Positions 1 to 64,000 of a stretch of 64,000 nt of DNA are shown here, one piece after another. A program made the translations under genes and the position numbers. Each line of letters starts with the position of its first letter. The first letter of the stretch is position 1. Origin of the DNA: a virus. The notes under the pieces are model-generated. The model was not told the DNA's origin, did no database searches, and saw only the letters and a program-made list of their open reading frames with translations. The stretch covers positions 20,569 through 84,568 of the IMG/VR virus record IMGVR_UViG_3300033146_000244. The stretch is one strand, 5' to 3'.

Positions 1-1847
1 AATATGGCTTTGAGAATGACCCTGATGCCCTTGTGGCACGTGCAGAGTTAAATGTAATAAATAAGAAGATAGCGGAGGATACTGCTAAAATAGAGCCTTT
101 AAAAGTAAAGAAAGATAAAGTAAAAGAAAATAAAAGTACTGACTTGTTTGGTATATTAAAAGCATTTGCTGTTATGGCTATATCGTATGAACAGAGTGCT
201 GAAGTAGAAGATAGTGTATTACTAGCTAAGAGGGTAATGGACAATATAACACAGTATAAAGACCATAAAGGAGATTTGATAGAAGATGCTGACGGAGCAA
301 AGAATATAAAAGCATTAGCTGAGTATACTATCAATAGTAGCTTATATGGCGAAACAAGGGTAGATAGAAAGACTACTAATATAGATGTAGTACTTAGCAA
401 AGACGATAGAGTAGTTGCTAAAGCTGTAAAGAAGATAAAAATACAAGCATACGAAGATGAGGCTAATGGTATAATAACATCAAAGGAACGTCATAAAATA
501 GTAGTAGAGCAGGACGCTAGGTACGAAGCACTTAATAAAGCTAAGTTAAGTTGGAGTAAAGTACTAGATTGGGTGTTAGCTTACACACAGTTAAAAGGAT
601 TAGGTTATAATCCCATATCGTCTTCTGTGAACCTAGTATATGGGTTAATAATGAATCAGATGTATGCAGCATCACAGACAGATACGACACATAAGGATAT
701 GATGTGGGCATTTAAGATAATGTGGGGTGCAGCATTCGGTCAAGCTACCGGAAAGAAGATAGGAGAAGCTAAAAAGATAGATAATCTTATAAATAAGACA
801 AACATATTATTTGAGGTGAATGAAGCTGCTTATGGAACTAAGAACAGTATAAGTGATAAGCTAAAAAAGTTAGGCTTCTTAATACCATTTGAAATGCAGA
901 AACGTGGTGAGTATATCATACAAGGAATGATGATGGTAGCATTAATGCGTACTAAAAAAGTTACTATAGGTATTAGTGAAGTATCACTATATGACTGTTA
1001 TACAGAAGAAGGTGTATGGGATACGGAGAAGTATGGAGCAGAGCCCTCAGAGTGGTCTGATGATATAAGTGCTAAGGATAGTAATGAATATACAAGGTTT
1101 AGAGATATGATGATTCAAACTATCAAGAGAGTGCACGGTAACTACGACCCGACGTCATTCTTAGAGGGTAAATCTACATCTATCGGTAGAATGGCATTTC
1201 AATATAAGAGTTGGGTACCAGAGGGTGTATTAACTAGATTTGAGGATGCGCATGATGAAGAACAAATGGGTAGAGTAGTGAAGGGTAGATATGTTACTTA
1301 TAAGGATATAAAACTAAAGAATGCCTTTAGTATAATGCTTAATCCTATGTACCTCTTAGGATTAAAGAAGGTTGAACTTAATGGGTTCGGTAATATAAAG
1401 AGTGAGGTAGATTTGCAGAACATGAGATATAACATAGCAGAAGCTCGTTGGATAATGGTAGCAATAACTGTTAATTTACTAGCAGCATTAGCATACGCAG
1501 TTGGAGATGATGACGATGATGAAGTACGTGGTATAAAATCAATGATTAACACAATGGGTAGATTACAGAGTGACCTTACATTTTATATGAACCCACTAAC
1601 TATAGTAGATATAGCTAAAAATCCTTTTCCTGTGCTACAAACGTTTAGTGATGTACATAAAGCTATAGTAACCATCCGTAAAACAGCTTTTAGTGATAGT
1701 GACTATTATAGCACATCGCACTTGCTTAAAAGTATAGCTAAGCCACTGCCACTCGTTGGCAACATTGCATCTGTGCTTAATTCAGATAGTAGAATATATG
1801 CAAATGAACCAGTTAAGATATTTAAGGGCATGCTAGAAGAGGAGTAA
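1..1847 (+). CDS. C-terminal part of a giant crAss-like virion cargo / RNA-polymerase-module protein (5' truncated by the window)
   Basis: The frame is open upstream of the GTG at 33 to the window edge (YGFENDPDALVAR...). It contains the HGNY...GRMAFQYKSW.P motif and a C-terminal hydrophobic helix followed by DDDDDE, typical of the last large virion protein of crAss-like phages. Confidence 0.65.
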   Translation, partial: YGFENDPDALVARAELNVINKKIAEDTAKIEPLKVKKDKVKENKSTDLFGILKAFAVMAISYEQSAEVEDSVLLAKRVMDNITQYKDHKGDLIEDADGAKNIKALAEYTINSSLYGETRVDRKTTNIDVVLSKDDRVVAKAVKKIKIQAYEDEANGIITSKERHKIVVEQDARYEALNKAKLSWSKVLDWVLAYTQLKGLGYNPISSSVNLVYGLIMNQMYAASQTDTTHKDMMWAFKIMWGAAFGQATGKKIGEAKKIDNLINKTNILFEVNEAAYGTKNSISDKLKKLGFLIPFEMQKRGEYIIQGMMMVALMRTKKVTIGISEVSLYDCYTEEGVWDTEKYGAEPSEWSDDISAKDSNEYTRFRDMMIQTIKRVHGNYDPTSFLEGKSTSIGRMAFQYKSWVPEGVLTRFEDAHDEEQMGRVVKGRYVTYKDIKLKNAFSIMLNPMYLLGLKKVELNGFGNIKSEVDLQNMRYNIAEARWIMVAITVNLLAALAYAVGDDDDDEVRGIKSMINTMGRLQSDLTFYMNPLTIVDIAKNPFPVLQTFSDVHKAIVTIRKTAFSDSDYYSTSHLLKSIAKPLPLVGNIASVLNSDSRIYANEPVKIFKGMLEEE

Positions 1848-1878
1848 TATGTTACTACACAGCCTAGCGTAAATTTTT

Positions 1879-1912
1879 AAAAGAGAGCCTCATAGAAGAC
1901 TCTCTTTTTTTT
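1879..1912. terminator. Bidirectional intrinsic terminator between convergent late and replication blocks
   Basis: AAAAGAGAGCCT-catagaag-ACTCTCTTTTTTTT: stem flanked by A-run and T8, between convergent genes. Confidence 0.8.
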
Positions 1913-1914
1913 GT

Positions 1915-2166
1915 TTATATAGTAGAGTTTAAGAAGGCTAGTTGCTCCTCTGTGTAGCTACTATTGGTATACTTTATACCCCTATATTTCTTTTTGCTAT
2001 ACTGTCTATAGTCATACGGTAACATAACTACTGTGTATTCGTTTATATCTTTATAGACATCTACAACATTGCCCATTATATCAGCACCTATATCATCTTT
2101 ATTTCTTTTTCTATAATGTGCTGTGAATGCACCTGTCGGATTACCTAAGTCTTTACTCTTCTTCAT
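1915..2166 (-). CDS. Hypothetical protein
   Basis: 83-aa ORF, last gene of the minus-strand block, ending at the terminator. Confidence 0.6.
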   Translation of the reverse strand: MKKSKDLGNPTGAFTAHYRKRNKDDIGADIMGNVVDVYKDINEYTVVMLPYDYRQYSKKKYRGIKYTNSSYTEEQLAFLNSTI

Positions 2167-2323
2167 CTTTTTTCTTAGGTGGTACGACTACCTCTACCCG
2201 TTCTCCGTCTTTATAGAACTCTGGATTACCAGAGTACTCTTCCTTATCAGCTTCTATAAATTTTTTATCTCTTCCTTTTGGTGCTTCTTTAAACATGCTA
2301 CTAAGTTTTCTAAATATTTTCAT
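2153..2323 (-). CDS. Small hypothetical protein (MKIFRKLSSMFKEAPKG...), not in ORF track
   Basis: 56-codon ORF read by hand; fills the gap between dUTPase and 1915-2166. Confidence 0.5.
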   Translation of the reverse strand: MKIFRKLSSMFKEAPKGRDKKFIEADKEEYSGNPEFYKDGERVEVVVPPKKKDEEE

Positions 2324-2349
2324 CGTGTTTATGTTATTGGTTTACTCTA

Positions 2350-2886
2350 CTATCTACCTGAACTACCGTGACCGTTGTCTCCTCTTGCAGTTTCTTCTAA
2401 TTTGTCTACTTCTACCAACATTATATTTTCTACTTTCTTTATAGCGAATTGTGCTATCTTATCACCTATATTATATGAACCTATCACTATCTTACCAGCT
2501 ATCAACTTCTGTAACTTAATATGCTCCATTGGCTTTAATAGTGCCATTGTAATAGACCATTCTCCAGTATAGCCGCTATCTATTGTTCCTGGTGCGTTAG
2601 TCATCAGCATATCATACTTACGTATACTACTACGTGGTCTTACTACTGCTTCGTATCCTGTAGGTATCTGTGTTCTTATACCACAGTAGTAAACTATTCT
2701 TAGTTCTTTCGTATGCGTATAATATTTATCTATACTTCTGACGTATAAGTCGTAACAAGCATCATCCTCGTGTGCTTTTGTCGGTAGTTTACCCCCATCT
2801 AGTACGTTTATACTTATACCTAGTTGTGTACTTGTGGTTACTTCTTTTGCTACTTCTACTGATTTTATTGCTTTCTCTTTAGCCAT
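2350..2886 (-). CDS. dut: Trimeric dUTPase
   Basis: Motifs ACYDL, RPRSS, GTIDSGYTGE, KIAQ and RGDNGHGSSG. Likely start MAKEK at 2886. Confidence 0.95.
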   Translation of the reverse strand: MAKEKAIKSVEVAKEVTTSTQLGISINVLDGGKLPTKAHEDDACYDLYVRSIDKYYTHTKELRIVYYCGIRTQIPTGYEAVVRPRSSIRKYDMLMTNAPGTIDSGYTGEWSITMALLKPMEHIKLQKLIAGKIVIGSYNIGDKIAQFAIKKVENIMLVEVDKLEETARGDNGHGSSGR

Positions 2887-2896
2887 GTTATGATTT

Positions 2897-3400
2897 TTAT
2901 GGTAAGTACTCATTATTTGTATATACAATATCTTCTATAGCATTAAGCTCTTTTATAACATCGTATAGCACTAATTGTTCTTGTTCATCGTTATCTATTG
3001 TCAGTTCTTTTGCCAGCTGTTTCATTGACGTATCACTAGCTGTCAGTACTTGTTCTATTCTGTTTACATCGTCCTTATCTGCAAAAGATATTATTAGCTT
3101 CTTAGCCATAAGTGACATAGCAGAGTAAGACCCTAATACAAACTTGTCGTAGTCCGCCTTGAATCTATCTCTTACTTTAAAACATGCGTAGCTTTTACCG
3201 TCTATCGCAGTAGTTACTCCTATAAAACCTTCTACGCTATACAAGTTATCTGATGTATTAGTAACGTATACTAAGTAATGCGTTTGTTTATTGTCATCCT
3301 CTAGTGCTTCTCTACTAGGTAGTACCGCTACCATATCTTCTGTTTTTAACGACAGTGGTACTACTAAGGGTAATACGTAAGCCGTTGTTCTATTTACCAT
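2897..3400 (-). CDS. Conserved crAss-like hypothetical protein
   Basis: 167-aa ORF with DYDKFVLGSYSAMS motif, tightly packed in the operon. Confidence 0.65.
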   Translation of the reverse strand: MVNRTTAYVLPLVVPLSLKTEDMVAVLPSREALEDDNKQTHYLVYVTNTSDNLYSVEGFIGVTTAIDGKSYACFKVRDRFKADYDKFVLGSYSAMSLMAKKLIISFADKDDVNRIEQVLTASDTSMKQLAKELTIDNDEQEQLVLYDVIKELNAIEDIVYTNNEYLP

Positions 3401-4079
3401 AATGGAAATTTATCTGTTTGTACTGTATTTCTTGTTTAAAGTACATCAACTCTAGTGACCTCTTATAGAACCTCATTAATCCATCAGGTAATCCATATTT
3501 AGCTACGTACATTGTTTGAATTTCTATATTGGCATAACTACTAGTCATGTTTTCTAACGGCATATTCTTAATTACATTATCCGCTAAGTACATATATGTA
3601 TTCATATTAGCTCTATCACTGTTAATATACTCTAATTTAGCTTGTGTTATAGTGTTGTTAGAGTAGTGATAGCCTTGTAATATACGTAGTTTATTATCGT
3701 TATGTACTACTACAGGTATTGTATTTGTAGTAGGTCTATTTAATTTAGTGTTGCTTACGGGTATTCTGGATAGTACAGATTTTATAGCAGAAGGTACATC
3801 ATCTACTAAATACGCACCCCACCTATGCGTTGAACCGTCTTGTCTTTTGTACCCTCCTTTTAATAGTACTTTTTTTACTGCTTTAGCTTCTACATTATAG
3901 TAATTCAGTATCTCCTTATTGCTTACAAATATATAATATCCATCTGTAACTAGTAAGTTTTTTAAGAGCTTCAGTAGTTGTTCTTTAACAACTACTGCAA
4001 TACTCTTATCTTTTTCTGTACTAGCTTGTAATAGACTGTAATACTGTATAAGCATATCCCCGTCTATTATAGGTATCAC
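3390..4079 (-). CDS. Diverged 5'-3' exonuclease/flap endonuclease-like protein (T7 gp6-like)
   Basis: N-terminal IIDGD and a later VVV-x-D-x-x-L...GYHY pattern; several catalytic acids appear to be missing. Confidence 0.5.
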   Translation of the reverse strand: MIPIIDGDMLIQYYSLLQASTEKDKSIAVVVKEQLLKLLKNLLVTDGYYIFVSNKEILNYYNVEAKAVKKVLLKGGYKRQDGSTHRWGAYLVDDVPSAIKSVLSRIPVSNTKLNRPTTNTIPVVVHNDNKLRILQGYHYSNNTITQAKLEYINSDRANMNTYMYLADNVIKNMPLENMTSSYANIEIQTMYVAKYGLPDGLMRFYKRSLELMYFKQEIQYKQINFHYGK

Positions 4080-4471
4080 TATAGGGTATTGTAATATGTT
4101 ACTGTACTATCATAGCCTATACGAGTTATACTTTTTATAGTGTTAAGATTAACTTGTATCATACCGTCTGTTCCGTTGGCTTCTGCTTTATCTAAGTCAG
4201 TAGCTTGTAGATGTGTTGTCACACCTAAACCATCTAGTGTCCCTATAAAAGTACGCATACTACCATCTGCTTTCACGAACTCACACCCAATTATCTCACC
4301 AGTTGCTATAACGTCTCTTCGTAGTTTACTAAACTCTTTTTTATTCAACGACCTATTAGTGTACGCTGTATCTACTTTATTATGCAATGTTTTAAAAGGT
4401 ATCCTCCGCATATCCTTACTCACTACTCTTACTACCTCGCCTCCTACTAATTTTGTATTTAATGTGTACAT
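4079..4471 (-). CDS. SH3/WYL-like beta-barrel protein (DUF2693-like)
   Basis: CEFVKADGSMRTFIGTL matches the F-x-K-x-D-G-x-x-R-x-x-x-G-T pattern. Confidence 0.55.
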   Translation of the reverse strand: MYTLNTKLVGGEVVRVVSKDMRRIPFKTLHNKVDTAYTNRSLNKKEFSKLRRDVIATGEIIGCEFVKADGSMRTFIGTLDGLGVTTHLQATDLDKAEANGTDGMIQVNLNTIKSITRIGYDSTVTYYNTL

Positions 4472-4504
4472 AATATTGTTATTTAATGTTTATTATCTAT
4501 TCTA

Positions 4505-7288
4505 CTAACCACAACTACTATCTCCGCATGTATCACATATAGAGCAACCACCTTCGTATCTTATAGTACCACCGCATATAAGACAGTCTCCTTTTACGGT
4601 ATCATCTGCTATATAGTTGCTTAATACTCTCTTTACAGCTGTTGCAAATACACCTATAGGCAATTCTACCTTATCTATATCTCTTACTGCTTGTAGTACT
4701 GTTCCACCCATTCTAAACACTCTGCTAAGTAGCCTAGTCAGTACCTCCTCTTCACCATTCATATAGTGAGATGCTAAGTCTTCTAGCACCACGTAGTCAG
4801 TCTTTAAATCATATACCGTCTTTGTATCTTTACTTACATGTTTTACTATTTCTCCTTTGTTTACTAATAAATGAGTCTTTACATCTTTGAATGCAAATAT
4901 TTCATACACCTTATCTTTATGTAAACCAATTACTATCGTCCACAAGTTACTATTAATCCGCACACTATGTACATCGCAATTAAGTGTTTCTGGTCGTGCA
5001 GTCTCTACATTTACACTGGGGAGCGTAGCGTGTTTATGAACAACACCCATTCTGCAACCATCTCTGTACACAGTAAGTCCTTTCAAATTTGCTTTGTGTG
5101 CAGCTTTGTATATCTTTCCTATAGTCTTCTCTGTAGTATCATTCGGTAAGTTTATTGTACTGCTTATAGCACTATTTATATAACGCTGCATTGTCTTTTG
5201 TACTGCTATTCTATCTTGCCAGAGTATATCATGTGCTGTCTGTTTATACCAAGAGGATGACTTTATAATCTCTCCTATGTTTGTTATACCATTACCCAGT
5301 CCAGTAGCATTCAACCAGTCTACAAATGGTGGGTGCATTGTAGGCAGTGTCTGCCATTTATCCCCTACCTCATCTATGAAGTCATATTCTGCATCATCAA
5401 GTACCTTCACATTTCTAAAACCTTGTACACTATATAATGGTTCTGCTGCATTGCTTACACCTAATATAATACTACCAGTACCTACTGGTGCTATTGTACT
5501 TGTTTGTATGTTTCTTAATGCTTTCTCCGTAGATACATTGTTATCTATTCTGTAGTCCTTACTAAACATACTCTCTCCTCTTGTATTAGCTAAAGCATAG
5601 TTAGTCCTCTCTTCTGTTTTAGCCTTTATATCCATTATACTACTTATATAGCTCATATCACTGTACTTTAATCCTAAAGCAGCTTGTGTATCAGCTAGTC
5701 CTGTAATACCTATTCCAACTCTTCTCGTTTTTATTAGCTTTCTGCGTATATTAGTCCACAAATCAACTTCGTCCCTATCTATAGGTAGTAGTTTATTAAG
5801 TATTCTATCTATATGTTCTATCTCTACGTCCACAAGGGTATCAGCTATCTTATGATATATTTCACAGTCCTTTGTATATTCTACCGTGTCAAACTCAGCG
5901 TTTCTTGTAAATTTGTCTATCACGTAAGCATACAAGTTATGGTGCATCAATCCACAAGACTCATCTGGTGGTAAGGGTTGTTCTCCGCATTGCCCAGTTA
6001 CTATACCGTTAAAAGTGCCTTTATGTTTTAAAGGTTCTGTAAAACAAAATGTATCTTCATTGTCTACTTCTATTACAGTTATTTTTTTTACAACTGTCTG
6101 TATCACCTTATCAAGATTATCTAGGTAGTAAGGTTCTATAGTATCTCCTACCACTATATCTTTTGCTTGTACTTTTATATTACCAGCTAGATACCAGTTA
6201 TGTGCAGGGGTGCATTCTAACGAATAGCTGCGTGTAGGTACCGTTACTGATGGTGCTACATCTTCTGTGTCTATGCGTAACCACTTATTTGTTTTTCCAG
6301 TCCTCTCTATTTTAACAGTAGCCCATTGACTACCATTCCAAACGTCATGCCAGTTACCTACTTCATTTTCTATAAATAGGTCACCTACATGTGTAGTTAT
6401 ACGTGTATTACCTCTTACGCATGGATTAGTACTCACCTCCTCATACTCCTTACCGTATTTACCAGTACCGCCTCTAAGTATTGTATCCCAGAATAGTACA
6501 CCTGGTTCTGCACTTAACCAGTTATTGTGCACCAGCTTGTCCCATAGTTCTACAGCACGTATTACTTTAATATACATACCGTCTATTAAGCATAGTCCTT
6601 CTGTATACTTAGCTTCCCAACCTGCTGGTAATTTAGCATCTATAGGGAATGTTTGCACATACTGTGAGTCTGTTTCTACCGCTTCCATGAAATCATCACT
6701 CACTTTTACTGATATATTTGCTCCAGTAATCTTAGTTGTGTCCTTTTTAGCATCTATGAAGTCTCCTGCATCAGGATGCCTAACGTCTATACTCAACATC
6801 AACGCACCTCGTCTGCCGTCTTGTGCGACTCTGCGTGTGTCTTCACTATACTGTTCCATGAATGGTACTATGCCTGTAGATGTATTAGCTGCATTATTAA
6901 CTACAGCTCCTTTTGGTCTAATGTGCGATAAGTCGTGTCCTACACCACCTCTACGCTTCATAAGATTTACAGCATCTAAAGCTGTTCTGTATATACCATT
7001 ATAAGAGTCTGGTGTATTACCTATTACAAAGCAGTTACGTGTACTTACTAGCTTATCAGTACCAACACTTGCCATATAGCTACCACCTAGTATGAATTTA
7101 CCTTCATTAAATAGTCGTAGTATTGTTATCTTGTCTATACCGTCTGTGTAATTTTTCTCTTTATCCTTTTTTACAATAGCGTTTGCTATCCTTTCAAATG
7201 AGTCTTGTATTGTGACTTCTGCTCCTTGTAACCATTTCTGATTAAAGATGCTTCTACCAAACTCGTTATTTTTAAAGTATTCTCCCAT
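4505..7288 (-). CDS. nrdJ: Class II (adenosylcobalamin-dependent) ribonucleotide reductase with an intein
   Basis: NCFV, RRGGVG, QDGRRGALM, EPGVLF, STNP[intein]CGEQPL, RRVGIGITG, TIAPVGT, SSTINLP, KGLTVYRDG; C-terminal TSCPD-like domain and zinc ribbon; no beta-subunit gene nearby. Confidence 0.95.
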   Translation of the reverse strand: MGEYFKNNEFGRSIFNQKWLQGAEVTIQDSFERIANAIVKKDKEKNYTDGIDKITILRLFNEGKFILGGSYMASVGTDKLVSTRNCFVIGNTPDSYNGIYRTALDAVNLMKRRGGVGHDLSHIRPKGAVVNNAANTSTGIVPFMEQYSEDTRRVAQDGRRGALMLSIDVRHPDAGDFIDAKKDTTKITGANISVKVSDDFMEAVETDSQYVQTFPIDAKLPAGWEAKYTEGLCLIDGMYIKVIRAVELWDKLVHNNWLSAEPGVLFWDTILRGGTGKYGKEYEEVSTNPCVRGNTRITTHVGDLFIENEVGNWHDVWNGSQWATVKIERTGKTNKWLRIDTEDVAPSVTVPTRSYSLECTPAHNWYLAGNIKVQAKDIVVGDTIEPYYLDNLDKVIQTVVKKITVIEVDNEDTFCFTEPLKHKGTFNGIVTGQCGEQPLPPDESCGLMHHNLYAYVIDKFTRNAEFDTVEYTKDCEIYHKIADTLVDVEIEHIDRILNKLLPIDRDEVDLWTNIRRKLIKTRRVGIGITGLADTQAALGLKYSDMSYISSIMDIKAKTEERTNYALANTRGESMFSKDYRIDNNVSTEKALRNIQTSTIAPVGTGSIILGVSNAAEPLYSVQGFRNVKVLDDAEYDFIDEVGDKWQTLPTMHPPFVDWLNATGLGNGITNIGEIIKSSSWYKQTAHDILWQDRIAVQKTMQRYINSAISSTINLPNDTTEKTIGKIYKAAHKANLKGLTVYRDGCRMGVVHKHATLPSVNVETARPETLNCDVHSVRINSNLWTIVIGLHKDKVYEIFAFKDVKTHLLVNKGEIVKHVSKDTKTVYDLKTDYVVLEDLASHYMNGEEEVLTRLLSRVFRMGGTVLQAVRDIDKVELPIGVFATAVKRVLSNYIADDTVKGDCLICGGTIRYEGGCSICDTCGDSSCG
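5990..6421 (-). mobile_element. 144-aa mini-intein in the RNR active-site NP/C motif
   Basis: Starts CVRGNT, has block B CTPAH and block F TFCFTEP, ends GIVTGQ followed by extein Cys. Removing it restores NPCGEQPL. Confidence 0.92.
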
Positions 7289-7350
7289 GTATATATGTTT
7301 TTAGTGTAACGGTAGTAGCTAGTTTTATCTAGCTACTATATATATCAATA

Positions 7351-7653
7351 CTATTTAGTTAGTAAGTCTTTCTCGTTTTCTACTATACCTGGAATATGTA
7401 ATTGGTCTACTATAAGGCACTCTATACCGTTTATACTGATAGGCGGTGCTATAGCTACCATATGCCATACCAAAGCACCAACTACAATACCTGATTCAGT
7501 TACCTTGTTTCCTACTGCTAGTACCTTGCTAGTACGCATACTACTACTATCTGAAACAGTACTAAGTATAATACCTGACTTAGATGTTGTCGTCTTACTA
7601 GCTTCTAGTACTACATTACTACCCGTTGGAATGAAATTTAATTTTTTTGACAT
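7351..7653 (-). CDS. groES: GroES/Cpn10-like co-chaperonin
   Basis: FIPTGSNVVLE...TSKSGIIL...KVLAVG pattern, 100 aa. Confidence 0.8.
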   Translation of the reverse strand: MSKKLNFIPTGSNVVLEASKTTTSKSGIILSTVSDSSSMRTSKVLAVGNKVTESGIVVGALVWHMVAIAPPISINGIECLIVDQLHIPGIVENEKDLLTK

Positions 7654-7654
7654 C

Positions 7655-8179
7655 TTATATAGTGTTTAAATTGTGAAATGTATAACTTATTATGCTATTT
7701 ATATTAACTGGTCTGACGTTAGATGTATCAAATTCTCTCATCTGTAATTGCCCGTGTTTTTTAATATAGTCGCCATTAGCATTAACTACTAGCGTACCTA
7801 TCATAGAACGTCTATCTCCATGTGCTATTGCTTCTGCAAATGAAGTTTGATTATACTCTCCTGCCTTCATTTTAATAAATACTGCTTTACTATCAGGCTT
7901 TTTAAAGAATACTATCTGTACTAGCTTGTTTCTCATTGCTGGTAGCTCCATAGTAAACTGTTCTAATAATTTAGTCCTTGTACCAAACTGTGTAGCTTTA
8001 CCACGTATTTTATCTGATAAGTTATCACCATCTCTTTCTACAAGTCCTTTAGACATTTTAACTTCTGCTCCTCCTTCTCTTTTTGTAATAAACCGCTCTT
8101 TACCATTTACTACTTCAGTACCTACTATTTTAGTTACTTGCAATACTGTAATGTAATCACCTATTTTTATTTTATTCAC
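7655..8179 (-). CDS. Hypothetical protein with C-terminal SH3-like motif
   Basis: VQIVFFKK...GDRRSMIGTL...RPVNINSI resembles the pattern in 4079-4471. Confidence 0.55.
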   Translation of the reverse strand: MNKIKIGDYITVLQVTKIVGTEVVNGKERFITKREGGAEVKMSKGLVERDGDNLSDKIRGKATQFGTRTKLLEQFTMELPAMRNKLVQIVFFKKPDSKAVFIKMKAGEYNQTSFAEAIAHGDRRSMIGTLVVNANGDYIKKHGQLQMREFDTSNVRPVNINSIISYTFHNLNTI

Positions 8180-8231
8180 TGTGTCACTGTTTTATAATTT
8201 ATACCGTATTCTAAGTGTTGCTATTTATATA

Positions 8232-9197
8232 CTATATACCCATAAAGAACTCATCTGGTAAGTCCTCTCCTTTTGATGCTTGTTCTTCTCTTCTTGTTAT
8301 ACTGCCTATGACTTTATCAAATATAGATTCTATACCTGTATTAGTTAATGAGAACTCTACCATGTTTCCTTCTTTAATGCCAGCCAGTACTGTGTATGGT
8401 GTTGTTCCATCGTCGCCAGTCCACATAGTAGCATTTAGGCTGGGTGCTAGATACACTACATTTACATCACCCTCTTCTATCATCTTTTTTACATCTTTTG
8501 GTTTATAGTCAGTAAACTGACTTTCTTGCCCATCTGTAAAGCATATAACAGTTTTATTGTAGTCTGTAAGTTTTCTTAATTCTAAAGCACTCTCCATTAT
8601 ACCAGTACTTAGCGGTGTCCAGTATCCAATTTTATGCTTGTAACTACCGAGATTCTTTACTTCTACCATATCTTGTACTAAGGTTGTTTCATCTACTGGA
8701 TACCCATATGTTACTATACCTATTAAGGCATCTGGATTGGCTTCTCTTAAGCTATGTATGGTCTTATTAACTGCTCTTTCTATAGCCAGTCTTATACCAC
8801 CAGTAGATTGTGATTGGTCTATTGCTAGAATATACGCAGTCTTTGTAACACTTGTTGTAGCAGCAGTTACTGTATCAACAAATTCTTTATACGAAGTACG
8901 CATAGTCGGTGTTGGTTTTTTTATACCTATATTAGTAAAGAAGAGTTCTTCTGCCGCACCCATCTTATTAACAGTTGTTTTCACTTCTTCTGTTGCTTGT
9001 CTATTTTCTGCCAGTGCCCAAGTACCGTTAGTGCAAGCATACCCGTTATGTTTAATAAATTTTATCATCTCATTTGTTTGGTGCTTACTTATTTTACCAC
9101 CTTTTGTTAAGTATCCCCAATGTCTAGCTACCTTACCCATATATGCGTACCGATTTAACCCATCTACTATCCGTATTGCTCTTTGTTTGTCAGTCAT
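8232..9197 (-). CDS. von Willebrand factor A domain protein
   Basis: MIDAS elements ILAIDQSQS, WTPL and ICFTDG. Confidence 0.85.
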   Translation of the reverse strand: MTDKQRAIRIVDGLNRYAYMGKVARHWGYLTKGGKISKHQTNEMIKFIKHNGYACTNGTWALAENRQATEEVKTTVNKMGAAEELFFTNIGIKKPTPTMRTSYKEFVDTVTAATTSVTKTAYILAIDQSQSTGGIRLAIERAVNKTIHSLREANPDALIGIVTYGYPVDETTLVQDMVEVKNLGSYKHKIGYWTPLSTGIMESALELRKLTDYNKTVICFTDGQESQFTDYKPKDVKKMIEEGDVNVVYLAPSLNATMWTGDDGTTPYTVLAGIKEGNMVEFSLTNTGIESIFDKVIGSITRREEQASKGEDLPDEFFMGI

Positions 9198-9213
9198 GTT
9201 ATTTTAATTTTTT

Positions 9214-9948
9214 TTAGTGTATTCTAATGTTTATTACTTTATTTTTACTATACTTACATAGATTACATACTCTGCAATCACCTCCACAGTACGAAGTTCC
9301 TATGGCATCCTCTGGTTCTACTACAAGATTAAAGTTATTATTTAGCATAAAATTACTACCATTTATAGTAAGTCCCTTTGTTTTCATAGCAGTAGTCCAA
9401 TTCAAGTCTTTGCGGGCTGTATATATATACATTTGCACAGTACCGCTACTATCATCCAGTGTTTTTGTTAATAGCTTGCGTATTCTTACAAGTTTACTAA
9501 CGTCTTTTTGACTCTTTGCATCACCACTCTCGTTAAAGCGTATGAACTTTATAGACCCTTTGTATTTATTCAATATTGGTACTAAGTCATCTACAAACTC
9601 CTTTGCTGTATGGTTATCCCAATATAGCATCTGCTGTTCTCTATATCCAGGTACACACGACCAATACTGTACTTCTGCTTTCTTAGCATAGCATTTGTCA
9701 GCTACTACACATAGTCCCAGTTTTTCACTAGGGCATTTACTAGCTGGTGTCATGTTAAATATTAGCGTATCGTTACCTATTTTTCTGTTACCATTACTCA
9801 GTAATTCAGACAATGGTCTTTGCACACCTTGTATATCTCTTAATATAGAAGCAGCTCTACTAAGAGCTACATCGTATCTATCAGTACCTTTACTTGGTAA
9901 TAAGTTTTTTAGTTCCCCCCTTATTGAATAATATCTGCTTTTCTCCAT
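9214..9948 (-). CDS. Phage GP88-like (radical-SAM-like, Cys-rich) protein
   Basis: GNRKI...FNM...CP...C...CYAKK, IRFNESGD, YT and C-terminal CxxDCxxCxxC. Confidence 0.7.
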   Translation of the reverse strand: MEKSRYYSIRGELKNLLPSKGTDRYDVALSRAASILRDIQGVQRPLSELLSNGNRKIGNDTLIFNMTPASKCPSEKLGLCVVADKCYAKKAEVQYWSCVPGYREQQMLYWDNHTAKEFVDDLVPILNKYKGSIKFIRFNESGDAKSQKDVSKLVRIRKLLTKTLDDSSGTVQMYIYTARKDLNWTTAMKTKGLTINGSNFMLNNNFNLVVEPEDAIGTSYCGGDCRVCNLCKYSKNKVINIRIH

Positions 9949-10780
9949 ATATTGTAATTATAAATTCATTTAATAATGCGTAATACTTTAATTTATTTTT
10001 GTGGTCTCCTATCTTAATTGCCTCAGTAAACCAGTTATATAAGTCCCACACTGTTGCAAAACCTTCCTCATCTATAGGAAATAGGTTATCATCACTGTCT
10101 CTATACTTTATAGCCGCTATTACTACCCCCTGTGGTAATACTTCTAACATATTACCAAAGAAAGCATTTTGTATGTATCGTGGCAGTTCAATACCCCTCA
10201 TGTCTTCTATAAACGCATCTAATTTAGTATCATCTGATGCTATGAATGTTTTTATTTCTTCAAGCATTGTATGCAAAGAGTTTTCTATATCGCCTGTATG
10301 CCTCTTCTTTATATCTACGTCACTGTTAATTATCATACCGTTACTACATATAGACATATTGTAGCCAAGTCCTATACGCAATGCAATACTTTTGTTTGTA
10401 CTGTTTAGTACATATATAGTTTTACAGTATTCTTTATCCTCTTCTTTATTCATTCTTATCTCTGCAAACATAGTTGTAACTAGTCGCATCATTTGTATCG
10501 TTGGTAGGTTATAACCACTTTCTAAGTAAGTAACTATATCTTTCTCTACTTTACGCATATAGGGTGTTGAACGATTATTCTTAGACAGCCCTATTGTTAC
10601 GATGACTTCCTTAACGGTAGATATGTTATCTTCATTAGCTTTCATCATTACTGTATTTAGTACATCATATAAAGGAAGCGGTTTCCATGTATTAGTTCGG
10701 TTTGGTGTAGATATTAGTTCTAATATGGTTGCTACTCTTACGTCTATTTCATAGTCTGTCATTAAATTTAATGTTATCAT
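9890..10780 (-). CDS. DUF932-family protein
   Basis: NSTNKS...GLG...ICSNGM...KRHTG and TVWDLYNWFTE motifs. Confidence 0.75.
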   Translation of the reverse strand: MITLNLMTDYEIDVRVATILELISTPNRTNTWKPLPLYDVLNTVMMKANEDNISTVKEVIVTIGLSKNNRSTPYMRKVEKDIVTYLESGYNLPTIQMMRLVTTMFAEIRMNKEEDKEYCKTIYVLNSTNKSIALRIGLGYNMSICSNGMIINSDVDIKKRHTGDIENSLHTMLEEIKTFIASDDTKLDAFIEDMRGIELPRYIQNAFFGNMLEVLPQGVVIAAIKYRDSDDNLFPIDEEGFATVWDLYNWFTEAIKIGDHKNKLKYYALLNEFIITIYGEKQILFNKGGTKKLITK

Positions 10781-11708
10781 CTAGTAGTTGTTTTAGTTTA
10801 TTTGTGTTGTTATAATGTTTTACCATGTCACTGGCATCAGTAACTTTGGTTATATCAGGTAGCACTATGTTTACAAAATTAGGGTACTTTCTAAGTATCT
10901 CTTTTGCGTATAGCTGTCCTCTATTCATTCTTTTTTCCCAGTCATTGTCATACAGTATATAGATATTAGGGAATATATCTATTAACTTATTTAGTAGCGG
11001 TTGTTCCAGATACAAGCCTTCGGCTTGTGTTCCAATTACGTTTGGGTATCCAGCTTTCTTTATAACTATAACATCTTTTACACTTTTCGTTATAATTAAG
11101 TAACCTAATTTTCTATCTAGCTTATTTAAGTTATGTATTATTTTACCACTAACACCTCTCATGTTGTTTAACCATTTGTACTTCTTATTTAGTGGTTGGT
11201 ATATCTTCTTATACACTTTATTTTTATAGTACCACGTATAGCATATTACTATATTATTACCTGCGTAGATAGTTTTATCACCTACTTTAAAAGACATTAA
11301 TGAAGATATATTACCTTCATCTGCAAGGTCTTGTTTTGTTATAGTGTAATCATTCCAGTATTGTAGTGTCGCTTTTGGGTGTTTCCTGTACGCAGTTGTT
11401 TCTATAGGGTTGTATGCAGCCCCCTGTGTATAATGTAATCGTTGCTGCGTTTTTGCATCTGCTATGCCACCCTCTACTTCACTTCTGATTTTATCCATCG
11501 CTTCTCCATACGATATATTATTTAACTTCATTACTAAGTCTATACCATCTCCTGTGTCACCAGTAGCCAAGTCTTTATATTTAACCTTACCGCTTCTTGT
11601 GCTGAATACTGCGAAGGACTCCACTTTATCATCTCTGAATGGTGACTGTATTGTTATTGGTATTTTCCTAATACCTAAGTAGTGTTGTAATATTTGCCTA
11701 CTGTCCAT
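10749..11708 (-). CDS. DNA primase (crAss-type, TOPRIM)
   Basis: SPFRDD...F...YKDLATG N-terminus, IITKSVKDV, YDND, DASD. Likely start MDSRQ at 11708. Confidence 0.88.
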   Translation of the reverse strand: MDSRQILQHYLGIRKIPITIQSPFRDDKVESFAVFSTRSGKVKYKDLATGDTGDGIDLVMKLNNISYGEAMDKIRSEVEGGIADAKTQQRLHYTQGAAYNPIETTAYRKHPKATLQYWNDYTITKQDLADEGNISSLMSFKVGDKTIYAGNNIVICYTWYYKNKVYKKIYQPLNKKYKWLNNMRGVSGKIIHNLNKLDRKLGYLIITKSVKDVIVIKKAGYPNVIGTQAEGLYLEQPLLNKLIDIFPNIYILYDNDWEKRMNRGQLYAKEILRKYPNFVNIVLPDITKVTDASDMVKHYNNTNKLKQLLDDNIKFNDRL

Positions 11709-11715
11709 ATACAAG

Positions 11716-11748
11716 AATACCCAACAGCTACTAGAGCCATTGGGCATT
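11716..11748 (-). terminator. Stem-loop after SSB (terminator/attenuator-like)
   Basis: Minus strand AATGCCCAATGGCT-ctagt-AGCTGTTGGGTATT, 14 bp with G-U pairs; weak U tail. Confidence 0.55.
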
Positions 11749-11765
11749 ATTTATATCTGTTCTAT

Positions 11766-12728
11766 TTAGAACGGTAGGTCATCTTCTTTTTCATCATATT
11801 CTTCGCTATGTGTGCTATGTGTTTCGGGTTGTAGGAAGTCTCCTATTACTACCTCCTTAGTGTTCATGCGACTATTAGCAGTTTCTATGTCTTCACCGCT
11901 TTCATCTACATCACACATTACGAGGTCATCTATATGGTACTTGCTGCTTTTACCAAACCAATTGTTAAGTAACTTTCTAATATTGTTTTTACCAGTCACT
12001 GGCATATACATCTGTCTCAAATATAGTATAGTCTTACCTTCATCGTTTTTGAAGTCTTTAACTTTAACGTACCCCATAAGAGTCTTAACTCCTTTAGATA
12101 GCTCTATATACTCTTTTAGTTCACTGAAGTCACCACCAAATATAGCATCCCAGTTCCAGTCAGCTACTCCTAGTGGTAATTGTTTAGGTATCAAGCTAGC
12201 CATAAATTCAATAAATCTGTCCTCTCCGTCAAGCCCTCGTCTAATATCAAAGCCTTTACCCGTTGTTTTATTAGTAAGCGTCATGTAGTTAGATGGTTCT
12301 ATTCTATCTATTGCTTTACCCCAAGTCTTTTGTAACTGACCATTTGTGTACAAGTAAGACCCTTTGCTGCTTACAGCTCTCTCTGTATTTTTAACCCATA
12401 CCGGTATATCAATTATTGTACCAGCCATTTCTTTCTGTACAACAGTCTTATCATTGACTACTGTAGGTGTAATAACTTTAAATATAAATAGTAGCTTAAC
12501 TTGTTCAAAGTCCTCTATATTACCATCTTTATCTTTTGCAGGTGTTACGTATTCCTCATCTACCTTATCACCATTTCTATCTGTATATTCTCTCATCCCT
12601 AACTCTAAGCGCTCCTCATTAGTAGGGTTCACTCCTACTAGTTCCGCATTAATAAGACCCGTAAATTTGATTGTTTTAATGTCTTTTTTCTCTTCTGCGT
12701 TTTTGAAAGCATCTTGTAGTAATCCCAT
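11766..12728 (-). CDS. crAss-type single-stranded DNA-binding protein
   Basis: FTG...VGVNPT.EE N-terminus, acidic tail ending EDDLPF, located beside the primase. Confidence 0.8.
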   Translation of the reverse strand: MGLLQDAFKNAEEKKDIKTIKFTGLINAELVGVNPTNEERLELGMREYTDRNGDKVDEEYVTPAKDKDGNIEDFEQVKLLFIFKVITPTVVNDKTVVQKEMAGTIIDIPVWVKNTERAVSSKGSYLYTNGQLQKTWGKAIDRIEPSNYMTLTNKTTGKGFDIRRGLDGEDRFIEFMASLIPKQLPLGVADWNWDAIFGGDFSELKEYIELSKGVKTLMGYVKVKDFKNDEGKTILYLRQMYMPVTGKNNIRKLLNNWFGKSSKYHIDDLVMCDVDESGEDIETANSRMNTKEVVIGDFLQPETHSTHSEEYDEKEDDLPF

Positions 12729-12775
12729 ATTGTTTTGTTGTTTTTATGTGTGTGTTATACTCTATTACTATACTT

Positions 12776-12806
12776 AAAAGACGTGCAACCTTTCAGCTAC
12801 ACGTCT
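12776..12806 (-). terminator. Intrinsic terminator
   Basis: Minus strand AGACGTGTAGCT-GAAA-GGTTGCACGTCT-TTT: GNRA-capped stem with U tract. Confidence 0.8.
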
Positions 12807-12837
12807 ATATTGTATTTATTATTTTGTATCTATTCTA

Positions 12838-13614
12838 CTATGCAAATATGTCTTCATCTGCTTCTACTACTACTTCTACTTTTTCTTTATTTTCTTCTAC
12901 TTCTTCTGTTTCGTCTATTTCGCTTACTTCTTCTTTTGTTACTACCCCATCTACTTTTGTTTGATTAGCTACAATACCTGTTATAGTGGTATCTACGTCA
13001 CGCTTTTCCACGTAAGCATTGTATAGTTCGTTAGCTTCTAACAAGTTCTCTTTATACGTAAGTTCGTATCCTTTCACTGTTGAAAACTCATTATCGTCTC
13101 CTACGAATGTAAATTCTTCCTCTGTTGTGTTGATGTCAAATAAGAACTCATTGACCTTAGATAAGTCAAATTCTCTATTGTATTGATTGATAAACTTTGA
13201 GTACTTATGGAACTCAGGTACTTTAGCTCGTGTAGTACTAATCTGAGTAACTAGTCCAGCTTCATCAACTACTAAGTATAATTTGTCAGTATTGAAGTCT
13301 CTCAATAAGATTACTGCTTTACCATGACCGTTATCGCTATCATCTCGTAATAGGTTTAGCGTATAAGGGTTGTGGATTATTAGTTTCTTTTTAGATGCTC
13401 TTTCTTCAGTGTCGTCTGTAAGGATAGCTAATACTAGTGTATCCTCTTGGTTACTGCCTACTGCAACTTCTCTGCTTTTAGATGATTTGTATCCTTTAAT
13501 GTAGGATGCTCTTGGTTTAAGTACTCTTGCGCCATTAGAAGTTGCTTTTACTCCTATTACCGCATTTGACGTTAGTGTACTTCCTTTGATACCTGTTACT
13601 GATAATTTTGACAT
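12838..13614 (-). CDS. Hypothetical protein with very acidic C-terminus
   Basis: Likely start MSKLS at 13614; has its own promoter and terminator. Confidence 0.7.
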   Translation of the reverse strand: MSKLSVTGIKGSTLTSNAVIGVKATSNGARVLKPRASYIKGYKSSKSREVAVGSNQEDTLVLAILTDDTEERASKKKLIIHNPYTLNLLRDDSDNGHGKAVILLRDFNTDKLYLVVDEAGLVTQISTTRAKVPEFHKYSKFINQYNREFDLSKVNEFLFDINTTEEEFTFVGDDNEFSTVKGYELTYKENLLEANELYNAYVEKRDVDTTITGIVANQTKVDGVVTKEEVSEIDETEEVEENKEKVEVVVEADEDIFA

Positions 13615-13680
13615 GTTTGTTTTGTTTTGTGGTTTACTCCTCTTTGGCGTTATTGCTAGCACCCGTTCTTAATTAGAATG

Positions 13681-13711
13681 CAAAGATACAACAATTATTT
13701 AGTTATTGCAA
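13681..13711 (-). promoter_or_regulatory. Bacteroidota primary-sigma promoter (-33 TTG / -7 TAnnTTTG)
   Basis: Minus strand gTTG-20 nt-TATCTTTG, about 65 nt upstream of the 13614 start. Confidence 0.75.
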
Positions 13712-14756
13712 CTTTTTCACTTATTTTTTTGTAATCTACGACACTCTCTTTACCAATATATCCAAAGTAACCTATTTCACCGAAAAAGAAAGTCGGCGTA
13801 AGTATGTTAATATCCCCATCTCTGTTTTTCATTATGTTTATCACTCTAAACCTACCTTTGAGACCATCTGAATCTGCAGCACTTCTCGGTATTATCTTAT
13901 AACCCCCATATAACGCTATTCCTTCCCTATAAGGACTACCAATACCAATCATTATATCAGCATCCTCGTAAGTGGACTTTGAATCACGGAGGTCGGTATG
14001 TCCTGGTAGTACCCTTTGTTCAGGTGTATAATCCTTAGTTGGCGTTATCTGTTGAACTACAATGGCTATCAGCTTAGTCGGATTCCTAACAGTGAATAGA
14101 AACTTACTAATATCATCTATTGTTTGTTTCTTATTTGCTCCACCGATAGATGATGCAATACCTATATGGTCTATTGCTACCATATATACATCTTTCTGGT
14201 TATGCGGTTCATACTTTACTATCTGCCTATCCTCTATTGTTAATTTACCGTTGGTCTTTAAATAATTAAAGGTATTCCTCTTTAAGTTACTTATTGTAAT
14301 GTACGTGTAGAATGATATTCTGTTTACAAGCGCAGTAGTGTAATCTACGCATTCTTTAGACATAATCAACTCCTCTATATGACTAGGTATCGTCAGAGCT
14401 CCTTCGCTCATCAGTAACTTCGGTGTAGTGAGTATCCCTTTCCTAGTAAATAACCAATAACACATAGCTTTTACTATTATCACAGCAGGGCTAATTTCTG
14501 GTGTATAGATGTCTATATGTACATTGAAGTTACCAGTAGTAGCTTTATCGTGCATATTAAATAAGAACTGGTCGTATAGGAAAGATGACTTTCCTACGTT
14601 ACTAAGTGCTCCTATTAAATAATACTTACCTGGTACTATGGATAAATGTTTACTGAGGTCTCCACCCAACCTGAATGGAAACCCCGTATTCAATCCTAAT
14701 TTACCGTCTTCTATCCTTTTAAGTGATTGTTCGTACCAATCTATGCTTATACCCAT
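13695..14756 (-). CDS. Replicative helicase, DnaB/SF4-like
   Basis: Walker A GALSNVGKS, IDHIG, VVQQ, DLRDSK...EDAD, IMKNRDG. Confidence 0.88.
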   Translation of the reverse strand: MGISIDWYEQSLKRIEDGKLGLNTGFPFRLGGDLSKHLSIVPGKYYLIGALSNVGKSSFLYDQFLFNMHDKATTGNFNVHIDIYTPEISPAVIIVKAMCYWLFTRKGILTTPKLLMSEGALTIPSHIEELIMSKECVDYTTALVNRISFYTYITISNLKRNTFNYLKTNGKLTIEDRQIVKYEPHNQKDVYMVAIDHIGIASSIGGANKKQTIDDISKFLFTVRNPTKLIAIVVQQITPTKDYTPEQRVLPGHTDLRDSKSTYEDADIMIGIGSPYREGIALYGGYKIIPRSAADSDGLKGRFRVINIMKNRDGDINILTPTFFFGEIGYFGYIGKESVVDYKKISEKVAITK

Positions 14757-15370
14757 TCGTGTGTACCTCCTCCCACTGTAGAGTTATCTTTTTCAAAGTT
14801 CATACCCTCTAACTCTTGTAGTAATCTACTATTTATTAGTAATTCCTTTGTTACTTTATCCTCTCGTGTATTGTTAATAAAGTTTTCCGCCTTCAGTAAG
14901 TACTTATACCCACTACTTCTCTGTGAGTCTATATAATTTTTAGTGGCATCTAGTATCTGCTTATCTGTATAGTCGTGTTTGGATAGGAAGTACGATAACC
15001 TGCTACTACAAGCAGTCTTACTTCCCATTCTTGACCTGAAAGCATCTTTAAATAACTTACGGTACTCTGTAAGTAGGTAAACTCCGCAACTATTAGATAA
15101 AGGCGACATCACATTTACACTGGGGGTAGTGCTTTTAACAATATTGTTACCCTCACCAAAAGCATCTATCGTCTTATTAGTAAATACTAACGGCACTATT
15201 GGGACTATGTAGCCCTTATCAGTTAGTGTACTAACTAACTTCGTACTGTCGTAACCGTTATACCCACTTATTAACTCATCTGCATACTTTATCTTACCTA
15301 TATACAAATAGTATAAACATAAACTCTCCTTGTTTGTAAGGTCTTTTCTTTTTATCTCTTCATGTATCAT
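14747..15370 (-). CDS. Putative replication-initiator/helicase-loader-like protein
   Basis: Immediately upstream of the helicase; ILDATKNYI...YKYLLKAENFI motif of crAss Rep-like proteins. Confidence 0.55.
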   Translation of the reverse strand: MIHEEIKRKDLTNKESLCLYYLYIGKIKYADELISGYNGYDSTKLVSTLTDKGYIVPIVPLVFTNKTIDAFGEGNNIVKSTTPSVNVMSPLSNSCGVYLLTEYRKLFKDAFRSRMGSKTACSSRLSYFLSKHDYTDKQILDATKNYIDSQRSSGYKYLLKAENFINNTREDKVTKELLINSRLLQELEGMNFEKDNSTVGGGTHEWV

Positions 15371-15375
15371 TTGTA

Positions 15376-15750
15376 TTAATTAGTTGTATTCTCATATTCT
15401 TTTATTCTTATTACTAGCTCCTTTATCCTACTCTTTGCTTCTACTAGTGCATTATAATACATCAATAATCTTCTCTTATCTCCTACTAAGTTCCCCAATT
15501 CCCACTGAGCTGTCATCTTATGTATCTCACCATCTGTGAGCTTATCTCCATCTTGTAGTATAAACTTACTCGTCTTCTCCTTCTCTGTAATTGACATACT
15601 AGTTACTACCCCATAGAAGTATCCGCAACTGTTATTTTTAAATGGTGCTTCTGTAAACTTGTTCTGGTGTGTAAAAGATTCCTCATCTATGTATCTTAAG
15701 CAGTCTTCTCGTAATGTACAGTCATTACCATCACACATTATTATGTCCAT
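15376..15750 (-). CDS. Hypothetical protein with N-terminal DIxMCxGxxCxxxxxCxRY motif
   Basis: Common Cys-rich phage motif. Confidence 0.65.
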   Translation of the reverse strand: MDIIMCDGNDCTLREDCLRYIDEESFTHQNKFTEAPFKNNSCGYFYGVVTSMSITEKEKTSKFILQDGDKLTDGEIHKMTAQWELGNLVGDKRRLLMYYNALVEAKSRIKELVIRIKEYENTTN

Positions 15751-15871
15751 TGTATATTAACTGTTTAATTTTATCTACTATTGTATTTGTTATATTCTGT
15801 GTTTCTGTTTCTCCTATCTCGTACTGCAAATAAGCTATCCCATGAAGTAATGTTTTGTTTCCATGTTACAG

Positions 15872-16162
15872 CTAAGCTACTATAGTTCTATCACCATTCC
15901 ACTTCTTACCATTTAGATACCACTGGTAATCTATTTGCTGTATAGCTACTCCTGGTAAAGCATTTAATCTACTTTTGGTTACATTAGACTGGTAGTTACC
16001 GTCTTCTATTATCAGTAAACCATCTTTGTATAATGTAGCTATTCTCATCTCATGTAGCAGTACAACTGACTTACACTTGTGTACAACTACCTCTGTATTC
16101 CTATTGCTAAACTTTTTGTGGTTGTATAGCTTACAAACCATTTGCTCCTCTATCTTACGCAT
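15872..16162 (-). CDS. Conserved phage hypothetical protein
   Basis: MRKIE...NTEV...LH...IA...TKSRLNAL...Q...W motif. Confidence 0.7.
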   Translation of the reverse strand: MRKIEEQMVCKLYNHKKFSNRNTEVVVHKCKSVVLLHEMRIATLYKDGLLIIEDGNYQSNVTKSRLNALPGVAIQQIDYQWYLNGKKWNGDRTIVA

Positions 16163-16459
16163 TAGCTTAGTTACAATTATTTAACTCTTTTTCTATTACA
16201 TCAATCATATCTACTCTTGTTATAAACATCACGACTGTATGTATTTAATGTATACACCGTTCCCACCCTAGCTATAAGCTCTGTAAATCCTATTATAGTA
16301 CCTATATGTACGTACCGACGTAACCCCTCTGCATACATTACTACTACGTTATCACCTACTTTAAGTTTATTTTAGTAAGTCTCCCGTTTGTTATTATTTT
16401 GTTTATATAACTACTTCTACATGTGCTAATTTTCTAGTCATCTATTGGTATATTAATAG

Positions 16460-17626
16460 TTAATAATTTCCCCAAATCTTATTAACTACTGACTTCTCTA
16501 CTACACTTGCCCAACTACCATCTACATACAACCACTGGTTACCTGTAGATATGCCTTGTTTTATCTGACTAGTGTAATCTCTGTCTATACCATGTATGCG
16601 TATATCTTCCACAATACCGCTATATGCACTATATACGCTACCAGAGTAAGCACTATTAAACCTATCACCCTTACTGTACCGTGCACTTACTTCTTTATTC
16701 AACGCAGCCTCTACTTCTTTTGTACTAGCTATACTCCAATCTTCTGGTCTTCCTTTAATGGTGGTAGTAGCTTTAGCTATCCATGTACCATCAGTACCCC
16801 AACCATATCCCGTAAAGTGCTCGGTACTTGTAATATAAATTAAACTACCATTTACACTCTTATACCACGTATTTACTTTCAATCTTACCGTGTCTCCTAT
16901 CTTAAACTTTAACTTACCTTTCCATTTTAATTCATTATAGTAAGTTTTAGCGTTTGTTTCGTTTGAGAAATGTTTAGTATTCACTTTACTACCTTTTACA
17001 AAACAACCATACTTTATTACTGGTATGCCCTCCTTATCGTACCCAACAATCCAACTCTCCTCGTTTTGATAGATAGCTCTTCCTTTTAATGTGCCTTGCC
17101 AGTTTTCTGCCCTACCGTCCAAGCCCTTATGACACTTCGTAGTAGTACACATATCACTGTTCATAGGTGCTTTATTACAATTAATACAGCTCTTCTTAGG
17201 AAACGTACCATCTGTAAAGTCCTCTGTGTAGAACATAGGTTTTATACCTGACTCTATTAGTTCTTTTTTAGTTAAGACTTCTCCAAGTGTATAAGGTGTA
17301 TCACCTACCCATACACACGCTAAACCTCCCACTGACAAAGCATAGTCAGTCACTACTCCTAAGTACTTATTTGTGTACTTACTATATATACCTGTACCTC
17401 CCAATCCTTGATTTACGTTGAACACATTATTGCTAATATCGTTATCGCTTCCTACGTCAGCTCCCCCTGTGTTATTGTTATCTTGCTGCTGCATTTTTTG
17501 ACCGTCATCTCCCTCATTTACTTCAAATTGCAGTACCTCCATAATGTATTTCTTTGCGTACTCATTATCGCGTGTGTAATATGAATTAACAGCATTACAT
17601 AATCTCTTACATTCGTTTATTGTCAT
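16460..17626 (-). CDS. Mosaic hypothetical protein
   Basis: 388-aa ORF with Q/N-rich linker, CxxC and KFKIGDTV repeat-type motif. Confidence 0.65.
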   Translation of the reverse strand: MTINECKRLCNAVNSYYTRDNEYAKKYIMEVLQFEVNEGDDGQKMQQQDNNNTGGADVGSDNDISNNVFNVNQGLGGTGIYSKYTNKYLGVVTDYALSVGGLACVWVGDTPYTLGEVLTKKELIESGIKPMFYTEDFTDGTFPKKSCINCNKAPMNSDMCTTTKCHKGLDGRAENWQGTLKGRAIYQNEESWIVGYDKEGIPVIKYGCFVKGSKVNTKHFSNETNAKTYYNELKWKGKLKFKIGDTVRLKVNTWYKSVNGSLIYITSTEHFTGYGWGTDGTWIAKATTTIKGRPEDWSIASTKEVEAALNKEVSARYSKGDRFNSAYSGSVYSAYSGIVEDIRIHGIDRDYTSQIKQGISTGNQWLYVDGSWASVVEKSVVNKIWGNY

Positions 17627-17655
17627 ACCTATTGTATTTAATTATTATTTAATCA

Positions 17656-18711
17656 TTACTTATCTATTCTAATCCCTACCATCACTGGAAAACGTGGTAC
17701 TCCAGTATTACTGTATTCAAAGAATCTTAATTCAGCTACCTTACCTATGTAATCTTCTTTGTTGGTTAGCATCTTCTCTCGTTCTTTATGAGACATTTTA
17801 ACACCACAGCCGAGTATATTATCTCCGTACCTATGTCCTTTTGCTCCTTCCCAATCAAACACAGGAGAGCCAAATTCTTTATGTACGTCCTCTGGTATTA
17901 TATCTTTTATTTTAATAGCTACATCTAAGAAGTCCTTATATTTCAGTAAACTGTCACTCCTCTTGTTAGGTTCGTATCCTTTATCGCCATGTCGTATTAT
18001 AGTACCTTCGTATCCTTGTTTTAAATATACTTTATGTGCATTAAACAATTCTTCCTCATTTTTTATCATCTGTATTGGTACTAACTCTATACTATCTATA
18101 CCGTGTACTAAATCATGTAAAGTACTGTATCTATCCACAAACGGTTTATCGCTAATCATATCGTAAACGTGATACTTAATATCAGCACTCTCTGGTCTAT
18201 TCTTTTTAATTAACTTCACATTCTCTTGGAATGACTTACCATGTGCATACAATTCTCCGTCTATCACGTCGTCGGTAGCTATATTTACTACAGCTATATG
18301 TGGTAGTGTATCAATAACCCTATTCTTTCTTGACAACATCACTTTGTTACTCTTTATACACCTTATGCCATCTAACTTCGGTTGTACGTAACAAGGAAAC
18401 TTTACTTTATGTTTATGGTCTTTATACGAGTAAGCTAGCATGGGTAATATAACTTTATTATTTTCTGCTTCTTCTATCGTGTATTTATACCCTTCTGCTA
18501 ATTTCTTTGTTATTAGATTTTCTGCCTCCTTTGTTGCCTGCTCTCTTCCACTGGTCTCATTAGATTTACCAGTATTCTTAGGAGTGCATTCTTTAATATG
18601 CTTTACCATTTTACCACCGACTATCCCCGTATAACGTATAAGCATCTCACCAGACGTCTTTATTTCAATAAGGCGTATCTTACCCTTACTATCTTGTTTA
18701 TATAGGTTCAT
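17656..18711 (-). CDS. lig: ATP-dependent DNA ligase
   Basis: PMLA, QPKLDGIRC, DGELY, YHVYD, YEGTIIR, KRS..LLKYK, PRFP. Confidence 0.95.
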   Translation of the reverse strand: MNLYKQDSKGKIRLIEIKTSGEMLIRYTGIVGGKMVKHIKECTPKNTGKSNETSGREQATKEAENLITKKLAEGYKYTIEEAENNKVILPMLAYSYKDHKHKVKFPCYVQPKLDGIRCIKSNKVMLSRKNRVIDTLPHIAVVNIATDDVIDGELYAHGKSFQENVKLIKKNRPESADIKYHVYDMISDKPFVDRYSTLHDLVHGIDSIELVPIQMIKNEEELFNAHKVYLKQGYEGTIIRHGDKGYEPNKRSDSLLKYKDFLDVAIKIKDIIPEDVHKEFGSPVFDWEGAKGHRYGDNILGCGVKMSHKEREKMLTNKEDYIGKVAELRFFEYSNTGVPRFPVMVGIRIDK

Positions 18712-18718
18712 GTATATT

Positions 18719-18952
18719 TTATTCTTTTATTAGCATTTTTGTCTTCGCCATGTCGCTTAAAGCGTTATAGCCAGTATGGCATTCTAGGTACTCCAACATA
18801 GAGTGCTCTGCATAGCTATCTACCATTTCTTGGTAAGTGAGCTTTTCAAACCCCTCCTTTGTAAAGTATTTTTTTAACTTCTTCTCTGTAACAGTTATTT
18901 GCTTACTGTACGTTACTACTGTTGTTTTGTCTTTATTCATTATAGTATTCAT
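18719..18952 (-). CDS. Hypothetical protein
   Basis: 77-aa ORF packed in the operon. Confidence 0.55.
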   Translation of the reverse strand: MNTIMNKDKTTVVTYSKQITVTEKKLKKYFTKEGFEKLTYQEMVDSYAEHSMLEYLECHTGYNALSDMAKTKMLIKE

Positions 18953-19616
18953 TTATTCTTTTTATTACCACATCTAAGTCGTTATCTATTTTTAACTCAG
19001 CAAACATTCCAGCTGGCGATTTAGCAGGTATTATAATCTTATCTAACTTACTTCTGTTAGTTATAAACCCGTATTGTGCTATGTCATCGTCATCAAATTC
19101 ACAGTAGCTGTATAACACCACATCTACTAATGCTAATGGGTTATACTTATCCTCTAACATCTGTCCTATTAGCTTAATCTTCTTCTTTACCTTTTTCCTG
19201 TCATTAGTATCATCATCATCGTGAAATACTAAGAAGATGTTATCTATGTATTTAGTGTTATTAGCTACATCTAATATACTTTGCATGTGTTTACCCATCT
19301 CACCAAACTTTGTGTACCCAGTCTCCTCAGCTCTTGCAAAGAACTCTTTTTGCATAATGAATCCAACATCATCTATTATTATCGTATTTACTTTAGTGGC
19401 TTTTTTGTCAATAGCCTTTAAATACTTTATTAACTGCGCATAATTGTTTGCTACTGCTATGTTCTTACTAGTAGCATTATAAGTTCTCCTACTACCAGTA
19501 AACGATAAGTCTTTATCTACCGCCTGTATTATTACTGTACTCTCTGGTGATAGGTTTCTAAGTGAATAAGTTTTACCTGTACCTGTATCACCTAGTATAA
19601 TTCTTAATTTAGCCAT
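18933..19616 (-). CDS. AAA_24/Sak4-like ATPase
   Basis: GDTGTGKT, IIIDD, GYTKF, AKSPAGMF...NDL. Confidence 0.85.
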   Translation of the reverse strand: MAKLRIILGDTGTGKTYSLRNLSPESTVIIQAVDKDLSFTGSRRTYNATSKNIAVANNYAQLIKYLKAIDKKATKVNTIIIDDVGFIMQKEFFARAEETGYTKFGEMGKHMQSILDVANNTKYIDNIFLVFHDDDDTNDRKKVKKKIKLIGQMLEDKYNPLALVDVVLYSYCEFDDDDIAQYGFITNRSKLDKIIIPAKSPAGMFAELKIDNDLDVVIKRINEYYNE

Positions 19617-19747
19617 ATTTACTTATTATATGTTTGTTACTACTCTATTCATTGTATCTGTATCAACCGCCATTTTAGCGACTCCTCTATTTTATCCTCT
19701 TCTATTACATCTATGTTTCTTGAGTGATATACATACTGTCTCCATGT

Positions 19748-20008
19748 TTAATTACTCTTATACGAGTGTTGTTGTTGCTCTTGCTTCTTTACGTAATCTA
19801 CCACTTTTAATACACCATTCTTCTTGTGGTAAGTAGCACTCACTACTCCATTACGTAGCTTATGACACACGTAGCATCTATCATGTCCTTGTCTTTCTAC
19901 TAACCTTCTCTTTAGTGGCTTCCCACAATCTACACATCTCTTATTTGACATATCGTTATAAGCTATCCCTTTTCTTTTCCCAGTACTTACTGTTGATTTT
20001 ATTGCCAT
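19748..20008 (-). CDS. Small zinc-finger protein
   Basis: CVDCGK...RCYVCH. Confidence 0.6.
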   Translation of the reverse strand: MAIKSTVSTGKRKGIAYNDMSNKRCVDCGKPLKRRLVERQGHDRCYVCHKLRNGVVSATYHKKNGVLKVVDYVKKQEQQQHSYKSN

Positions 20009-20112
20009 TCTATACGTCTATATTTACCTTATTTATAATACCCCTTTTATTCTTATAATGCGGACAATCTACAAGTGGTTTGTTGGTTGTTTTCATTATA
20101 CTCTTTATTTAT

Positions 20113-22281
20113 CTAATGTCCCCATGTATCTTGTATTACGGGTTCTGCTTTCATAGGCACTATCTCACAGAATAAAGCACCCGCATCTTCCATAGCACTT
20201 TTTACATCTAATGCCAACCATTCAGCATCTTCCTCCTTACATGAACTTAATATCTCATCATGTATCTCTGCTAAAAGTTTTACGTCTGTATGTAGTGGTG
20301 TGTAACCTTTCGCTATCAATCTCTTCCTCAATAACAATATAGCTATCTTAGTCATATCACCAGCAGTACCTTGTGTTGGTGTATTCATTGACAACCTCTT
20401 ATAGCTGCTATATAATCTTATTAACGCATACAAAGTTTTTTTATTTCCTTTCCAATACTTTGTATTTAATTGCTTATTCTCTAGTAAGCTCTTTAGTAAT
20501 CTTGCCATCTTCTCTCTACCTATACTCTCTATTACTTTCTTATAGTATTCTAAAAACTTGTCGTAGTTTGGTAGCATTCTCTTTCTATGCGTTACCTCAT
20601 TTATCAGTATATACCCCTGCTTAATACTATCTTTCGCTACCTGCGAAAAATAAGCAACCTTCTCAGGAAACACTGCCAGCACACCGTTATATAACTCAGT
20701 AGCCTTCTCTTCCGTTATACTAAAAGATGTAGCTATTGTCTTAATACTCCCACCGTAATCTAGCTTGAAGTTCACTGTTTTAGATAAGTCCCTCTTGTCC
20801 TTATCAAATTCTACACTATAACTAGGTGTCTTCTTACTGATATTTTGAGGTACTCCTTCCAGTATTTCAAATAAGATGTTAGCTACAAAGGAATGCAAGT
20901 CACCGTCACCATTAAGGTAAAAGTCTATTAACTTACTATCCTTACACTTATTAGCTGTAACTACTGATTCTTGACCACTGTAATCACAGTTTATCATTTT
21001 ATAACCCTTTGCAACCCTAAAACAGCTTCTTACTTCCTCGTCATGTGGTATATTCTGTATATTGGGCTTACTACTACTTGTCCTACCAGTAGTGAGTATC
21101 TGCCAATATGAAGCATGCACTCTACCGTTTACAACGAACTTGTTTACAAACTTCACCCCATAAGTAGATATAGCTTTTTTATACTCTCTGTATTTAAGTA
21201 ATATACTAAATATCTCATGTACTGGTATATTCTGAGTTAGTATTGCTTTACTTGTCCCAATCTTTTTCTTACCGTAGTCTTTTAAGTCGGCTCCGTTTAT
21301 CCTACTTAACAACTCTATAAGTTGCTTAGGTGAGTTCCAGTTAGTAGTTGTGTTACCGAACAACCCATATTTGTCAGTACTTACTATCTTTTCTTTTATA
21401 GCAATATCATCTAATTTCTGTCTAGTTTTTAGTATCTTTGTTTTAAAGACACTTCCCAGCTTTAACCAACTTTCTACTACAATAGGCATACCGTTATATT
21501 CCATATCACCTAACCCAAATGATACTTCTGCTTCCATCGTAGGTAAGTCATAATCACAGTCGTCTAGTTTAAATGTATTTCTATAACCATTCTCTCTAAG
21601 TAACCGTTCTTGTTTAACTAGTATCCTACTAGGTGCAACAATGTCCTGTACCGCATATACTATGTGTCTTACAGTAAAAGGTTTTTGACCAATAGTTAAA
21701 AATAACATCGTAGTATCCTTATCCAATGACTCATCAAAGTATCTGTAATAGCTACCTGCCATTGTGAAGTATCCAAATGTAGTTAGCTCAGTAAAGTCGG
21801 TTTTACCCTTATCTCCTGTAGTACCTGCATCTATTATCATATCATTAATACTGGTATCCTCTAATATGTTTAGTACTATACCGTACTGTTTTAACATATT
21901 ATAGTCGTATTTTAAGTTAGTGCCACTCCATCTAATACTTTCTAGCTCCTTTTTTAATAATCTAATATCGTAGTGTCTTGTATCTATTACTACCTGATGT
22001 TCCAGATTTCCAAATTGTAGCATAATCACCTTATCCTTTCTAGGGTCTAAACCAGTAGTCTCTGTATCCAATATTGGTTTTGTGTTGTTTAAAGTAGTTG
22101 GAACTGCGGACAAAGAGTTTACACTATACACTGGGGTACTCATGTAACCTCCTATGAGCTCCTTAGCTTTTCTGGTTATACTTTTCTTATCTAGTGTTAT
22201 AAGCGTAGTGTCTATACCTAATGTATTAACTGCTATATCAGCTACGTTATAGAGGGATTCTCCCCCGTAATAATATATCAT
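20113..22281 (-). CDS. polA: Family A DNA polymerase with 3'-5' exonuclease
   Basis: LDTETTG, NLKYD, YAVQD, TGRTSSSKPNIQNIP, DYSGQE, RxxxKxxNFxxxYG, NTPTQGTAGD, IHDE. Confidence 0.95.
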   Translation of the reverse strand: MIYYYGGESLYNVADIAVNTLGIDTTLITLDKKSITRKAKELIGGYMSTPVYSVNSLSAVPTTLNNTKPILDTETTGLDPRKDKVIMLQFGNLEHQVVIDTRHYDIRLLKKELESIRWSGTNLKYDYNMLKQYGIVLNILEDTSINDMIIDAGTTGDKGKTDFTELTTFGYFTMAGSYYRYFDESLDKDTTMLFLTIGQKPFTVRHIVYAVQDIVAPSRILVKQERLLRENGYRNTFKLDDCDYDLPTMEAEVSFGLGDMEYNGMPIVVESWLKLGSVFKTKILKTRQKLDDIAIKEKIVSTDKYGLFGNTTTNWNSPKQLIELLSRINGADLKDYGKKKIGTSKAILTQNIPVHEIFSILLKYREYKKAISTYGVKFVNKFVVNGRVHASYWQILTTGRTSSSKPNIQNIPHDEEVRSCFRVAKGYKMINCDYSGQESVVTANKCKDSKLIDFYLNGDGDLHSFVANILFEILEGVPQNISKKTPSYSVEFDKDKRDLSKTVNFKLDYGGSIKTIATSFSITEEKATELYNGVLAVFPEKVAYFSQVAKDSIKQGYILINEVTHRKRMLPNYDKFLEYYKKVIESIGREKMARLLKSLLENKQLNTKYWKGNKKTLYALIRLYSSYKRLSMNTPTQGTAGDMTKIAILLLRKRLIAKGYTPLHTDVKLLAEIHDEILSSCKEEDAEWLALDVKSAMEDAGALFCEIVPMKAEPVIQDTWGH

Positions 22282-22514
22282 AATCCTAACATGTATTGCT
22301 TAGCATCTGATGCGTATTGTTCTTCACTCTTAGTTAGCAGTATGTTTGAGTGTATTGCGTTTACTACCTCAGCCATCAAAGCATTATCCATAATCATTGT
22401 AGGTATTTCAACATCGTAAGATTTTTTATACTCTTCTACTGTCATTATTTTAAAGTGTAACCCCTCTGACATATTTAGTACAGCTATTCTCTTGTTTGAT
22501 TTATTTTCTACCAT
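22278..22514 (-). CDS. Hypothetical protein
   Basis: 78-aa ORF overlapping the polA start by 4 nt. Confidence 0.6.
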   Translation of the reverse strand: MVENKSNKRIAVLNMSEGLHFKIMTVEEYKKSYDVEIPTMIMDNALMAEVVNAIHSNILLTKSEEQYASDAKQYMLGL

Positions 22515-22543
22515 TTTATACTATTTAATTAATTTGTATCATG

Positions 22544-22663
22544 CCAACAAGAAGAAAAAACCAAAGAGCTGTATAAACAAGTATAGTAAATTAAACCAAC
22601 CCTCAATTAGGTAAGTCTGTTATTACTGTATGCTTGTTATATACAAACCCTTTGGCTTGTTAG
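22544..22663 (-). ncRNA. Long irregular RNA hairpin (candidate ncRNA or RNase III-type site)
   Basis: Nested inverted repeats ctaacaag/cttgttgg, ccaaagggt/gctctttgg, tgtata/tataca, aacaag/cttgtt, agtaa/ttact, read on the minus strand. Confidence 0.5.
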
Positions 22664-22680
22664 ACTTCTCGTCTATTTTA

Positions 22681-23223
22681 TTACACTTTTCTAAGTGTTT
22701 TATTTTTTGTAGAGACTGCTCTACAATGGTATGTTTCATGGTCTCCATCTAGTATTGATAATAAAGCCTGTGTAGCTTCTTCATTAGAAGTTACTGGTTC
22801 TTTATCGTTATAGACACCAAAAATGTAACCATCTTCGGTTACACTGTTTTTAATCTTATAAGCTAGTTTTAATGACTTTGTAATATTAAGCACATCTGCA
22901 TATACCCCATTGGATAATGCGTGTGTAACTGCTTTCACAAAGCTAGTTACTTCCTTATGTCCTCTATCCTTAATTATTAACACTTCCTCTACGACTGATA
23001 AACTATGAAGAAGGCTCTGTTCTAAGTCCCCACTTAACCCAACTATAACGTCAATAATATAATCAGGCTCTGTATGAGCATTTTTTTTACTATTGTATGG
23101 TTTTAACAGTTTAAAGTATTTTAATATAACCTCTATGGCTATATGTTCTTTACCTTCTATTACATTATAGATTAACTCGTTTAATGCTTCACTGTAATCT
23201 TTTCTTATTTGTGTTACCTCCAT
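22681..23223 (-). CDS. Hypothetical protein
   Basis: 180-aa ORF. Confidence 0.65.
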   Translation of the reverse strand: MEVTQIRKDYSEALNELIYNVIEGKEHIAIEVILKYFKLLKPYNSKKNAHTEPDYIIDVIVGLSGDLEQSLLHSLSVVEEVLIIKDRGHKEVTSFVKAVTHALSNGVYADVLNITKSLKLAYKIKNSVTEDGYIFGVYNDKEPVTSNEEATQALLSILDGDHETYHCRAVSTKNKTLRKV

Positions 23224-23579
23224 AGTTCTTTTAGTTTTGTTATAAATGATTTGTTATTTGTTATTCTTTTTGTATCAGCTTCTATTGCTTCTACAACTAC
23301 TACTATACCGTTTTTTAAATCAGACATGTCCTCTTTAAGGTTGTCTAATTTTATATGCGTAATATCATGTTTGGTTGATAAAGTGTCTATGTATATGGAT
23401 ACTGCATCAAACCTCTTATTCATTTCCTCTTGTAAACTTACTATGTCTTTCTTAGTTGCATAGTCTCTATCAATACTACTAAAAATAGTTGTACTTACAA
23501 TGATAGTAATTATTAGTAATAGTGTAACAGGTATAATGTAACTATTCTTTTTACCCATCCTCTCTTGGTTTATTATCAC
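23214..23579 (-). CDS. Membrane-anchored coiled-coil protein
   Basis: N-terminal TM helix (IIPVTLLLIITIIVSTTIF) followed by heptad repeats. Confidence 0.65.
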   Translation of the reverse strand: MIINQERMGKKNSYIIPVTLLLIITIIVSTTIFSSIDRDYATKKDIVSLQEEMNKRFDAVSIYIDTLSTKHDITHIKLDNLKEDMSDLKNGIVVVVEAIEADTKRITNNKSFITKLKELWR

Positions 23580-23711
23580 CTTGTGTATCTAATTCTGTTA
23601 CTGTCACCAACATAATACTCGGTAATTTTTTAATACCGTCTATTATATAATAAATTGTAATAGCACCGGTGGCTAGTGCTATTATAGATACTGCTTGTTT
23701 AAGGTATTTCA

Positions 23712-24671
23712 TTATCGTTTCTTTTTATATGTACGCTTTTTAACTGCATAGGCTTCATTAATTACAAAGTTATGCCCTTGAAACCAGTATTTAGCTCTTA
23801 GCCCCTCGTAGTATTCACGAACAGTCCCAATATCGTTAATTACTTCTCCTTCCGTGAGCATACGTTCTCTTGTGGCTATACGCTTTTTTATTCTACTTAG
23901 TTTTTTGTTTAGCACAGCTAAATCAATACCAGTAGTAACATCTACCCTATTAAGCAATTCCTGTTCTGTAACGAGCAGCTTACCAAGTTCCAGTAAAGTA
24001 GCACTCTCACCATCAGCCTTTGCTTCATCATGCGCTTGTTGCATATAAGAACAATTAGGTATCTCCTCTCTTGTTACTTTAATTAAATCATACGTACTAA
24101 CTGTCTTTGGCTTTTTTAAAAGCATTCTTTCACGAGTGTATTTTTTAGTCTTCTCCTCGTTTATAGTACTTGTGATAACTTTGTAGTCAGTATTAATGTT
24201 TACGCTGTTTATACGTCTTATCTGTTCAGATGTGCGTAGGAGTAGTTGTTTACGTTTTTCAGCGTATCTCTGATACCGTTTTGTTGCAATGACTATTTTA
24301 CCAACAGTCGCCTCATCTGATACACCTTCTTTGTTAAGTAGTGCTATTACATCAGCTTCTTGTAGTTTCACAAGTTTTGCAGTAACGGTAAATGAGTTAT
24401 TCCATTCCCTCCCTGTGTGTCTTCGCACCATTGCGTTTATCCTGTTATAATTTTCTACAAACAGTTTTGTGGCTCTATTCTGCTCCTCTACGTACTTCTC
24501 TTTGAGTTGTTTTTTAAGAAAGCCTACATGTGGTTTCTTTTTGCTAGCTTTCATTGCTTGCATCCTCAGTTTATTAAGTCCTGCTGCAACTTCTTCTGCT
24601 ACTGTTTCTGCATTGTAAGTGCAACTATTCCACATTTCTTCTAATTCTATTTTATTTACACCTTTTGACAT
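23712..24671 (-). CDS. Basic alpha-helical hypothetical protein
   Basis: 319-aa K/R/E-rich ORF. Confidence 0.65.
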   Translation of the reverse strand: MSKGVNKIELEEMWNSCTYNAETVAEEVAAGLNKLRMQAMKASKKKPHVGFLKKQLKEKYVEEQNRATKLFVENYNRINAMVRRHTGREWNNSFTVTAKLVKLQEADVIALLNKEGVSDEATVGKIVIATKRYQRYAEKRKQLLLRTSEQIRRINSVNINTDYKVITSTINEEKTKKYTRERMLLKKPKTVSTYDLIKVTREEIPNCSYMQQAHDEAKADGESATLLELGKLLVTEQELLNRVDVTTGIDLAVLNKKLSRIKKRIATRERMLTEGEVINDIGTVREYYEGLRAKYWFQGHNFVINEAYAVKKRTYKKKR

Positions 24672-24725
24672 TGTTGTAATATATTATAAATTCCTATTAC
24701 GCATTATTGCGTAGTAGGTACTGTA

Positions 24726-25565
24726 CTATCTGTTGTATGCTTCTTTAATGCTTTTCTTGTATATTCTAGCACCTTTGCTAGGATACTTCGTATCTGTCAT
24801 ATACCCACATAATTGTAAATTTGTAAGTGCTTCTGACCATGAATAAGCATTGATAACACGACTATAACGTAATGTGCCTATACTATACAGCCAGGTCTCG
24901 TTTGGTTTACGAGACCATGCTTTTATAAGTATATTCCCATCGTTACTACTACTTGGTGCATATTTGGTTGTGCCAATTATCTTCAACCAGTTCTCCACTG
25001 ACTCCTCGTAAGAATCAAATACTGCAAAGTAGCTTTTAACTACCGTCCTCTTACCGTCTTCTTCTTCCCAAGTTCTGTATTTAGATTTTCTTTGTCCTTT
25101 GCGAGCTTTCATGCCAAAGATATTATAATTCTTTGCTATCGGTGAGTGCATTACATACCAATACCCATCATCGTTTTTACCCGATGATTCTGTTATAGCC
25201 AGTATGTTTAGTAATATAGCTAAATCCTCCTTAGGCATATTATTAAACAGTGTATCCTTAGCAATAATGGGCATTATAAACTCTTTGAAATCCATAGAGA
25301 ACTCTTCCCTAGTACCTTTCTTAGTTGTATAGCTTCTTAGAGTACTTTCGCTTGTGCTAGCACCAGTATTAACTTCTATTTTATTATCATCTTTTTTAAA
25401 TGGTACTCTCGTAGATAGTAACATTACTGTTAGTATGAATATGCTACTTATGGTACGGTATCTCTCTATTTTATGACCATGCTGTTTAACTAGTTTTATT
25501 ATTTTAATAAGTATTTTACTTATACCCGTTCTTTTCCTCTTGTTGAAATCAATTGATATTTTCAT
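24726..25565 (-). CDS. Membrane-anchored GH73 glucosaminidase/muramidase (FlgJ-like)
   Basis: LAITESSG, YNIFGMKA, TWE...F...DSYEES, GYMTDTKY; TM segment near the N-terminus. Confidence 0.85.
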   Translation of the reverse strand: MKISIDFNKRKRTGISKILIKIIKLVKQHGHKIERYRTISSIFILTVMLLSTRVPFKKDDNKIEVNTGASTSESTLRSYTTKKGTREEFSMDFKEFIMPIIAKDTLFNNMPKEDLAILLNILAITESSGKNDDGYWYVMHSPIAKNYNIFGMKARKGQRKSKYRTWEEEDGKRTVVKSYFAVFDSYEESVENWLKIIGTTKYAPSSSNDGNILIKAWSRKPNETWLYSIGTLRYSRVINAYSWSEALTNLQLCGYMTDTKYPSKGARIYKKSIKEAYNR

Positions 25566-25828
25566 GGCATTCGCTTATTATTAATTGTTTTTAGTCTGCA
25601 TATAAGGTTATTCTTTTTTATCAGTGCATCACCAATACATTTATCTGGGATACGGTCTAACTTACCTCTTAAAACTGATGCAGCTTTATTAAGAGATACA
25701 AATTTTTTCTCACCGTCTATTAGCACGAGAGTTCTTTTAATAACTACGTGCTTCTTTACAGCTCTCTTGGCTGCCCTCTTCTTATTCTTGATGTATTTCT
25801 CTACATCTTTTTGTCTTACACCTGCCAT
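25562..25828 (-). CDS. Basic hypothetical protein (possible NUMOD1-like HTH)
   Basis: KKFVSLNKAASVL motif. Confidence 0.55.
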   Translation of the reverse strand: MAGVRQKDVEKYIKNKKRAAKRAVKKHVVIKRTLVLIDGEKKFVSLNKAASVLRGKLDRIPDKCIGDALIKKNNLICRLKTINNKRMP

Positions 25829-25830
25829 TA

Positions 25831-26154
25831 TTATTGGTTTTTATTTATTAGTACATTCCTTTTATCTCTTCTTGCCTTCTCCCCTACTCGCATAGGTCTT
25901 GGGTCAGTTGTATTAACAACTTTACCAGTTCTTCTGCATATAGCTATTTTAGTAGCATTCCCTCTCTTCTTCTGCGGTTTGTTACGATTACCACCACCAA
26001 AGTAGTTTTTATTTGTAGGGTGTCTGTAACTAATACTACCATCTTCTTCTATTACTTTTACAGCTGTACCTTCTTTCCAAACAACTTTTTCTTTTACTTT
26101 AATTGCTTTTACCTCTTCCCATCGCTTCTGTTCACTTGTTTTAATTTTGCTCAT
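25831..26154 (-). CDS. Basic hypothetical protein
   Basis: 107-aa K/R-rich ORF. Confidence 0.6.
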   Translation of the reverse strand: MSKIKTSEQKRWEEVKAIKVKEKVVWKEGTAVKVIEEDGSISYRHPTNKNYFGGGNRNKPQKKRGNATKIAICRRTGKVVNTTDPRPMRVGEKARRDKRNVLINKNQ

Positions 26155-26303
26155 ATTTATAAGATATTTGATATTCTCCTCTGTATTATTACAGTTTAGA
26201 GTTGTAATATCGGTTTAAAACCACTACGCCACGTTAAGGCTATTACATGTAATGGATTTTAGCAGGAATATCTACAAGCCTGCTAGGGATTTCAACCAGT
26301 GTA

Positions 26304-27344
26304 TTATCTTAAACCAGTGAGCCTATTAAACATTGTTTTGTTTATAAGTGCAGCTGGTTTAACTGTTATTCTTTTAGTATAGTAACTTACATTCTTTATC
26401 ACTTCCACATCATTATTTTGCGTATTGATACCATGTAGCACACTCCTATTTTTATAACACTTGTTACTTTGTTCTTTTCGTATATTGTTAGAGTGGTTAC
26501 TATGTAACCTGTTATGATACATACGTTCTAACCTATCATGTTTCTCTATTAACTTAGTCAGTTTATCATCTAAGTAGTCTTGGTAGAACTTAGGTAATGC
26601 ACGTCTTAATACATTATTAGTTTCTACCCCAGCACTGCAATCACAGACAAATGTATCGCCTGCATACTTCTTTATCTGTGCTTCTAAATCCTTTATAACC
26701 CAATATGCCTTTGTATTACTACTTTTTTTATTACCCTTACTAACTAACTCAGATACCTTAGTTGTTATACCATTATTTAGGTAGTATTCATCACGTCGCA
26801 TATATAAATTTGCTACTTGTAACGCACCACTTGACGATACATACTCGTTATTCACGTTCTTTCTATTTATACCCCAGTTGGTTATTATGTCTAGTTCTTG
26901 TCTGTCTTTAATTACTCTTTTTATTTTATAAACCATTTGATTATAGTTTATTTCTTTTTTACTACGTAGCATCTGTCCCATAAATTTGAATGCCTTGTTG
27001 AAGTTATTAGTATTACTGTACCATCTATCATAGCCTACTATCTTTTTGTTCTCCTTATCTACTATTCTATTTAAGTAGTCGTCTTCTCCCGTATGTTCAA
27101 CTACATACTCATCATCGTATTGCCCAAAGTCTCCCTCTATTGCAAAAAATTCCTCTGCATTTATTATGTTTCTTTCAATTCTGCTATCGTATTGACAGTC
27201 CTTAGTAGAATATATAGGAGTATTACCATAAATAGGGTCTAACTCCTGCTCTACTGCTTCTTCAAATCTATCTTCGTAGTTACTTACTACTCTGGTCTCT
27301 ACTACCCAGTTGTCTTTGTTTATTTTGTTTATATCTATTTTCAT
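26304..27344 (-). CDS. Hypothetical protein
   Basis: Likely start MKIDINK at 27344; the longer start at 27422 runs through the tRNA-like element. Confidence 0.65.
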   Translation of the reverse strand: MKIDINKINKDNWVVETRVVSNYEDRFEEAVEQELDPIYGNTPIYSTKDCQYDSRIERNIINAEEFFAIEGDFGQYDDEYVVEHTGEDDYLNRIVDKENKKIVGYDRWYSNTNNFNKAFKFMGQMLRSKKEINYNQMVYKIKRVIKDRQELDIITNWGINRKNVNNEYVSSSGALQVANLYMRRDEYYLNNGITTKVSELVSKGNKKSSNTKAYWVIKDLEAQIKKYAGDTFVCDCSAGVETNNVLRRALPKFYQDYLDDKLTKLIEKHDRLERMYHNRLHSNHSNNIRKEQSNKCYKNRSVLHGINTQNNDVEVIKNVSYYTKRITVKPAALINKTMFNRLTGLR

Positions 27345-27376
27345 AATGTTACACCTGTTTAATTGGTTAATAATTG

Positions 27377-27445
27377 CAATACAGGTGGGACTTGAACCCA
27401 CATAACTACCGTAGTAGTGCACTATCCTATTTGTGCTACTGTACC
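27377..27445 (-). ncRNA. tRNA-like RNA lacking an anticodon (anticodon loop replaced by C(UACG)G tetraloop)
   Basis: GGTACAG TA GCAC AAATAGGATA GTGC ACTAC TACG GTAGT TAT GTGGG TTCAAGT CCCAC CTGTATT G: 7-bp acceptor stem, U8A9, D-loop GG, canonical T arm. Confidence 0.85.
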
Positions 27446-27460
27446 ATTGATAATTAGTTA

Positions 27461-27850
27461 TTAATTATCAAGCTCTTTAAGCTGTTTTTCAAGCTCTTCT
27501 ACTGTTAATCTTTCTCTTGCTTTTTTTCTTGCATTATACAACTCTTCTACAAGTTCTGCTCTTCTATCTGCTTTATTTTGTTTTATATCATTCTCCTCTA
27601 TTAACACCTCTCTGTACTCAACCAGTTCTCTAACTACTCCTATTTTAAAGGTAAGTTCTTTTACCTTGCTACTAACTTCTCTTTTTTTAGCAAAGAAGCT
27701 ACCCGACTCTCCAAAAGTAGCTAACTCTCTTTCTAAGCCAAGTCCGTAACTTAGTAAGAACCTTGTGGTCATGTTATTTAATTGACTTACATTTAATACT
27801 CCTTTTGATGTACTGAATGATACATTCTTTAATACTGCTTTCTTAATCAT
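27461..27850 (-). CDS. Coiled-coil hypothetical protein
   Basis: 129-aa ORF with FSTSKG.L.V.QL N-terminus, downstream of the 722-aa gene. Confidence 0.65.
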   Translation of the reverse strand: MIKKAVLKNVSFSTSKGVLNVSQLNNMTTRFLLSYGLGLERELATFGESGSFFAKKREVSSKVKELTFKIGVVRELVEYREVLIEENDIKQNKADRRAELVEELYNARKKARERLTVEELEKQLKELDN

Positions 27851-27881
27851 TTTTATTTGTTTTTAATGGTTTGTAGTGTTA

Positions 27882-30050
27882 TTAAAATCTAACTCTAAGT
27901 AGTCTTGTATGGCTACCTTGTACTTTTATCACTACAGAATCTTCTATCGTAGTGTTAAAGCCTATACCTGCTAATGGCTCGTTCACGTCACTTACTGGTA
28001 TTTGTACCTGTTTTGTAAGTAGTCCTAGTGGTTTTCTTATTTCCATAAGGTCACTTCTAAGATTCTCTACATGGAAGCCTTTTAATGAGTTCTCTACCTT
28101 TACATTGTCTAAAATAAATAAAGCATGTTTGTTACCTACGCTGTTATCTTCCCAATGATTAGGGGTGTACGATACACATCTAACACCATGAAATTCATTT
28201 GTATCTAAATTCCATATTGTTTGTTGCTTGCAGTCTATAGTACTTTCCAAGTGGTCAATTATTGTAAATTTGTCTCCTTCCTTTATAAATGAAACCACGT
28301 CTATTATACTGCCATCACTAACAGCTTTATCGTATTTATAGTGTCTTATTTCTCCTGATAATTCCAATTCAAATTCAAAACCATTATTGTTATCACGTGT
28401 TTTGTAATTATGTACACACATAGTGTACTTACCATCATTCATACTATCTACTGTTTTATAAGTAATATTTTCAACGGCTTTATAGTTTACAAAGCTAGGA
28501 GTTAGTACATCTACATCTAATAAGCACCCATCTGATAAAGTAGTACCCTTATGTTCATAACACACCTTCGGTAGATTAGGTCTTACTAAGTGTACATCGT
28601 AATCACAGTTGTTCCTACCCTCTCCCCAAGACAGAGAACCTCTTATAACTGCTGCAATACTACCACCCAATTCCTTTACTCTTTCCGCTATTGCAGATAT
28701 GCCAGTAAGGTTGTTTCTAAATGTCCAACTAAATTTATTGTCCCAGCTAAACATGTTCTTAGCTGTCGCAACTGTCGGAGCAGTTATTGCCATAAACTTG
28801 TTAGCGTGTCTATGTTCTAATAATACTTGCATCTGTGTTGTTGTAGGTACTATCTCAGATAGGAAGTCTTCATAACTTATCTCTATAACACCTTTTAAAT
28901 CTAAGGTCTTACTTACTGCTGTTGGTTTTACCTTATCAAACAGTGTAATTGTTTTCTTTTTGTTAGATACGTGGTTTATAGCCGATAATGGCAAATCACT
29001 CATTGTAGCAATACGTCTTTCTAAGCTATCCATTAAACCCTTTTCAGTAATAATCTTCTCAGCTAGCTGTAATTGTTTCTTAGTTACAGGAGCTACTGCA
29101 TTCATGTAGTTTACAGGGTCTGCTATTTTGTTGTATTCGCTTACTATATCAGATAACGGGTATTCACCCTCTTCTATCTTCTTTAACGGTACTCCAATAC
29201 TTTTGTTAGCTAATGTAGCTGTAATAGTATTTTCTGTAATACCGACTTTCCAACAGTACAGTGTTCTTTGTTCTTTTGTTTTTAATGTATTGTACTGTTT
29301 TTTAAGTATTATAAATCTCTCTATGTTTGCTATAAACTTATCAGAGTTAATAAGTGACTTTTGATTAATTAAGTCTAGTGCTAACTCTAATGTGTCTATA
29401 CTAAGCAGTTTAAGTCCTTTCTCAAATACTTGTACAGTTGATACCTGTACTGAGTTGTATGCAGCCATAGAACCACTTATTATATAAGCGGCGGGTATGT
29501 CTAAGTAGAAATGATTATACTCCTTTGTATCACCTATCTTAAATAACTTGCTTGTAGGATGTTTCATTATATCCTCCTTCGTATACATTACTATGTTATT
29601 TTTTTTACCTACTCTGTAAGCACCTTTAATTTTCTTATACTGTAGTTCGTTCTTACCTCCTTTCTTTGTTGATGATAGGCTTTTTAGGTAGTCTATATCT
29701 TCTACAAACACACCTGATATTGGTAACGTCTTTATGTACTTATCCATCTTACTTGCTACTTCTCCGTATGTTCCATCTACACCATCTACTTTCCAAATAG
29801 TCTCTATTTCGTTATTGCCATTTATGGCTACGATGTTACCAAATTGACGTAACGTATGCTTACAAGCCATACAATTATGTTTGGTACTCTCTGGGTCTCT
29901 CCAAATTTTATCAGTACCTGTTGGGTATGACCTTAGATATTTCTTCCATGCCTGTTTTTTATTCATGTCCACTATGTACAAGTTTCCGTACTTAGAGCAT
30001 AGCTCATTGAATCTTTTATTTACTGCGTCTGCTAATATTTTAAATTGCAT
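27882..30050 (-). CDS. Large conserved phage protein with YfaP/DUF2135-like C-terminal domain
   Basis: HNCxxC N-terminal motif; SLSW...DYDVH...LDVD...VENI...VHNY; PNHW...GNKH. Confidence 0.7.
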   Translation of the reverse strand: MQFKILADAVNKRFNELCSKYGNLYIVDMNKKQAWKKYLRSYPTGTDKIWRDPESTKHNCMACKHTLRQFGNIVAINGNNEIETIWKVDGVDGTYGEVASKMDKYIKTLPISGVFVEDIDYLKSLSSTKKGGKNELQYKKIKGAYRVGKKNNIVMYTKEDIMKHPTSKLFKIGDTKEYNHFYLDIPAAYIISGSMAAYNSVQVSTVQVFEKGLKLLSIDTLELALDLINQKSLINSDKFIANIERFIILKKQYNTLKTKEQRTLYCWKVGITENTITATLANKSIGVPLKKIEEGEYPLSDIVSEYNKIADPVNYMNAVAPVTKKQLQLAEKIITEKGLMDSLERRIATMSDLPLSAINHVSNKKKTITLFDKVKPTAVSKTLDLKGVIEISYEDFLSEIVPTTTQMQVLLEHRHANKFMAITAPTVATAKNMFSWDNKFSWTFRNNLTGISAIAERVKELGGSIAAVIRGSLSWGEGRNNCDYDVHLVRPNLPKVCYEHKGTTLSDGCLLDVDVLTPSFVNYKAVENITYKTVDSMNDGKYTMCVHNYKTRDNNNGFEFELELSGEIRHYKYDKAVSDGSIIDVVSFIKEGDKFTIIDHLESTIDCKQQTIWNLDTNEFHGVRCVSYTPNHWEDNSVGNKHALFILDNVKVENSLKGFHVENLRSDLMEIRKPLGLLTKQVQIPVSDVNEPLAGIGFNTTIEDSVVIKVQGSHTRLLRVRF

Positions 30051-30074
30051 AGTTGTATTTATTAAATTGTAATA

Positions 30075-30318
30075 CCATTATTAGTATTTAGCGCCATATC
30101 TACATGTTATTGTAGGGTTAGGTCATATCTATAAGATACGTAACATATCACTATGCTATCTGCTTGACACATGTTTAGGTTGTTGTCTTACTTACCTTGT
30201 CAATGGTAACAACCTATTTATAGTTTCCTATAAATCTTTATACTTGCCGTAAAGGATTCATCAGCCTTACTTACTATTCTTTAATATTCTATTACTACCG
30301 TTACACGGTAGCCCCTGT
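30075..30318 (-). ncRNA. Candidate large structured RNA (GNRA hairpins, tetraloop-receptor-like motif, pseudoknot)
   Basis: tttatag-GAAA-ctataaa; tagcata-GTGA-tatgtta; taggttgtt/aacaaccta stem whose loop TTGACA matches downstream TGTCAA; CCTAA...TATGG helix. Confidence 0.55.
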
Positions 30319-30323
30319 GTAAA

Positions 30324-30683
30324 TTAGATGCTGCCTAGAAACTCTTTATAATCCCTAAGTGCCGTTTTAACTGTCTTTACTGGCACTTCACAACGTCCTA
30401 AGTACCTTTTGAGGTCTTTCTTATTCTGTGCGTACATTGCACCTTTGATTACATAACTTTCTAAGAGGAGAAAGCGTGTATTAACTACTACCGAATCCTC
30501 ACTCTTTATAGATGTCATCGGCATTATTATCAGTTGGTGCTTATCAGCGGACTCCTTGATAACAAGAGCTGGTCGTTTCTTCCCATGATACTCTGCAATT
30601 ACCACATCGCCTCGTTTAAACTCTGTTATAGCAATGCTGAGGTCGCTATACTGTTTGTTTTTATTTATTAGTTTTTTAGACAT
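30324..30683 (-). CDS. Orphan PemK/MazF-fold protein
   Basis: KRGDVV...GKKRPALVI...LIIMPMTS matches the MazF/PemK signature; 119 aa; no adjacent antitoxin ORF. Confidence 0.7.
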   Translation of the reverse strand: MSKKLINKNKQYSDLSIAITEFKRGDVVIAEYHGKKRPALVIKESADKHQLIIMPMTSIKSEDSVVVNTRFLLLESYVIKGAMYAQNKKDLKRYLGRCEVPVKTVKTALRDYKEFLGSI

Positions 30684-30957
30684 GTTGTTTTTTTTTATTC
30701 GTCTGCTATTAGTATTTTATAAAGAATCGTATAGTATGTTAGTGCGATTACGTATAGTAGTATTGTATTATTATAATTGTTAGTCCTATCATAGAACTTA
30801 ATACTGTATGCACTACCTACTGGTACTATTATTAGATATTTTATGTCTGTTTGTTGCTATGTTGTTAAACTACCAGTGCAATGTAGTAGGTGCAAAACGC
30901 AGCAAATGATTTACATTTACACTGGGGGATTAGTTGAACTTAAATATGGTTAGTCAC

Positions 30958-31329
30958 TTAGGGTTTATTATAAAATATATAGAACTCTCTAACTCTATCT
31001 ATTTCAATAAAGTTTACTCCTATGTACACGTAAACTCTTTCCTTACCGTTCATTATGTATTGGTACTTGTAGGCTTTTCCTATTGGGTAGTCTGGTAAGT
31101 ATACTCCTTTAACACCCGCCAGTTTATAAGTATCTGTACCTTCATTGTATGAGATAATCATATTGTTATAGCTATCTACATCTACAACTACTGGTGTGTT
31201 TAATGTATACAAGAATGGGTACTCCTCACTCATAGAGTATACATCAATAGCATTGTATGTCTCTACTACCTGTGCTTGTAATGTTATTGTTGTTATAAGC
31301 AATCCTAAAATGATTATTAATTTTTCCAT
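30958..31329 (-). CDS. Exported protein with Sec signal peptide
   Basis: MEKLIIILGLLITTITLQA|Q, a Bacteroidota-style signal peptide. Confidence 0.65.
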   Translation of the reverse strand: MEKLIIILGLLITTITLQAQVVETYNAIDVYSMSEEYPFLYTLNTPVVVDVDSYNNMIISYNEGTDTYKLAGVKGVYLPDYPIGKAYKYQYIMNGKERVYVYIGVNFIEIDRVREFYIFYNKP

Positions 31330-31351
31330 ACTATTTGTTTATTAATTATTA

Positions 31352-31729
31352 TTATTGCATATTTATACCTACTATACGTTTGTATAGCTTGTTTCTATTA
31401 TATTCTAATTTACATCGTGCTATTGTTCTGATAGTTCTATTATATACGTCGTTATAATACAGTGTCTCATTACAAAGTTCGTTATACTGTGTTTCTTCTT
31501 CTTCTATCTCCTCTGCTTCATCTACTGCTACTAGTAGAGTCACTAACTCTGCACGCATACCACGAGTAGCGTGTAAGTAACCTTCTTCACTATGTGAGCA
31601 CTTGTAATAATTAATAGCTTCTTCTAAGCTGTTAATTCTATCTACTACATCTTGCATAGTTGTGACTGTTACGTCATTTCTATCTTGGTAGAATGACCTA
31701 CCGTCTGAATCCATTGCTGATTGTCCCAT
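31352..31729 (-). CDS. Hypothetical protein
   Basis: 125-aa ORF. Confidence 0.6.
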   Translation of the reverse strand: MGQSAMDSDGRSFYQDRNDVTVTTMQDVVDRINSLEEAINYYKCSHSEEGYLHATRGMRAELVTLLVAVDEAEEIEEEETQYNELCNETLYYNDVYNRTIRTIARCKLEYNRNKLYKRIVGINMQ

Positions 31730-31830
31730 TTGTTGTTGTTTTAATTGGTTAATATTTAGTAGCTGCTTTATAGTAGTTCCTTTTTGTGCCAGATACCTAT
31801 CTAAGAGGTATTTAACTGTGATGTCTTTAT

Positions 31831-32565
31831 TTACTTACTATTATACTTGTTAAATACTTCTGTGTCTATCTGCACCATTAATTTATTAAAATGCTTTAAG
31901 TGTTTTCCTCTTCTGCTTGTTACCGATGCCATGTTTATTACCTTGTTGAAGTATTCTATGAGCATCTCTCTTTCGTTCATTGATAATACAGTACTGTTAC
32001 CAGCAGCGCACTGTCTAGCTGTGCAGCTTGGAGGTATTGGTCTATTATACGTATTCATTATACATGTGTCGCAGTTATCACCTGCTTTGTCGCATAGTTT
32101 GCACGTACTCCATGATAATTCGTGTGTATATAGTATGTATTCTCTTCTGGTGGCTACTAAGGCTTTTATCCAACCTTTATTTTTTATAGTATCTAGTAGT
32201 TCAAATATATTATACACTTCATTATCTATTTTGTTTAATGCTATGCCCATAATAGAATTGGGTGTATAGCTTTCTTCTGATTCTATACCATGTGTGTCCA
32301 CATATTCAATAATGCGAGTGTAGTACTCTATTATCCTGTTTGTTGCTTTTGTATCCATTTCTTCGCTAGCACCTCCTACACAATGTCGTACAAGACAACC
32401 ATTATCGTAGTTGTGTACTTTAAATATACATTTATCACAAGCACCTCCAACAAGTGCGCACATTTTACAGTAGTCTTTATCAAACATATGTGTTTTCTTT
32501 TTATACTCTTTTAAAGTAGCTCTCATTGCTTTGAGGGTATCTCTGGTTATTTTATTGTGTTTCAT
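31831..32565 (-). CDS. Protein made of two tandem Cys-rich domains
   Basis: TH-x6-CxxC-x5-CxxC...CxxRxC occurs twice; likely start MKHNK at 32565. Confidence 0.65.
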   Translation of the reverse strand: MKHNKITRDTLKAMRATLKEYKKKTHMFDKDYCKMCALVGGACDKCIFKVHNYDNGCLVRHCVGGASEEMDTKATNRIIEYYTRIIEYVDTHGIESEESYTPNSIMGIALNKIDNEVYNIFELLDTIKNKGWIKALVATRREYILYTHELSWSTCKLCDKAGDNCDTCIMNTYNRPIPPSCTARQCAAGNSTVLSMNEREMLIEYFNKVINMASVTSRRGKHLKHFNKLMVQIDTEVFNKYNSK

Positions 32566-32579
32566 AGTGTTGTTTTGTT

Positions 32580-33194
32580 TTATTGTTGTTTGTATATGTG
32601 AATAAAAGTGTTGTAGTATTCTGGTGCTGTATAATAGCCACACGTCTTCATATCTTTAAAGAATTGTAGAGGTGTCTTTGATTCGTGTAAAATTTTGTAT
32701 CTATCTCTTTCAAAGAGATTATTAATTATGTAGCTTATAGCTTCGTGTTGATTATTAAAAGACATGAAGGATAGTTCCATAGGAGTTCTAACCCCATCGT
32801 AATACTCTACTGTGCTAATAGGGTCTTTACCTCCTTGTATTCCAAATGGGTTGTTTCTCTTGTTGTATAGGCTGTTGCTATAAGGGTGTCCTATGCTGTT
32901 GCTACTCTCAGAGACTGCAATTACTTGGATGCACCTTATTAGTTCTTCATTTGATAGTTTGTAACTCTTACTTGCCTTATTTATTATGTGTGAGAATAAA
33001 GGGTAAGTTATTCTCATAACCTCTCCTCTTTGTCTTCCTGTGTAAGAGTTATTCCTAAGAATAGCATCAACAGCTTTTAAATTAATGACTGTACTACTGC
33101 TTTGTATTACAGTTCGGCAAGTTACTTTAACCTCTTCTTTATTATTGCTACCACCTAACAGTAGTAGCAATGTAATTAATAGTGTGTGTTTCAT
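32580..33194 (-). CDS. Second GH73 glucosaminidase/muramidase, with signal peptide
   Basis: IAVSESS, NNPFGIQG, TVEY...F..F, GYYTAPEY; N-terminal MKHTLLITLLLLLG. Confidence 0.8.
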   Translation of the reverse strand: MKHTLLITLLLLLGGSNNKEEVKVTCRTVIQSSSTVINLKAVDAILRNNSYTGRQRGEVMRITYPLFSHIINKASKSYKLSNEELIRCIQVIAVSESSNSIGHPYSNSLYNKRNNPFGIQGGKDPISTVEYYDGVRTPMELSFMSFNNQHEAISYIINNLFERDRYKILHESKTPLQFFKDMKTCGYYTAPEYYNTFIHIYKQQ

Positions 33195-33228
33195 GTGTGT
33201 TGTCTGCTGTTATTAACTTCAAGCTGTT

Positions 33229-33612
33229 CTAGTTGAATTTCCTATTGTGTTGTGCTACTTTGTCTTTATACTGACTATAGCATGACTGTTGTCTTAGCAT
33301 CACTATATCTGCTTCGGTTGGTTCAGTATCACCTATTACTAACCATGTTTGTCTGTTACCCTCTCTGTAATATTTAGATAGGTCTTCATAGTTGTCTGCT
33401 TCATCATCTATTATAAGATGTTCTCCTCCTCCTGGTTGTAATTCTTCTACATAACCTATAATGAACTTGGTTTGTTTTTCTCCTTTGTCTTTTATCACTT
33501 CTTCTGTAAGCAGTGGTAGTCTGTATGTATCACCTGTTAGGGTAGATGCTACTACATTTCCTTCTACAAGGTAGTTATAACCACCTTTTATTTTTTGTAT
33601 TGTTCCTATCAT
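33229..33612 (-). CDS. Hypothetical protein
   Basis: 127-aa ORF. Confidence 0.6.
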   Translation of the reverse strand: MIGTIQKIKGGYNYLVEGNVVASTLTGDTYRLPLLTEEVIKDKGEKQTKFIIGYVEELQPGGGEHLIIDDEADNYEDLSKYYREGNRQTWLVIGDTEPTEADIVMLRQQSCYSQYKDKVAQHNRKFN

Positions 33613-33641
33613 GGTTGTTTAGTTTTGTTTGTTTTTGTTAG

Positions 33642-33699
33642 TATTTGCGGGCTATACTATGTTATATTAGGTAGGTAGTTATTTGCGGGCTATACTATG
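33642..33699. repeat. Perfect 20-bp direct repeat TATTTGCGGGCTATACTATG (33642-33661, 33680-33699)
   Basis: Read directly; intergenic, upstream of the 33612 start. Confidence 0.9.
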
Positions 33700-33709
33700 G
33701 GACATAATT

Positions 33710-33766
33710 AAAAGACGTTACGGAGAGTGGTCAAGGTTTTACCCCATGCCGTCCCTCCGTATCGTC
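33710..33766 (-). terminator. Long GC-rich hairpin with U tail after the 33781-34179 gene
   Basis: Minus strand gacg-a-tacggag...ctccgta-a-cgtc-TTTT. Confidence 0.6.
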
Positions 33767-33780
33767 CCTATTCATTGTCC

Positions 33781-34179
33781 CTATTCATTAGCAGGTGCTA
33801 ACAGCAAGGCGTAAGAGAACTTGCTCTTAGTATCTTTACTGTGTGCTGTTAAGTGTAACAGCATGTCCTCTGATGGTGTTATAGACATCTCTGTGAGATT
33901 TCCTTCAAGAGCTACACCATTGCATGTAAAGCGAACATTGTTTTTAGCAGAGTCACTGAATCTAACTATGTAGGTATTACCACTGGTTAGTGGTAAAGAT
34001 ATAGACCAGTTGTTTTTAATGAGGTTTTGCTTAACATCGTCCCCTGCTAGGAAAATGTTGTTAGCATCAGTTGCTAATGTAAACTGATTGGACATACCTT
34101 GTCCATACGTGTTTGAAATACTAAGTAGTCCTGCTAGAACTATTAAAGCGATTGTTAATAACTGTGTATTGTTTTTCAT
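33781..34179 (-). CDS. Exported protein with Sec signal peptide
   Basis: MKNNTQLLTIALIVLAGLLSISNTYG|Q followed by a beta-rich mature domain. Confidence 0.65.
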   Translation of the reverse strand: MKNNTQLLTIALIVLAGLLSISNTYGQGMSNQFTLATDANNIFLAGDDVKQNLIKNNWSISLPLTSGNTYIVRFSDSAKNNVRFTCNGVALEGNLTEMSITPSEDMLLHLTAHSKDTKSKFSYALLLAPANE

Positions 34180-34499
34180 CGTATTTGGAAATTAAAAGGT
34201 TACAGTATTAAGGATTAACTGTTAGCTCCTGTTTGTATTACGATAGGTTACATAGTGTAGTTTCTATCGTTCTTCTCGTCGTTCAGCGTATCTACGTCGG
34301 TGAACTGTTTTTCTTCTATCGTTAAGGAGTCGTGTTTTACGCTAGTTAATTGTGTCATAGTATTGTTTTATGAGTGGTTTGTATTAGTAGTTAATTACTA
34401 CCAGCTTAGTAGTAAGCTGAACAATGCTTAGGTATTGCTGGTAGTTGTATTGTAGTAATTACCCGATTTTTGATAGCTCGGGTAAGGCTATTGTTTGAT

Positions 34500-35351
34500 T
34501 TACATGGTAAATGCTTCGTTAGAGCTGCTTGTGAAGGATGCGAATGTTCTAACTTCACCGTGTTCTGCTCTTAACGCTTTTCTAGCATCAGTAAGCTCAT
34601 CTTGTAAGATTTCAAGCATTATGGTTTCGGTGTCTTCGTCGTAATCACCTTCTTTAAGGCTTGCAACTTCTAACGCATGCTCTCTAAGCAATTCAGCGTT
34701 AGTAGTGCTTTTAGCTCGTATCTTTGACAAGTCAAAGTTTAACACGATTTGAGAGTGTTCTCTAACATTGTCAGTTCCACTAATAGCATCTCCTTTGAGT
34801 CCTGCTTCAAACGCTAGTGTTATTACCTGTCCCTCTTTAAGGTTCATTTTACGTACAATGCTTGCAGGTAGAGTAATTTTAACTGTCCTTTTACCCGTTA
34901 CTGCATTACTGATAGCACCGTAGTTTAGTTCGGTAACACCTCTGTTGATATACGTAGCTTTCTCCATTCTTTCAAATGTTACAGCATCGTGAGGTAGAAT
35001 ACTATCGCAGAACTCTACCCAGTCAATACTTTGACCGATAAGGGTAATGTTATAAAAGGCACGATACATATCTTCCACAGCATCCTGCTTATACATCTTT
35101 GCGACTTTGACAACTACTGTCTTAGGTTTACGACTACTTTGTGGATTACTCAAACTTTCGTAATACTCCGCAATCTGCAATGTTGTATAACCAGCGTTAG
35201 TAAGTGCACTGTCAAACACAGGACGTTCTTGTGCGTTAGGCATAGCTCCGTCGGCTAAGTTGAACTCTTCACGTAATTCTTTCATATTCTTTACTGGTAC
35301 GGCTACATCAGAATATCCTTGTATTAATACTGCTCTGTTAAAATCTTGCAT
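34500..35351 (-). CDS. Hypothetical protein, first gene of the minus-strand (early) block
   Basis: 283-aa ORF next to the control region. Confidence 0.7.
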   Translation of the reverse strand: MQDFNRAVLIQGYSDVAVPVKNMKELREEFNLADGAMPNAQERPVFDSALTNAGYTTLQIAEYYESLSNPQSSRKPKTVVVKVAKMYKQDAVEDMYRAFYNITLIGQSIDWVEFCDSILPHDAVTFERMEKATYINRGVTELNYGAISNAVTGKRTVKITLPASIVRKMNLKEGQVITLAFEAGLKGDAISGTDNVREHSQIVLNFDLSKIRAKSTTNAELLREHALEVASLKEGDYDEDTETIMLEILQDELTDARKALRAEHGEVRTFASFTSSSNEAFTM

Positions 35352-36523
35352 AATATATAATTATTAAAAGTTTATACTCCGCTTAATACACATTCAGTTT
35401 TACGATGCTATGTAAATTGTATATGTATTTGCATTCCCTATCAGATTTAATAGGGGGGTAGTGTAATGCAATATTCCGAAAAGGTCGCAAGCTAAGGGTA
35501 GGTAACCCACACATCTCCTCTCAACAAACAATCCAAACCCAACTACTTAATAAAAAATTTTTTAAAAAAATTCTAAACCCCTAACACACCAACCTTAGTA
35601 ACAACCACTCCTAAACAACTATATTTCCCTAAACCTTCATAACTAATCTACCAACCACTTTATCACCAATTACCAAACAACATTACACTACCCTATAAAA
35701 ACTCTAAGCACAACTACCCTGCACTTAATAAATTCAAACAGCCTTACACTACGACACTACATTTTTACTCAATGTTATAGTGTAGTTGTTTTTAATTGCT
35801 TATTACCACCGCCTATTATAGAAAAAACACAACACCACATCTGTTACAATACTCTTGTTACCACACGCTTTAAACATGTTTATACCTTATATTTTTATAT
35901 AACGTACCTTCCTTAACGTATTTTTTATACTTACTTATTTAAGCAGACATTACCAATTATGAAGATAGCTGTACTACATCATTATTTTAATACAGTCACT
36001 ATATAACGATTGTAACTAACTACTACTTCTAATACACATACTGTATCATCAAGTTTATTCACTTTTACACTTTTAAGAGGTACACCTAATACAATTACAC
36101 AAATAATATGTTAAAAATTGTTAAAGATTGTTAAAATACTCTGATATATTTGGAAATGTTAAAAATAAACGGTAACTTTGCTAAAATAAACAACTAAAGA
36201 AAATATTAATATAAATACGGAGTAAATAACTAATACTACTACACTACGATATTAATAATTACATACTTAAATAAAACTTACTTAATATATAACACTATTA
36301 TAATAAGTAATACTTAGATAATACTTAAATAGAATACTAGTTTATATATAACAGTATTATAATAAATAGTACTTATATAAAGTATTAGTTTATATATTAA
36401 GGTAGATATTTTTAACTACCTATTATGTATCTTCGTATATAACACACGTGTTATAATTACTAGCTACTTTAACGTATATCTGTAATTAACGTGTACGTCA
36501 AGTAATAATTAATAACACATTCA
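35352..36523. other. Divergent non-coding control region (candidate genome end and/or origin)
   Basis: 1.17 kb without ORFs at the strand switch; C/A-skewed 35505-35760; very AT-rich repeats 36100-36420. Confidence 0.6.
36149..36180 (+). promoter_or_regulatory. Bacteroidota primary-sigma promoter for the late block
   Basis: TTTG (36149-52), 20-nt spacer, TAACTTTG (36173-80); overlapped and preceded by four TGTTAAA repeats. Confidence 0.8.
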
Positions 36524-37273
36524 ATGACTAAGAAAAAATTACATAGGAGTAATAAGTTAGTTTTTAATCAAGCTCTGCACAAGTACTACTTTGAGGGAAA
36601 AGAGCTTCTATCGGTAACTAATTTTATTAAGACCTTTGATAAGGAGTTTAATCCGTTGTTCGCATCTATAGGTGTTGCCAAATCAAATACTAAGAAAAAG
36701 AAAGGAATAACAGATGCAAGGGGTATTAGAAAGTTGTGGAGACTACATGGTGAGCGTAAGAGATGTATAGGAACTGCCGCACATGCTTTTGCTGAGATGC
36801 GTATAATGGATAGGACAGTAGAACCCATAACTGGCTATGATAAAGCTGTTATAAAGGCATTAGAAGCGCTAAGTAAAAATTGGGATATAGTAGGAGCAGA
36901 GCAGAGAGTATATTCTACTACTAGCTACCTAGCTGGGACGTATGACCTTAAGTTGAAGCATAAAACTACTGGAGTGTTTGCTATGGTAGATTGGAAAGTA
37001 ACTGAGGATATGTTTAAAGGATATAACAAGTTGAAGGGGGTCTTTAAAGATTTAAAGGCTACTGCACTTGTTAAATATTTTATACAACTTAACATATATG
37101 CTTTATTAGATAAAGATATTATAAATGAGGATAAACTATTTGTAATACAACTTAAAAATGATGGTACGTTTAATGCTTATACTATAAAGGATATAGCTAG
37201 AAGTGTAAGAGATGATGTAGTTAAAGTAATTAAGAGTAGGGTTGTAGATAATCACCCTCTACTTAACATGTAA
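36524..37273 (+). CDS. PD-(D/E)XK (RecB/Cas4-like) nuclease
   Basis: H.Y...SVT, GTAAH, EQRVY, AGTYD, VDWK, QLNIY. Confidence 0.85.
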   Translation: MTKKKLHRSNKLVFNQALHKYYFEGKELLSVTNFIKTFDKEFNPLFASIGVAKSNTKKKKGITDARGIRKLWRLHGERKRCIGTAAHAFAEMRIMDRTVEPITGYDKAVIKALEALSKNWDIVGAEQRVYSTTSYLAGTYDLKLKHKTTGVFAMVDWKVTEDMFKGYNKLKGVFKDLKATALVKYFIQLNIYALLDKDIINEDKLFVIQLKNDGTFNAYTIKDIARSVRDDVVKVIKSRVVDNHPLLNM

Positions 37274-37284
37274 TTAATATAGAT

Positions 37285-37488
37285 ATGGTAATAATAGATT
37301 TTAAAGAGGTGTGTACTGAAGCTGATAGGTTAGCAAGTAAGTACAATAAGAAGATAGCTGTAGTTCGTGAACTGCTTGGGTATAGCATAGTAGCTTTACA
37401 GTTTGCAATGGATAACAGTCCTAGATTAAAAGTAGTATATTTAACCGACGGTAATGAAAAGCAACCAAGTACAGAAGGAGCTAATTAA
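37285..37488 (+). CDS. Hypothetical protein
   Basis: 67-aa ORF in the operon. Confidence 0.55.
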   Translation: MVIIDFKEVCTEADRLASKYNKKIAVVRELLGYSIVALQFAMDNSPRLKVVYLTDGNEKQPSTEGAN

Positions 37489-37705
37489 GATAGCTGATAG
37501 ACATGGTGTAGATATTAAAATTGTACGGAGCATACTAGATAACGAGCTTGAGGAGTTAGCTAAGTTCTTAAAAGTACCTATTGACTTAGAAGCACCTCGT
37601 AAAATTATGATGACTGGTTTCGGTACTGTATTCTTAAATGATGCTACCAAGAAGAAGTTACATAAAAAAGAATTTAATAAGAAGGAAGATGGAAAACCTA
37701 TTTGA
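37454..37705 (+). CDS. IHF/HU-like DNA-binding protein
   Basis: ELIKIADRHGV...IMMTGFGTVF; conserved crAss position before the terminase. Confidence 0.7.
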   Translation: MKSNQVQKELIKIADRHGVDIKIVRSILDNELEELAKFLKVPIDLEAPRKIMMTGFGTVFLNDATKKKLHKKEFNKKEDGKPI

Positions 37706-38276
37706 GTTAAATAAGAATAACGTAATTGTACCCAATCCTATGGTATTGTTAATGATTCCATTTGAGAAGATATGGGTTAGAGATAAAACAGTAAAGAAGA
37801 ATGTAGCTTTAAAGGAATTAACTTTTGTATGGGCTTCTTGTTCTAAGTCAGATGATAATATATGGAAAGAGATACCAGAGGGTACTGAAAGATGGGGAAT
37901 ACTTAAGGAGGACTTGTTTGGTAAAAATACTAAATGGAAGCCCTCTAAACTACTTGTGGAAGCTATTGACTACTATAAGGCAAGGATACCAAAGACTGCG
38001 GCAGATAGGTTGCTAGAAAGTACTGAAATTGCAATGGATAAGATAGGGGACTATATTAGGAATGTGGACTTGTTAGAAACCAATGCTAATACTGGTACTT
38101 TATTACATGATGTTAAAAAGATACACAGTATGTCTAGTACTATGGGTAAGATGTATAGTGACTACGTGGCTTTAAGAGCTTCTATTGAAGCAGGTAAAAG
38201 AGAAGAATCTACTGTAAGGGGTGGTGGTGTAGAAGGTATGTTTGAAGATGGTAATAGTTTAGCTGGGTTATTTTAG
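37689..38276 (+). CDS. Conserved crAss-like protein preceding TerL (possible small terminase)
   Basis: PFEKIW.RDK..K..A.KEL motif and C-terminal VRGG; likely start MENLF. Confidence 0.6.
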   Translation: MENLFELNKNNVIVPNPMVLLMIPFEKIWVRDKTVKKNVALKELTFVWASCSKSDDNIWKEIPEGTERWGILKEDLFGKNTKWKPSKLLVEAIDYYKARIPKTAADRLLESTEIAMDKIGDYIRNVDLLETNANTGTLLHDVKKIHSMSSTMGKMYSDYVALRASIEAGKREESTVRGGGVEGMFEDGNSLAGLF

Positions 38277-40481
38277 ATGACTACTCGCATGACAAAGCTA
38301 AGTAAGCTCTATAGAATAGACAGTAGTATAATAGAGGATGTATATAAGCTAGCTAAGAAACATGACATACATATATACGATGCTTACACTGCATACCTAC
38401 GGTACGACGCCCCCAGTGTAATAGATAAGCACTGTGCCGATTTTTCCTTTAATCAGAAGATAGTTAGTTGGTACAAGAGTGATAGATACTTAGTTAATAC
38501 AGAGAAGTACAGAGAAGCAGCAGAAACATTCCGAACTACTGGTAGTTACACGAACTTAAAACCAAATAAGCACCCTAATAGTGAGTACATGAAGTTCTGG
38601 GTAGAAGAGGCTCGTAGGAGTATATATGGGTTTCATATAGGTAATGACTGGATATCTGGTTATTACTATTTTTATTTGAATTATTCTCCTATAGATTTGG
38701 CGGTAGTATTGGACGATACATCTAGTAACGGTGCTATAAGGGGAGACCGTATAACTGACTTTGCTTCTATGTGGGACGGTGATTACTACTACTTTCACTA
38801 TTTAGAAGAATGTGAACGTACTGGTAAACAAGCAGCAGTACTTAAGGCACGTGGTAGAGGATTTAGTTGGAAACACGCTTCTATGCTAGATAGAAACTTC
38901 TTCTTGATACCTAAGAGTAAGTCAATGGTGTATGCTAGTAGTAAAGAATACTTGACTGGTAATGACGGTATATTAACTAAGGCTTGGTCTATAATGAGCC
39001 ACTTAGATTTGAATACGGCTTGGGCTAAGAGAAGACAGGTTAAGAACACGCAGGACAGTAAGAGAGCATCGTTAGAACGGGTGAAAAACGGCGTAAAGAC
39101 TGAAACTGGGTTCATGTCAGAAATATCTGGAATTACACTGGGGGATAGTGTGCATAAGCTAAGAGGAAAGCGTAGTAAACTGATAATATTTGAAGAGTCT
39201 GGTAGTTTTAAGGACTTGGAGACTGCGTGGATAGTTTCAGACCCAAGTGTTAAGCAAGGTAATATAGTGTTTGGTCTTAAGGTGGCATTTGGTACAGGAG
39301 GTGAAGAGGGTAGTCAGTTTGAAGGGTTGAAGAACTTATTTTATAAACCAGACGCTTTTAACGTGTTGTCTTTACCTAATGTATGGTCAGGTAATGCAGA
39401 ACATAACAAGGTGGGGTGGTTTGCTCCTTCCTACATTAACTTGGAAGGGCACTATGATAAAGATGGTAATAGTAATATAGAGGTTGGTAAGAAAGCAATA
39501 GAACAAGAAAGAGAAGATGCGTTAGTAAGTGGTGTAGCACCTAGTACATTCCAGAAGATGAAAGCAGAGAACCCCTTAGTGCCTGAAGATGCTATATTGA
39601 GGAGTACGCTGAGCCCTTTTCCGGTACAGATGCTATCAGAACATTTGGTCTTGCTGGAGACAGATACTGCTTATAGAGGTAAGGTTAGTAAGGGTACTTT
39701 ATCCTTGACTATGGAAAATGAGGTTGTATGGCAAGAGGACTTGTTGAATAAAGTACATGTCATAGGCACTGATGATGTAAATAGCTTGAACGTAGATGGT
39801 GGTATAGAAGTTTATCAGCACCCACCAAGTATGAAGGTTTCAAGAAATACGTTTATTATAGGGGTAGACCCGATAGACTTTGATAGGAATGAAGTTGGTA
39901 AGAACTTCTCTTTAGGTAGTATGTTTGTTATGAATACACTTACTGAGCAGATAGTAGCTGAGTATACTGGAAGACCTGCTAATGCTAATGATTTTTATGA
40001 GAACGTGAGGAGGTTATCTATGTATTATAATGCTAAGGTGATGTATGAGAATAACTTGAAAGGGTTGTATGTATATTTTACTAACAAGTTTAGTGAGCAC
40101 ATGTTATCTTTAAAGCCTACTATACTGCAGGATACTAATGAGCAAATGAAGGTAGGTAATAGGAAGTATGGATTCACTGCTGCTGGTAATCAATCTTCAA
40201 GCATACTTAAGTATGGGAGACAACTTATAAAGGAGTGGTTAGAAAAGAGACTATCAGGCACAGACGATACTAGGTTACTATATACTATTAGAAGTGCTGG
40301 TCTGGTGCGAGAGTTGATAGATTGGCACGCAGACGGTAACTATGATAGGGTAAGTGCGTTGATAGCTGTTATGATACATCTTGCTGATACTGATAGGACT
40401 AGGACTAGAAATGGTAGTAAATCTACTGAGGTAGATGTAGAGGCTCGTAATTTCTATAATAGGCCTTTTCTTGGGTGGTAG
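38277..40481 (+). CDS. terL: Terminase large subunit
   Basis: HYFY-type ISGYYYFYLNY, LKARGRGFSW, LRGKR...FEESG, FGTGG, IGVDP, YENN, NYDRVSA. Confidence 0.93.
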   Translation: MTTRMTKLSKLYRIDSSIIEDVYKLAKKHDIHIYDAYTAYLRYDAPSVIDKHCADFSFNQKIVSWYKSDRYLVNTEKYREAAETFRTTGSYTNLKPNKHPNSEYMKFWVEEARRSIYGFHIGNDWISGYYYFYLNYSPIDLAVVLDDTSSNGAIRGDRITDFASMWDGDYYYFHYLEECERTGKQAAVLKARGRGFSWKHASMLDRNFFLIPKSKSMVYASSKEYLTGNDGILTKAWSIMSHLDLNTAWAKRRQVKNTQDSKRASLERVKNGVKTETGFMSEISGITLGDSVHKLRGKRSKLIIFEESGSFKDLETAWIVSDPSVKQGNIVFGLKVAFGTGGEEGSQFEGLKNLFYKPDAFNVLSLPNVWSGNAEHNKVGWFAPSYINLEGHYDKDGNSNIEVGKKAIEQEREDALVSGVAPSTFQKMKAENPLVPEDAILRSTLSPFPVQMLSEHLVLLETDTAYRGKVSKGTLSLTMENEVVWQEDLLNKVHVIGTDDVNSLNVDGGIEVYQHPPSMKVSRNTFIIGVDPIDFDRNEVGKNFSLGSMFVMNTLTEQIVAEYTGRPANANDFYENVRRLSMYYNAKVMYENNLKGLYVYFTNKFSEHMLSLKPTILQDTNEQMKVGNRKYGFTAAGNQSSSILKYGRQLIKEWLEKRLSGTDDTRLLYTIRSAGLVRELIDWHADGNYDRVSALIAVMIHLADTDRTRTRNGSKSTEVDVEARNFYNRPFLGW

Positions 40482-40546
40482 CACATACTACGGGTAGGTG
40501 TAATAGCTAAATCTATAGGGTTGTTTATTTTATAGCAACAAATATG

Positions 40547-40554
40547 TAATTTTG
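40547..40554 (+). promoter_or_regulatory. -7 box TAATTTTG directly before the portal ATG
   Basis: TAnnTTTG ends 4 nt before ATG 40559; a TTG lies at 40521-23 (23-nt spacer, longer than usual). Confidence 0.5.
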
Positions 40555-40558
40555 CAAA

Positions 40559-42874
40559 ATGGGTAATGAATTTAAGCACACTACACTAAGTAGTATAAAA
40601 AGTAAGAAGGCTCTTAAGGAGTTCATAACGAGATTAAAGAAAGGTAGTACACCAGAAGATTCTATAAGGAAGTCAATAGAGGAGAAAAATGAGAATTACG
40701 ATTTACTGGTGGGGTTACTTAGGAAGAGTTCTTTAGAGAAGGCTTTTAATCCTATGAAACTAAAGGGTGAGGCAATAGAGATTCCATCAGAAGATGAAGT
40801 GATTACTATTATTAAACCATCTGTGAATGCGTTAATAGGAGAAGAGTTGGAGAGGAACTTTGAGTATAGAGCTTACTTGACTAACCCGTCTGATATATCG
40901 CAGAAGGAGGTTACTATGAAGGAGGAGTTTGCAAATAGGCTCAATTCGTTAGTAATGGATACTGAGTTGAAAGGTGATATGTTAAAGTTAGAGTTAGAGA
41001 AACTGAACCACTGGAAATCCTATTCTGCACAAGATGTAAGGGAAAGAGCAGCTAACCACATTATAACTGATTATAAGGAAAGATTAGAACTTAAGACAGC
41101 CTTTAAGGAGATGTGGAAAGATGTAATCGCTGTTAATGAGGAAGCGTGTCATGTAGGTCTTTATAACGGTAATGTTGTAGTAGATAGGATAGATACAAGA
41201 GATTTGGAGGTGTACCATCTAGGTAACTCTGCTAAGTTAGAAGAAGCAGGTGTAATAATATGGAGTAGGTACATGCAGCCTGGTATGATAATAGAACGTT
41301 ACTATGATGTATTATCTAAGGCTGATGTAGCGTATGTAATGGGAGATACTGAGTCAAGACAACCAGAGATGAATAGTAGTACTAGCATACCGAGTATGAC
41401 TGGTAGTGATAACTCATTGAGAGATGAAGGTGTATTAGTAATAGATACAGAGACTAATAGAGCTTCATCAATATATAGTAAGGCTGGTAAAGTAGATGGT
41501 GTACTTAATGTGACTACTACTTATGTCAGGACGGTCAGACCAGTGTTAAATGTAACTGGTATCAATGACGAGGGTGAAGAGTGGACTAGGCTGGAGGATA
41601 AGAGTTATGAGTTAGACAGTGGTGAGACTAGCGTATTGAGATATGTTAATGAGTGGTATGAAGCTACAGAGATAGGTAACAATGTTTGGGTAGATATAAG
41701 ACCATGTCCAGTACAAGTTACTGATATGAATAATCTCAGTTTGAATAAACCACCTATTGTAGGATTTGTGCATAAGTATAGTAGTGTACGGGGACAATCT
41801 ATTGTAGATGTGTTAAAACCTATTCAGTATGAATGGGCTATATTCAGCAAGAAGATGTCGCATTTGTGGGCTAGAAATCTAGGTAAGTTAGTTAGAATAG
41901 ATGTTAGTAAGATACCAACAGATATGAGCCGTGATGCGTTCTTCAATTGGATTAAATCGTTTGGTGTGATTTTAGAGAATCCCTTTGAGGAGAGTAATAT
42001 GAATGGTGTTATGTCAGGGCAGTTCGGAAGTAGTGTTAGTGCTGTGGACGTAGATTTGAGTTCTTCTATACAAGGTGTGCTACAGCACATGATGTATTTA
42101 CAACAGCTGGCTGACGATACAGTCGGTGTTAATAGACAGAGGAGAGGAGAGTTAATGACTAGCGATGGTAAGGGTGTAACTCAGGAAGCTATAGGGCGTA
42201 GCAATAAGATGACAGAGGAGTTTTTCTATGAGCATGATAACGTAAAGAAAAGAGTGTTTGCGCTGGTATTGGAGTATGTTAAGTTGTCTGTGAAGAACGG
42301 TACGAATGTTAAAGCACAGTACATCTTGGGAGATATGGCTAATGTAATATACGATACAGAAGGGAGTGGTTTTGAAGAGGCTTCTTTCGGTATTATGATT
42401 ACAAATGGTAGAAAGCGACAAGAGCTAGAACAGATTTTCCAGCAACTCGCTCACGCTGCGATGCAGAGTGGTACTATTACTATTAGTCAAATTATGGAAC
42501 TATACAACACTGATAGTATGAGTGAGAAAATAAACACATTGAAAACTAGAGAGGAGGAAAACAGAATAAGACGGGAGGAACAGCAGAAACAAGATAGAGA
42601 ACTACAACAACAGTTACAACAAGCTATGTTACAAGATAAGGAAGCAGATAGGAAGCATGAGATAGATATAGCTAATATAAAAGCACAGGCATCTATAGAG
42701 GTTGCTTTAATTAACGCAGACAAGCACGATACAGCTACAGAGAGAGATGTGGAGAGAGATGCCAGTAATAATGCACATAAAGAAGCTACACTAGCACAGA
42801 GGAAACAAGAGAATCTGGATAGGCTTGGAATGGAGAGAGAGCGACTTAATGCTAGTAGGAGTAACAAAAAATAA
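40559..42874 (+). CDS. Portal protein
   Basis: 771 aa, between TerL and scaffold/MCP; IIKP.VN.LIGEE, S.VD.LKP.Q, GV.RQR.G and C-terminal Q-rich coiled-coil barrel. Confidence 0.9.
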   Translation: MGNEFKHTTLSSIKSKKALKEFITRLKKGSTPEDSIRKSIEEKNENYDLLVGLLRKSSLEKAFNPMKLKGEAIEIPSEDEVITIIKPSVNALIGEELERNFEYRAYLTNPSDISQKEVTMKEEFANRLNSLVMDTELKGDMLKLELEKLNHWKSYSAQDVRERAANHIITDYKERLELKTAFKEMWKDVIAVNEEACHVGLYNGNVVVDRIDTRDLEVYHLGNSAKLEEAGVIIWSRYMQPGMIIERYYDVLSKADVAYVMGDTESRQPEMNSSTSIPSMTGSDNSLRDEGVLVIDTETNRASSIYSKAGKVDGVLNVTTTYVRTVRPVLNVTGINDEGEEWTRLEDKSYELDSGETSVLRYVNEWYEATEIGNNVWVDIRPCPVQVTDMNNLSLNKPPIVGFVHKYSSVRGQSIVDVLKPIQYEWAIFSKKMSHLWARNLGKLVRIDVSKIPTDMSRDAFFNWIKSFGVILENPFEESNMNGVMSGQFGSSVSAVDVDLSSSIQGVLQHMMYLQQLADDTVGVNRQRRGELMTSDGKGVTQEAIGRSNKMTEEFFYEHDNVKKRVFALVLEYVKLSVKNGTNVKAQYILGDMANVIYDTEGSGFEEASFGIMITNGRKRQELEQIFQQLAHAAMQSGTITISQIMELYNTDSMSEKINTLKTREEENRIRREEQQKQDRELQQQLQQAMLQDKEADRKHEIDIANIKAQASIEVALINADKHDTATERDVERDASNNAHKEATLAQRKQENLDRLGMERERLNASRSNKK

Positions 42875-42889
42875 TAAAGATATAATCGT

Positions 42890-44002
42890 ATGGATGTTAA
42901 TGCACCAATCACAATAGATTTAGGTGAAGGTAATGGAATAGATAACCCTGTGGACTTAGGGGCAACTAGTGCGGAAACGGGGGCTAATATTGGTATTACA
43001 CTGGGAGAGCCACAGAGTGGCGATAAATTAGAGATAGGGAATAATGATGCACCTATAGAAGATGGTGTAAATAAGGAAGAAGTTGAGGTATCTAGTGGTG
43101 AAGAAGAGGGTACTAATGGAGAAGATAGATATGATGAATCAAGTGTTGATGCGGGTGAGTTATCAAGATACTTACAAGATGAGGGTATATTACCAAAGGG
43201 TGATATAGGAGATGATTACAGTATGGACGACTTCCATGATGCTATGGAAGATAGGATAACTAGTGGTATAAAGAGTGGTGTAGAGAGTATATTAGCTGGA
43301 GCACCCAAAGAAGCAGTTGATTATTTTAATCATCTTAAGAACGGTGGTAGCTTACAGGACTATCAAAGAGCAACGTCTTCTGACTATGGAAGTGTTGCAG
43401 CTGGTGCTTTAAAAGATAATGTAGGTTTACAAGGTAAAGTACTATTTGACTACTATAAGAAGACTACTGGTTGGGATAACGCTGCTATAGATAGTCAAGT
43501 AAAAATGCTTACTGATTCGGGTGTAGCTGAAACTAATGCTACTAATGCTTTAAAACATTTACAAGCTAGAGAAGTAGAGGATAGAAATGAGTTAGCTTAT
43601 GTAACACAGCAAAACAGGATTAGGGAAGAAGCTGCACAGAAAGCGTATGTAGATAAGTTACAAGTGGATATTATGAATACGGAGTCGTTTATGGGTGTTA
43701 ATCTCAGTACTGCCTTTAAAAATGATGTAATACAGAATACTATGAATGACGTTACTTATAATAAACTTAATGCAGATTTTGATAAGTATAGGCATACATT
43801 AGTTATGTTAGACGAAATGGGTGTATTTGATAACCCTGAATCTTTTATGGGCAGAGTTGGTATCACTAAACAAACAGTACCGAAGAAGAGTGGTTATAAC
43901 ATAGTCAATAAGAATAGAACTAGTAGTAACTCTAAACAAATATCTAAGGAGGGCTTAGAGAGTATGTTTGGAGGTAACGGTGTGTTTAAATACATGCAAT
44001 AG
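42890..44002 (+). CDS. Acidic scaffold-like protein
   Basis: Acidic disordered N-half; conserved crAss position between portal and MCP. Confidence 0.65.
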   Translation: MDVNAPITIDLGEGNGIDNPVDLGATSAETGANIGITLGEPQSGDKLEIGNNDAPIEDGVNKEEVEVSSGEEEGTNGEDRYDESSVDAGELSRYLQDEGILPKGDIGDDYSMDDFHDAMEDRITSGIKSGVESILAGAPKEAVDYFNHLKNGGSLQDYQRATSSDYGSVAAGALKDNVGLQGKVLFDYYKKTTGWDNAAIDSQVKMLTDSGVAETNATNALKHLQAREVEDRNELAYVTQQNRIREEAAQKAYVDKLQVDIMNTESFMGVNLSTAFKNDVIQNTMNDVTYNKLNADFDKYRHTLVMLDEMGVFDNPESFMGRVGITKQTVPKKSGYNIVNKNRTSSNSKQISKEGLESMFGGNGVFKYMQ

Positions 44003-44026
44003 ATTGTTTAATATTAAATATAAACT

Positions 44027-45538
44027 ATGAGTACATTTAAGGCATTACCTTTTCAACTTAATACAGCGAAGAGTTGGAATGGTTTAACAAGAGAGGAGCA
44101 CTTTACTAACATATTCGGACAAGAGCCACATTACATTGATAATGTAGTACAACAGTTGTTTGATGTAAATGTTGGCACTAGCTTACTTAGTTATATCAAT
44201 CAGTTTCCTACTGTGGAGATACCAGAAGATGCTCCTTATAGATGGAGGTTAGCTGGAAGAGAGAAGAGACGTGTATCCCTAGTAGGTGCATGGGAGAACG
44301 AAGCTGGAACTGCAGTACTAGGTACTAGTAATCCACGACCTGGTATTAATGGTACTAGAATATTTATGGACTTTCCAGAACGCTACTTTACTGTAACACA
44401 TGTTATAATCGGTAATAAGCCAGATTTATATCATTTAAGGGTGATGGAAGAGCCAGTACAAGTAGGTAAAAATTGGAGATACAGTTTACAAGTGGTTACT
44501 AATGAAGATGCGTTCTTCGTGCCATTGACAGAGTTTGCGAAGGGTTCAGAATGGAGTATCGGTTACTCACTTTCAGAGCAGACAATGAGTAAAGACGGTT
44601 CTGATATTGGGTTTAACGCTCCTTTTGAGATGGAGAATAGTATATCAATGATGAGAAAACGTCATGTAGTTCCTGGAAATATGATTGATAAAGGAAAGAA
44701 CAAACCATTAGTGTTTGGGTTTGTGCACCCAGAAACTGGTAAGACTACAACTTCATGGATAGCTGAAATGGATTATCAGTTCCTACGACAGTTTAATGAC
44801 GAGTTTGCTAAATTGATGTATCTAGGTAAATCAACTATACGAGCAGACGGTAGTACTACTATGAAAGGTGGAAGTGGTAATAGCTTACGAGCTGGTTATG
44901 GGTTGAGAGACCAGTTTTTACCATCTAACAGACACTATTATACCAAGATGTCAGTAGCGTATTTAACTAAGATTATGTTAGAAGCGTCTTATAATAAAAT
45001 TGGTATGAAAGAACGTAACTTTACTATCGCAACAGGGCAATGGGGACTAGCTATGTTACATAATATGTTGAGAGAGGAGTTAAGTACCAATTCTTATACA
45101 TGGATGCAGGACTCTACTGGTAGAGCATTCTCGTGGAAAGGTAACGATATTACTGTTAAGATGGGGCAGTTTGTAGGATTTGCCACTATTAACGGTATTA
45201 ACGTAAACTTTATGTATATGCCTATGTACGATGATGACGTTACTAACAAGACGGAACATCCTGACGGAGGTATAGCTGAGTCGTACAGACTTACTATAAT
45301 GGACATGGGAACTAAGTCTAATCCTAATATACAGAAGGTGCGTATTAAAGGACAGAGTCCTGCATACACATACATCTCTGGATTACGAGACCCATTTAGT
45401 AAGGGTGGACAAGGTAAACCACGAATGACTGTATCGGAAGTAGATGGGTACACAATTAACAGAGCTGATTGGGGAGGAACAAGAGTTAAAGACCCAACTA
45501 GAATAATTGAGTGCATACCAAGTATATTACAATTTTAA
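44027..45538 (+). CDS. Major capsid protein (crAss-like)
   Basis: W.GLT.E.H, AG.GLR.Q, TG.WG...H, YDD...K..HP.GG.AESYR, G.RDPF, V.DPTR motifs; 503 aa. Confidence 0.93.
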   Translation: MSTFKALPFQLNTAKSWNGLTREEHFTNIFGQEPHYIDNVVQQLFDVNVGTSLLSYINQFPTVEIPEDAPYRWRLAGREKRRVSLVGAWENEAGTAVLGTSNPRPGINGTRIFMDFPERYFTVTHVIIGNKPDLYHLRVMEEPVQVGKNWRYSLQVVTNEDAFFVPLTEFAKGSEWSIGYSLSEQTMSKDGSDIGFNAPFEMENSISMMRKRHVVPGNMIDKGKNKPLVFGFVHPETGKTTTSWIAEMDYQFLRQFNDEFAKLMYLGKSTIRADGSTTMKGGSGNSLRAGYGLRDQFLPSNRHYYTKMSVAYLTKIMLEASYNKIGMKERNFTIATGQWGLAMLHNMLREELSTNSYTWMQDSTGRAFSWKGNDITVKMGQFVGFATINGINVNFMYMPMYDDDVTNKTEHPDGGIAESYRLTIMDMGTKSNPNIQKVRIKGQSPAYTYISGLRDPFSKGGQGKPRMTVSEVDGYTINRADWGGTRVKDPTRIIECIPSILQF

Positions 45539-45549
45539 AGAACAGATAG

Positions 45550-46440
45550 ATGAAGCATAAAGCCACAAAATTCACCCTACCATTGGGTAAGAAAATAACA
45601 TTGCTACCTATAGATAGAAATAAGTCTTTTATGGGTAAAAAGAACCATGACGGTTCTATACAGTTCACAGGTACTGGTACAACATTTGTATTACCTATGA
45701 AGCCAAACGGAAAATATGTTAATCCCTTAACAGCTGAAGAACAAGAGTACTTAGAAGAGGTGTTAGGTATAAATCTTAACGTGCACTCTACTCCAGATTA
45801 TAAAGGTGGTAAACTAATAAGCGGTAACGTTTACGGTATGCGTAAAATTACTATGAATAAGACTAACCCAGATATAAGTAAGTTTAAAAGGGTATTTGAA
45901 TTAGATAACCCAGATGACTTTTTAGATGTGGCGATACTAAAACAGTGTCCTAATATAGCCAATAGTTGGAAAGAACGTGATGACACACCTGAATATAAAT
46001 GGGTATTGAGAGAAGAGGGTCAGGAGTTTGCTGACAAGCGTAAAAGTATTAGTGGTAAACGTAAGGCTTACGCTTGGTTTGACGATATAAGCGATAACAA
46101 GACTAAGTTAGTAGATAACTTGAGAGTACTTGGGGAGAACGTTACACAAGAACATACATTGGGAGAGTTAGAGAGTTTGCTAGACAACTACATTAATGAC
46201 CCTTACAAATTAGGTAAGGTACTAGATTTAATGGAAGATAAAGAAGCAGATAATAAGATATTCGTAGATAAGGCTATCCGAGTAGGTATGATTAAGAGAG
46301 TAGCTAATGGTAGGTATGTAGATAGTAACGGAGAAGTTATAGGAAACAGTGTATATGAGGTTTCTGTATTTATACGGGATAATAAGAATAACGTGTTTTA
46401 TGAACGTATCAAGGAAGCGATACTAAAAGCAAAACTGTAA
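45550..46440 (+). CDS. Conserved crAss-like protein following MCP
   Basis: NPLT.EEQEYLE..LG, L.NP.D; synteny. Confidence 0.65.
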   Translation: MKHKATKFTLPLGKKITLLPIDRNKSFMGKKNHDGSIQFTGTGTTFVLPMKPNGKYVNPLTAEEQEYLEEVLGINLNVHSTPDYKGGKLISGNVYGMRKITMNKTNPDISKFKRVFELDNPDDFLDVAILKQCPNIANSWKERDDTPEYKWVLREEGQEFADKRKSISGKRKAYAWFDDISDNKTKLVDNLRVLGENVTQEHTLGELESLLDNYINDPYKLGKVLDLMEDKEADNKIFVDKAIRVGMIKRVANGRYVDSNGEVIGNSVYEVSVFIRDNKNNVFYERIKEAILKAKL

Positions 46441-46443
46441 GAT

Positions 46444-47202
46444 ATGACAGCTAACGAAATGAGAAACTTAGCTAAGGAACTATATGATGGCTCATCTCCT
46501 ATGGAGATGGGTTATGATGATAAGGAGGTTAGTAGGTTTCTCAACGTTGCTAAGACACTTGAGGTAGATAAAAGACTGTTTGGTGATAATCAAGCAGGTA
46601 CTGGATTAGAGGTAGGTAGTAAGAGGGATACTGAATTATCAGAACTTAAGACTATATTTAGTGTGCATAGGAATTACGATGAGACTTATACTAGGAGGAT
46701 TGATAATGATGTAGATGTTACCCCGTATGAAGTTGTAGCAGACATGGTTGATAACGCTTTTACTATAGAGTTACCAGAAGATTTTATGTATTATACTCGT
46801 GACTTTGCAGATATTAAGATAGGTGATATAGTAAATAAGGTAGTTATAGAGAGTGTTAATGAAGATAATATAAGTGAAGAGCTTACTAATGTGTTTATGA
46901 AACCAAGTAGGGGCAAGATACTTAGAACGTCTATAGGGGTTAATAGGAAAAATGACTCTGTGTTGAGGAGGGTTAAATTGTTTATACCGATAGATAGCAT
47001 ACTGTATAAGTACGTACTGGTGTATATACGAAAACCTGTTGAGATAGTAGTTAATATATTAGTTCCTGATGATGCAATTGATAGTGACTTAGATGAGACG
47101 ATGCATATACCGATAGTTAAGACTGCTGTGCAGTTAATGTTAGGGAGTATAGGTAGTCAGAAATATCAGGTAGCTGTTAATGAAAATAGTAATAATTTTT
47201 AA
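46444..47202 (+). CDS. Tail ring/adaptor protein
   Basis: MT..EM...E.S.FLN.A...YIRKP...LD...H..IV..AV; synteny. Confidence 0.7.
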   Translation: MTANEMRNLAKELYDGSSPMEMGYDDKEVSRFLNVAKTLEVDKRLFGDNQAGTGLEVGSKRDTELSELKTIFSVHRNYDETYTRRIDNDVDVTPYEVVADMVDNAFTIELPEDFMYYTRDFADIKIGDIVNKVVIESVNEDNISEELTNVFMKPSRGKILRTSIGVNRKNDSVLRRVKLFIPIDSILYKYVLVYIRKPVEIVVNILVPDDAIDSDLDETMHIPIVKTAVQLMLGSIGSQKYQVAVNENSNNF

Positions 47203-47215
47203 ATACGATTAAAGT

Positions 47216-48478
47216 ATGATAGATGTAAGTAACGGTACTACTATATATGTACCAAAAGATATAGCACGTCAAGCTACTACAGTTATTGACGATAGTGCTG
47301 CTACATATATAGCTGATGGAGAAGTTGTTTTAGCTGACTTAGCTGGTGCTGTAGTAACTACTAATGCAATTACGTACACTGGTAAAGATAGAATGTGTAT
47401 TTACTTCAGAAAGGGAGAAAAAATATACAAGTCTGCACCATTGTCAGCAAAGAATTTGAAACATTATGGCGTTGAGGCGTTTAGTCCCACAGTGAATAAG
47501 GTAGTTTATTTAGGATATAATGGAGTGGACGGTGACTTAGAAGGAGGTGCTTATACAGCAGCTACTGACTATTTGGTTACTGTGCGGGATAAGGAATTGT
47601 TAGGACACATGTACGATGACTTTAGAAAAACAAAGGTAGGTAATTGGTACAGTGGTACTAATACAGCAGACCAGTCGTTGTTCGCAGCAGGATTGGCTCA
47701 CAGCCTAGTTATGAATTTTAGAGACTCTGTACATCAGACAAGTGCAGTAGAGATTTCTATGGTTAGTGCAGCAGCTAGTACAGCAGCAGGTTCTACAGTA
47801 GCATTGACTACTAATAACGCAGTGGCGGTAGCAACTGGAGCACATGGCTATACAGCTTGTGATTTCCTTAGATGCAATGCTAGTAAGACAACAGCTGTGT
47901 ATAAGATTAAAGAAGTTCAAGGTAACTTGATTATACTTGAAACACCTTTTCAAGGAGATAGTGTTACCCTTACACCTCAGAAACTTACTACTCCGACAAT
48001 AGAAGATTTTGGTATTAAGTTTGTAGGTAAGCGTGCTAAATTCGTAGCAGGTAAGTTTAACTTTGATTTGTCTAACTTTACTGTAGCAGTGGATAACTTT
48101 GATAATACATTGTTACGTACCGCTGTTGAAGCTGATGCAGGTAACGGTAATCCAGAACAAGTTATGGAGATTGAGTGGGAATTAGAGCAATATGAGGGTG
48201 TTGTTAGCAGACAAGACCACTTAGCAGCTGACAGAGCTTTATACACTGACTTGACTAAGTCTTATGATTTAGTATCGTTGTCCACAGCAGATACTATGCA
48301 CGGAGACGCTATAGCTGGCAGACCAGAGAGTCTCTATACAGTTATGATAGCTATACCCGTTGGAAGCACACAAGGAGACAGTACAACAGCATCACGGTCT
48401 TCAGGTATTGTTAGGTCGTTAGATGACTGGCTAACTGCTAATACACCTTCTACTTACACAGAAGTAAGTAAATTGTAG
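47216..48478 (+). CDS. Structural protein (auxiliary capsid-protein-like)
   Basis: 420 aa A/T-rich, G.G...V..IE motif, followed by a terminator; synteny. Confidence 0.6.
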   Translation: MIDVSNGTTIYVPKDIARQATTVIDDSAATYIADGEVVLADLAGAVVTTNAITYTGKDRMCIYFRKGEKIYKSAPLSAKNLKHYGVEAFSPTVNKVVYLGYNGVDGDLEGGAYTAATDYLVTVRDKELLGHMYDDFRKTKVGNWYSGTNTADQSLFAAGLAHSLVMNFRDSVHQTSAVEISMVSAAASTAAGSTVALTTNNAVAVATGAHGYTACDFLRCNASKTTAVYKIKEVQGNLIILETPFQGDSVTLTPQKLTTPTIEDFGIKFVGKRAKFVAGKFNFDLSNFTVAVDNFDNTLLRTAVEADAGNGNPEQVMEIEWELEQYEGVVSRQDHLAADRALYTDLTKSYDLVSLSTADTMHGDAIAGRPESLYTVMIAIPVGSTQGDSTTASRSSGIVRSLDDWLTANTPSTYTEVSKL

Positions 48479-48505
48479 TAAGATAGAGGTATAATAAATA
48501 TAAAT

Positions 48506-48540
48506 AGAAGGAGAACGGTTAATAGCAATGTTCTCCTTTT
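48506..48540 (+). terminator. Intrinsic terminator
   Basis: AGAAGGAGAAC-ggttaatagcaat-GTTCTCCTTTT. Confidence 0.75.
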
Positions 48541-48559
48541 ACTGTAATATAGATAATAT

Positions 48560-48931
48560 ATGAGTAAACAAACAAAGAGTAGAAATTATTTAGTAGAGGA
48601 TGCGGTATTAAGATTGGCTACCGTAGTAGATACTGGTGTAAATACAGCGATACCTAGAGTAGCCAGTGAGACTACACTAGAAACTGTTAGAGCTTTGATA
48701 GCAACTACTAATTCTACACTACTTAGTGGTGTAAGTGTTGTAAGTACAGATTTGTATAACCAAGTAGGGTATAGTCAAACCATATCGTACTACACGGGGG
48801 TAGTAGCGGGAAACCCTAGTGGGAATAAGAATGTATCTACAATAGTGTATGCAGATGGCGTAACGCCTGTTCTAACTAAGACATTTACTTATGATGCTTT
48901 AGACGATGTACTAACTATAATTAATACATAA
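48560..48931 (+). CDS. Putative structural protein
   Basis: 123-aa V/T-rich ORF. Confidence 0.55.
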   Translation: MSKQTKSRNYLVEDAVLRLATVVDTGVNTAIPRVASETTLETVRALIATTNSTLLSGVSVVSTDLYNQVGYSQTISYYTGVVAGNPSGNKNVSTIVYADGVTPVLTKTFTYDALDDVLTIINT

Positions 48932-50541
48932 TGGGGGCATTTAAAAATAAGGTAAATCCTTTGTTGGCTGTAGGAATACAGCAAGCAGTAAAAAGTGATG
49001 GAACAGGAGGAAAGGTACTGTTTAACGATGGTACATTTAAAAGTGTAGTAGCAAGTACTTATAGTTATAAGGGTGAAATTAACGTAGCAGCAAACTTCCC
49101 AGTAAGTGAAGCAGTAGTAGAGGGAGATTGGTACAGTATAGGAACTGCTGTAACAGATAATGATGTACTAAAGACTAATACAGGGTTATCTTTTGTAGTA
49201 GGAGAGGAGATATACTGGAATGGTACTACATGGGGTAATTACGGTGTACTGGGTTTACACCCTGATAGTATAATACAGGATACAGATGGTGATACGTATA
49301 TCGCTGTAGAGAAGACAGTAGATAATGATAAGATAGTAGCACAAGCTAATAAAACTGGAAATGGTGTTATACAAGAATGGAGAGACGGTAATGGTGACGT
49401 TAAAGCACGAATGTTAGCAAACTCTACGCTAGCAGTAAACACGCTAGTTGGAAAGACAGTTCCGAGAATATACTTAAATAGCGACACACATTTAAGGTAT
49501 GGACGAAAAATAGTGTTTAATGTAGATGGCTCAGATAACGCTTCATTCTCATTAAAGGCTATGCTTTCTGGAGGAGTAATAACTGCGGAGAGATACACTA
49601 AATTCTACAATTGGGGACAGCTGCATGCGATGTTTGGGGCAGGTGTCCTGTTAGAGACTGCTGACAGGGGTAATGCTTTCAAAAACGTAGCTACGAACTT
49701 GATAGGTGCTCAGGGGAGTAATAGCGGGTATTATGGATACAGCTTAATTATACACGGAGGCTTAATTAACGGGAATGGTACAAATATTAATTATAAAGCA
49801 GGACACACTATAATAAGAGGAGGTAAAGGAATTAATAAGCAAGAAGGAGGTGCAACTGGTGGGAATCTATACCTAGATGGTGGTATAGCGGATTGCCCAA
49901 CAGGAACAGAAACAGTTGGAAGTATACTAATAGGGACATATAGAGGTAACACAGGCATTGGTAATACTGCTCCTACTGAAAAATTAGATGTAGCAGGCAC
50001 TACTAAATTACGAGGTATAAGAAGAAGTGTAGTTACAACAAGGTCAGATACAACACTTAGTAAAGATAATCATATAGTAGAAGTAGATGCTTCTGATAGG
50101 GCAGTTGAGATTGTATTACTAACACCAAATACAAGTAATGGTGGTCAAGAGTTCATACTTGATATATATGACGATACCAATATAGTAACTGTGATTGCTT
50201 TTGATGAGGTGGTACTAGATGTAAATACTATAACTAATACAGTAGGTGATACATGGAGATATACGTTTAATGGTACTCCAGACTTATCCAGTATAACTGT
50301 AGGTGATACTGTTAGAGTAAGTGCATCTGTTAATGTAGCTAATACTGGAGACTTTATTGTAACTGGTGTAGATGGTACAGCTGGTTACATAGAGGTTACA
50401 AATATACACGGTGTAGAGGAATTGACTGATTCTACAGGTGTGGTACAAGTAGCTGTATTTACAGATGACTCTTTTGTAGCTGGAGAAACTAGAACCTATG
50501 TGGCTTATGCACATAGAAACACTTATAAACGTATAAACTAA
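48931..50541 (+). CDS. Fibre/spike-like structural protein
   Basis: G/T/N-rich; IIQDTDGDT, G-rich turns, NTGIGNTAPTEKLDV repeat typical of Bacteroidota phage fibres. Confidence 0.65.
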   Translation: MGAFKNKVNPLLAVGIQQAVKSDGTGGKVLFNDGTFKSVVASTYSYKGEINVAANFPVSEAVVEGDWYSIGTAVTDNDVLKTNTGLSFVVGEEIYWNGTTWGNYGVLGLHPDSIIQDTDGDTYIAVEKTVDNDKIVAQANKTGNGVIQEWRDGNGDVKARMLANSTLAVNTLVGKTVPRIYLNSDTHLRYGRKIVFNVDGSDNASFSLKAMLSGGVITAERYTKFYNWGQLHAMFGAGVLLETADRGNAFKNVATNLIGAQGSNSGYYGYSLIIHGGLINGNGTNINYKAGHTIIRGGKGINKQEGGATGGNLYLDGGIADCPTGTETVGSILIGTYRGNTGIGNTAPTEKLDVAGTTKLRGIRRSVVTTRSDTTLSKDNHIVEVDASDRAVEIVLLTPNTSNGGQEFILDIYDDTNIVTVIAFDEVVLDVNTITNTVGDTWRYTFNGTPDLSSITVGDTVRVSASVNVANTGDFIVTGVDGTAGYIEVTNIHGVEELTDSTGVVQVAVFTDDSFVAGETRTYVAYAHRNTYKRIN

Positions 50542-50912
50542 TGATAAAAATAGTAGGTGGTAAAGTAGCATCTAATAATATACCAATAGATGAGGAGGTG
50601 TATATTAGAATAATTGAAGATAGGAGAGAGAGTGAGGCAGACCCTGATGACGAGTCTAAGATATACACTCATTTGAAGTATAGGGCTAGATTAAAGTCTC
50701 AATGGTTATTGCATGGCTTGAAGGCTAAAACAATCGTTATAGATGGTTTAGTAGATGAGGTAAGATTAAGTATAGACAAGGTTAGTTCTGTAGAAGTAGC
50801 AGATGCGGCTATAGGAGCTCATGTGTACGCTAATGACTTGTTTATAGAATATGTACTTACAGAGTCTGCTTTAAAGGATGTTCTAGTAGATACAGATATA
50901 ACTAGATTGTAA
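50541..50912 (+). CDS. Hypothetical protein
   Basis: 123-aa ORF, coupled to the previous gene. Confidence 0.55.
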   Translation: MIKIVGGKVASNNIPIDEEVYIRIIEDRRESEADPDDESKIYTHLKYRARLKSQWLLHGLKAKTIVIDGLVDEVRLSIDKVSSVEVADAAIGAHVYANDLFIEYVLTESALKDVLVDTDITRL

Positions 50913-50913
50913 T

Positions 50914-51942
50914 ATGGGGCTTATTAAGAAATATAGAGGGTTAAGATTGTTTAATAAGACTAGTGCAGTGTATAACGATGTACATGCACAATTAACTACT
51001 AGTAAGAGAGGGTTTGACAGAAGAGTTAATGTAGATTACATGGGAGAGCCTTCATATAGCGATGCTAAGAGGAGAACATTTGCAATATCACCTAAATCAG
51101 GGTTTGATTACTTTGAGTTCTGGTCTGGTGGTATTAGATATGAGAAGACTACTAAAGAGAGTTTAGCTTGTCCAGATGTTACTGGTACGTATTACTGGTA
51201 CTTTGATACTAGTGGTGACTTGCAAGTTGCTTTAAATGGTACTATCAGTGATAATACGTTTGTACTATCTGCTATATGTGGAATGGCTTACTACAATAAA
51301 GAAGCTGGTACATTTGAAGGAGCGGTAGATGAACAGCATGGAAACATTATGGACGGTGAGACACATCTGAATATGCACTTAACTAAGAAGTTTAGTTATG
51401 TTAGTGGTGGTGAGATAACAGGATTAGTAGATGGTGCTAGTGAATATGCAGGTATAAGTACAGGTACTCACATGGACGAAGACATACCAAATGTGAGTAT
51501 AGCAAGTATAAAGCACTCTTTTATGTACAGGTCTGGTGCTGGTGAGAGTACAGCTGGTTGGGTATTCACAACACCTGATAGTAATGTAGGGTATAAAGAT
51601 GGTGGTTCTAATGTAGTATTCAATGAATGGGACGGTAGTGCTTGGGTACTTACACAGAGTAGCTACTTAACTAACTACATTATATACTTGTTTGGTAAGA
51701 GTAACTTAGCTAAACATGCGTATGTGAAGGTTATAGGACAACAAGTGTATGTTAGTAGAGCTAATGCAAGAGCTGGTTTGCTTAATTCTTTAAAAGCAAT
51801 TAAACTACAAGGTTTTCCAAGTGCTGAGTTTGAGTGGCAGTGGGCGTATATATGTAAGAGAGATGGTACACTTGAAGATGATGGTAAGGGTAACCCATAC
51901 ATAGACTTAAGAGGTATTAAAATAGAGACATTAGATAATTAA
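50914..51942 (+). CDS. Putative structural/fibre-associated protein
   Basis: DEQHG.IMD..TH..MH, HMDEDI, IGQ..Y motifs; beta-rich. Confidence 0.55.
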   Translation: MGLIKKYRGLRLFNKTSAVYNDVHAQLTTSKRGFDRRVNVDYMGEPSYSDAKRRTFAISPKSGFDYFEFWSGGIRYEKTTKESLACPDVTGTYYWYFDTSGDLQVALNGTISDNTFVLSAICGMAYYNKEAGTFEGAVDEQHGNIMDGETHLNMHLTKKFSYVSGGEITGLVDGASEYAGISTGTHMDEDIPNVSIASIKHSFMYRSGAGESTAGWVFTTPDSNVGYKDGGSNVVFNEWDGSAWVLTQSSYLTNYIIYLFGKSNLAKHAYVKVIGQQVYVSRANARAGLLNSLKAIKLQGFPSAEFEWQWAYICKRDGTLEDDGKGNPYIDLRGIKIETLDN

Positions 51943-51954
51943 CAGGTATAACAA

Positions 51955-52620
51955 ATGAGAGAATATGTATATGAGTTTGCTACTACGATGTTACCAATAC
52001 TACTTGGTCTAGGAGTGGCACTTGCTAACAGACTGTGGTTAAAGTATAAGACTACACGATTTAAACTTACTGAGCACCCTATGTTTTTGGACTTGCTTGT
52101 AAGTAAAAGAAACATACATAATTGGGTATGTGCAGATAATAGGCATGTGTTTATAGACGCGCTGTCTATAAAGTTTGATTGCTGGAGAGTAGAGGGTAAG
52201 AAGTTAGCTCAGAAGTTACAGAAAGGAAACTACTCTGATAAGCAGTTATCTAATATAATTACTGAATGGGCGTTTAGTGTAATAGAGATGTACACAGATA
52301 GGTGGAAAGAAGTCGGGATACCCGATGAAGTAATAGATAGAATTACAGCTGTACACGAGGAGAAGGTAGAACAGTTATTTGAAGAGATAGTTAAGATAAC
52401 GCAAGATAATGATATGTACCCATTTAAAATGCAGAAAGCGATAGCTGTGTTTGGGATACTTAGAGTGTTATTAGCTGATACTAAAAATGATTTCAATAGG
52501 TTAGTATATAGAGAATTTTATAATGGTGATTTCACTGGTGTAGTATATAAGGGGTTACCTATTAGTGACGTAGCTTATAAAAAGTATAAAGAGGGTATGA
52601 TTAATAAATCCAGTAAGTAA
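51955..52620 (+). CDS. Membrane protein (single N-terminal TM; possibly lysis-related)
   Basis: MLPILLGLGVALA TM followed by a helical domain. Confidence 0.55.
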   Translation: MREYVYEFATTMLPILLGLGVALANRLWLKYKTTRFKLTEHPMFLDLLVSKRNIHNWVCADNRHVFIDALSIKFDCWRVEGKKLAQKLQKGNYSDKQLSNIITEWAFSVIEMYTDRWKEVGIPDEVIDRITAVHEEKVEQLFEEIVKITQDNDMYPFKMQKAIAVFGILRVLLADTKNDFNRLVYREFYNGDFTGVVYKGLPISDVAYKKYKEGMINKSSK

Positions 52621-53556
52621 ATGAGTAAGAGTATAAATATAGAACTGATACAGGACAAGTACACAAATTTTGTCCTGTATGACGGTTCTGATAGGTGTGA
52701 TAGCACAGTAGAGTGGGTAGAACCTAAAGATGTTACAGGCATTAGTGTTATATTTACTAGTGAATCAGATGCACTAGAAATAGACAGACATGTAGTTATT
52801 GATGACACACAGAGAGCTATAGTTCAAGGTACTGTAGATTTTTTAGGATTTGACTTTAGTGCATACTTAGCACATAGGAATATAGTAATTGAGCAGAACG
52901 GTGTGGTGTATGAGGTAGTTGTTACAGAGGATACAGCTAGCGCTAGTGATTTAGCTTCGTTGTTGCAGGCAGGTTTGGGAACTTCAATGGTAGTTACGGT
53001 TGAAGGAGATAAAATAAATATAAGGAGTACTTATTCCCCCAGTGTATATGGTGATAGAGCCCCCGATATTGAAGTACTAGGAGGCACACTACTTGAAATG
53101 ATTGGTATAGAAGTAGGTGTTTATCGTAGTAACTTCATTAATTGGGGTAGTACATTGCTAACAGCAGATGACTTGAGGTTTACTATCTATAAAGAGGACT
53201 TAAACTTCCCAGAGGGTATTCCGATAGGTAAGTGGGTAGTACAGACGATAGTATCGTATAATGATGGTACAACTTCAGTAGTAGTAGATGACTATGAAGA
53301 GTTCACTTACAAACAGATTGAACTTTACAGAGCTTCATATTTAGAAAATATTGCTAAGAAATTCAATGATTTTGACTTAATAGAACAACGTATGCAGACT
53401 TTAGATGAGTTAAGTATGAAATCCTTTATGACTTTTGATAGTGTCTATAAAGCAATGTTATCTGTAATTGAAGTGGGGAATAGTTTGCAAGTATCAAAAT
53501 TATTAGTATATTTGCAGAGCTATATAAAACTAAACAACATTACAAACGGTGAATAG
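52621..53556 (+). CDS. Putative tail hub protein
   Basis: Beta-rich N-terminus and helical C-terminus; position ahead of a small hub-like ORF and fibres. Confidence 0.5.
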   Translation: MSKSINIELIQDKYTNFVLYDGSDRCDSTVEWVEPKDVTGISVIFTSESDALEIDRHVVIDDTQRAIVQGTVDFLGFDFSAYLAHRNIVIEQNGVVYEVVVTEDTASASDLASLLQAGLGTSMVVTVEGDKINIRSTYSPSVYGDRAPDIEVLGGTLLEMIGIEVGVYRSNFINWGSTLLTADDLRFTIYKEDLNFPEGIPIGKWVVQTIVSYNDGTTSVVVDDYEEFTYKQIELYRASYLENIAKKFNDFDLIEQRMQTLDELSMKSFMTFDSVYKAMLSVIEVGNSLQVSKLLVYLQSYIKLNNITNGE

Positions 53557-53824
53557 GAGTTTATGGTCTTTAAATTACCTTAAAAGTAATCTAGCTTATG
53601 ACTATGGTGTGTATATAGAGAGCTATATAGATAAGATGACTATTGGTATTATTGACGTTAAACAGAGGACACTGATATATTTACTTCAATCATATGCGGA
53701 GTTAATTAACTTGTGGGATATAGATAATCCGTCATATAACTTGTTAGACTCAGCTGGTATGGTAAGTATATTAAGTGCGGTAAATAGAATATTAAATACA
53801 AATTACGACTATGAGTTTATTTAA
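53549..53824 (+). CDS. Small putative tail hub protein
   Basis: 91-aa helical ORF; synteny. Confidence 0.45.
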   Translation: MNRSLWSLNYLKSNLAYDYGVYIESYIDKMTIGIIDVKQRTLIYLLQSYAELINLWDIDNPSYNLLDSAGMVSILSAVNRILNTNYDYEFI

Positions 53825-55250
53825 AGTAAGACCGTTCAACCGTGATATATCTAGTAAGAAGTTAAATAAGGAGTTAAACTTTCAGTTTGATAGAGGGTGG
53901 TCTCCAGTATTAGTTCCTTATATAGATGGTACTAGGGTTGTACTAAGAATAAGTGAGTGGGTAGGTGGAGAAGGTGAACCACCATTCGCTATACTAACTA
54001 ACTACTACTTGTCGCTTACTGGGTACACAACTATAGCCAGTGAGGCAGTAGATATAGCAGAAGGGTATCTAAGCAGTTCGTACAAAGATGATATAATAGA
54101 TGCGACTACAGTTACTACTGAGCTGCTGGAAGATGAAGGAGATGGGATAAGATACTTCCGTATGTCGTATGATGACTTAGAAGGTAACAGTACTACCCTA
54201 ACAGATGTAGCTCTACTGCAAACAAAAACAGGTGTGGAAACGGGGGTTAGTCTTGATGACACATTAGGAATTACACTGGGGGGAGTAAAGTATCTTGTGG
54301 GTGAAAAAGCTAAGTGGCTAGTTATAGAGGACTGGATGTTAGCTGAAAGAGCAATAGACAGAGCAGCATCTCAAAACAGTGTGTACCTAGCGATAGAAGC
54401 AGCAAAGGCTAAGTTTGATGTACCTATAATAGACTTAGATAGTGGTATCATAAGGGATGTAGAACACATGAACGATGTAACACAACTGAACCCTTATTAT
54501 GCTATGGTAGGTAGTGATGATAGAATAGGTGGTATATACACTCCTGTATGTACAGAGGGTGCGGCATGTAGCTGTTCTGCCGATGGTGGTTATTCAGAGA
54601 TGGGAGATACAAGGGGTATTACTGGTTGTGTTTGTACTCTTGGAGTAGAGGAAGTAAATGCAGTATGTAGAGTAACTGTTACAACAGTTGGTAATATAGG
54701 TGATACTTATACAGCTTCTGTAGATGGTGTTCCTACGATGTGGTACACAGTAGTAGCAGGTGATACTATTACAGATGTTTTACAGGGTATGATTAACAGT
54801 TTACCGTCAGTATGTGGTGGTGGTAGTCCGATATGCACAGTAGGTAATATAACTGCTAATAGTTTTGATTTGACGGCTGTAGGAGGATTAGGTAGTGAGC
54901 CTAATGCTTGGGTGAAGACTTTTATTGTTACAGGCACATCGGCAGGTTCGTTCACAACAGTTACGGCAGGTGTAGATTTTATACCTACTACATACAGAGG
55001 TGTTAAAGGGCACTTGATAGCTTATGATGGTAACTCATGGTACGACTTTGGTGGTGCTTTAACTGGTGTAAGTAGAACATCCACCACTGTTATAAATAAT
55101 ACTGTTGTTAATACAGGTATAAAACATTATATAGAAGTACTGGATGATGTAGTAGTTGATAACTACTACCAGTATATAGTATATGAAAGTCTCACGGTAG
55201 ATGGTGTGTTTACACTTGATGGTGATGCAGAGTTAGTAATAATAATGTAA
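53811..55250 (+). CDS. Tail fibre-like protein
   Basis: GWSPVL...W.GGEG.PP motif; Cys/Gly/Thr-rich mid-region; Q..VY..LT.DG..TLDG C-terminus. Confidence 0.6.
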   Translation: MSLFKVRPFNRDISSKKLNKELNFQFDRGWSPVLVPYIDGTRVVLRISEWVGGEGEPPFAILTNYYLSLTGYTTIASEAVDIAEGYLSSSYKDDIIDATTVTTELLEDEGDGIRYFRMSYDDLEGNSTTLTDVALLQTKTGVETGVSLDDTLGITLGGVKYLVGEKAKWLVIEDWMLAERAIDRAASQNSVYLAIEAAKAKFDVPIIDLDSGIIRDVEHMNDVTQLNPYYAMVGSDDRIGGIYTPVCTEGAACSCSADGGYSEMGDTRGITGCVCTLGVEEVNAVCRVTVTTVGNIGDTYTASVDGVPTMWYTVVAGDTITDVLQGMINSLPSVCGGGSPICTVGNITANSFDLTAVGGLGSEPNAWVKTFIVTGTSAGSFTTVTAGVDFIPTTYRGVKGHLIAYDGNSWYDFGGALTGVSRTSTTVINNTVVNTGIKHYIEVLDDVVVDNYYQYIVYESLTVDGVFTLDGDAELVIIM

Positions 55251-55260
55251 TTATGAACAA

Positions 55261-55788
55261 ATGGCAAAAATAATATTAAAGGGTTCTGGTGAGCCTACTA
55301 ACCCAGAAGCTGGGCAGTACGTGTGGTGGATAGATAGTAGTACAGGAGTTATGAAGTATAAAGATAGCGCAGGTGCTATAACTGAAGTAACTAGTGGAAC
55401 AGACGGAGCAACAGGTGCAACCGGTGCAGACGGAGCTGATGGAATAGACGGAGTAAATGGAATAGATGGGATAAATGGAGTTGATGGAGACAGTATGTTT
55501 GAAGAGACGGTGCCAGCTAGTGTTACTGTTGATAACCCTGTAACTATAAGTCAGAAAGTATCTACTGAAGTACTAGTACCATCGTTATTTCAAATAGGTG
55601 ATGATACTACTGATACAACTGGTTGGGGAGCTGACCAAATAGGTAGAATGAGAGTCCGTATAACTTATAATGCTAACGGTCTTGTAAATACTTTATCTAT
55701 GTGGTCTATGGGGAGTAACGGTAGCACATCTAGTTATGGGTGGCATACAGTATATACTGGTCAAGATAATCAACCACCAACAGAATAG
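55261..55788 (+). CDS. Collagen-like fibre protein
   Basis: (G-X-Y)n run GTDGATGATGADGADGIDGVNGIDGINGVDGD. Confidence 0.75.
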   Translation: MAKIILKGSGEPTNPEAGQYVWWIDSSTGVMKYKDSAGAITEVTSGTDGATGATGADGADGIDGVNGIDGINGVDGDSMFEETVPASVTVDNPVTISQKVSTEVLVPSLFQIGDDTTDTTGWGADQIGRMRVRITYNANGLVNTLSMWSMGSNGSTSSYGWHTVYTGQDNQPPTE

Positions 55789-55791
55789 TAA

Positions 55792-56478
55792 ATGAAGTTA
55801 CCTAACATAATAGATGACTTGCTATTGATAATGACACATGCAAATACACCTCAAGCGCATAAAGTTAGGAAAGAGCAGATAAGGCAGTGGGTAAATAACC
55901 AAAGAGCTTTATGGCTAACTAACGAGTATAATAAAGGTAGGGAGGTTCGTAATAATGAAATGCAGATACTACACACTGTAGAATTAGAAGTTATTGATAG
56001 TAGTGAGTTATCTACTGTAATAGATAGTGAGACAAGGGTACTTAAATCAAAGTACCCTGTTCCACGTAATTTGCAATTGATGTTGAGAGATACTCTTATA
56101 AGTATTAGACCTCTTACGGTGATAGGGGAAAGGCTTAACTATGTAACAAGAGAGCAAGCTATATATAGTGGTAATGGTGTATTGAATGGTAAGTTCTTGT
56201 ACGCTTTTAAACATAATGACTATATATACGTGAAGTACGGAAAGCAAGCGGATAAGAGTGAGATTATTAAGAAAGTTAGTATAGAAGGTGTATTTGAAGA
56301 CCCTTTCACAGTAGATGTATTTAATAATACAGAGTATGCTATAATAGACGGTATAAATGAATACCCAGTTAGTATGCAGTTTGTGGAGTATATTAAAGGA
56401 CAAGTACTACAACAAGATTTTAATGCACTTATGCAAGTACCTAAAGATAATAAACCAAACGATGAGCAGGACAGTTGA
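55792..56478 (+). CDS. Tail ring protein
   Basis: QI..WV...RA.W...IEGVFEDP...EYP motifs of crAss ring proteins. Confidence 0.75.
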   Translation: MKLPNIIDDLLLIMTHANTPQAHKVRKEQIRQWVNNQRALWLTNEYNKGREVRNNEMQILHTVELEVIDSSELSTVIDSETRVLKSKYPVPRNLQLMLRDTLISIRPLTVIGERLNYVTREQAIYSGNGVLNGKFLYAFKHNDYIYVKYGKQADKSEIIKKVSIEGVFEDPFTVDVFNNTEYAIIDGINEYPVSMQFVEYIKGQVLQQDFNALMQVPKDNKPNDEQDS

Positions 56479-57055
56479 TGATTTAGATATAGGTATATCA
56501 AAAATGGGAGATACGTTCCGTAAGCGATATAATAAGATAGTAACACGTAAACAGCATTATGATATATTACGTGATATTAATAAGGTGCTAGCTGACCATA
56601 TAGTAGAAGGAAATAAATTGTACCTGCCCAAAGGGCTTGGTACAATCTATGTTACTAAATTCAGACCTAAGGATAGGTTTGTGACTGTAAATGGGAAGGT
56701 AATGGCTAAAGCAAATCAAGTAGACTTCGGTGCTACTAATAAGCTAAGAAGAGAGTTACAACCTACTTGGACTAATGCTGATTGGAAAAAGGTAGCTAAG
56801 GAGGACAGACCAATAATTATGTTAAATAATGACCACTCTGACGGATATAGATATACTATAACATGGGATAAGCATTATATAATGATACCAACCAGTAGGT
56901 ATTGGTCATTCAAGGGTGTACGTACTTTTACTAGGAGTTTAGCAAGTAGAATCAAAGGTAAAAATAAACCAACATACTATGAACAGAAGATTAGGATTGG
57001 ACGGACTGTTAGAGAGAGTAAAGAAGTTAGTTCCTCCAAGTTCGGAGATAAATAG
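56462..57055 (+). CDS. crAss IHF-like protein
   Basis: LP.GLG.I...VDFGAT.KL...N.HSDGYRY...W; likely start MSRTV at 56462. Confidence 0.7.
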   Translation: MSRTVDDLDIGISKMGDTFRKRYNKIVTRKQHYDILRDINKVLADHIVEGNKLYLPKGLGTIYVTKFRPKDRFVTVNGKVMAKANQVDFGATNKLRRELQPTWTNADWKKVAKEDRPIIMLNNDHSDGYRYTITWDKHYIMIPTSRYWSFKGVRTFTRSLASRIKGKNKPTYYEQKIRIGRTVRESKEVSSSKFGDK

Positions 57056-57677
57056 AGAAGACGTTGTAGAGCTTGTTTGGGAAGTTATACAAAAGATAGG
57101 TAGTGAGGTAGGATACGTTACTACTAGAGAGATAGTACATATCAGTAACTATGTTGCTATATTACCTGCATGGTTAGTAGAAGTGCACAATGTTAGGTTA
57201 ATTGATTTCAGTAATGAGTTAGTTACAGACGATATACACACTGTGGACTTATCAAAGTCAATACCGTTTGTGGATATAAGTGGTAGAAGTAAGCAACCAA
57301 GTACCACTAATTACGAATTACAGTATAAGAAGGAGGATAAACAATTACGTACAAATGTACAGATAGGTAATATTATTGTAGATTGTAAGAGCATACCACT
57401 AGACGAGTATGCTGAGCCTACTATAGTAGAGGAACCTTATTATATAGATGCAGTTGTATGGTATGTAGTGAAGAATATGATGTGGAGAGCAATGATGAGA
57501 AATCCTGCTAAATATCAATCTATCTTCCAAGTAGCTGATAGAAATTCACAGTTCTATATGAGGGCAGCTAATGCTAAACAACATATAGGAACAGAGGATA
57601 GTTTAAGAGGTATGAGAAATAAGTACTTAAAATTGCTACCTGATTTACATAGTAGGCAAACTAATATATATCAATAG
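56979..57677 (+). CDS. Tail ring/tubular protein (P22 gp4-like)
   Basis: I.NY...LP, IPLDE...P...Y..A..WY, Q.A...FY; immediately before the muzzle gene. Confidence 0.7.
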   Translation: MNRRLGLDGLLERVKKLVPPSSEINREDVVELVWEVIQKIGSEVGYVTTREIVHISNYVAILPAWLVEVHNVRLIDFSNELVTDDIHTVDLSKSIPFVDISGRSKQPSTTNYELQYKKEDKQLRTNVQIGNIIVDCKSIPLDEYAEPTIVEEPYYIDAVVWYVVKNMMWRAMMRNPAKYQSIFQVADRNSQFYMRAANAKQHIGTEDSLRGMRNKYLKLLPDLHSRQTNIYQ

Positions 57678-57681
57678 AGTA

Positions 57682-60600
57682 ATGCAACAACAAGCACAAA
57701 ACACATATATAGGTGGTATTAATAGAGATAAATCTAAACACTTGCCTAATAAGGATACAATGTGGAACAATGAGAACTTTAGGGTACTTACACAAGAAGG
57801 TGATAGTAGTTTGGCATTGGTTACTGTGAAGGGTAATAAAGAGATAAAGGATAATGGCGGAACGCCACTCAATACCGAAGTAGGCTTTAGTATAATCGGT
57901 CATGGGGTAATACGTAATGATGTTATATTGTTTGCTACCAGTGATGATGGTTCTGAAGGGGTACTACCCACTAAAAGTAGAATATACTTGTTTAAGTGGG
58001 ATAATGTTAATGATGTGTTTTATCCACGTATCAACTTATATGAAGATGACAACAATAGTGTTACGGGTACTCTATCAGAGGGATTGCAGTTACAGGCTAA
58101 GATAGACACTGTTACAAGATGGGAGACTAACTATATACAAAAGGTATATTGGACTGATGGTGTTAATAATATAAGGTACGTTAATATAAGTCCTGATATA
58201 GATAGTACTACTGGACTGCCAAAAGATGGTTCAAACGTATCTCATTACACACGTACACGTGGAATGGATATAGAGGACTTTGATATAGTGCAGAAAATGG
58301 AGTTACCTGAACCACTATTTGAAGGATACGCTAGTGGTGAGTTAAGAGCTGGTATGATACAATTTAGTTATAGGTTCTATAATTTGTATGGTGGAGAAAG
58401 TATGTTTGGTCAAGCTAGTAATCTAATACCCATATTTAAAGATAGTCATACAAATAATAGTATTAACATAAAGGGGTCTTTAGTAGATACTAACTGTAAG
58501 AAGACTGTTAAAGGTTCATTAGCGTTGTATGGTGCTAATTTAAAATTTGATAGAGTAGAGATAGTTTCTTTATGGTATCCTATTTTAAAAGGTGTTCCTA
58601 CTATTAATGTAATAGATATACAGAAGATAGCTGATACAGATGTAGCATACACTATAAACTTTGAGGATACGGGTACAGACTACTTAGATAGTATTAGTTT
58701 GGAGGAGTATAGAAATATAAAGAGTGACTATATAGCTAAGACATTTAATACAAAAGACGACAGAGTATTTTTAGGTAATATAAAAGAAAGGTACTTTGAT
58801 ATAGGAGTGTTTGATACAAGGGCTTATAGATTTAACAGTAGTGGTGATTGTGTAATATATGATAACGAGGGTACAGGCAAAGTTGTTACACCTGGTACTT
58901 ACGATACAGTACCAGAAGACCATGATTGTATAAATTGGTATAAGAATGATTTAACACATGATGAAGCTGTTAGATTAAACCCGGCACTAGATTACCAGTA
59001 TAAGTCAGATGGTGTGACTAGAGGTGGTAGTGGTCTTAATATAGATTATAGATTTGGGTTTAAAACTTTTCAGAAAGATAATGGTAATTCTAATATACAA
59101 GCAGGGTTTGACTATGATAAAGCGGATACAGAGTGGCAACTTGGTACTTATAAAGGATTTCAGCATGATGAGATATACAGATTTGGTATTGTGTTCTTTG
59201 ATAATAAGGGTAGGCAAAGTTTCGTTAGATGGATAGGTGATATAAGAATACCGAGACATGATGAGTATGCTGCTATGGAAGCGGTGTACCCTGTATTCAA
59301 TGTACATGGGGAGCTTCCTAAAAATAGTGATGGTACTGATGTAGAGTATCAGATAGTGTATGTTAAAAGAGAAGGTAAAGATAGAACTGTTATAGCCAAC
59401 GGTATATGTAGGAGTGTTGAAAGCGATATGACTGGTAATGGTGTCACTACACGGTACAGTATGTATGAAAACCCTACTTGCACTGGTAGTACGGCGACTG
59501 TGCCAGTAATAGCAACTAGGCCAGCTATAAATGCTACAGAGATGTTATTCTACTCACCTGAACTAGATTTTAATGATATAGACTTAAATGACACGTACAT
59601 ATCTTTTGTACTAAAAAGTGGTATTGATGTTAGAACGGTAGTCACAGAAGGTGAGGGGTTAGATGGTACTGAGAGGTTCTCAGGCGTTGTAAAGCTGGCT
59701 CCTGCTATAACACCGTTGAGTGTACCGTATAACTCAGTAAAGGTGCGATATACAAGAACAGTTGATTCAGAAGCGTACTTACTAGCAGCACACTCTAAGA
59801 TAATGGAGTTTGGTAAAGTTACTACGTTACCTGACAATGCACAGTTCTTTTCATACACTTCTGAGGGTAGAAGACTACCTAATGGGGTTAGAAGACCCTT
59901 AAGTGTTGTTACCGATGCTCTATTTTTAAAGACATCCTCTCCTATGACAGTTGTTGGGTCGTATGCGTCTATACGTAGAAAGATAAAAGGCTATGGTGGA
60001 GATACGTATGTGGATAGACAACAGAATACATATATACCAGCTGCTGGTTTGAATAGCTGGAACTGCGTGTACGGTGATACGTATATAGGGTGGCACAGTA
60101 GACAGTATAGTGGGATAGGGCAGCTGTATAACGATGATGGTGAACGTGGGGACATTATGACAACGTCTCGTGACATTAACAGCGATATTTGGGCAGGAGA
60201 AACATTTACAGAGAACAGTGGAAGTACTATAAATATGTTATTTAAAGTAGAAACCTCAGTAGTTTTACCTTTATCGTCTGGTGATGATTTGAATAGGAGA
60301 GTTAATGATGGTGATGCTAGACTATTGTGGATTGTTAATAATAGGAAAACTTTAACTGGTACTACAAAGGATACGTCTGATTGGCTAGCTGCTGATAATA
60401 GTGTAAAATATCTACATGAACTAGACTATGACGATGCACACATATATAATCCAGTATATAGCAAAGTACATGATGATAAGGTGTTCTTTCCAAAACCTTT
60501 GGACTGGCAGAAGCAGGTACACTTTGATACACGTATAAGATGGTCTAATCCTAAGATTAATGGAGAAGAGAGGGATAGTTGGTTAAAGTACTTAGCTAAT

Positions 60601-61626
60601 AACATGCAAGATGTAGATAACAGATACGGTAGCTTAAACAGATTAGTAAACTTTAAAAATACATTGTTTGCATTTCAAGAGGCTGGTTTTTGTCAATTAC
60701 CCGTAAATGAGAGAGCAGTCACAAGTGGTACAAGTGGGAGTGCTGTATCTTTAGGTAGCGGTTCTGTGCTACCTAAGCACATGAACTATATGGCTGGTAG
60801 TACTGTAGCAGGAATACAAAATGGTAATAACGTTATACAGTCATCACAGGCTATATATTGGATAGATGCTAATAAGAAGAAGCTATATAGATACACGGGA
60901 CAAACAGGGAGTCTTAGTGATGTAAAAGGTTTATCTGGGTACTTTGGAAAAGAGATTGATGACAAGACTACATACATAGGTGCATATAATAATAGGTATG
61001 CCGAAGTTATGGTAACAGTTAATAATACGACTATAGTTTATAACGAACTTATAGATGCTTTTCAAGGTTGGTTTACACTAGCACCTACCGATTACATAAA
61101 GACACCTATAAAGTTCTTAACAAGTGGTAACAGCAAGCTACTATGGGAACATGACGTAGGTAACTATGGAACATGGTATAATGAGGTGTACCATTCTGTT
61201 GTGTCGTTAATAGTTAATCCAGATGGCAGTGTTACAAAGGAATTTAATAACGTACAATACATGTCAGAGAGTTCCGATATAAATGGTATAGATATTATGT
61301 ACGATACTTTAAATACTCTGCAGGGTAGTAACGATTATCAATCCTCAGAGGTTATAGAATTATTACCGTATAATAATGGTGATACTCTATATGTAGGTGG
61401 TTTACAAATACCCGTTACAGCCCCTACTACTATTAAGAATATAAGACGTAGAGAGCGTATATGGAGAACAGTCGTGCCAAGAGTAGAGGAAGAGATATTA
61501 GACATAGATAACCAACGATTACGAGATGCTTACTGTAAATTAACATTTACATATTACAATGCAGATAATAATAGGTTAGTATTGCATAACATGATAACAT
61601 TTTATAGAAATGCTAGTAAAACTTAA
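57682..61626 (+). CDS. Tail stabilisation / muzzle protein (P22 gp10-like)
   Basis: 1314 aa; GG.NRD.S, KVYWTDG.N.IR, EIYRFGIVF, YGG.TY..R, DVD..YG, RRRER.WR...R, RLR..Y. Confidence 0.88.
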   Translation: MQQQAQNTYIGGINRDKSKHLPNKDTMWNNENFRVLTQEGDSSLALVTVKGNKEIKDNGGTPLNTEVGFSIIGHGVIRNDVILFATSDDGSEGVLPTKSRIYLFKWDNVNDVFYPRINLYEDDNNSVTGTLSEGLQLQAKIDTVTRWETNYIQKVYWTDGVNNIRYVNISPDIDSTTGLPKDGSNVSHYTRTRGMDIEDFDIVQKMELPEPLFEGYASGELRAGMIQFSYRFYNLYGGESMFGQASNLIPIFKDSHTNNSINIKGSLVDTNCKKTVKGSLALYGANLKFDRVEIVSLWYPILKGVPTINVIDIQKIADTDVAYTINFEDTGTDYLDSISLEEYRNIKSDYIAKTFNTKDDRVFLGNIKERYFDIGVFDTRAYRFNSSGDCVIYDNEGTGKVVTPGTYDTVPEDHDCINWYKNDLTHDEAVRLNPALDYQYKSDGVTRGGSGLNIDYRFGFKTFQKDNGNSNIQAGFDYDKADTEWQLGTYKGFQHDEIYRFGIVFFDNKGRQSFVRWIGDIRIPRHDEYAAMEAVYPVFNVHGELPKNSDGTDVEYQIVYVKREGKDRTVIANGICRSVESDMTGNGVTTRYSMYENPTCTGSTATVPVIATRPAINATEMLFYSPELDFNDIDLNDTYISFVLKSGIDVRTVVTEGEGLDGTERFSGVVKLAPAITPLSVPYNSVKVRYTRTVDSEAYLLAAHSKIMEFGKVTTLPDNAQFFSYTSEGRRLPNGVRRPLSVVTDALFLKTSSPMTVVGSYASIRRKIKGYGGDTYVDRQQNTYIPAAGLNSWNCVYGDTYIGWHSRQYSGIGQLYNDDGERGDIMTTSRDINSDIWAGETFTENSGSTINMLFKVETSVVLPLSSGDDLNRRVNDGDARLLWIVNNRKTLTGTTKDTSDWLAADNSVKYLHELDYDDAHIYNPVYSKVHDDKVFFPKPLDWQKQVHFDTRIRWSNPKINGEERDSWLKYLANNMQDVDNRYGSLNRLVNFKNTLFAFQEAGFCQLPVNERAVTSGTSGSAVSLGSGSVLPKHMNYMAGSTVAGIQNGNNVIQSSQAIYWIDANKKKLYRYTGQTGSLSDVKGLSGYFGKEIDDKTTYIGAYNNRYAEVMVTVNNTTIVYNELIDAFQGWFTLAPTDYIKTPIKFLTSGNSKLLWEHDVGNYGTWYNEVYHSVVSLIVNPDGSVTKEFNNVQYMSESSDINGIDIMYDTLNTLQGSNDYQSSEVIELLPYNNGDTLYVGGLQIPVTAPTTIKNIRRRERIWRTVVPRVEEEILDIDNQRLRDAYCKLTFTYYNADNNRLVLHNMITFYRNASKT

Positions 61627-62918
61627 TGAGTATGTATAGAGATAGATATAGTAGAAGAAGATATGGAGCAGGTGGTGCTATAGGAGGTTCTATAGGGGCG
61701 CTTGCTGGTTCATTCATACCAATACCAGGAGTAGGTACTGCAATAGGTGGAGCACTGGGCAAAGCAGCTGGCAATGCAATAGAAAAACAATTCTTTAGTA
61801 ACCCTCAGAACAATGCAGAGGTAGTAACAAATAGTAATATAAACAGCCGAGAAAATCAAAGCCTTGATATAAATCCTTATGGGAACAGCTTTGGTGGAGG
61901 AGGCAACTTAAACCGCAACAACATGACATTAGCACAGTATTATGAGAGTATAAACCAGCGTATGCCTAGTTTAGAAAACAGAAGAATAGAGATGACTAGA
62001 CTTGGCTTAGACGGTAGTACAGCTGGAACACCAGAAGGTAATCAAAAATTATTACAGGCACTACAAACAGCAAATGACCCAACACAAACATACGGAGATG
62101 TAGGTAGTGGTGGATACGTACCAGGACAACAAGGTAACTCAACTATCCTACCGAATGCAGAAGGTACTAATTATAGTAGTACAAGTGAACGTACAGCAGG
62201 ACAAACAGCACCAGAGTTTGATAACACTAGACACGCCAATACACTGAGTGATGCTAATCAGCAGTACATGGATGACGAAGCTAACTGGAGTTATGGACAT
62301 CACCGTACAGGAGGTAATAGTTCTCCTGGAGACGGGGCGTATAACGCAGAGCCTTATAAACAGTTAGAAGGTAACCAACCAGAACCTGTGACAGAGGAAA
62401 AAGCAGACCCAACTAAATGGGTTAGTAAACTTATGTTGATGCCAAATGGTAGAGAAAAATCTGTAATGTTCCAACCAAGCACAGGTGATATACAAGTCAA
62501 AAGAGCTGGGCAAGGTAGTAGGAAGTTATCTAGGAATAACGTATGGTACGGAAAAGACAGTGATGCACAAGGTAGTAAACTTACCAATGAAGAAGTTAAT
62601 GATAAGTTTAATAGGAGTACTACCTATGATGAAAAAGTAAATAAAGACGGTACACGTATGCGTAGATACAAAGGAACTGGTGATAATTACGAATATTATG
62701 TTAAAGATGATGATAAGAAAAAATGGGAAAATGTCAATAGTATAAGAAGTACTAGTAGATATGCAGGTTTATTTGGTGGTACTACAACTGATGCAAGTGT
62801 ATTGAGAGATAGTTATGCTAACTTTACTGGTTCAAGTGCTACTGGTGAAATGTCTAGCCACAGTACTACTGGTAATAGAACAACCAGTAGGCATACCAAC
62901 GCAAATACACAAAGATAG
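61626..62918 (+). CDS. Virion cargo (ejected) protein, Gly-rich hydrophobic N-terminus
   Basis: GGAIGGSIGALAGSFIPIPGVGTAIGGALG glycine zipper; follows the muzzle gene. Confidence 0.65.
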   Translation: MSMYRDRYSRRRYGAGGAIGGSIGALAGSFIPIPGVGTAIGGALGKAAGNAIEKQFFSNPQNNAEVVTNSNINSRENQSLDINPYGNSFGGGGNLNRNNMTLAQYYESINQRMPSLENRRIEMTRLGLDGSTAGTPEGNQKLLQALQTANDPTQTYGDVGSGGYVPGQQGNSTILPNAEGTNYSSTSERTAGQTAPEFDNTRHANTLSDANQQYMDDEANWSYGHHRTGGNSSPGDGAYNAEPYKQLEGNQPEPVTEEKADPTKWVSKLMLMPNGREKSVMFQPSTGDIQVKRAGQGSRKLSRNNVWYGKDSDAQGSKLTNEEVNDKFNRSTTYDEKVNKDGTRMRRYKGTGDNYEYYVKDDDKKKWENVNSIRSTSRYAGLFGGTTTDASVLRDSYANFTGSSATGEMSSHSTTGNRTTSRHTNANTQR

Positions 62919-64000
62919 TGCAAGGACAACCTATAAATAATGTTACTGAATACAAAGGTGCAACACACGAACAGGGTGGTGTGCCTTTGGGTAACACAGG
63001 AAATGAAGTAGAAGGAGGAGAAACTAGATACAAGGACTTTGTATTTAGTGATAGAATTTTAGTACCTGAGACTAGGAAGACTTTCGCAGAAGAGTCTAAG
63101 AGGATAAAGAACAAGTATAAAGACAGACCTAATGATGTGATAGCACAAAAGAGCTTAGAGCAGGAGCTTAATAGGTTATCTCAATCACAGGAGGAGTTGA
63201 AACAAATGATTGCACCCCCACAAGCACCTGATGGAGTTCCACGTAGTGGAGGTGGAGAAGGAATGGGATTAGGACAACAGATGCAAGGTGGTCAAGGAAT
63301 GCAAGGAGAGATGGGAGTACAACAAGGTGGTCAGGTAGCCCCCAGTGTAATGGATAATCAGGTAGAACAAGGTGCGCCGATGCAAGTACCACAAGAGCAG
63401 CAGTTAGGGCAACCAATGGCATTTGGTGGTACAGTTAGAAAGTTAGGTGGCGGTGGTGATGTTAATGGTGATGGTGAGGTATTTGGAGGTGATGGTGACC
63501 CTAAATGGTGGAATACTCGTAAAAATAAAAAGGAAAAGATAGCTGCTATACTTGAAAGTACAACAGAAGTAGTACATTCATCGGTGTATAATAGACGAGG
63601 TGAGAGGTTATTTCAAGCACATGGGTCTGGTGGTGGTGCTAGTACCTACTACCTAAAAGAAGATAAGGCCGGTAATGTTGTAAACAGTAATAAAGTACAG
63701 TACCTTCTCGCCGATAGTGATAAAGAGGGTAAAACTGGCTACTACTCAGCTAAAGCTAGAGAGGCTAGGATAAACAAAGCAAATAGTGGTAATAATAATA
63801 CCGGTATAGAAGACCCAGATAAGCAAAGTAACGGCATATTTGGTAAGTTAATAGGTGAGAGCATACGTAATTTCGCTAATAAGCACACTAATAAAGGTAA
63901 TGGTGGTGGTGAGGATGCACGCAGTATTGAAGAGGGAGTATCAAGTAGTGGTAATAATAACAGTATCACGCAAGATGCAGACATAGTAAGTACACCTGAA
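62918..64000 (+). CDS. Virion cargo protein, 3' truncated, not in ORF track
   Basis: GTG at 62918 overlaps the previous TAG; the frame is open for 361 codons to the window end; contains GATHEQGGV...EVEGGE...VFSDR, a crAss cargo-protein motif. Confidence 0.75.
   Translation, partial: MQGQPINNVTEYKGATHEQGGVPLGNTGNEVEGGETRYKDFVFSDRILVPETRKTFAEESKRIKNKYKDRPNDVIAQKSLEQELNRLSQSQEELKQMIAPPQAPDGVPRSGGGEGMGLGQQMQGGQGMQGEMGVQQGGQVAPSVMDNQVEQGAPMQVPQEQQLGQPMAFGGTVRKLGGGGDVNGDGEVFGGDGDPKWWNTRKNKKEKIAAILESTTEVVHSSVYNRRGERLFQAHGSGGGASTYYLKEDKAGNVVNSNKVQYLLADSDKEGKTGYYSAKAREARINKANSGNNNTGIEDPDKQSNGIFGKLIGESIRNFANKHTNKGNGGGEDARSIEEGVSSSGNNNSITQDADIVSTPE

Follow-up and report, generated by a model that had tools for sequence, protein, structure and literature searches.

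Here, we describe TACACWGGGG as a real DNA-level signal of a deep-sea crAss-like phage, and we propose, with a probability that we put at roughly 0.35, that its copies are polar and strand-specific, each a place at which DNA is nicked or primed by a phage protein specific to the lineage. The word is strongly enriched, forms part of a composite site, follows rules of polarity, is carried at a cost in codons, is specific to one lineage and shares its core with a cluster of repeats in a non-coding switch region. Literature searches found no published description of such a signal in crAss-like phages, in agreement with an earlier note on this DNA.

The genome has 84,568 bp in its IMG/VR record, and its bases 20569-84568 form the 64,000-nt window to which positions refer unless otherwise stated. 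The window holds 11 exact copies of TACACWGGGG against 0.12 expected from dinucleotide shuffles (0 of 100 shuffles reached 11), and the whole 84.6-kb genome holds 14 against about 0.2 expected, seven on each strand. It is the top over-represented word at each word length from 8 to 12, and a reversed-pattern control gave no matches genome-wide. The earlier note had placed all 11 window copies correctly to within one base, and the enrichment survives the codon-preserving shuffle that it had put forward as a check (12 coding copies observed, about 0.15-0.33 expected). Its two "weaker copies" at 17464 (minus) and 42997 (plus) are not supported as sites, since one-mismatch variants occur only at chance frequency (5 in the window versus 5.6 expected; 6 in the genome versus 4.1 expected), so that the core behaves as all-or-none, in the way of an enzyme's site. 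Upstream of the window there are three further exact copies, at genome positions 6818 (minus), 7809 (plus) and 18527 (minus). The window copies are as follows:

5012..5021, plus strand, TACACTGGGG: in the RNR large-subunit gene (4505-7288, minus), antisense; the gene reads L-P-S-V
11421..11430, minus strand, TACACAGGGG: in the DnaG-type primase gene (10749-11747, minus), sense, Y-T-Q-G; strong upstream box AACGCAGC at -21
15116..15125, plus strand, TACACTGGGG: in a 207-aa ORF (14747-15370, minus) adjoining a DnaB-like helicase and weakly like phage replisome-organiser-type proteins, antisense, T-P-S-V
22127..22136, plus strand, TACACTGGGG: in the PolA gene (20113-22281, minus), antisense, in a different frame, T-P-V-Y
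30312..30321, minus strand, TACACAGGGG: intergenic, left member of a back-to-back pair, 2 nt past the stop of a MazF-like ORF; sense, 262 nt upstream of the 722-aa phrog_1735 gene
30918..30927, plus strand, TACACTGGGG: intergenic, right member of the pair, which flanks the 119-aa MazF-like ORF; strong upstream box AACGCAGC at -22
38411..38420, minus strand, TACACTGGGG: in the terminase large-subunit gene (38277-40481, plus), antisense, A-P-S-V; a variable protein stretch, with DDDD or a gap there in relatives
39134..39143, plus strand, TACACTGGGG: in the terminase gene, sense, within the conserved peptide G[IV]TLGD
53037..53046, minus strand, TACACTGGGG: in a 311-aa structural-block ORF (52621-53556, plus), antisense, S-P-S-V; left pair member
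54272..54281, plus strand, TACACTGGGG: in a 479-aa structural-block ORF (53811-55250, plus), sense, I-T-L-G; right pair member
63340..63349, minus strand, TACACTGGGG: in the gene for crassvirus cargo protein 1 (62918-64000+, running past the end of the window), antisense, A-P-S-V

Among the gene names given earlier, RNR, DnaG-type primase, PolA, terminase (two sites) and cargo protein 1 stand, whereas neither Pfam nor PHROGs bore out "scaffold", "hub", "fibre" or "two IHF-like proteins".

That the signal is cis-acting and constrained at the level of DNA, not protein, as had been argued before, is well supported. Every coding site is made of rare codons (CCC, 8% of Pro codons; NCC, 3-7%; CTG, 7%; GGG, 11%), and at 39134 (plus), in the terminase gene and the only copy to fall within a conserved peptide, the phage uses rare CTG and GGG where a relative, G006, encodes the same residues with the common codons GTT ACT TTA GGA. 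The genome's other recurrent words are all locked to the coding strand, unlike TACACWGGGG, which occurs in both gene orientations. Genome-wide, 12 of the 14 copies are intragenic, in several frames, and they are spread over the replication, accessory and structural modules, with 5 co-oriented with their genes and 9 antisense. Such indifference to coding is in keeping with a process acting on DNA and speaks against promoters of mRNA.

The copies also obey rules of order and spacing. Between successive exact sites (n = 14) the strand switches 12 times out of 13 (P = 0.004), and when every one-mismatch site is included it switches 15 times out of 19 (P = 0.018), so that the alternation noticed earlier holds without hand selection. 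The minimum same-strand gaps are 7011 and 8099 bp (P = 0.008 and 0.003), while gaps from a minus copy to the following plus copy run from 0.6 to 7 kb versus 6.4 to 13.9 kb for the converse (exact Mann-Whitney P = 0.004), an arrangement of back-to-back pairs. The three tight, outward-facing pairs picked out before are real and a fourth was found upstream of the window; pair tightness by itself is not significant (P = 0.22). Taken together, alternation, same-strand exclusion and back-to-back pairing suggest a vectorial, strand-specific event.

The complete site covers about 35 bp, with an upstream AWCGSSRS box followed by TTaNcaTT-TACACWGGGG-G, and a spacer of 13-16 bp, or one helical turn more, between the box and the core side. 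Conservation in the logo spans -8 to +10; the core is invariant over 10-11 nt, to which flanks and the distal box are added. CGCA is present in the upstream box of 7 of the 14 sites (0.35 expected), and the EM score of the box, 133.5, exceeds the null maximum of 109.5; its offsets differ by about one helical turn. An IHF binding site was considered and rejected: the logo does not fit the consensus WATCAANNNNTTR, and no Bac_DNA_binding domain was found among the ORFs scanned.

A related word, TACACTAC, has the same core as TACACWGGGG (6-9 nt shared) and is concentrated in one non-coding region, whose features are:

35352..36523, no strand: switch region, 1.17 kb non-coding, between divergent leftward (replication/accessory) and rightward (structural) blocks
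35456..35468, minus strand: left arm of a perfect 13-bp inverted repeat, reading CATTACACTACCC on the minus strand, with the core ATTACACT common to the dispersed motif
35681..35693, plus strand: right arm of the inverted repeat, 13 bp, CATTACACTACCC; also the first copy of an 18-nt direct repeat, CAAACAnCnTTACACTAC
35745..35752, plus strand: third TACACTAC copy of the region; second copy of the 18-nt direct repeat
36240..36247, plus strand: fourth TACACTAC copy of the region

The region holds 4 of the genome's 10 TACACTAC copies versus 0.14 expected, in a back-to-back layout, together with an A/T tract and AT-rich direct repeats, and is a candidate origin or control region. It resembles iteron origins (lambda O, SPP1 G38P, P4 alpha ori/crr) in having a repeated core clustered in a non-coding region beside an A/T tract. 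Only TACACTAC shows this hallmark of clustered non-coding repeats near an A/T-rich tract; the dispersed TACACWGGGG does not, and whereas iterons are confined to one or two loci, the present word, with its added G-run, recurs 14 times across the genome. The lambda and SPP1 origins lie inside the replisome-organiser gene, and one site here lies inside a possible replisome-organiser gene. The ssiA and ssiB sites of plasmid RSF1010 are on opposite strands, as are the inverted copies here.

The signal is specific to its lineage. The closest relative compared, G006, is syntenic with 61% terminase identity, and it has no copy at any of the 9 alignable homologous positions and none genome-wide; the motif is likewise absent from three other relatives (G001, G003 and G005). 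The earlier note had named loss at homologous positions and elsewhere in relatives as grounds for giving up the signal, and such loss is indeed what we find; it makes the signal lineage-specific and is not proof of its absence, or of a lack of selection, in the present phage. Since primase, helicase and polymerase are common to this phage and to the motif-less G006, the core replisome alone cannot explain the sites.

How might such sites work? We suggest that a protein private to the phage lineage reads the ~35-bp asymmetric site on DNA, and that each copy would be a place where one strand is nicked or primed and from which synthesis or strand processing departs one way, in the service of replication or recombination. 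Each back-to-back pair would then be a small bidirectional initiation point, one every 7-15 kb, and the TACACTAC cluster of the switch region may be where the same reader binds the main origin or control region. More speculatively, the C-rich strand, 5'-CCCCCWGTGTA-3', could template a primer that starts with AC and ends in the G-run. Nicks or primers could be handled by several of the phage's own products, namely PolA, a DnaB-like helicase, a DnaG-type primase, an ATP-dependent ligase and an SSB-like protein. The ORFs scanned yielded no recognisable nickase, HUH or HNH endonuclease, or initiator. The per-strand spacing of about 12 kb counts against ordinary lagging-strand priming, for which it is too sparse.

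The closest parallels to the proposed nick or primer sites are the localized-nick systems of T5, tf/LUZ24-like and phiKMV-like phages. Their nick-associated words include TACTRTGMC in Pseudomonas phage tf, WACTRTGAC in Rembedalsseter, CGACxxxxxCCTA/CTCCGG in phiKMV-like phages and R/GCGCRGG in T5, and the word of the tf/Rembedalsseter cluster is common to about 60 related phages with little nucleotide similarity (PMC3517423, PMC11780129). Like the present signal, these are short, asymmetric, near-invariant words that occur far above chance, in about 5-14 copies per genome (14 here); the tf/Rembedalsseter sites also lie inside coding sequence regardless of frame, as 12 of 14 do here, and the phiKMV-like word is also bipartite. 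The documented nick sites, however, are all on one strand, whereas the sites described here alternate between strands (7 plus, 7 minus) and form back-to-back pairs, and the tf/Rembedalsseter motif is common to relatives, whereas G006 has none. What the public 2023 runs offer for the present sites is assembled contigs of low depth.

An unlikely alternative, which like the nick sites was among the options of the earlier note, is that the copies form an array of high-affinity sites for an architectural or regulatory DNA-binding protein, which would organise, loop, silence or package the DNA without cutting or priming it and for which the TACACTAC copies would serve as operators. The ~35-bp composite has two boxes on one helical face, and its core is clustered in a control region between divergent operons, both in favour of this reading. 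The phage P1 C1 repressor offers a precedent, with more than 12 asymmetric operators dispersed over the genome. Candidate binders are phage-specific basic or zinc-ribbon proteins and an AbrB-like protein encoded beside the switch region: a double-CxxC protein of 86 aa, basic ORFs (88 and 107 aa), and a protein of 283 aa that carries a weak AbrB/SpoVT motif. The ORFs scanned showed no IHF/HU domain. However, a purely architectural role predicts neither alternation, same-strand exclusion nor back-to-back geometry, binding sites usually vary from copy to copy, whereas the core here is invariant with near-variants at chance, and the 12 intragenic sites are distant from promoters.

Less probable is that the copies are promoters for phage-specific transcription, by the injected giant RNAP or by a host RNAP turned to phage use, with the G-run as start point and with sense and antisense RNAs, or RNA primers, as products. 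T7-class promoters have ~19 conserved bp, an initiating G-run and a dozen or more copies per genome, and here too ~19 conserved bp end in a G-run, as in promoters of single-subunit RNAPs. TACACT matches TAnAnT and has a box upstream of it at a spacing like that of a -35 element, the copy at 30312 (minus) is sense-oriented ahead of its gene, and the switch-region copies are directed toward the operons they precede. T7-class promoters, however, are intergenic, co-oriented with genes and in need of a T7-like RNAP, whereas most copies here lie deep in ORFs and 9 of 14 oppose the local genes, so that outward transcription from the pairs would cover most of the genome with convergent antisense RNA. 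The ORFs scanned against Pfam and PHROGs gave no T7-like RNAP (Pfam RNA_pol) and no sigma domain; outside that set stands the 4711-aa giant protein, called a virion RNAP by its size and by tblastn matches to relatives' proteins; nor was any terminator, known RNA family or consistent structure found downstream of the sites. In the crAss-like phage phi14:2, moreover, no motif is common to the regions upstream of the vRNAP transcripts, and host sigma70-like promoters serve the middle and late genes (bioRxiv 10.1101/2020.03.07.982082).

We also doubt strongly that the word is a polar signal for a host or phage DNA translocase or nuclease in the manner of Chi or KOPS, present in both orientations since ends or breaks are approached from either side. 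Equal numbers on the strands, regular per-strand spacing and alternation would make an optimal two-direction signal, and the 3' end is G-rich, as are many Chi and KOPS words. Those known are 5-8 nt long, though, against an invariant 10-11-mer with flanks and a distal box here, and G006, which presumably faces similar hosts, lacks the signal. A 15-mer compared with 185,579 GTDB species genomes gave, among the matches listed, only single chance matches and no multi-copy genome; the result bears on the 15-mer, not on the bare 10-mer. The earlier suggestion of mimicry of a host Chi or uptake signal is thus not supported, the ~35-bp composite being far longer than any Chi.

Finally, a functionless origin, whether as what is left of a small mobile element or of a homing-endonuclease target or as a compositional or coding artefact, is largely refuted and highly improbable: the motif is lineage-specific and an inverted pair flanks the small MazF-like cassette in the accessory arm, but conservation is confined to ~35 bp with no longer repeat unit, the sites are in uninterrupted essential genes with flanks alignable with a relative, they use rare codons, codon-aware nulls leave the enrichment standing, and truly coding-driven words are all strand-locked.

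Is the signal part of something wider? A distant gut crassvirus, cr110_1 (Intestiviridae), has a similar one and carries WTCCT-CTACGGGG-GGTCT, with 28 copies of CTACGGGG. As in the present phage, this is a hyper-enriched asymmetric word with a G-run end, on the two strands about equally, inside genes and often in inverted pairs in an AT-rich genome, and the C-rich strand of both words reads CCCCC...GTA(A/G)A; speculatively, 5'-CCCCCCGTAGAG-3' in cr110_1 could template ACGGGGGG. The word itself differs, however, with twice as many copies, and its tight pairs, ~150 bp apart, are mostly face-to-face where those here are back-to-back. Alternation and same-strand exclusion were not significant when tested in cr110_1, and no reader gene shared by the two phages was found. 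A dispersed G-run word is absent from phi14:2, DAC15, cr4_1, G001, G003, G005 and G006.

We therefore raise only tentatively, and with some doubt, the idea that some crassviruses, from the human gut to deep-sea vents, use an undescribed class of polar DNA signal, in which lineage-specific G-run "dialects" (TACACWGGGGG here; CTCTACGGGGGG in cr110_1) would be placed on both strands with controlled spacing, even through essential genes, and read by a fast-evolving protein. As relatives at 61% terminase identity differ in having the signal, signal and reader would together be a module of gain and loss. If true, this would be a strand-specific mechanism of a new kind, by which phage DNA is initiated or organised, and not a variant of the known one-strand nick systems.

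The dispersed word TACACWGGGG (W = A or T) is a real, strongly selected and lineage-specific feature of this phage genome. Its 11 exact matches in the window lie where the earlier note had placed them, against 0.12 expected, and none of 100 dinucleotide-preserving shuffles reached 11. The whole 84,568-bp record holds 14 copies, seven per strand, and no copy of the reversed control word. At each word length from k = 8 to 12, no word in the genome is more over-represented than TACACWGGGG and its extensions. The sites are as follows, in coordinates of the whole record, of which the window is bases 20569-84568 (subtracting 20568 gives the window position):

genome 7809, 25580, 35684, 42695, 51486, 59702 and 74840, + strand: TACACWGGGG
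genome 6818, 18527, 31989, 50880, 58979, 73605 and 83908, - strand: TACACWGGGG

The claim that the constraint falls on DNA, not protein, withstood a codon-preserving shuffle under two codon-aware nulls, namely synonymous-codon permutation with every protein retained and within-gene codon permutation, each of which gives about 0.15-0.33 expected coding copies against 12 observed. These 12 intragenic copies (of 14) comprise eight antisense, seven of them in the P-S-V frame, and four sense; with the intergenic copies included, 9/14 are antisense. The frame bias comes from the word itself, since the remaining frames give a stop codon or Cys, Trp or His. Rare codons are found at every coding site (CCC, 8% of Pro; CTG, 7% of Leu; GGG, 11% of Gly), and the NCC codon preceding CCC has a usage of 3-7%. 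TACACWGGGG is alone among the recurrent words of the genome in being indifferent to gene orientation. Other recurrent words (GTAGATGGT, AGACGGTA and TAGGTGATA) were set aside as codon or peptide bias, all being sense-strand-locked in genes. One-mismatch variants occur at chance frequency only, so the two "weaker copies" of the earlier note are best taken as noise. Searched as the 15-mer CATTTACACTGGGGG, the motif gave 20 matches in IMG/VR, all single, and at least 120 in GTDB genomes, all single among the matches listed. No variants are listed at 50 motif bases, which is uninformative, as ~116 variable positions per 20 kb would give about 0.3.

Successive sites alternate in strand at 12 of 13 steps (exact P = 0.004), and the alternating orientation first described for hand-picked copies is kept with every one-mismatch site counted (15/19, P = 0.018). 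Compared with seven random points, the minimum same-strand gap is large on both strands (7011 bp on +, P = 0.008; 8099 bp on -, P = 0.003). Going from a (-) site to the (+) site that follows it, the gaps are 606, 723, 991, 1235, 3695 and 7053 bp; going from (+) to (-), they are longer, at 6409-13903 bp (P = 0.004 by an exact Mann-Whitney test), and the sites are thus organised in back-to-back pairs, with outward G-runs, every 7-15 kb. Pair tightness by itself is not significant (P = 0.22). Outward forks were also sought as a sawtooth in GC skew (P = 0.6), a result that is uninformative, as the skew is dominated by transcription. From these genome-scale polarity rules it follows that site orientation matters, which indicates a vectorial DNA process.

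When the sites are aligned on the core, conservation extends from -8 to +10 (TTaNcaTT-TACACWGGGG-G). Further upstream lies a GC-rich box: CGCA occurs at 7/14 sites within -32 to -9, against 0.35 at random positions, and an EM search returned the consensus AWCGSSRS (best copies AACGCAGC) with a score of 133.5, the maximum of 25 null sets being 109.5. Eight sites have the start of the box between -21 and -25 and three have it between -30 and -33, an offset of about one helical turn. Judged from this alignment, the site is composite, asymmetric and ~35 bp long. No shared hairpin was found at the sites.

The source record is linear and ~85% complete. Pfam recognises the crassvirus major capsid protein, muzzle protein, tail ring proteins 1-4 and cargo protein 1, and upstream of the window a 4711-aa giant protein is encoded that, from its size and tblastn matches to relatives' proteins, is taken to be the virion RNAP. 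The leftward block encodes a dUTPase, a class II-like RNR, a DnaG-type primase, a DnaB-like helicase, an ATP-dependent DNA ligase, an AAA_24 ATPase and PolA. The nearest homologues of the RNR are from Bacteroidales, Marinilabiliales and Flavobacteriia, and the data are consistent with a marine Bacteroidota host; the RNR search returned cellular class II enzymes only, at ~35% identity, and is uninformative on site conservation. Three public DNA runs contain the sequence, all hydrothermal-vent metagenomes from one study, and no RNA run is listed; they were read as Logan contigs (~6x depth), a level at which read ends are invisible. The replication block also carries a GroES-like co-chaperonin (window 7351-7653, -; Cpn10, E = 4e-6) and a Kyanoviridae Gp96-like protein (window 15872-16162, -; E = 1e-20), and in the whole window ARAGORN found neither a tRNA nor a tmRNA. 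A 320-aa ORF (window 11766-12728, -), located between the genes for primase and helicase, is unmatched in Pfam and PHROGs and lacks a homologue in the closest syntenic relative. Its acidic C-terminal tail ends in ...EEYDEKEDDLPF; the conserved C-terminal tip of bacterial SSBs resembles DDLPF, and from this tail the ORF may be a phage single-strand-binding protein.

A JGI metagenome scan for relatives gave none above 44% identity, and a first IMG/VR scan gave relatives at 38-39% terminase identity only; five of these have no exact TACACWGGGG, and three, taken as whole genomes, have no comparably enriched word. A 67%-identical relative, P0002, is a Logan contig. A second IMG/VR scan, using an alignment of the three closest terminases, led to G006, a 76,983-bp contig with direct terminal repeats and 61% terminase identity. 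G006 keeps the gene order of this phage across the structural and core replication genes, and each of the 12 intragenic sites falls in a gene that both have. It contains no exact TACACWGGGG. Its top enriched words come nearly all from one tandem Gly-rich repeat gene (51919-52764, -), and once this repeat is collapsed no dispersed word exceeds a -log10P of 8, compared with more than 20 for one word of this phage. The gene consists mostly of tandem Gly-rich hexapeptide-type repeats, TGGTTATGGT and TGGTGATGGT (G-Y-G, G-D-G). Conservation at homologous positions, to which the earlier note had looked, was not found: the word is absent from G006 at 9/9 alignable positions, eight of them in poorly conserved protein stretches. 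At the conserved terminase peptide G[IV]TLGD, G006 reads GTT ACT TTA GGA and this phage ATT ACA CTG GGG. Since the relatives compared are without the word, the signal is, on genome comparison, lineage-specific, and the word is written into genes through tolerant positions and rarer synonymous codons.

Between the leftward replication and accessory block and the rightward structural block lies a 1.17-kb non-coding stretch (window 35352-36523), here called the switch region, which holds 4 of the genome's 10 copies of TACACTAC, a short variant sharing the motif core, against 0.14 expected. In three of the four, the shared core extends to TTACACT. The four are laid out back-to-back, the leftmost on the - strand and the three to its right on the + strand. 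Two further repeats are found in the region:

switch region: perfect 13-bp inverted repeat CATTACACTACCC
switch region: 18-nt direct repeat CAAACAnCnTTACACTAC

G006 has neither a long non-coding region nor a TACACTAC cluster. The switch region is likely an origin or control region bound by the protein that reads the motif, the link being the 6-9 nt of core that the two words have in common. The first rightward gene encodes an exonuclease (phrog_298), and immediately before it, at window 36279-36404, is a set of AT-rich direct repeats (TATATATAACAsTATTATAATAA..., periods of 48 and 59 bp) together with overlapping inverted repeats, separate from the TACACTAC copies.

Adjoining the switch region is a ~13-kb accessory arm (window ~22278-35351), in which the ORFs without a G006 homologue are concentrated; of the ORFs in the arm, one of 132 aa (33781-34179) alone has a G006 match, a weak one (E = 3e-6). 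Vent-run contigs show structural variants here: one X3 contig omits 27593-29282 (1688 bp, within the 722-aa gene), and several continue into unlike sequence, e.g. after 30986, a pattern suggestive of turnover at the strain level. The arm also holds the intergenic back-to-back pair, at window 30312 (-) and 30918 (+), and two neighbouring genes:

window 27882-30050, - strand: 722-aa protein, phrog_1735 (E = 4e-174), directly downstream of site 30312
window 30324-30683, - strand: 119-aa MazF-like ORF, weak PemK/MazF match in Pfam (E = 4e-4, below cut-off) and PHROGs (E = 9e-4)

The 722-aa protein has a precomputed Pfam assignment (PF26675), and its homologues lie mostly on contigs of up to ~170 kb, with one of 318 kb. 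Its AF2 model (mean pLDDT 81) is helical in the N-terminal half, and the sole match is of a C-terminal beta-sandwich to TerD-family proteins (TM ~0.5 to target). The MazF-like ORF, for which no antitoxin was recognisable, is flanked by two ~270-bp non-coding gaps and the inverted motif pair. The gap at 30051-30323, a 273-nt leader after site 30312, has a modest RNA fold (z = -2.05), and the upstream gap at 30684-30957 has none (z = -0.09). Around the pair, neither Rfam families nor tRNAs were found, and sigma70-like promoters and terminators are not in excess. Elsewhere in the arm, a phage-specific 270-aa ORF (window 31831-32643, -) with no family match has 12 Cys spread over a pair of duplicated modules, both of which contain paired CxxC motifs (CKMCALVGGACDKC and CKLCDKAGDNCDTC), and is probably a zinc-binding protein.

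An analogous word is present in cr110_1, a gut phage of the Intestiviridae (MT774386.1), where the 12-mer CCCCGTAGAGGA occurs 22 times against 0.001 expected and its core CTACGGGG 28 times (13+/15-), with the logo WTCCT-CTACGGGG-GGTCT. Six inverted pairs lie 36-384 bp apart, the tight pairs at ~150 bp and mostly face-to-face; neither alternation (17/27, P = 0.16) nor same-strand exclusion is significant in this phage. On the C-rich strand, both words have the common flavour CCCCC(AGT)GTA(A/G)A. No comparable word was found in phi14:2 and DAC15 (Steigviridae) or cr4_1 (Suoliviridae). A literature search found neither word in a phage context and no such signal described for crassviruses. TACACWGGGG belongs with the dispersed G-run words of some crassviruses, a small group undescribed as far as we could find.

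What might read the sites? Pfam and PHROGs searches of ~70 ORFs, a set outside which the 4711-aa protein falls, recognised no nickase, HNH, HUH, sigma factor, T7-like RNAP, methyltransferase or IHF/HU protein, and a PDB sequence search and protein atlas gave no effector either. A tblastn comparison covering cr110_1 and seven crassviruses without the motif showed no gene whose presence tracks that of the signal. The candidates were narrowed to ~30 phage-specific ORFs, with these putative DNA binders:

window 19748-20008: 86-aa basic double-CxxC protein (zinc ribbon)
window 25562-26154: two very basic ORFs, 88 and 107 aa
window 34500-35351: 283-aa protein with a weak AbrB/SpoVT motif, adjoining the switch region

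A weak lead of the replisome-organiser type is the 207-aa ORF that carries the site at window 15116 (14747-15370), which resembles phage proteins including the Phg_2220_C (replisome-organiser C-terminus) cluster. A phage-specific 388-aa ORF (window 16460-17626) is a further candidate reader.

We propose, at roughly one chance in three and with the mechanism inferred, that a lineage-specific protein reads the sites as strand-specific nick or primer-start points. On this reading, initiation would proceed both ways from the back-to-back pairs dispersed along the genome, with the TACACTAC cluster as the main origin or control region. The signal does not match the defining features of any family tested. 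In copy number and invariance, the nearest documented parallel is the nick motifs of tf, Rembedalsseter, phiKMV-like phages and T5, and those of the tf group are also intragenic, as here; however, known nick motifs occupy one strand only, unlike the two used here, and the tf-group word is common to ~60 relatives, unlike the lineage-specific TACACWGGGG (PMC3517423, PMC11780129). A Chi- or KOPS-like polar signal would fit the symmetry of the sites but not a 35-bp composite site, and would leave the absence of the word from the nearest relative unexplained. The polarity rules are not what a purely architectural binding role would predict. Promoters for mRNA are a poor fit: of the 14 copies, nine are antisense and the majority sit far inside ORFs, the ORFs scanned revealed no matching polymerase, and phi14:2 vRNAP transcripts share no common motif (bioRxiv 10.1101/2020.03.07.982082), which we count against this reading.

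A word that overrides codon preference in terminase, DNA polymerase, primase and RNR, and that keeps to strict rules of strand and spacing, points to a mechanism dedicated to handling DNA, for which the motif-less syntenic relative G006 is a natural control. Crassvirales are among the most abundant phages known; to our knowledge, next to nothing has been charted of where their replication starts, how it is primed and how their genomes are organised. Should both strands prove to carry nicks or primer starts at these sites, the puzzle of nicked phage genomes, now 50 years old, would gain a new geometry, and the replication of crassviruses its first functional handle. Private words of this kind could also find use as lineage markers and as sequence-specific tools.

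What the first reader, a model, noticed from the sequence alone, without database searches (positions are those of the whole stretch)
27377..27445. Anticodon-less tRNA mimic with a C(UACG)G tetraloop
Seen (minus strand): GGUACAG-UA-GCAC-AAAUAGGAUA-GUGC-ACUAC[UACG]GUAGU-UAU-GUGGG-UUCAAGU-CCCAC-CUGUAUU-G. The acceptor stem, U8/A9/A14, D-loop GG, G53-C61 and UUCRANY T-loop are all intact, so the tRNA elbow is preserved. Only 17 nt separate the D and T stems (22-23 in real tRNAs), and that arm is capped by an extra-stable UNCG tetraloop with the preferred C-G closing pair. No CCA is encoded. Random decay would be unlikely to keep every tertiary element while producing a perfect cUACGg loop. It is the only tRNA-like element I found. 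It lies between two early genes on the transcribed strand. Inference: either a non-decoding tRNA decoy that anticodon nucleases (PrrC/RloC/PARIS-type defences) or other tRNA-binding factors can bind but not cleave, or an RNase P/RNase Z processing signal (mascRNA-like) that cuts the early polycistronic mRNA ~30 nt before the next start codon.
Basis: partly seen in the sequence, partly recalled or inferred. Interest (0 to 1): 0.87.

Follow-up and report, generated by a model that had tools for sequence, protein, structure and literature searches.

The report
Anticodon-less tRNA look-alike in vent phage
An uncultured hydrothermal-vent phage carries one tRNA-shaped gene whose codon-reading loop is replaced by a very stable four-base cap, so it cannot decode; it sits where distant relatives keep a normal tRNA, and whether it is kept for another job or is a freshly broken tRNA cannot yet be settled.

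Summary
Window 27377-27445 (minus strand) is a full-length tRNA body: Rfam tRNA scores 43.6 bits against a cut-off of 29, and my own phage-tRNA model scores 45.1 bits. The anticodon arm is cut to 4 bp plus a UACG loop closed by C-G, 5 nt shorter than normal. ARAGORN does not call it. It is the only tRNA-like gene in the 84.6-kb record.

Independent assemblies from three runs of two samples reproduce it without indels, so it is not an assembly deletion.

It lies 15 nt after a conserved gene pair (a ~700-aa PF26675 protein and a ~125-aa helical protein). In 20 of 69 very distant relatives this slot holds a tRNA, mostly a normal tRNA-Gln. No close relative exists in any collection searched, so conservation of this element cannot be tested.

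Indirect evidence leans towards selection:
- Simulated single 5-nt deletions give a cUNCGg cap in only 0.15% of cases.
- The body carries the arginine-tRNA mark A20, and from a tRNA-Arg(ACG) arm two flanking deletions would be needed.
- Conserved short-arm tRNA look-alike families exist in other viral contigs.

My odds are about 0.55 for a retained non-decoding, RNase P/Z-processed RNA and about 0.3 for a recent pseudogene. This scan has noted similar elements on other DNA.

The parts
27377..27445 (-). tRNA-shaped element, G1 (27445) to discriminator G73 (27377); C74 is at 27376
   Evidence: Rfam tRNA 43.6 bits, model positions 1-71 of 71. Own model R1 45.1 bits. Cloverleaf is the minimum-free-energy fold.
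27405..27418 (-). Sealed anticodon arm A-CUAC-UACG-GUAG-U. The tetraloop UACG is at 27410-27413 and the closing pair is C27414-G27409.
   Evidence: Sequence. The Rfam alignment shows 4 nt where the model has 9.
27419..27436 (-). D arm GCAC-AAAUAGGAUA-GUGC with G18 G19 A20
   Evidence: Sequence. A20 was found in 79 of 105 tRNA-Arg and in 75 of about 1,100 class I tRNAs of other isotypes.
27385..27401 (-). T arm GUGGG-UUCAAGU-CCCAC
   Evidence: Sequence and Rfam alignment.
27464..27492 (-). Sigma-70-like promoter match TTGAAA-17-GATAAT, ending 19 nt before the element
   Evidence: It matches 10 of 12 positions, but the number of such sites in the region is at chance level, so this is only a candidate.
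27461..27850 (-). Upstream gene, 129 aa, helical, member of the ~123-aa family that follows PF26675 genes
   Evidence: phrog_2018 E 3e-10. A local HMM of 69 syntenic ORFs gives E 5e-12. AlphaFold2 pLDDT 84 with no informative fold match.
27882..30050 (-). Upstream gene, 722 aa, PF26675 / phrog_1735, function unknown
   Evidence: AlphaFold2 pLDDT 78, with only weak TerD-like beta-sandwich matches.
26304..27344 (-). Downstream gene, 346 aa, no family. Its Shine-Dalgarno sequence AGGUG is at 27352-27356 and its ATG at 27342-27344, 32 nt after G73.

Best explanation
This is a tRNA-derived gene, most likely from a tRNA-Arg(ACG)-type ancestor. It occupies the conserved tRNA slot behind the PF26675 / small-helical-protein gene pair. 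Its anticodon stem-loop has been remodelled into a 4-bp stem sealed by an extra-stable cUACGg tetraloop, so it cannot read codons.

Shown: the tRNA body is complete. That includes the acceptor/T-arm stack, the D-loop/T-loop elbow nucleotides and a possible A15:U48 pair. The element is real DNA in the phage population, and it sits in a tRNA slot.

Inferred: it is transcribed with the replication-module genes or from the promoter-like site just upstream. It folds into the L shape. RNase P cuts before G1 (the preceding base is U). A 3' nuclease cuts after G73, whose trailer C-A-A is the commonest one among the tRNA genes of the PF26675-bearing phage loci compared here. The host CCA-adding enzyme then completes the end. 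This separates the upstream and downstream cistrons and releases a stable RNA of about 70 nt that is probably uncharged. I read it as kept by selection for this tRNA-shaped, non-decoding role. The role could be a cis processing signal, possibly with a further trans role as a tRNA(Arg) look-alike.
For: - The body is intact and scores well above the tRNA family cut-off. All 20 stem pairs form.
- It is not an artefact: independent contigs from two samples show no indels.
- Slot homology: p129 is an orthologue of the small gene that follows PF26675 genes. Twenty of 69 loci carry a tRNA 7-44 nt after that gene's stop; here the distance is 15 nt.
- The 3' trailer G73-CAA matches the group's habit: CAA, CTA or CTT in 80 of 100 genes, CCA in 6.
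- A cUNCGg cap is rare by chance. Of 6,810 simulated in-window 5-nt deletions of 1,362 real tRNAs, 0.15% give cUNCGg and 0.9% give any UNCG or GNRA loop.
- Arg ancestry: the D loop is GGAUAG with A20, found in 79 of 105 tRNA-Arg against 75 of about 1,100 class I tRNAs of other isotypes. CUACGG equals positions 32-37 of tRNA-Arg(ACG) loops (L486). From such an arm no single deletion gives the present sequence; two flanking deletions are needed, which points to directed remodelling.
- Both acceptor-end changes are pair-preserving wobbles. The double wobble occurs in 1 of 132 and 3 of 150 phage tRNA hits.
- Short-arm tRNA look-alikes can be kept by selection elsewhere. A 6-contig family shows 99.2% of cells paired and 3 compensatory pairs. 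A family of at least 16 contigs keeps the body while the short arm varies.
- RNase P, RNase Z and the CCA-adding enzyme need only the acceptor/T-arm half and the elbow. This is established knowledge, not tested here.
Against: - No homologue of this element was found anywhere. The nearest relative of the neighbouring protein is 37% identical. Conservation, covariation and age are therefore untestable.
- The slot in distant relatives holds normal tRNAs, and none of them is tetraloop-capped.
- Other closed-arm examples near PF26675 genes are singletons in their lineages and make up about 1% of hits in tRNA arrays. That is compatible with sporadic decay.
- The 4 bp + 4 nt geometry is what a single 5-nt deletion produces.
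- Every cUNCGg reads as an Arg NCG loop, so only A20 is independent support for Arg ancestry. L277, another cUNCGg case, lacks A20.
- Strain SNPs say nothing: 0 in the element, but also 0 in the adjacent 390-nt ORF.
- With about 250,000 windows scanned, a rare chance product could surface.
Confidence: 0.55

Rival explanations
1. It is a recently inactivated tRNA gene, a neutral pseudogene. One small deletion in the anticodon loop of the phage's only tRNA gene destroyed decoding. The body still looks perfect only because too little time has passed, and the UACG cap and A20 are coincidences.
For: - Any contiguous 5-nt deletion within positions 31-39 leaves exactly 4 bp + 4 nt (reasoning; simulation set-up).
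- Relatives have normal tRNAs in the slot.
- Short or armless tRNA-like singletons occur sporadically in related phages: L205:17945-18014, L010:10547-10616, L059:2853-2925 and L197:718-777. None has a homologue in my set.
- They are about 1% of hits in tRNA arrays.
- The weak acceptor end (two G.U pairs) could be early drift.
Against: - Only 0.15% of simulated deletions give cUNCGg and 0.29% give UACG.
- A20 occurs in about 7% of non-Arg tRNAs.
- If the ancestor was tRNA-Arg(ACG), two separate indels are needed while no other damage occurred.
- Both acceptor changes preserve pairing.
- In an unbiased sample of short-arm elements, 2 of about 12 four-base loops are UNCG or GNRA, against 0.9% expected under this model.
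Confidence: 0.3
2. It is a trans-acting decoy or sponge. The processed RNA titrates a host tRNA-binding factor. Because it keeps A20 and the U33-A34-C35-G36 letters, the target could be specific for tRNA-Arg, for example a colicin-D-type tRNA-Arg nuclease, ArgRS or TadA. The target could also be an enzyme that reads only the elbow or acceptor end.
For: - tRNA-Arg marks in the body.
- tRNA genes within 5 kb of PF26675 genes have non-7-nt anticodon loops far more often than control phage tRNAs: 29 of 100 against 3 of 150.
- A weak MazF/PemK-like RNase gene lies 3 kb upstream.
Against: - Anticodon nucleases such as PrrC, RloC and PARIS AriB recognise the open anticodon loop, which is absent. In a UNCG fold the bases are not presented as in a tRNA loop, and the arm is one pair shorter (established knowledge).
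- No partner gene was identified. There is no TROVE/Ro and no PTH2, and the neighbouring proteins gave no informative fold.
- No expression data.
Confidence: 0.12
3. It is an assembly or sequencing artefact, or a phage attachment site (attP) copying part of a host tRNA gene.
For: tRNA genes are common integration sites (general knowledge).
Against: - Three runs from two samples reproduce the sequence with no gaps.
- There is no tyrosine integrase in the 85%-complete record.
- The element is a whole cloverleaf rather than a 3' fragment.
- The genome has a lytic-type replication module.
Confidence: 0.02

Closest known systems
Canonical elongator tRNA (Rfam RF00005), especially bacterial or phage tRNA-Arg(ACG)
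   Same: It has the full cloverleaf body, U8, A14, G18 G19, the T loop UUCAAGU and G53-C61. It also has A20 and the letters CUACGG as in tRNA-Arg(ACG) loops. It scores above the family's gathering score, and it sits in a tRNA gene slot with the group's typical 3' trailer.
   Different: There is no 7-nt anticodon loop. The arm is 12 nt (4 bp + UACG) instead of 17. ARAGORN does not call it, and it cannot decode.
mascRNA / MEN-beta tRNA-like RNAs of vertebrate MALAT1 and NEAT1 (from my own knowledge; not read here)
   Same: Both are tRNA-shaped and non-decoding with a reduced anticodon arm. The proposed mode is the same: RNase P and RNase Z cut it out of a longer transcript and CCA is added.
   Different: mascRNA is eukaryotic and nuclear and lies at the 3' end of a long non-coding RNA. 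It is not homologous. Processing has not been shown for the phage element.
YrlA / bacterial Y RNA tRNA-like module (PMC4201824)
   Same: It is a bacterial or phage RNA that mimics the tRNA acceptor, D and T arms without an anticodon.
   Different: YrlA has a long Ro-binding stem and lies next to rsr (TROVE). Here there is no TROVE gene and no extra stem, only a 69-nt cloverleaf.
Short-arm tRNA look-alike families in IMG/VR contigs found here (A8, A9), and the anticodon-less mimics noted earlier by this scan
   Same: They have a tRNA body with a shortened, non-decoding middle arm, in phage genomes.
   Different: Those are conserved across several contigs or reported behind PTH2-like genes. This one is a singleton, has no PTH2 neighbour and shows no sequence relation to them.
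tmRNA tRNA-like domain
   Same: An acceptor/T-arm tRNA mimic processed by RNase P, without an anticodon.
   Different: tmRNA carries G3:U70, a reduced D arm and a large mRNA-like domain. None of these is present here.

Membership tests
tRNA (Rfam RF00005) | Score at or above the curated gathering score, over the full model | tested here: met
   43.6 bits against 29, model positions 1-71 of 71
tRNA (Rfam RF00005) | Cloverleaf with a 7-bp acceptor, 4-bp D stem and 5-bp T stem, plus the conserved tertiary nucleotides (U8, A14, G18, G19, U54 U55 C56, A58, G53-C61) | tested here: met
   Sequence and fold
tRNA (Rfam RF00005) | A 5-bp anticodon stem with a 7-nt loop carrying U33 and an anticodon | tested here: not met
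   4 bp + UACG. Four nt stand where the model has nine. ARAGORN makes no call.
tRNA (Rfam RF00005) | Aminoacylation and use on the ribosome | not testable with these tools
   No G3:U70, no long variable arm and no G-1, so no known anticodon-independent identity set is present (sequence; established identity rules)
tRNA-Arg lineage | A20 in the D loop | tested here: met
   The D loop is GGAUAG. A20 is present in 79 of 105 tRNA-Arg and in 75 of about 1,100 class I tRNAs of other isotypes.
tRNA-Arg lineage | C35 and G36 presented in an open anticodon loop | tested here: not met
   The letters are present but locked in a cUACGg tetraloop
RNase P/Z-processed tRNA-like RNA (mascRNA type) | Discrete processed ends at +1 and after the discriminator, with CCA added | not testable with these tools
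   No RNA run holds the sequence. The anatomy is compatible: U-1, G1, a 12-bp acceptor/T stack and an intact elbow.
YrlA / Y RNA | A neighbouring Ro60 (TROVE) gene and a Ro-binding stem | tested here: not met
   No TROVE match in the record and no extra stem in the 69-nt element
Anticodon-less mimics behind phage PTH2 (earlier notes of this scan) | Position directly downstream of a peptidyl-tRNA-hydrolase-like gene | tested here: not met
   No PF01981 match in the record. The cassette was also not seen at the PTH2 genes of 48 related records.
tRNA pseudogene | Loss of an essential part, with further decay of the body or absence of constraint in relatives | tested here: inconclusive
   The anticodon is lost but the body shows no decay. 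No close relatives exist to measure constraint.

The most novel reading that the evidence does not exclude
The element is a purpose-built, non-decoding tRNA(Arg) look-alike. A phage tRNA-Arg(ACG) gene was remodelled by two flanking deletions so that its own anticodon letters (C32-U33-A34-C35-G36-G37) snap shut into a cUACGg tetraloop. This gives a nuclease-proof tRNA-shaped RNA that still passes through RNase P, RNase Z and CCA addition. It would serve as a transcript punctuation mark, a sponge for a tRNA-Arg-specific host factor, or both. It would be one member of a large, undescribed class of phage tRNA look-alikes with sealed or shortened anticodon arms.
Probability: 0.3. Interest if true: 0.8.

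Novelty: new variant of a known kind. Interest (0 to 1): 0.55.

Why it matters
Phage tRNA genes are usually explained by codon supply or by escape from tRNA-cutting defences. A tRNA body kept without any anticodon would show a third use of the tRNA shape in phages, as a processing signal or a protein decoy. It would also mean that tRNA finders systematically miss a class of phage RNA genes: one truncated pattern scan here returned more than 60 short-arm tRNA-derived elements. The observation that every cUNCGg tetraloop spells a tRNA-Arg anticodon loop suggests a simple evolutionary route from a decoding tRNA to a sealed mimic, and that route can be tested at the bench. If the element is only a fresh pseudogene, it is ordinary.

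Tried and rejected
Searches for homologues of the element all came back empty:
- blastn of the 2-kb region and of the element against 50,697 phage records found nothing beyond generic T-arm matches.
- Exact or degenerate arm patterns gave 0 matches in viral contigs.
- The same arm pattern in metagenome contigs gave 2 canonical tRNAs only.
- A body pattern in viral and genome contigs gave 108 matches, all with canonical spacing.
- Local blast against 2.3 Mb of fetched loci gave nothing.

Searches for close relatives of the phage also failed:
- A single-protein locus search found none.
- A search of 5.8 billion proteins gave at most 37% identity.

Other lines that led nowhere:
- Expression: no RNA holder is listed for this DNA.
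- Strain SNPs: none fall in the element, but the test has no power.
- The pattern CTACGG + T arm in viral contigs mostly returned the variable arms of class II tRNAs, so it was a dead end.
- The PTH2 cassette from earlier notes is absent here and was not reproduced in 48 related records.
- TROVE/Ro and tyrosine integrase are absent.
- Function of the neighbours: Pfam, PHROGs, NCBIfam, PDB sequence search and AlphaFold2 with Foldseek gave nothing informative for the 722-aa protein (only weak TerD-like matches) or the 129-aa protein.
- The body's nearest neighbours do not fix the isotype.
- L277, a second cUNCGg case, lacks A20, so a general Arg-to-sealed route is not shown.
- The literature searches found no description of anticodon-less tetraloop tRNA look-alikes in phages.

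Full report
**What is there**

Its parts, in order:
- acceptor stem GGUACAG/CUGUAUU, in which the first two pairs are G.U
- U8 A9
- D arm GCAC-AAAUAGGAUA-GUGC
- A26
- arm CUAC-UACG-GUAG
- variable region UUAU
- T arm GUGGG-UUCAAGU-CCCAC
- discriminator G73, followed by C-A-A

Rfam's tRNA model matches it end to end at 43.6 bits, against a gathering score of 29. The alignment shows 4 nt where the model has the last stem pair plus the 7-nt anticodon loop. A covariance model that I built from 47 tRNAs of other phages, not including this element, scores it at 45.1 bits with E 6e-9. The minimum-free-energy fold is the cloverleaf with the tetraloop. ARAGORN, which requires an anticodon loop, reports nothing in the window. 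The whole 84,568-base IMG/VR record has this one tRNA-model match only.

**It is not an artefact**

The DNA comes from a hydrothermal-vent metagenome study. Logan contigs of two runs from two samples each span the element with no differences and no indels: X1 record 2 covers 27244-27797 and X3 record 12 covers 27316-27466. A third run, X2 (same sample as X1), covers all but its first base, where two of its contigs abut. Strain SNPs cluster in the downstream ORF. None lies in 27316-27850, so they carry no information on constraint. No RNA run holds the sequence.

**Context**

The minus-strand module encodes ribonucleotide reductase, primase, helicase, ligase, Sak4, DNA polymerase A and similar functions.

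Directly upstream are two genes. One is a 722-aa protein (PF26675 / phrog_1735, function unknown; AlphaFold2 gives only a weak TerD-like beta-sandwich). The other is a 129-aa helical protein (phrog_2018; no fold match). The element starts 15 nt after the small gene's stop. It ends 32 nt before the ATG of a 346-aa ORF that has its own AGGUG ribosome-binding site. A promoter-like site (TTGAAA-17-GATAAT) ends 19 nt upstream, but such sites occur at chance frequency in this region.

The record has no PTH2, TROVE or tyrosine-integrase gene.

**A conserved tRNA slot**

The 722-aa protein has thousands of relatives in large phages, but none is closer than 37% identity. In 80 viral loci carrying it, 67 of 69 testable loci also have the ~123-aa gene right after it, and the window's 129-aa protein matches their HMM at E 5e-12.

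- Twenty of the 69 loci have a tRNA or tRNA-like gene 7-44 nt after the small gene. Fifteen of these begin with a normal tRNA-Gln (UUG or CUG).
- Nine loci have a tRNA-like gene between the two protein genes.

The element therefore occupies a positionally homologous tRNA slot. Its sequence is not specifically Gln-like. Its 3' trailer (C74 then A/U, not CCA) is the commonest one in the tRNA genes of these PF26675-bearing loci: CAA, CTA or CTT in 80 of 100 genes, and CCA in 6.

**No homologue, so no direct test of selection**

BLAST, exact-pattern scans of the viral, metagenome and genome collections, and local searches found no second copy of this design with this body. That is literally what the distant relatives show. 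At 37% protein identity or less, they cannot tell a recent loss from an old, maintained state.

**How special is the cap?**

Any contiguous 5-nt deletion within positions 31-39 of a tRNA leaves 4 bp + 4 nt, so the geometry is not evidence of design. The loop sequence is.

I simulated all five such deletions in 1,362 real tRNAs, giving 6,810 products:

| Product | Share of products |
|---|---|
| cUNCGg | 0.15% |
| UACG | 0.29% |
| any UNCG or GNRA | 0.9% |

A scan that is unbiased with respect to loop type used TAGCTCA...GGTTCRANTCC at a spacing 2-12 nt below the canonical 35-40 nt. Of 80 loci, 64-65 held tRNA-derived elements with intact acceptor and T stems but a middle region of only 13-20 nt. 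Among about 12 with four-base loops, two are UNCG or GNRA (L277 cUCCGg, L285 GCAA). That is more than the neutral model predicts, though the numbers are small.

**Likely ancestry**

The D loop GGAUAG carries A20, the arginine identity mark. The best D-arm matches are tRNA-Arg.

The string C-UACG-G equals C32-U33-A34-C35-G36-G37 of the common tRNA-Arg(ACG) loop CUACGGA. One of the only two metagenome matches to the arm pattern is a canonical tRNA-Arg(ACG) with stem CUACG/CGUAG.

A caution applies. Every cUNCGg spells an Arg NCG anticodon loop, so only A20 is independent evidence.

If the ancestor was tRNA-Arg(ACG), no single deletion yields CUAC-UACG-GUAG. Two flanking deletions (31-32 and 37-39) are required, with no other damage to the body. 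That is hard to reconcile with neutral decay. The two terminal acceptor pairs are G.U, a combination seen in 1 of 132 and 3 of 150 phage tRNA hits. Both changes preserve pairing.

**Class-level context**

- Within 5 kb of PF26675 genes, 29 of the 100 best tRNA-model hits have anticodon loops that are not 7 nt (5-14 nt and longer). The figure is 3 of 150 in tRNA-rich control contigs. At equal score (58 bits or more) it is about 17 of 79 against 3 of 150.
- Closed or missing arms also occur there: L205:17945-18014 (4 bp + CAAG, 65.7 bits, at the head of a tRNA array), L010:10547-10616, L059:2853-2925 and L197:718-777. Each is a singleton, and such forms are about 1% of array hits.
- Elsewhere in IMG/VR, short-arm look-alikes form conserved families. 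One, in six contigs, has 99.2% of cells paired and three compensatory pairs. Another, in at least 16 contigs, keeps the body while the short arm varies.

Such RNAs can therefore be maintained by selection. That is not shown for this one.

**Mechanism and verdict**

The element keeps what RNase P, RNase Z and the CCA-adding enzyme need: U-1/G1, the 12-bp acceptor/T stack and the elbow. It lacks what decoding needs, and it lacks what anticodon nucleases recognise.

The best-supported reading is a retained, non-decoding tRNA-shaped RNA that is excised from the replication-module transcript. It would act as a punctuation signal and possibly as a tRNA(Arg) look-alike in trans (confidence about 0.55). 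The main rival is a fresh pseudogene (about 0.3). A dedicated decoy role has about 0.12. An artefact or attP origin is essentially excluded.

I found no paper describing anticodon-less tetraloop tRNA look-alikes in phages. The nearest described things are YrlA, tmRNA's tRNA-like domain and mascRNA. This scan has noted similar elements on other DNA. I treated those notes as leads, and their PTH2 association does not apply here.

Noticed in passing
L002-L081 (loci around PF26675 genes); window 27461-30050: A conserved three-part module occurs in many large phages: a ~700-aa PF26675 gene, then a ~123-aa helical protein gene (67 of 69 loci), then in 20 of 69 loci a tRNA gene 7-44 nt after the stop, usually tRNA-Gln(UUG). 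Both proteins are of unknown function.
   Followed up: partly
L002-L081 against control loci L082-L161: tRNA-model hits within 5 kb of PF26675 genes have non-7-nt anticodon loops in 29 of 100 cases (5-14 nt and longer), against 3 of 150 in tRNA-rich control viral contigs. The bodies score as good tRNAs.
   Followed up: partly
L007:7074-7153, L015:5857-5933, L017:6941-7016, L023:7125-7204, L025:7284-7359, L027:6202-6276, L060:3605-3683: tRNA-like genes lying between the PF26675 gene and the small gene nearly all (7 of 9) have expanded anticodon loops of 8-13 nt, often containing CCAU or ending in ACAU/ACAA. This may be a distinct class.
   Followed up: no
A4 hits in L002-L081; window 27374-27377: tRNA genes of these PF26675-bearing loci encode C74 followed by A or U (CAA, CTA or CTT in 80 of 100) rather than CCA (6 of 100). 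Control phage tRNAs encode CCA in 64 of 150.
   Followed up: no
L205:17945-18014 (= L191:220-289): A second tRNA-like gene has the same geometry (4-bp arm + 4-nt loop CAAG, 70 nt, 65.7 bits). It lies at the head of a tRNA array (Arg, Met, Arg, Arg, Arg) in a PF26675-bearing phage contig, and ARAGORN does not see it.
   Followed up: partly
L197:718-777: A 60-nt tRNA-like sequence has acceptor, D and T arms but only 8 nt where the anticodon arm should be.
   Followed up: no
L251, L254, L256, L264, L288, L292 (alignment A8): A 70-nt tRNA look-alike family in six viral contigs has a short arm (2 bp, bulge, 2 bp, 5-nt loop) and compensatory changes in the acceptor and T stems.
   Followed up: partly
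L227, L228, L231, L232, L238, L240, L253, L258, L259, L262, L263, L268, L270, L283, L290, L297 (alignment A9): A family of 68-70-nt tRNA look-alikes (body TGGAATGTAGCTCAG...) occurs in at least 16 contigs of about 40 kb. The body is conserved, while the short middle arm is hypervariable, with A-rich 5-nt loops (UAAAC, ACAAA, GUAAA).
   Followed up: partly
L037:4880-4963: An 84-nt tRNA-like RNA has a hairpin inserted in the D loop, a UUAU-capped 5-bp arm and a non-standard T loop. Its fold z-score is -4.55.
   Followed up: no
window 30324-30683 (-): A 119-aa ORF gives weak MazF/PemK-like matches (Pfam E 3.6e-4, below the cut-off; PHROG 'MazF-like growth inhibitor' E 9e-4). It is flanked by non-coding gaps of about 270 nt and lies 3 kb upstream of the element.
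   Followed up: no
window 26800-27344: Twelve strain SNPs between vent samples cluster in the first 545 nt laid of the downstream 346-aa ORF. None lies in 27316-27850 and one lies in 27851-28400. This suggests a mosaic or fast-evolving gene.
   Followed up: no
window 24726-25565 and 32580-33194 (-): Two ORFs with glucosaminidase/endolysin-like domains lie inside the replication-side module.
   Followed up: no
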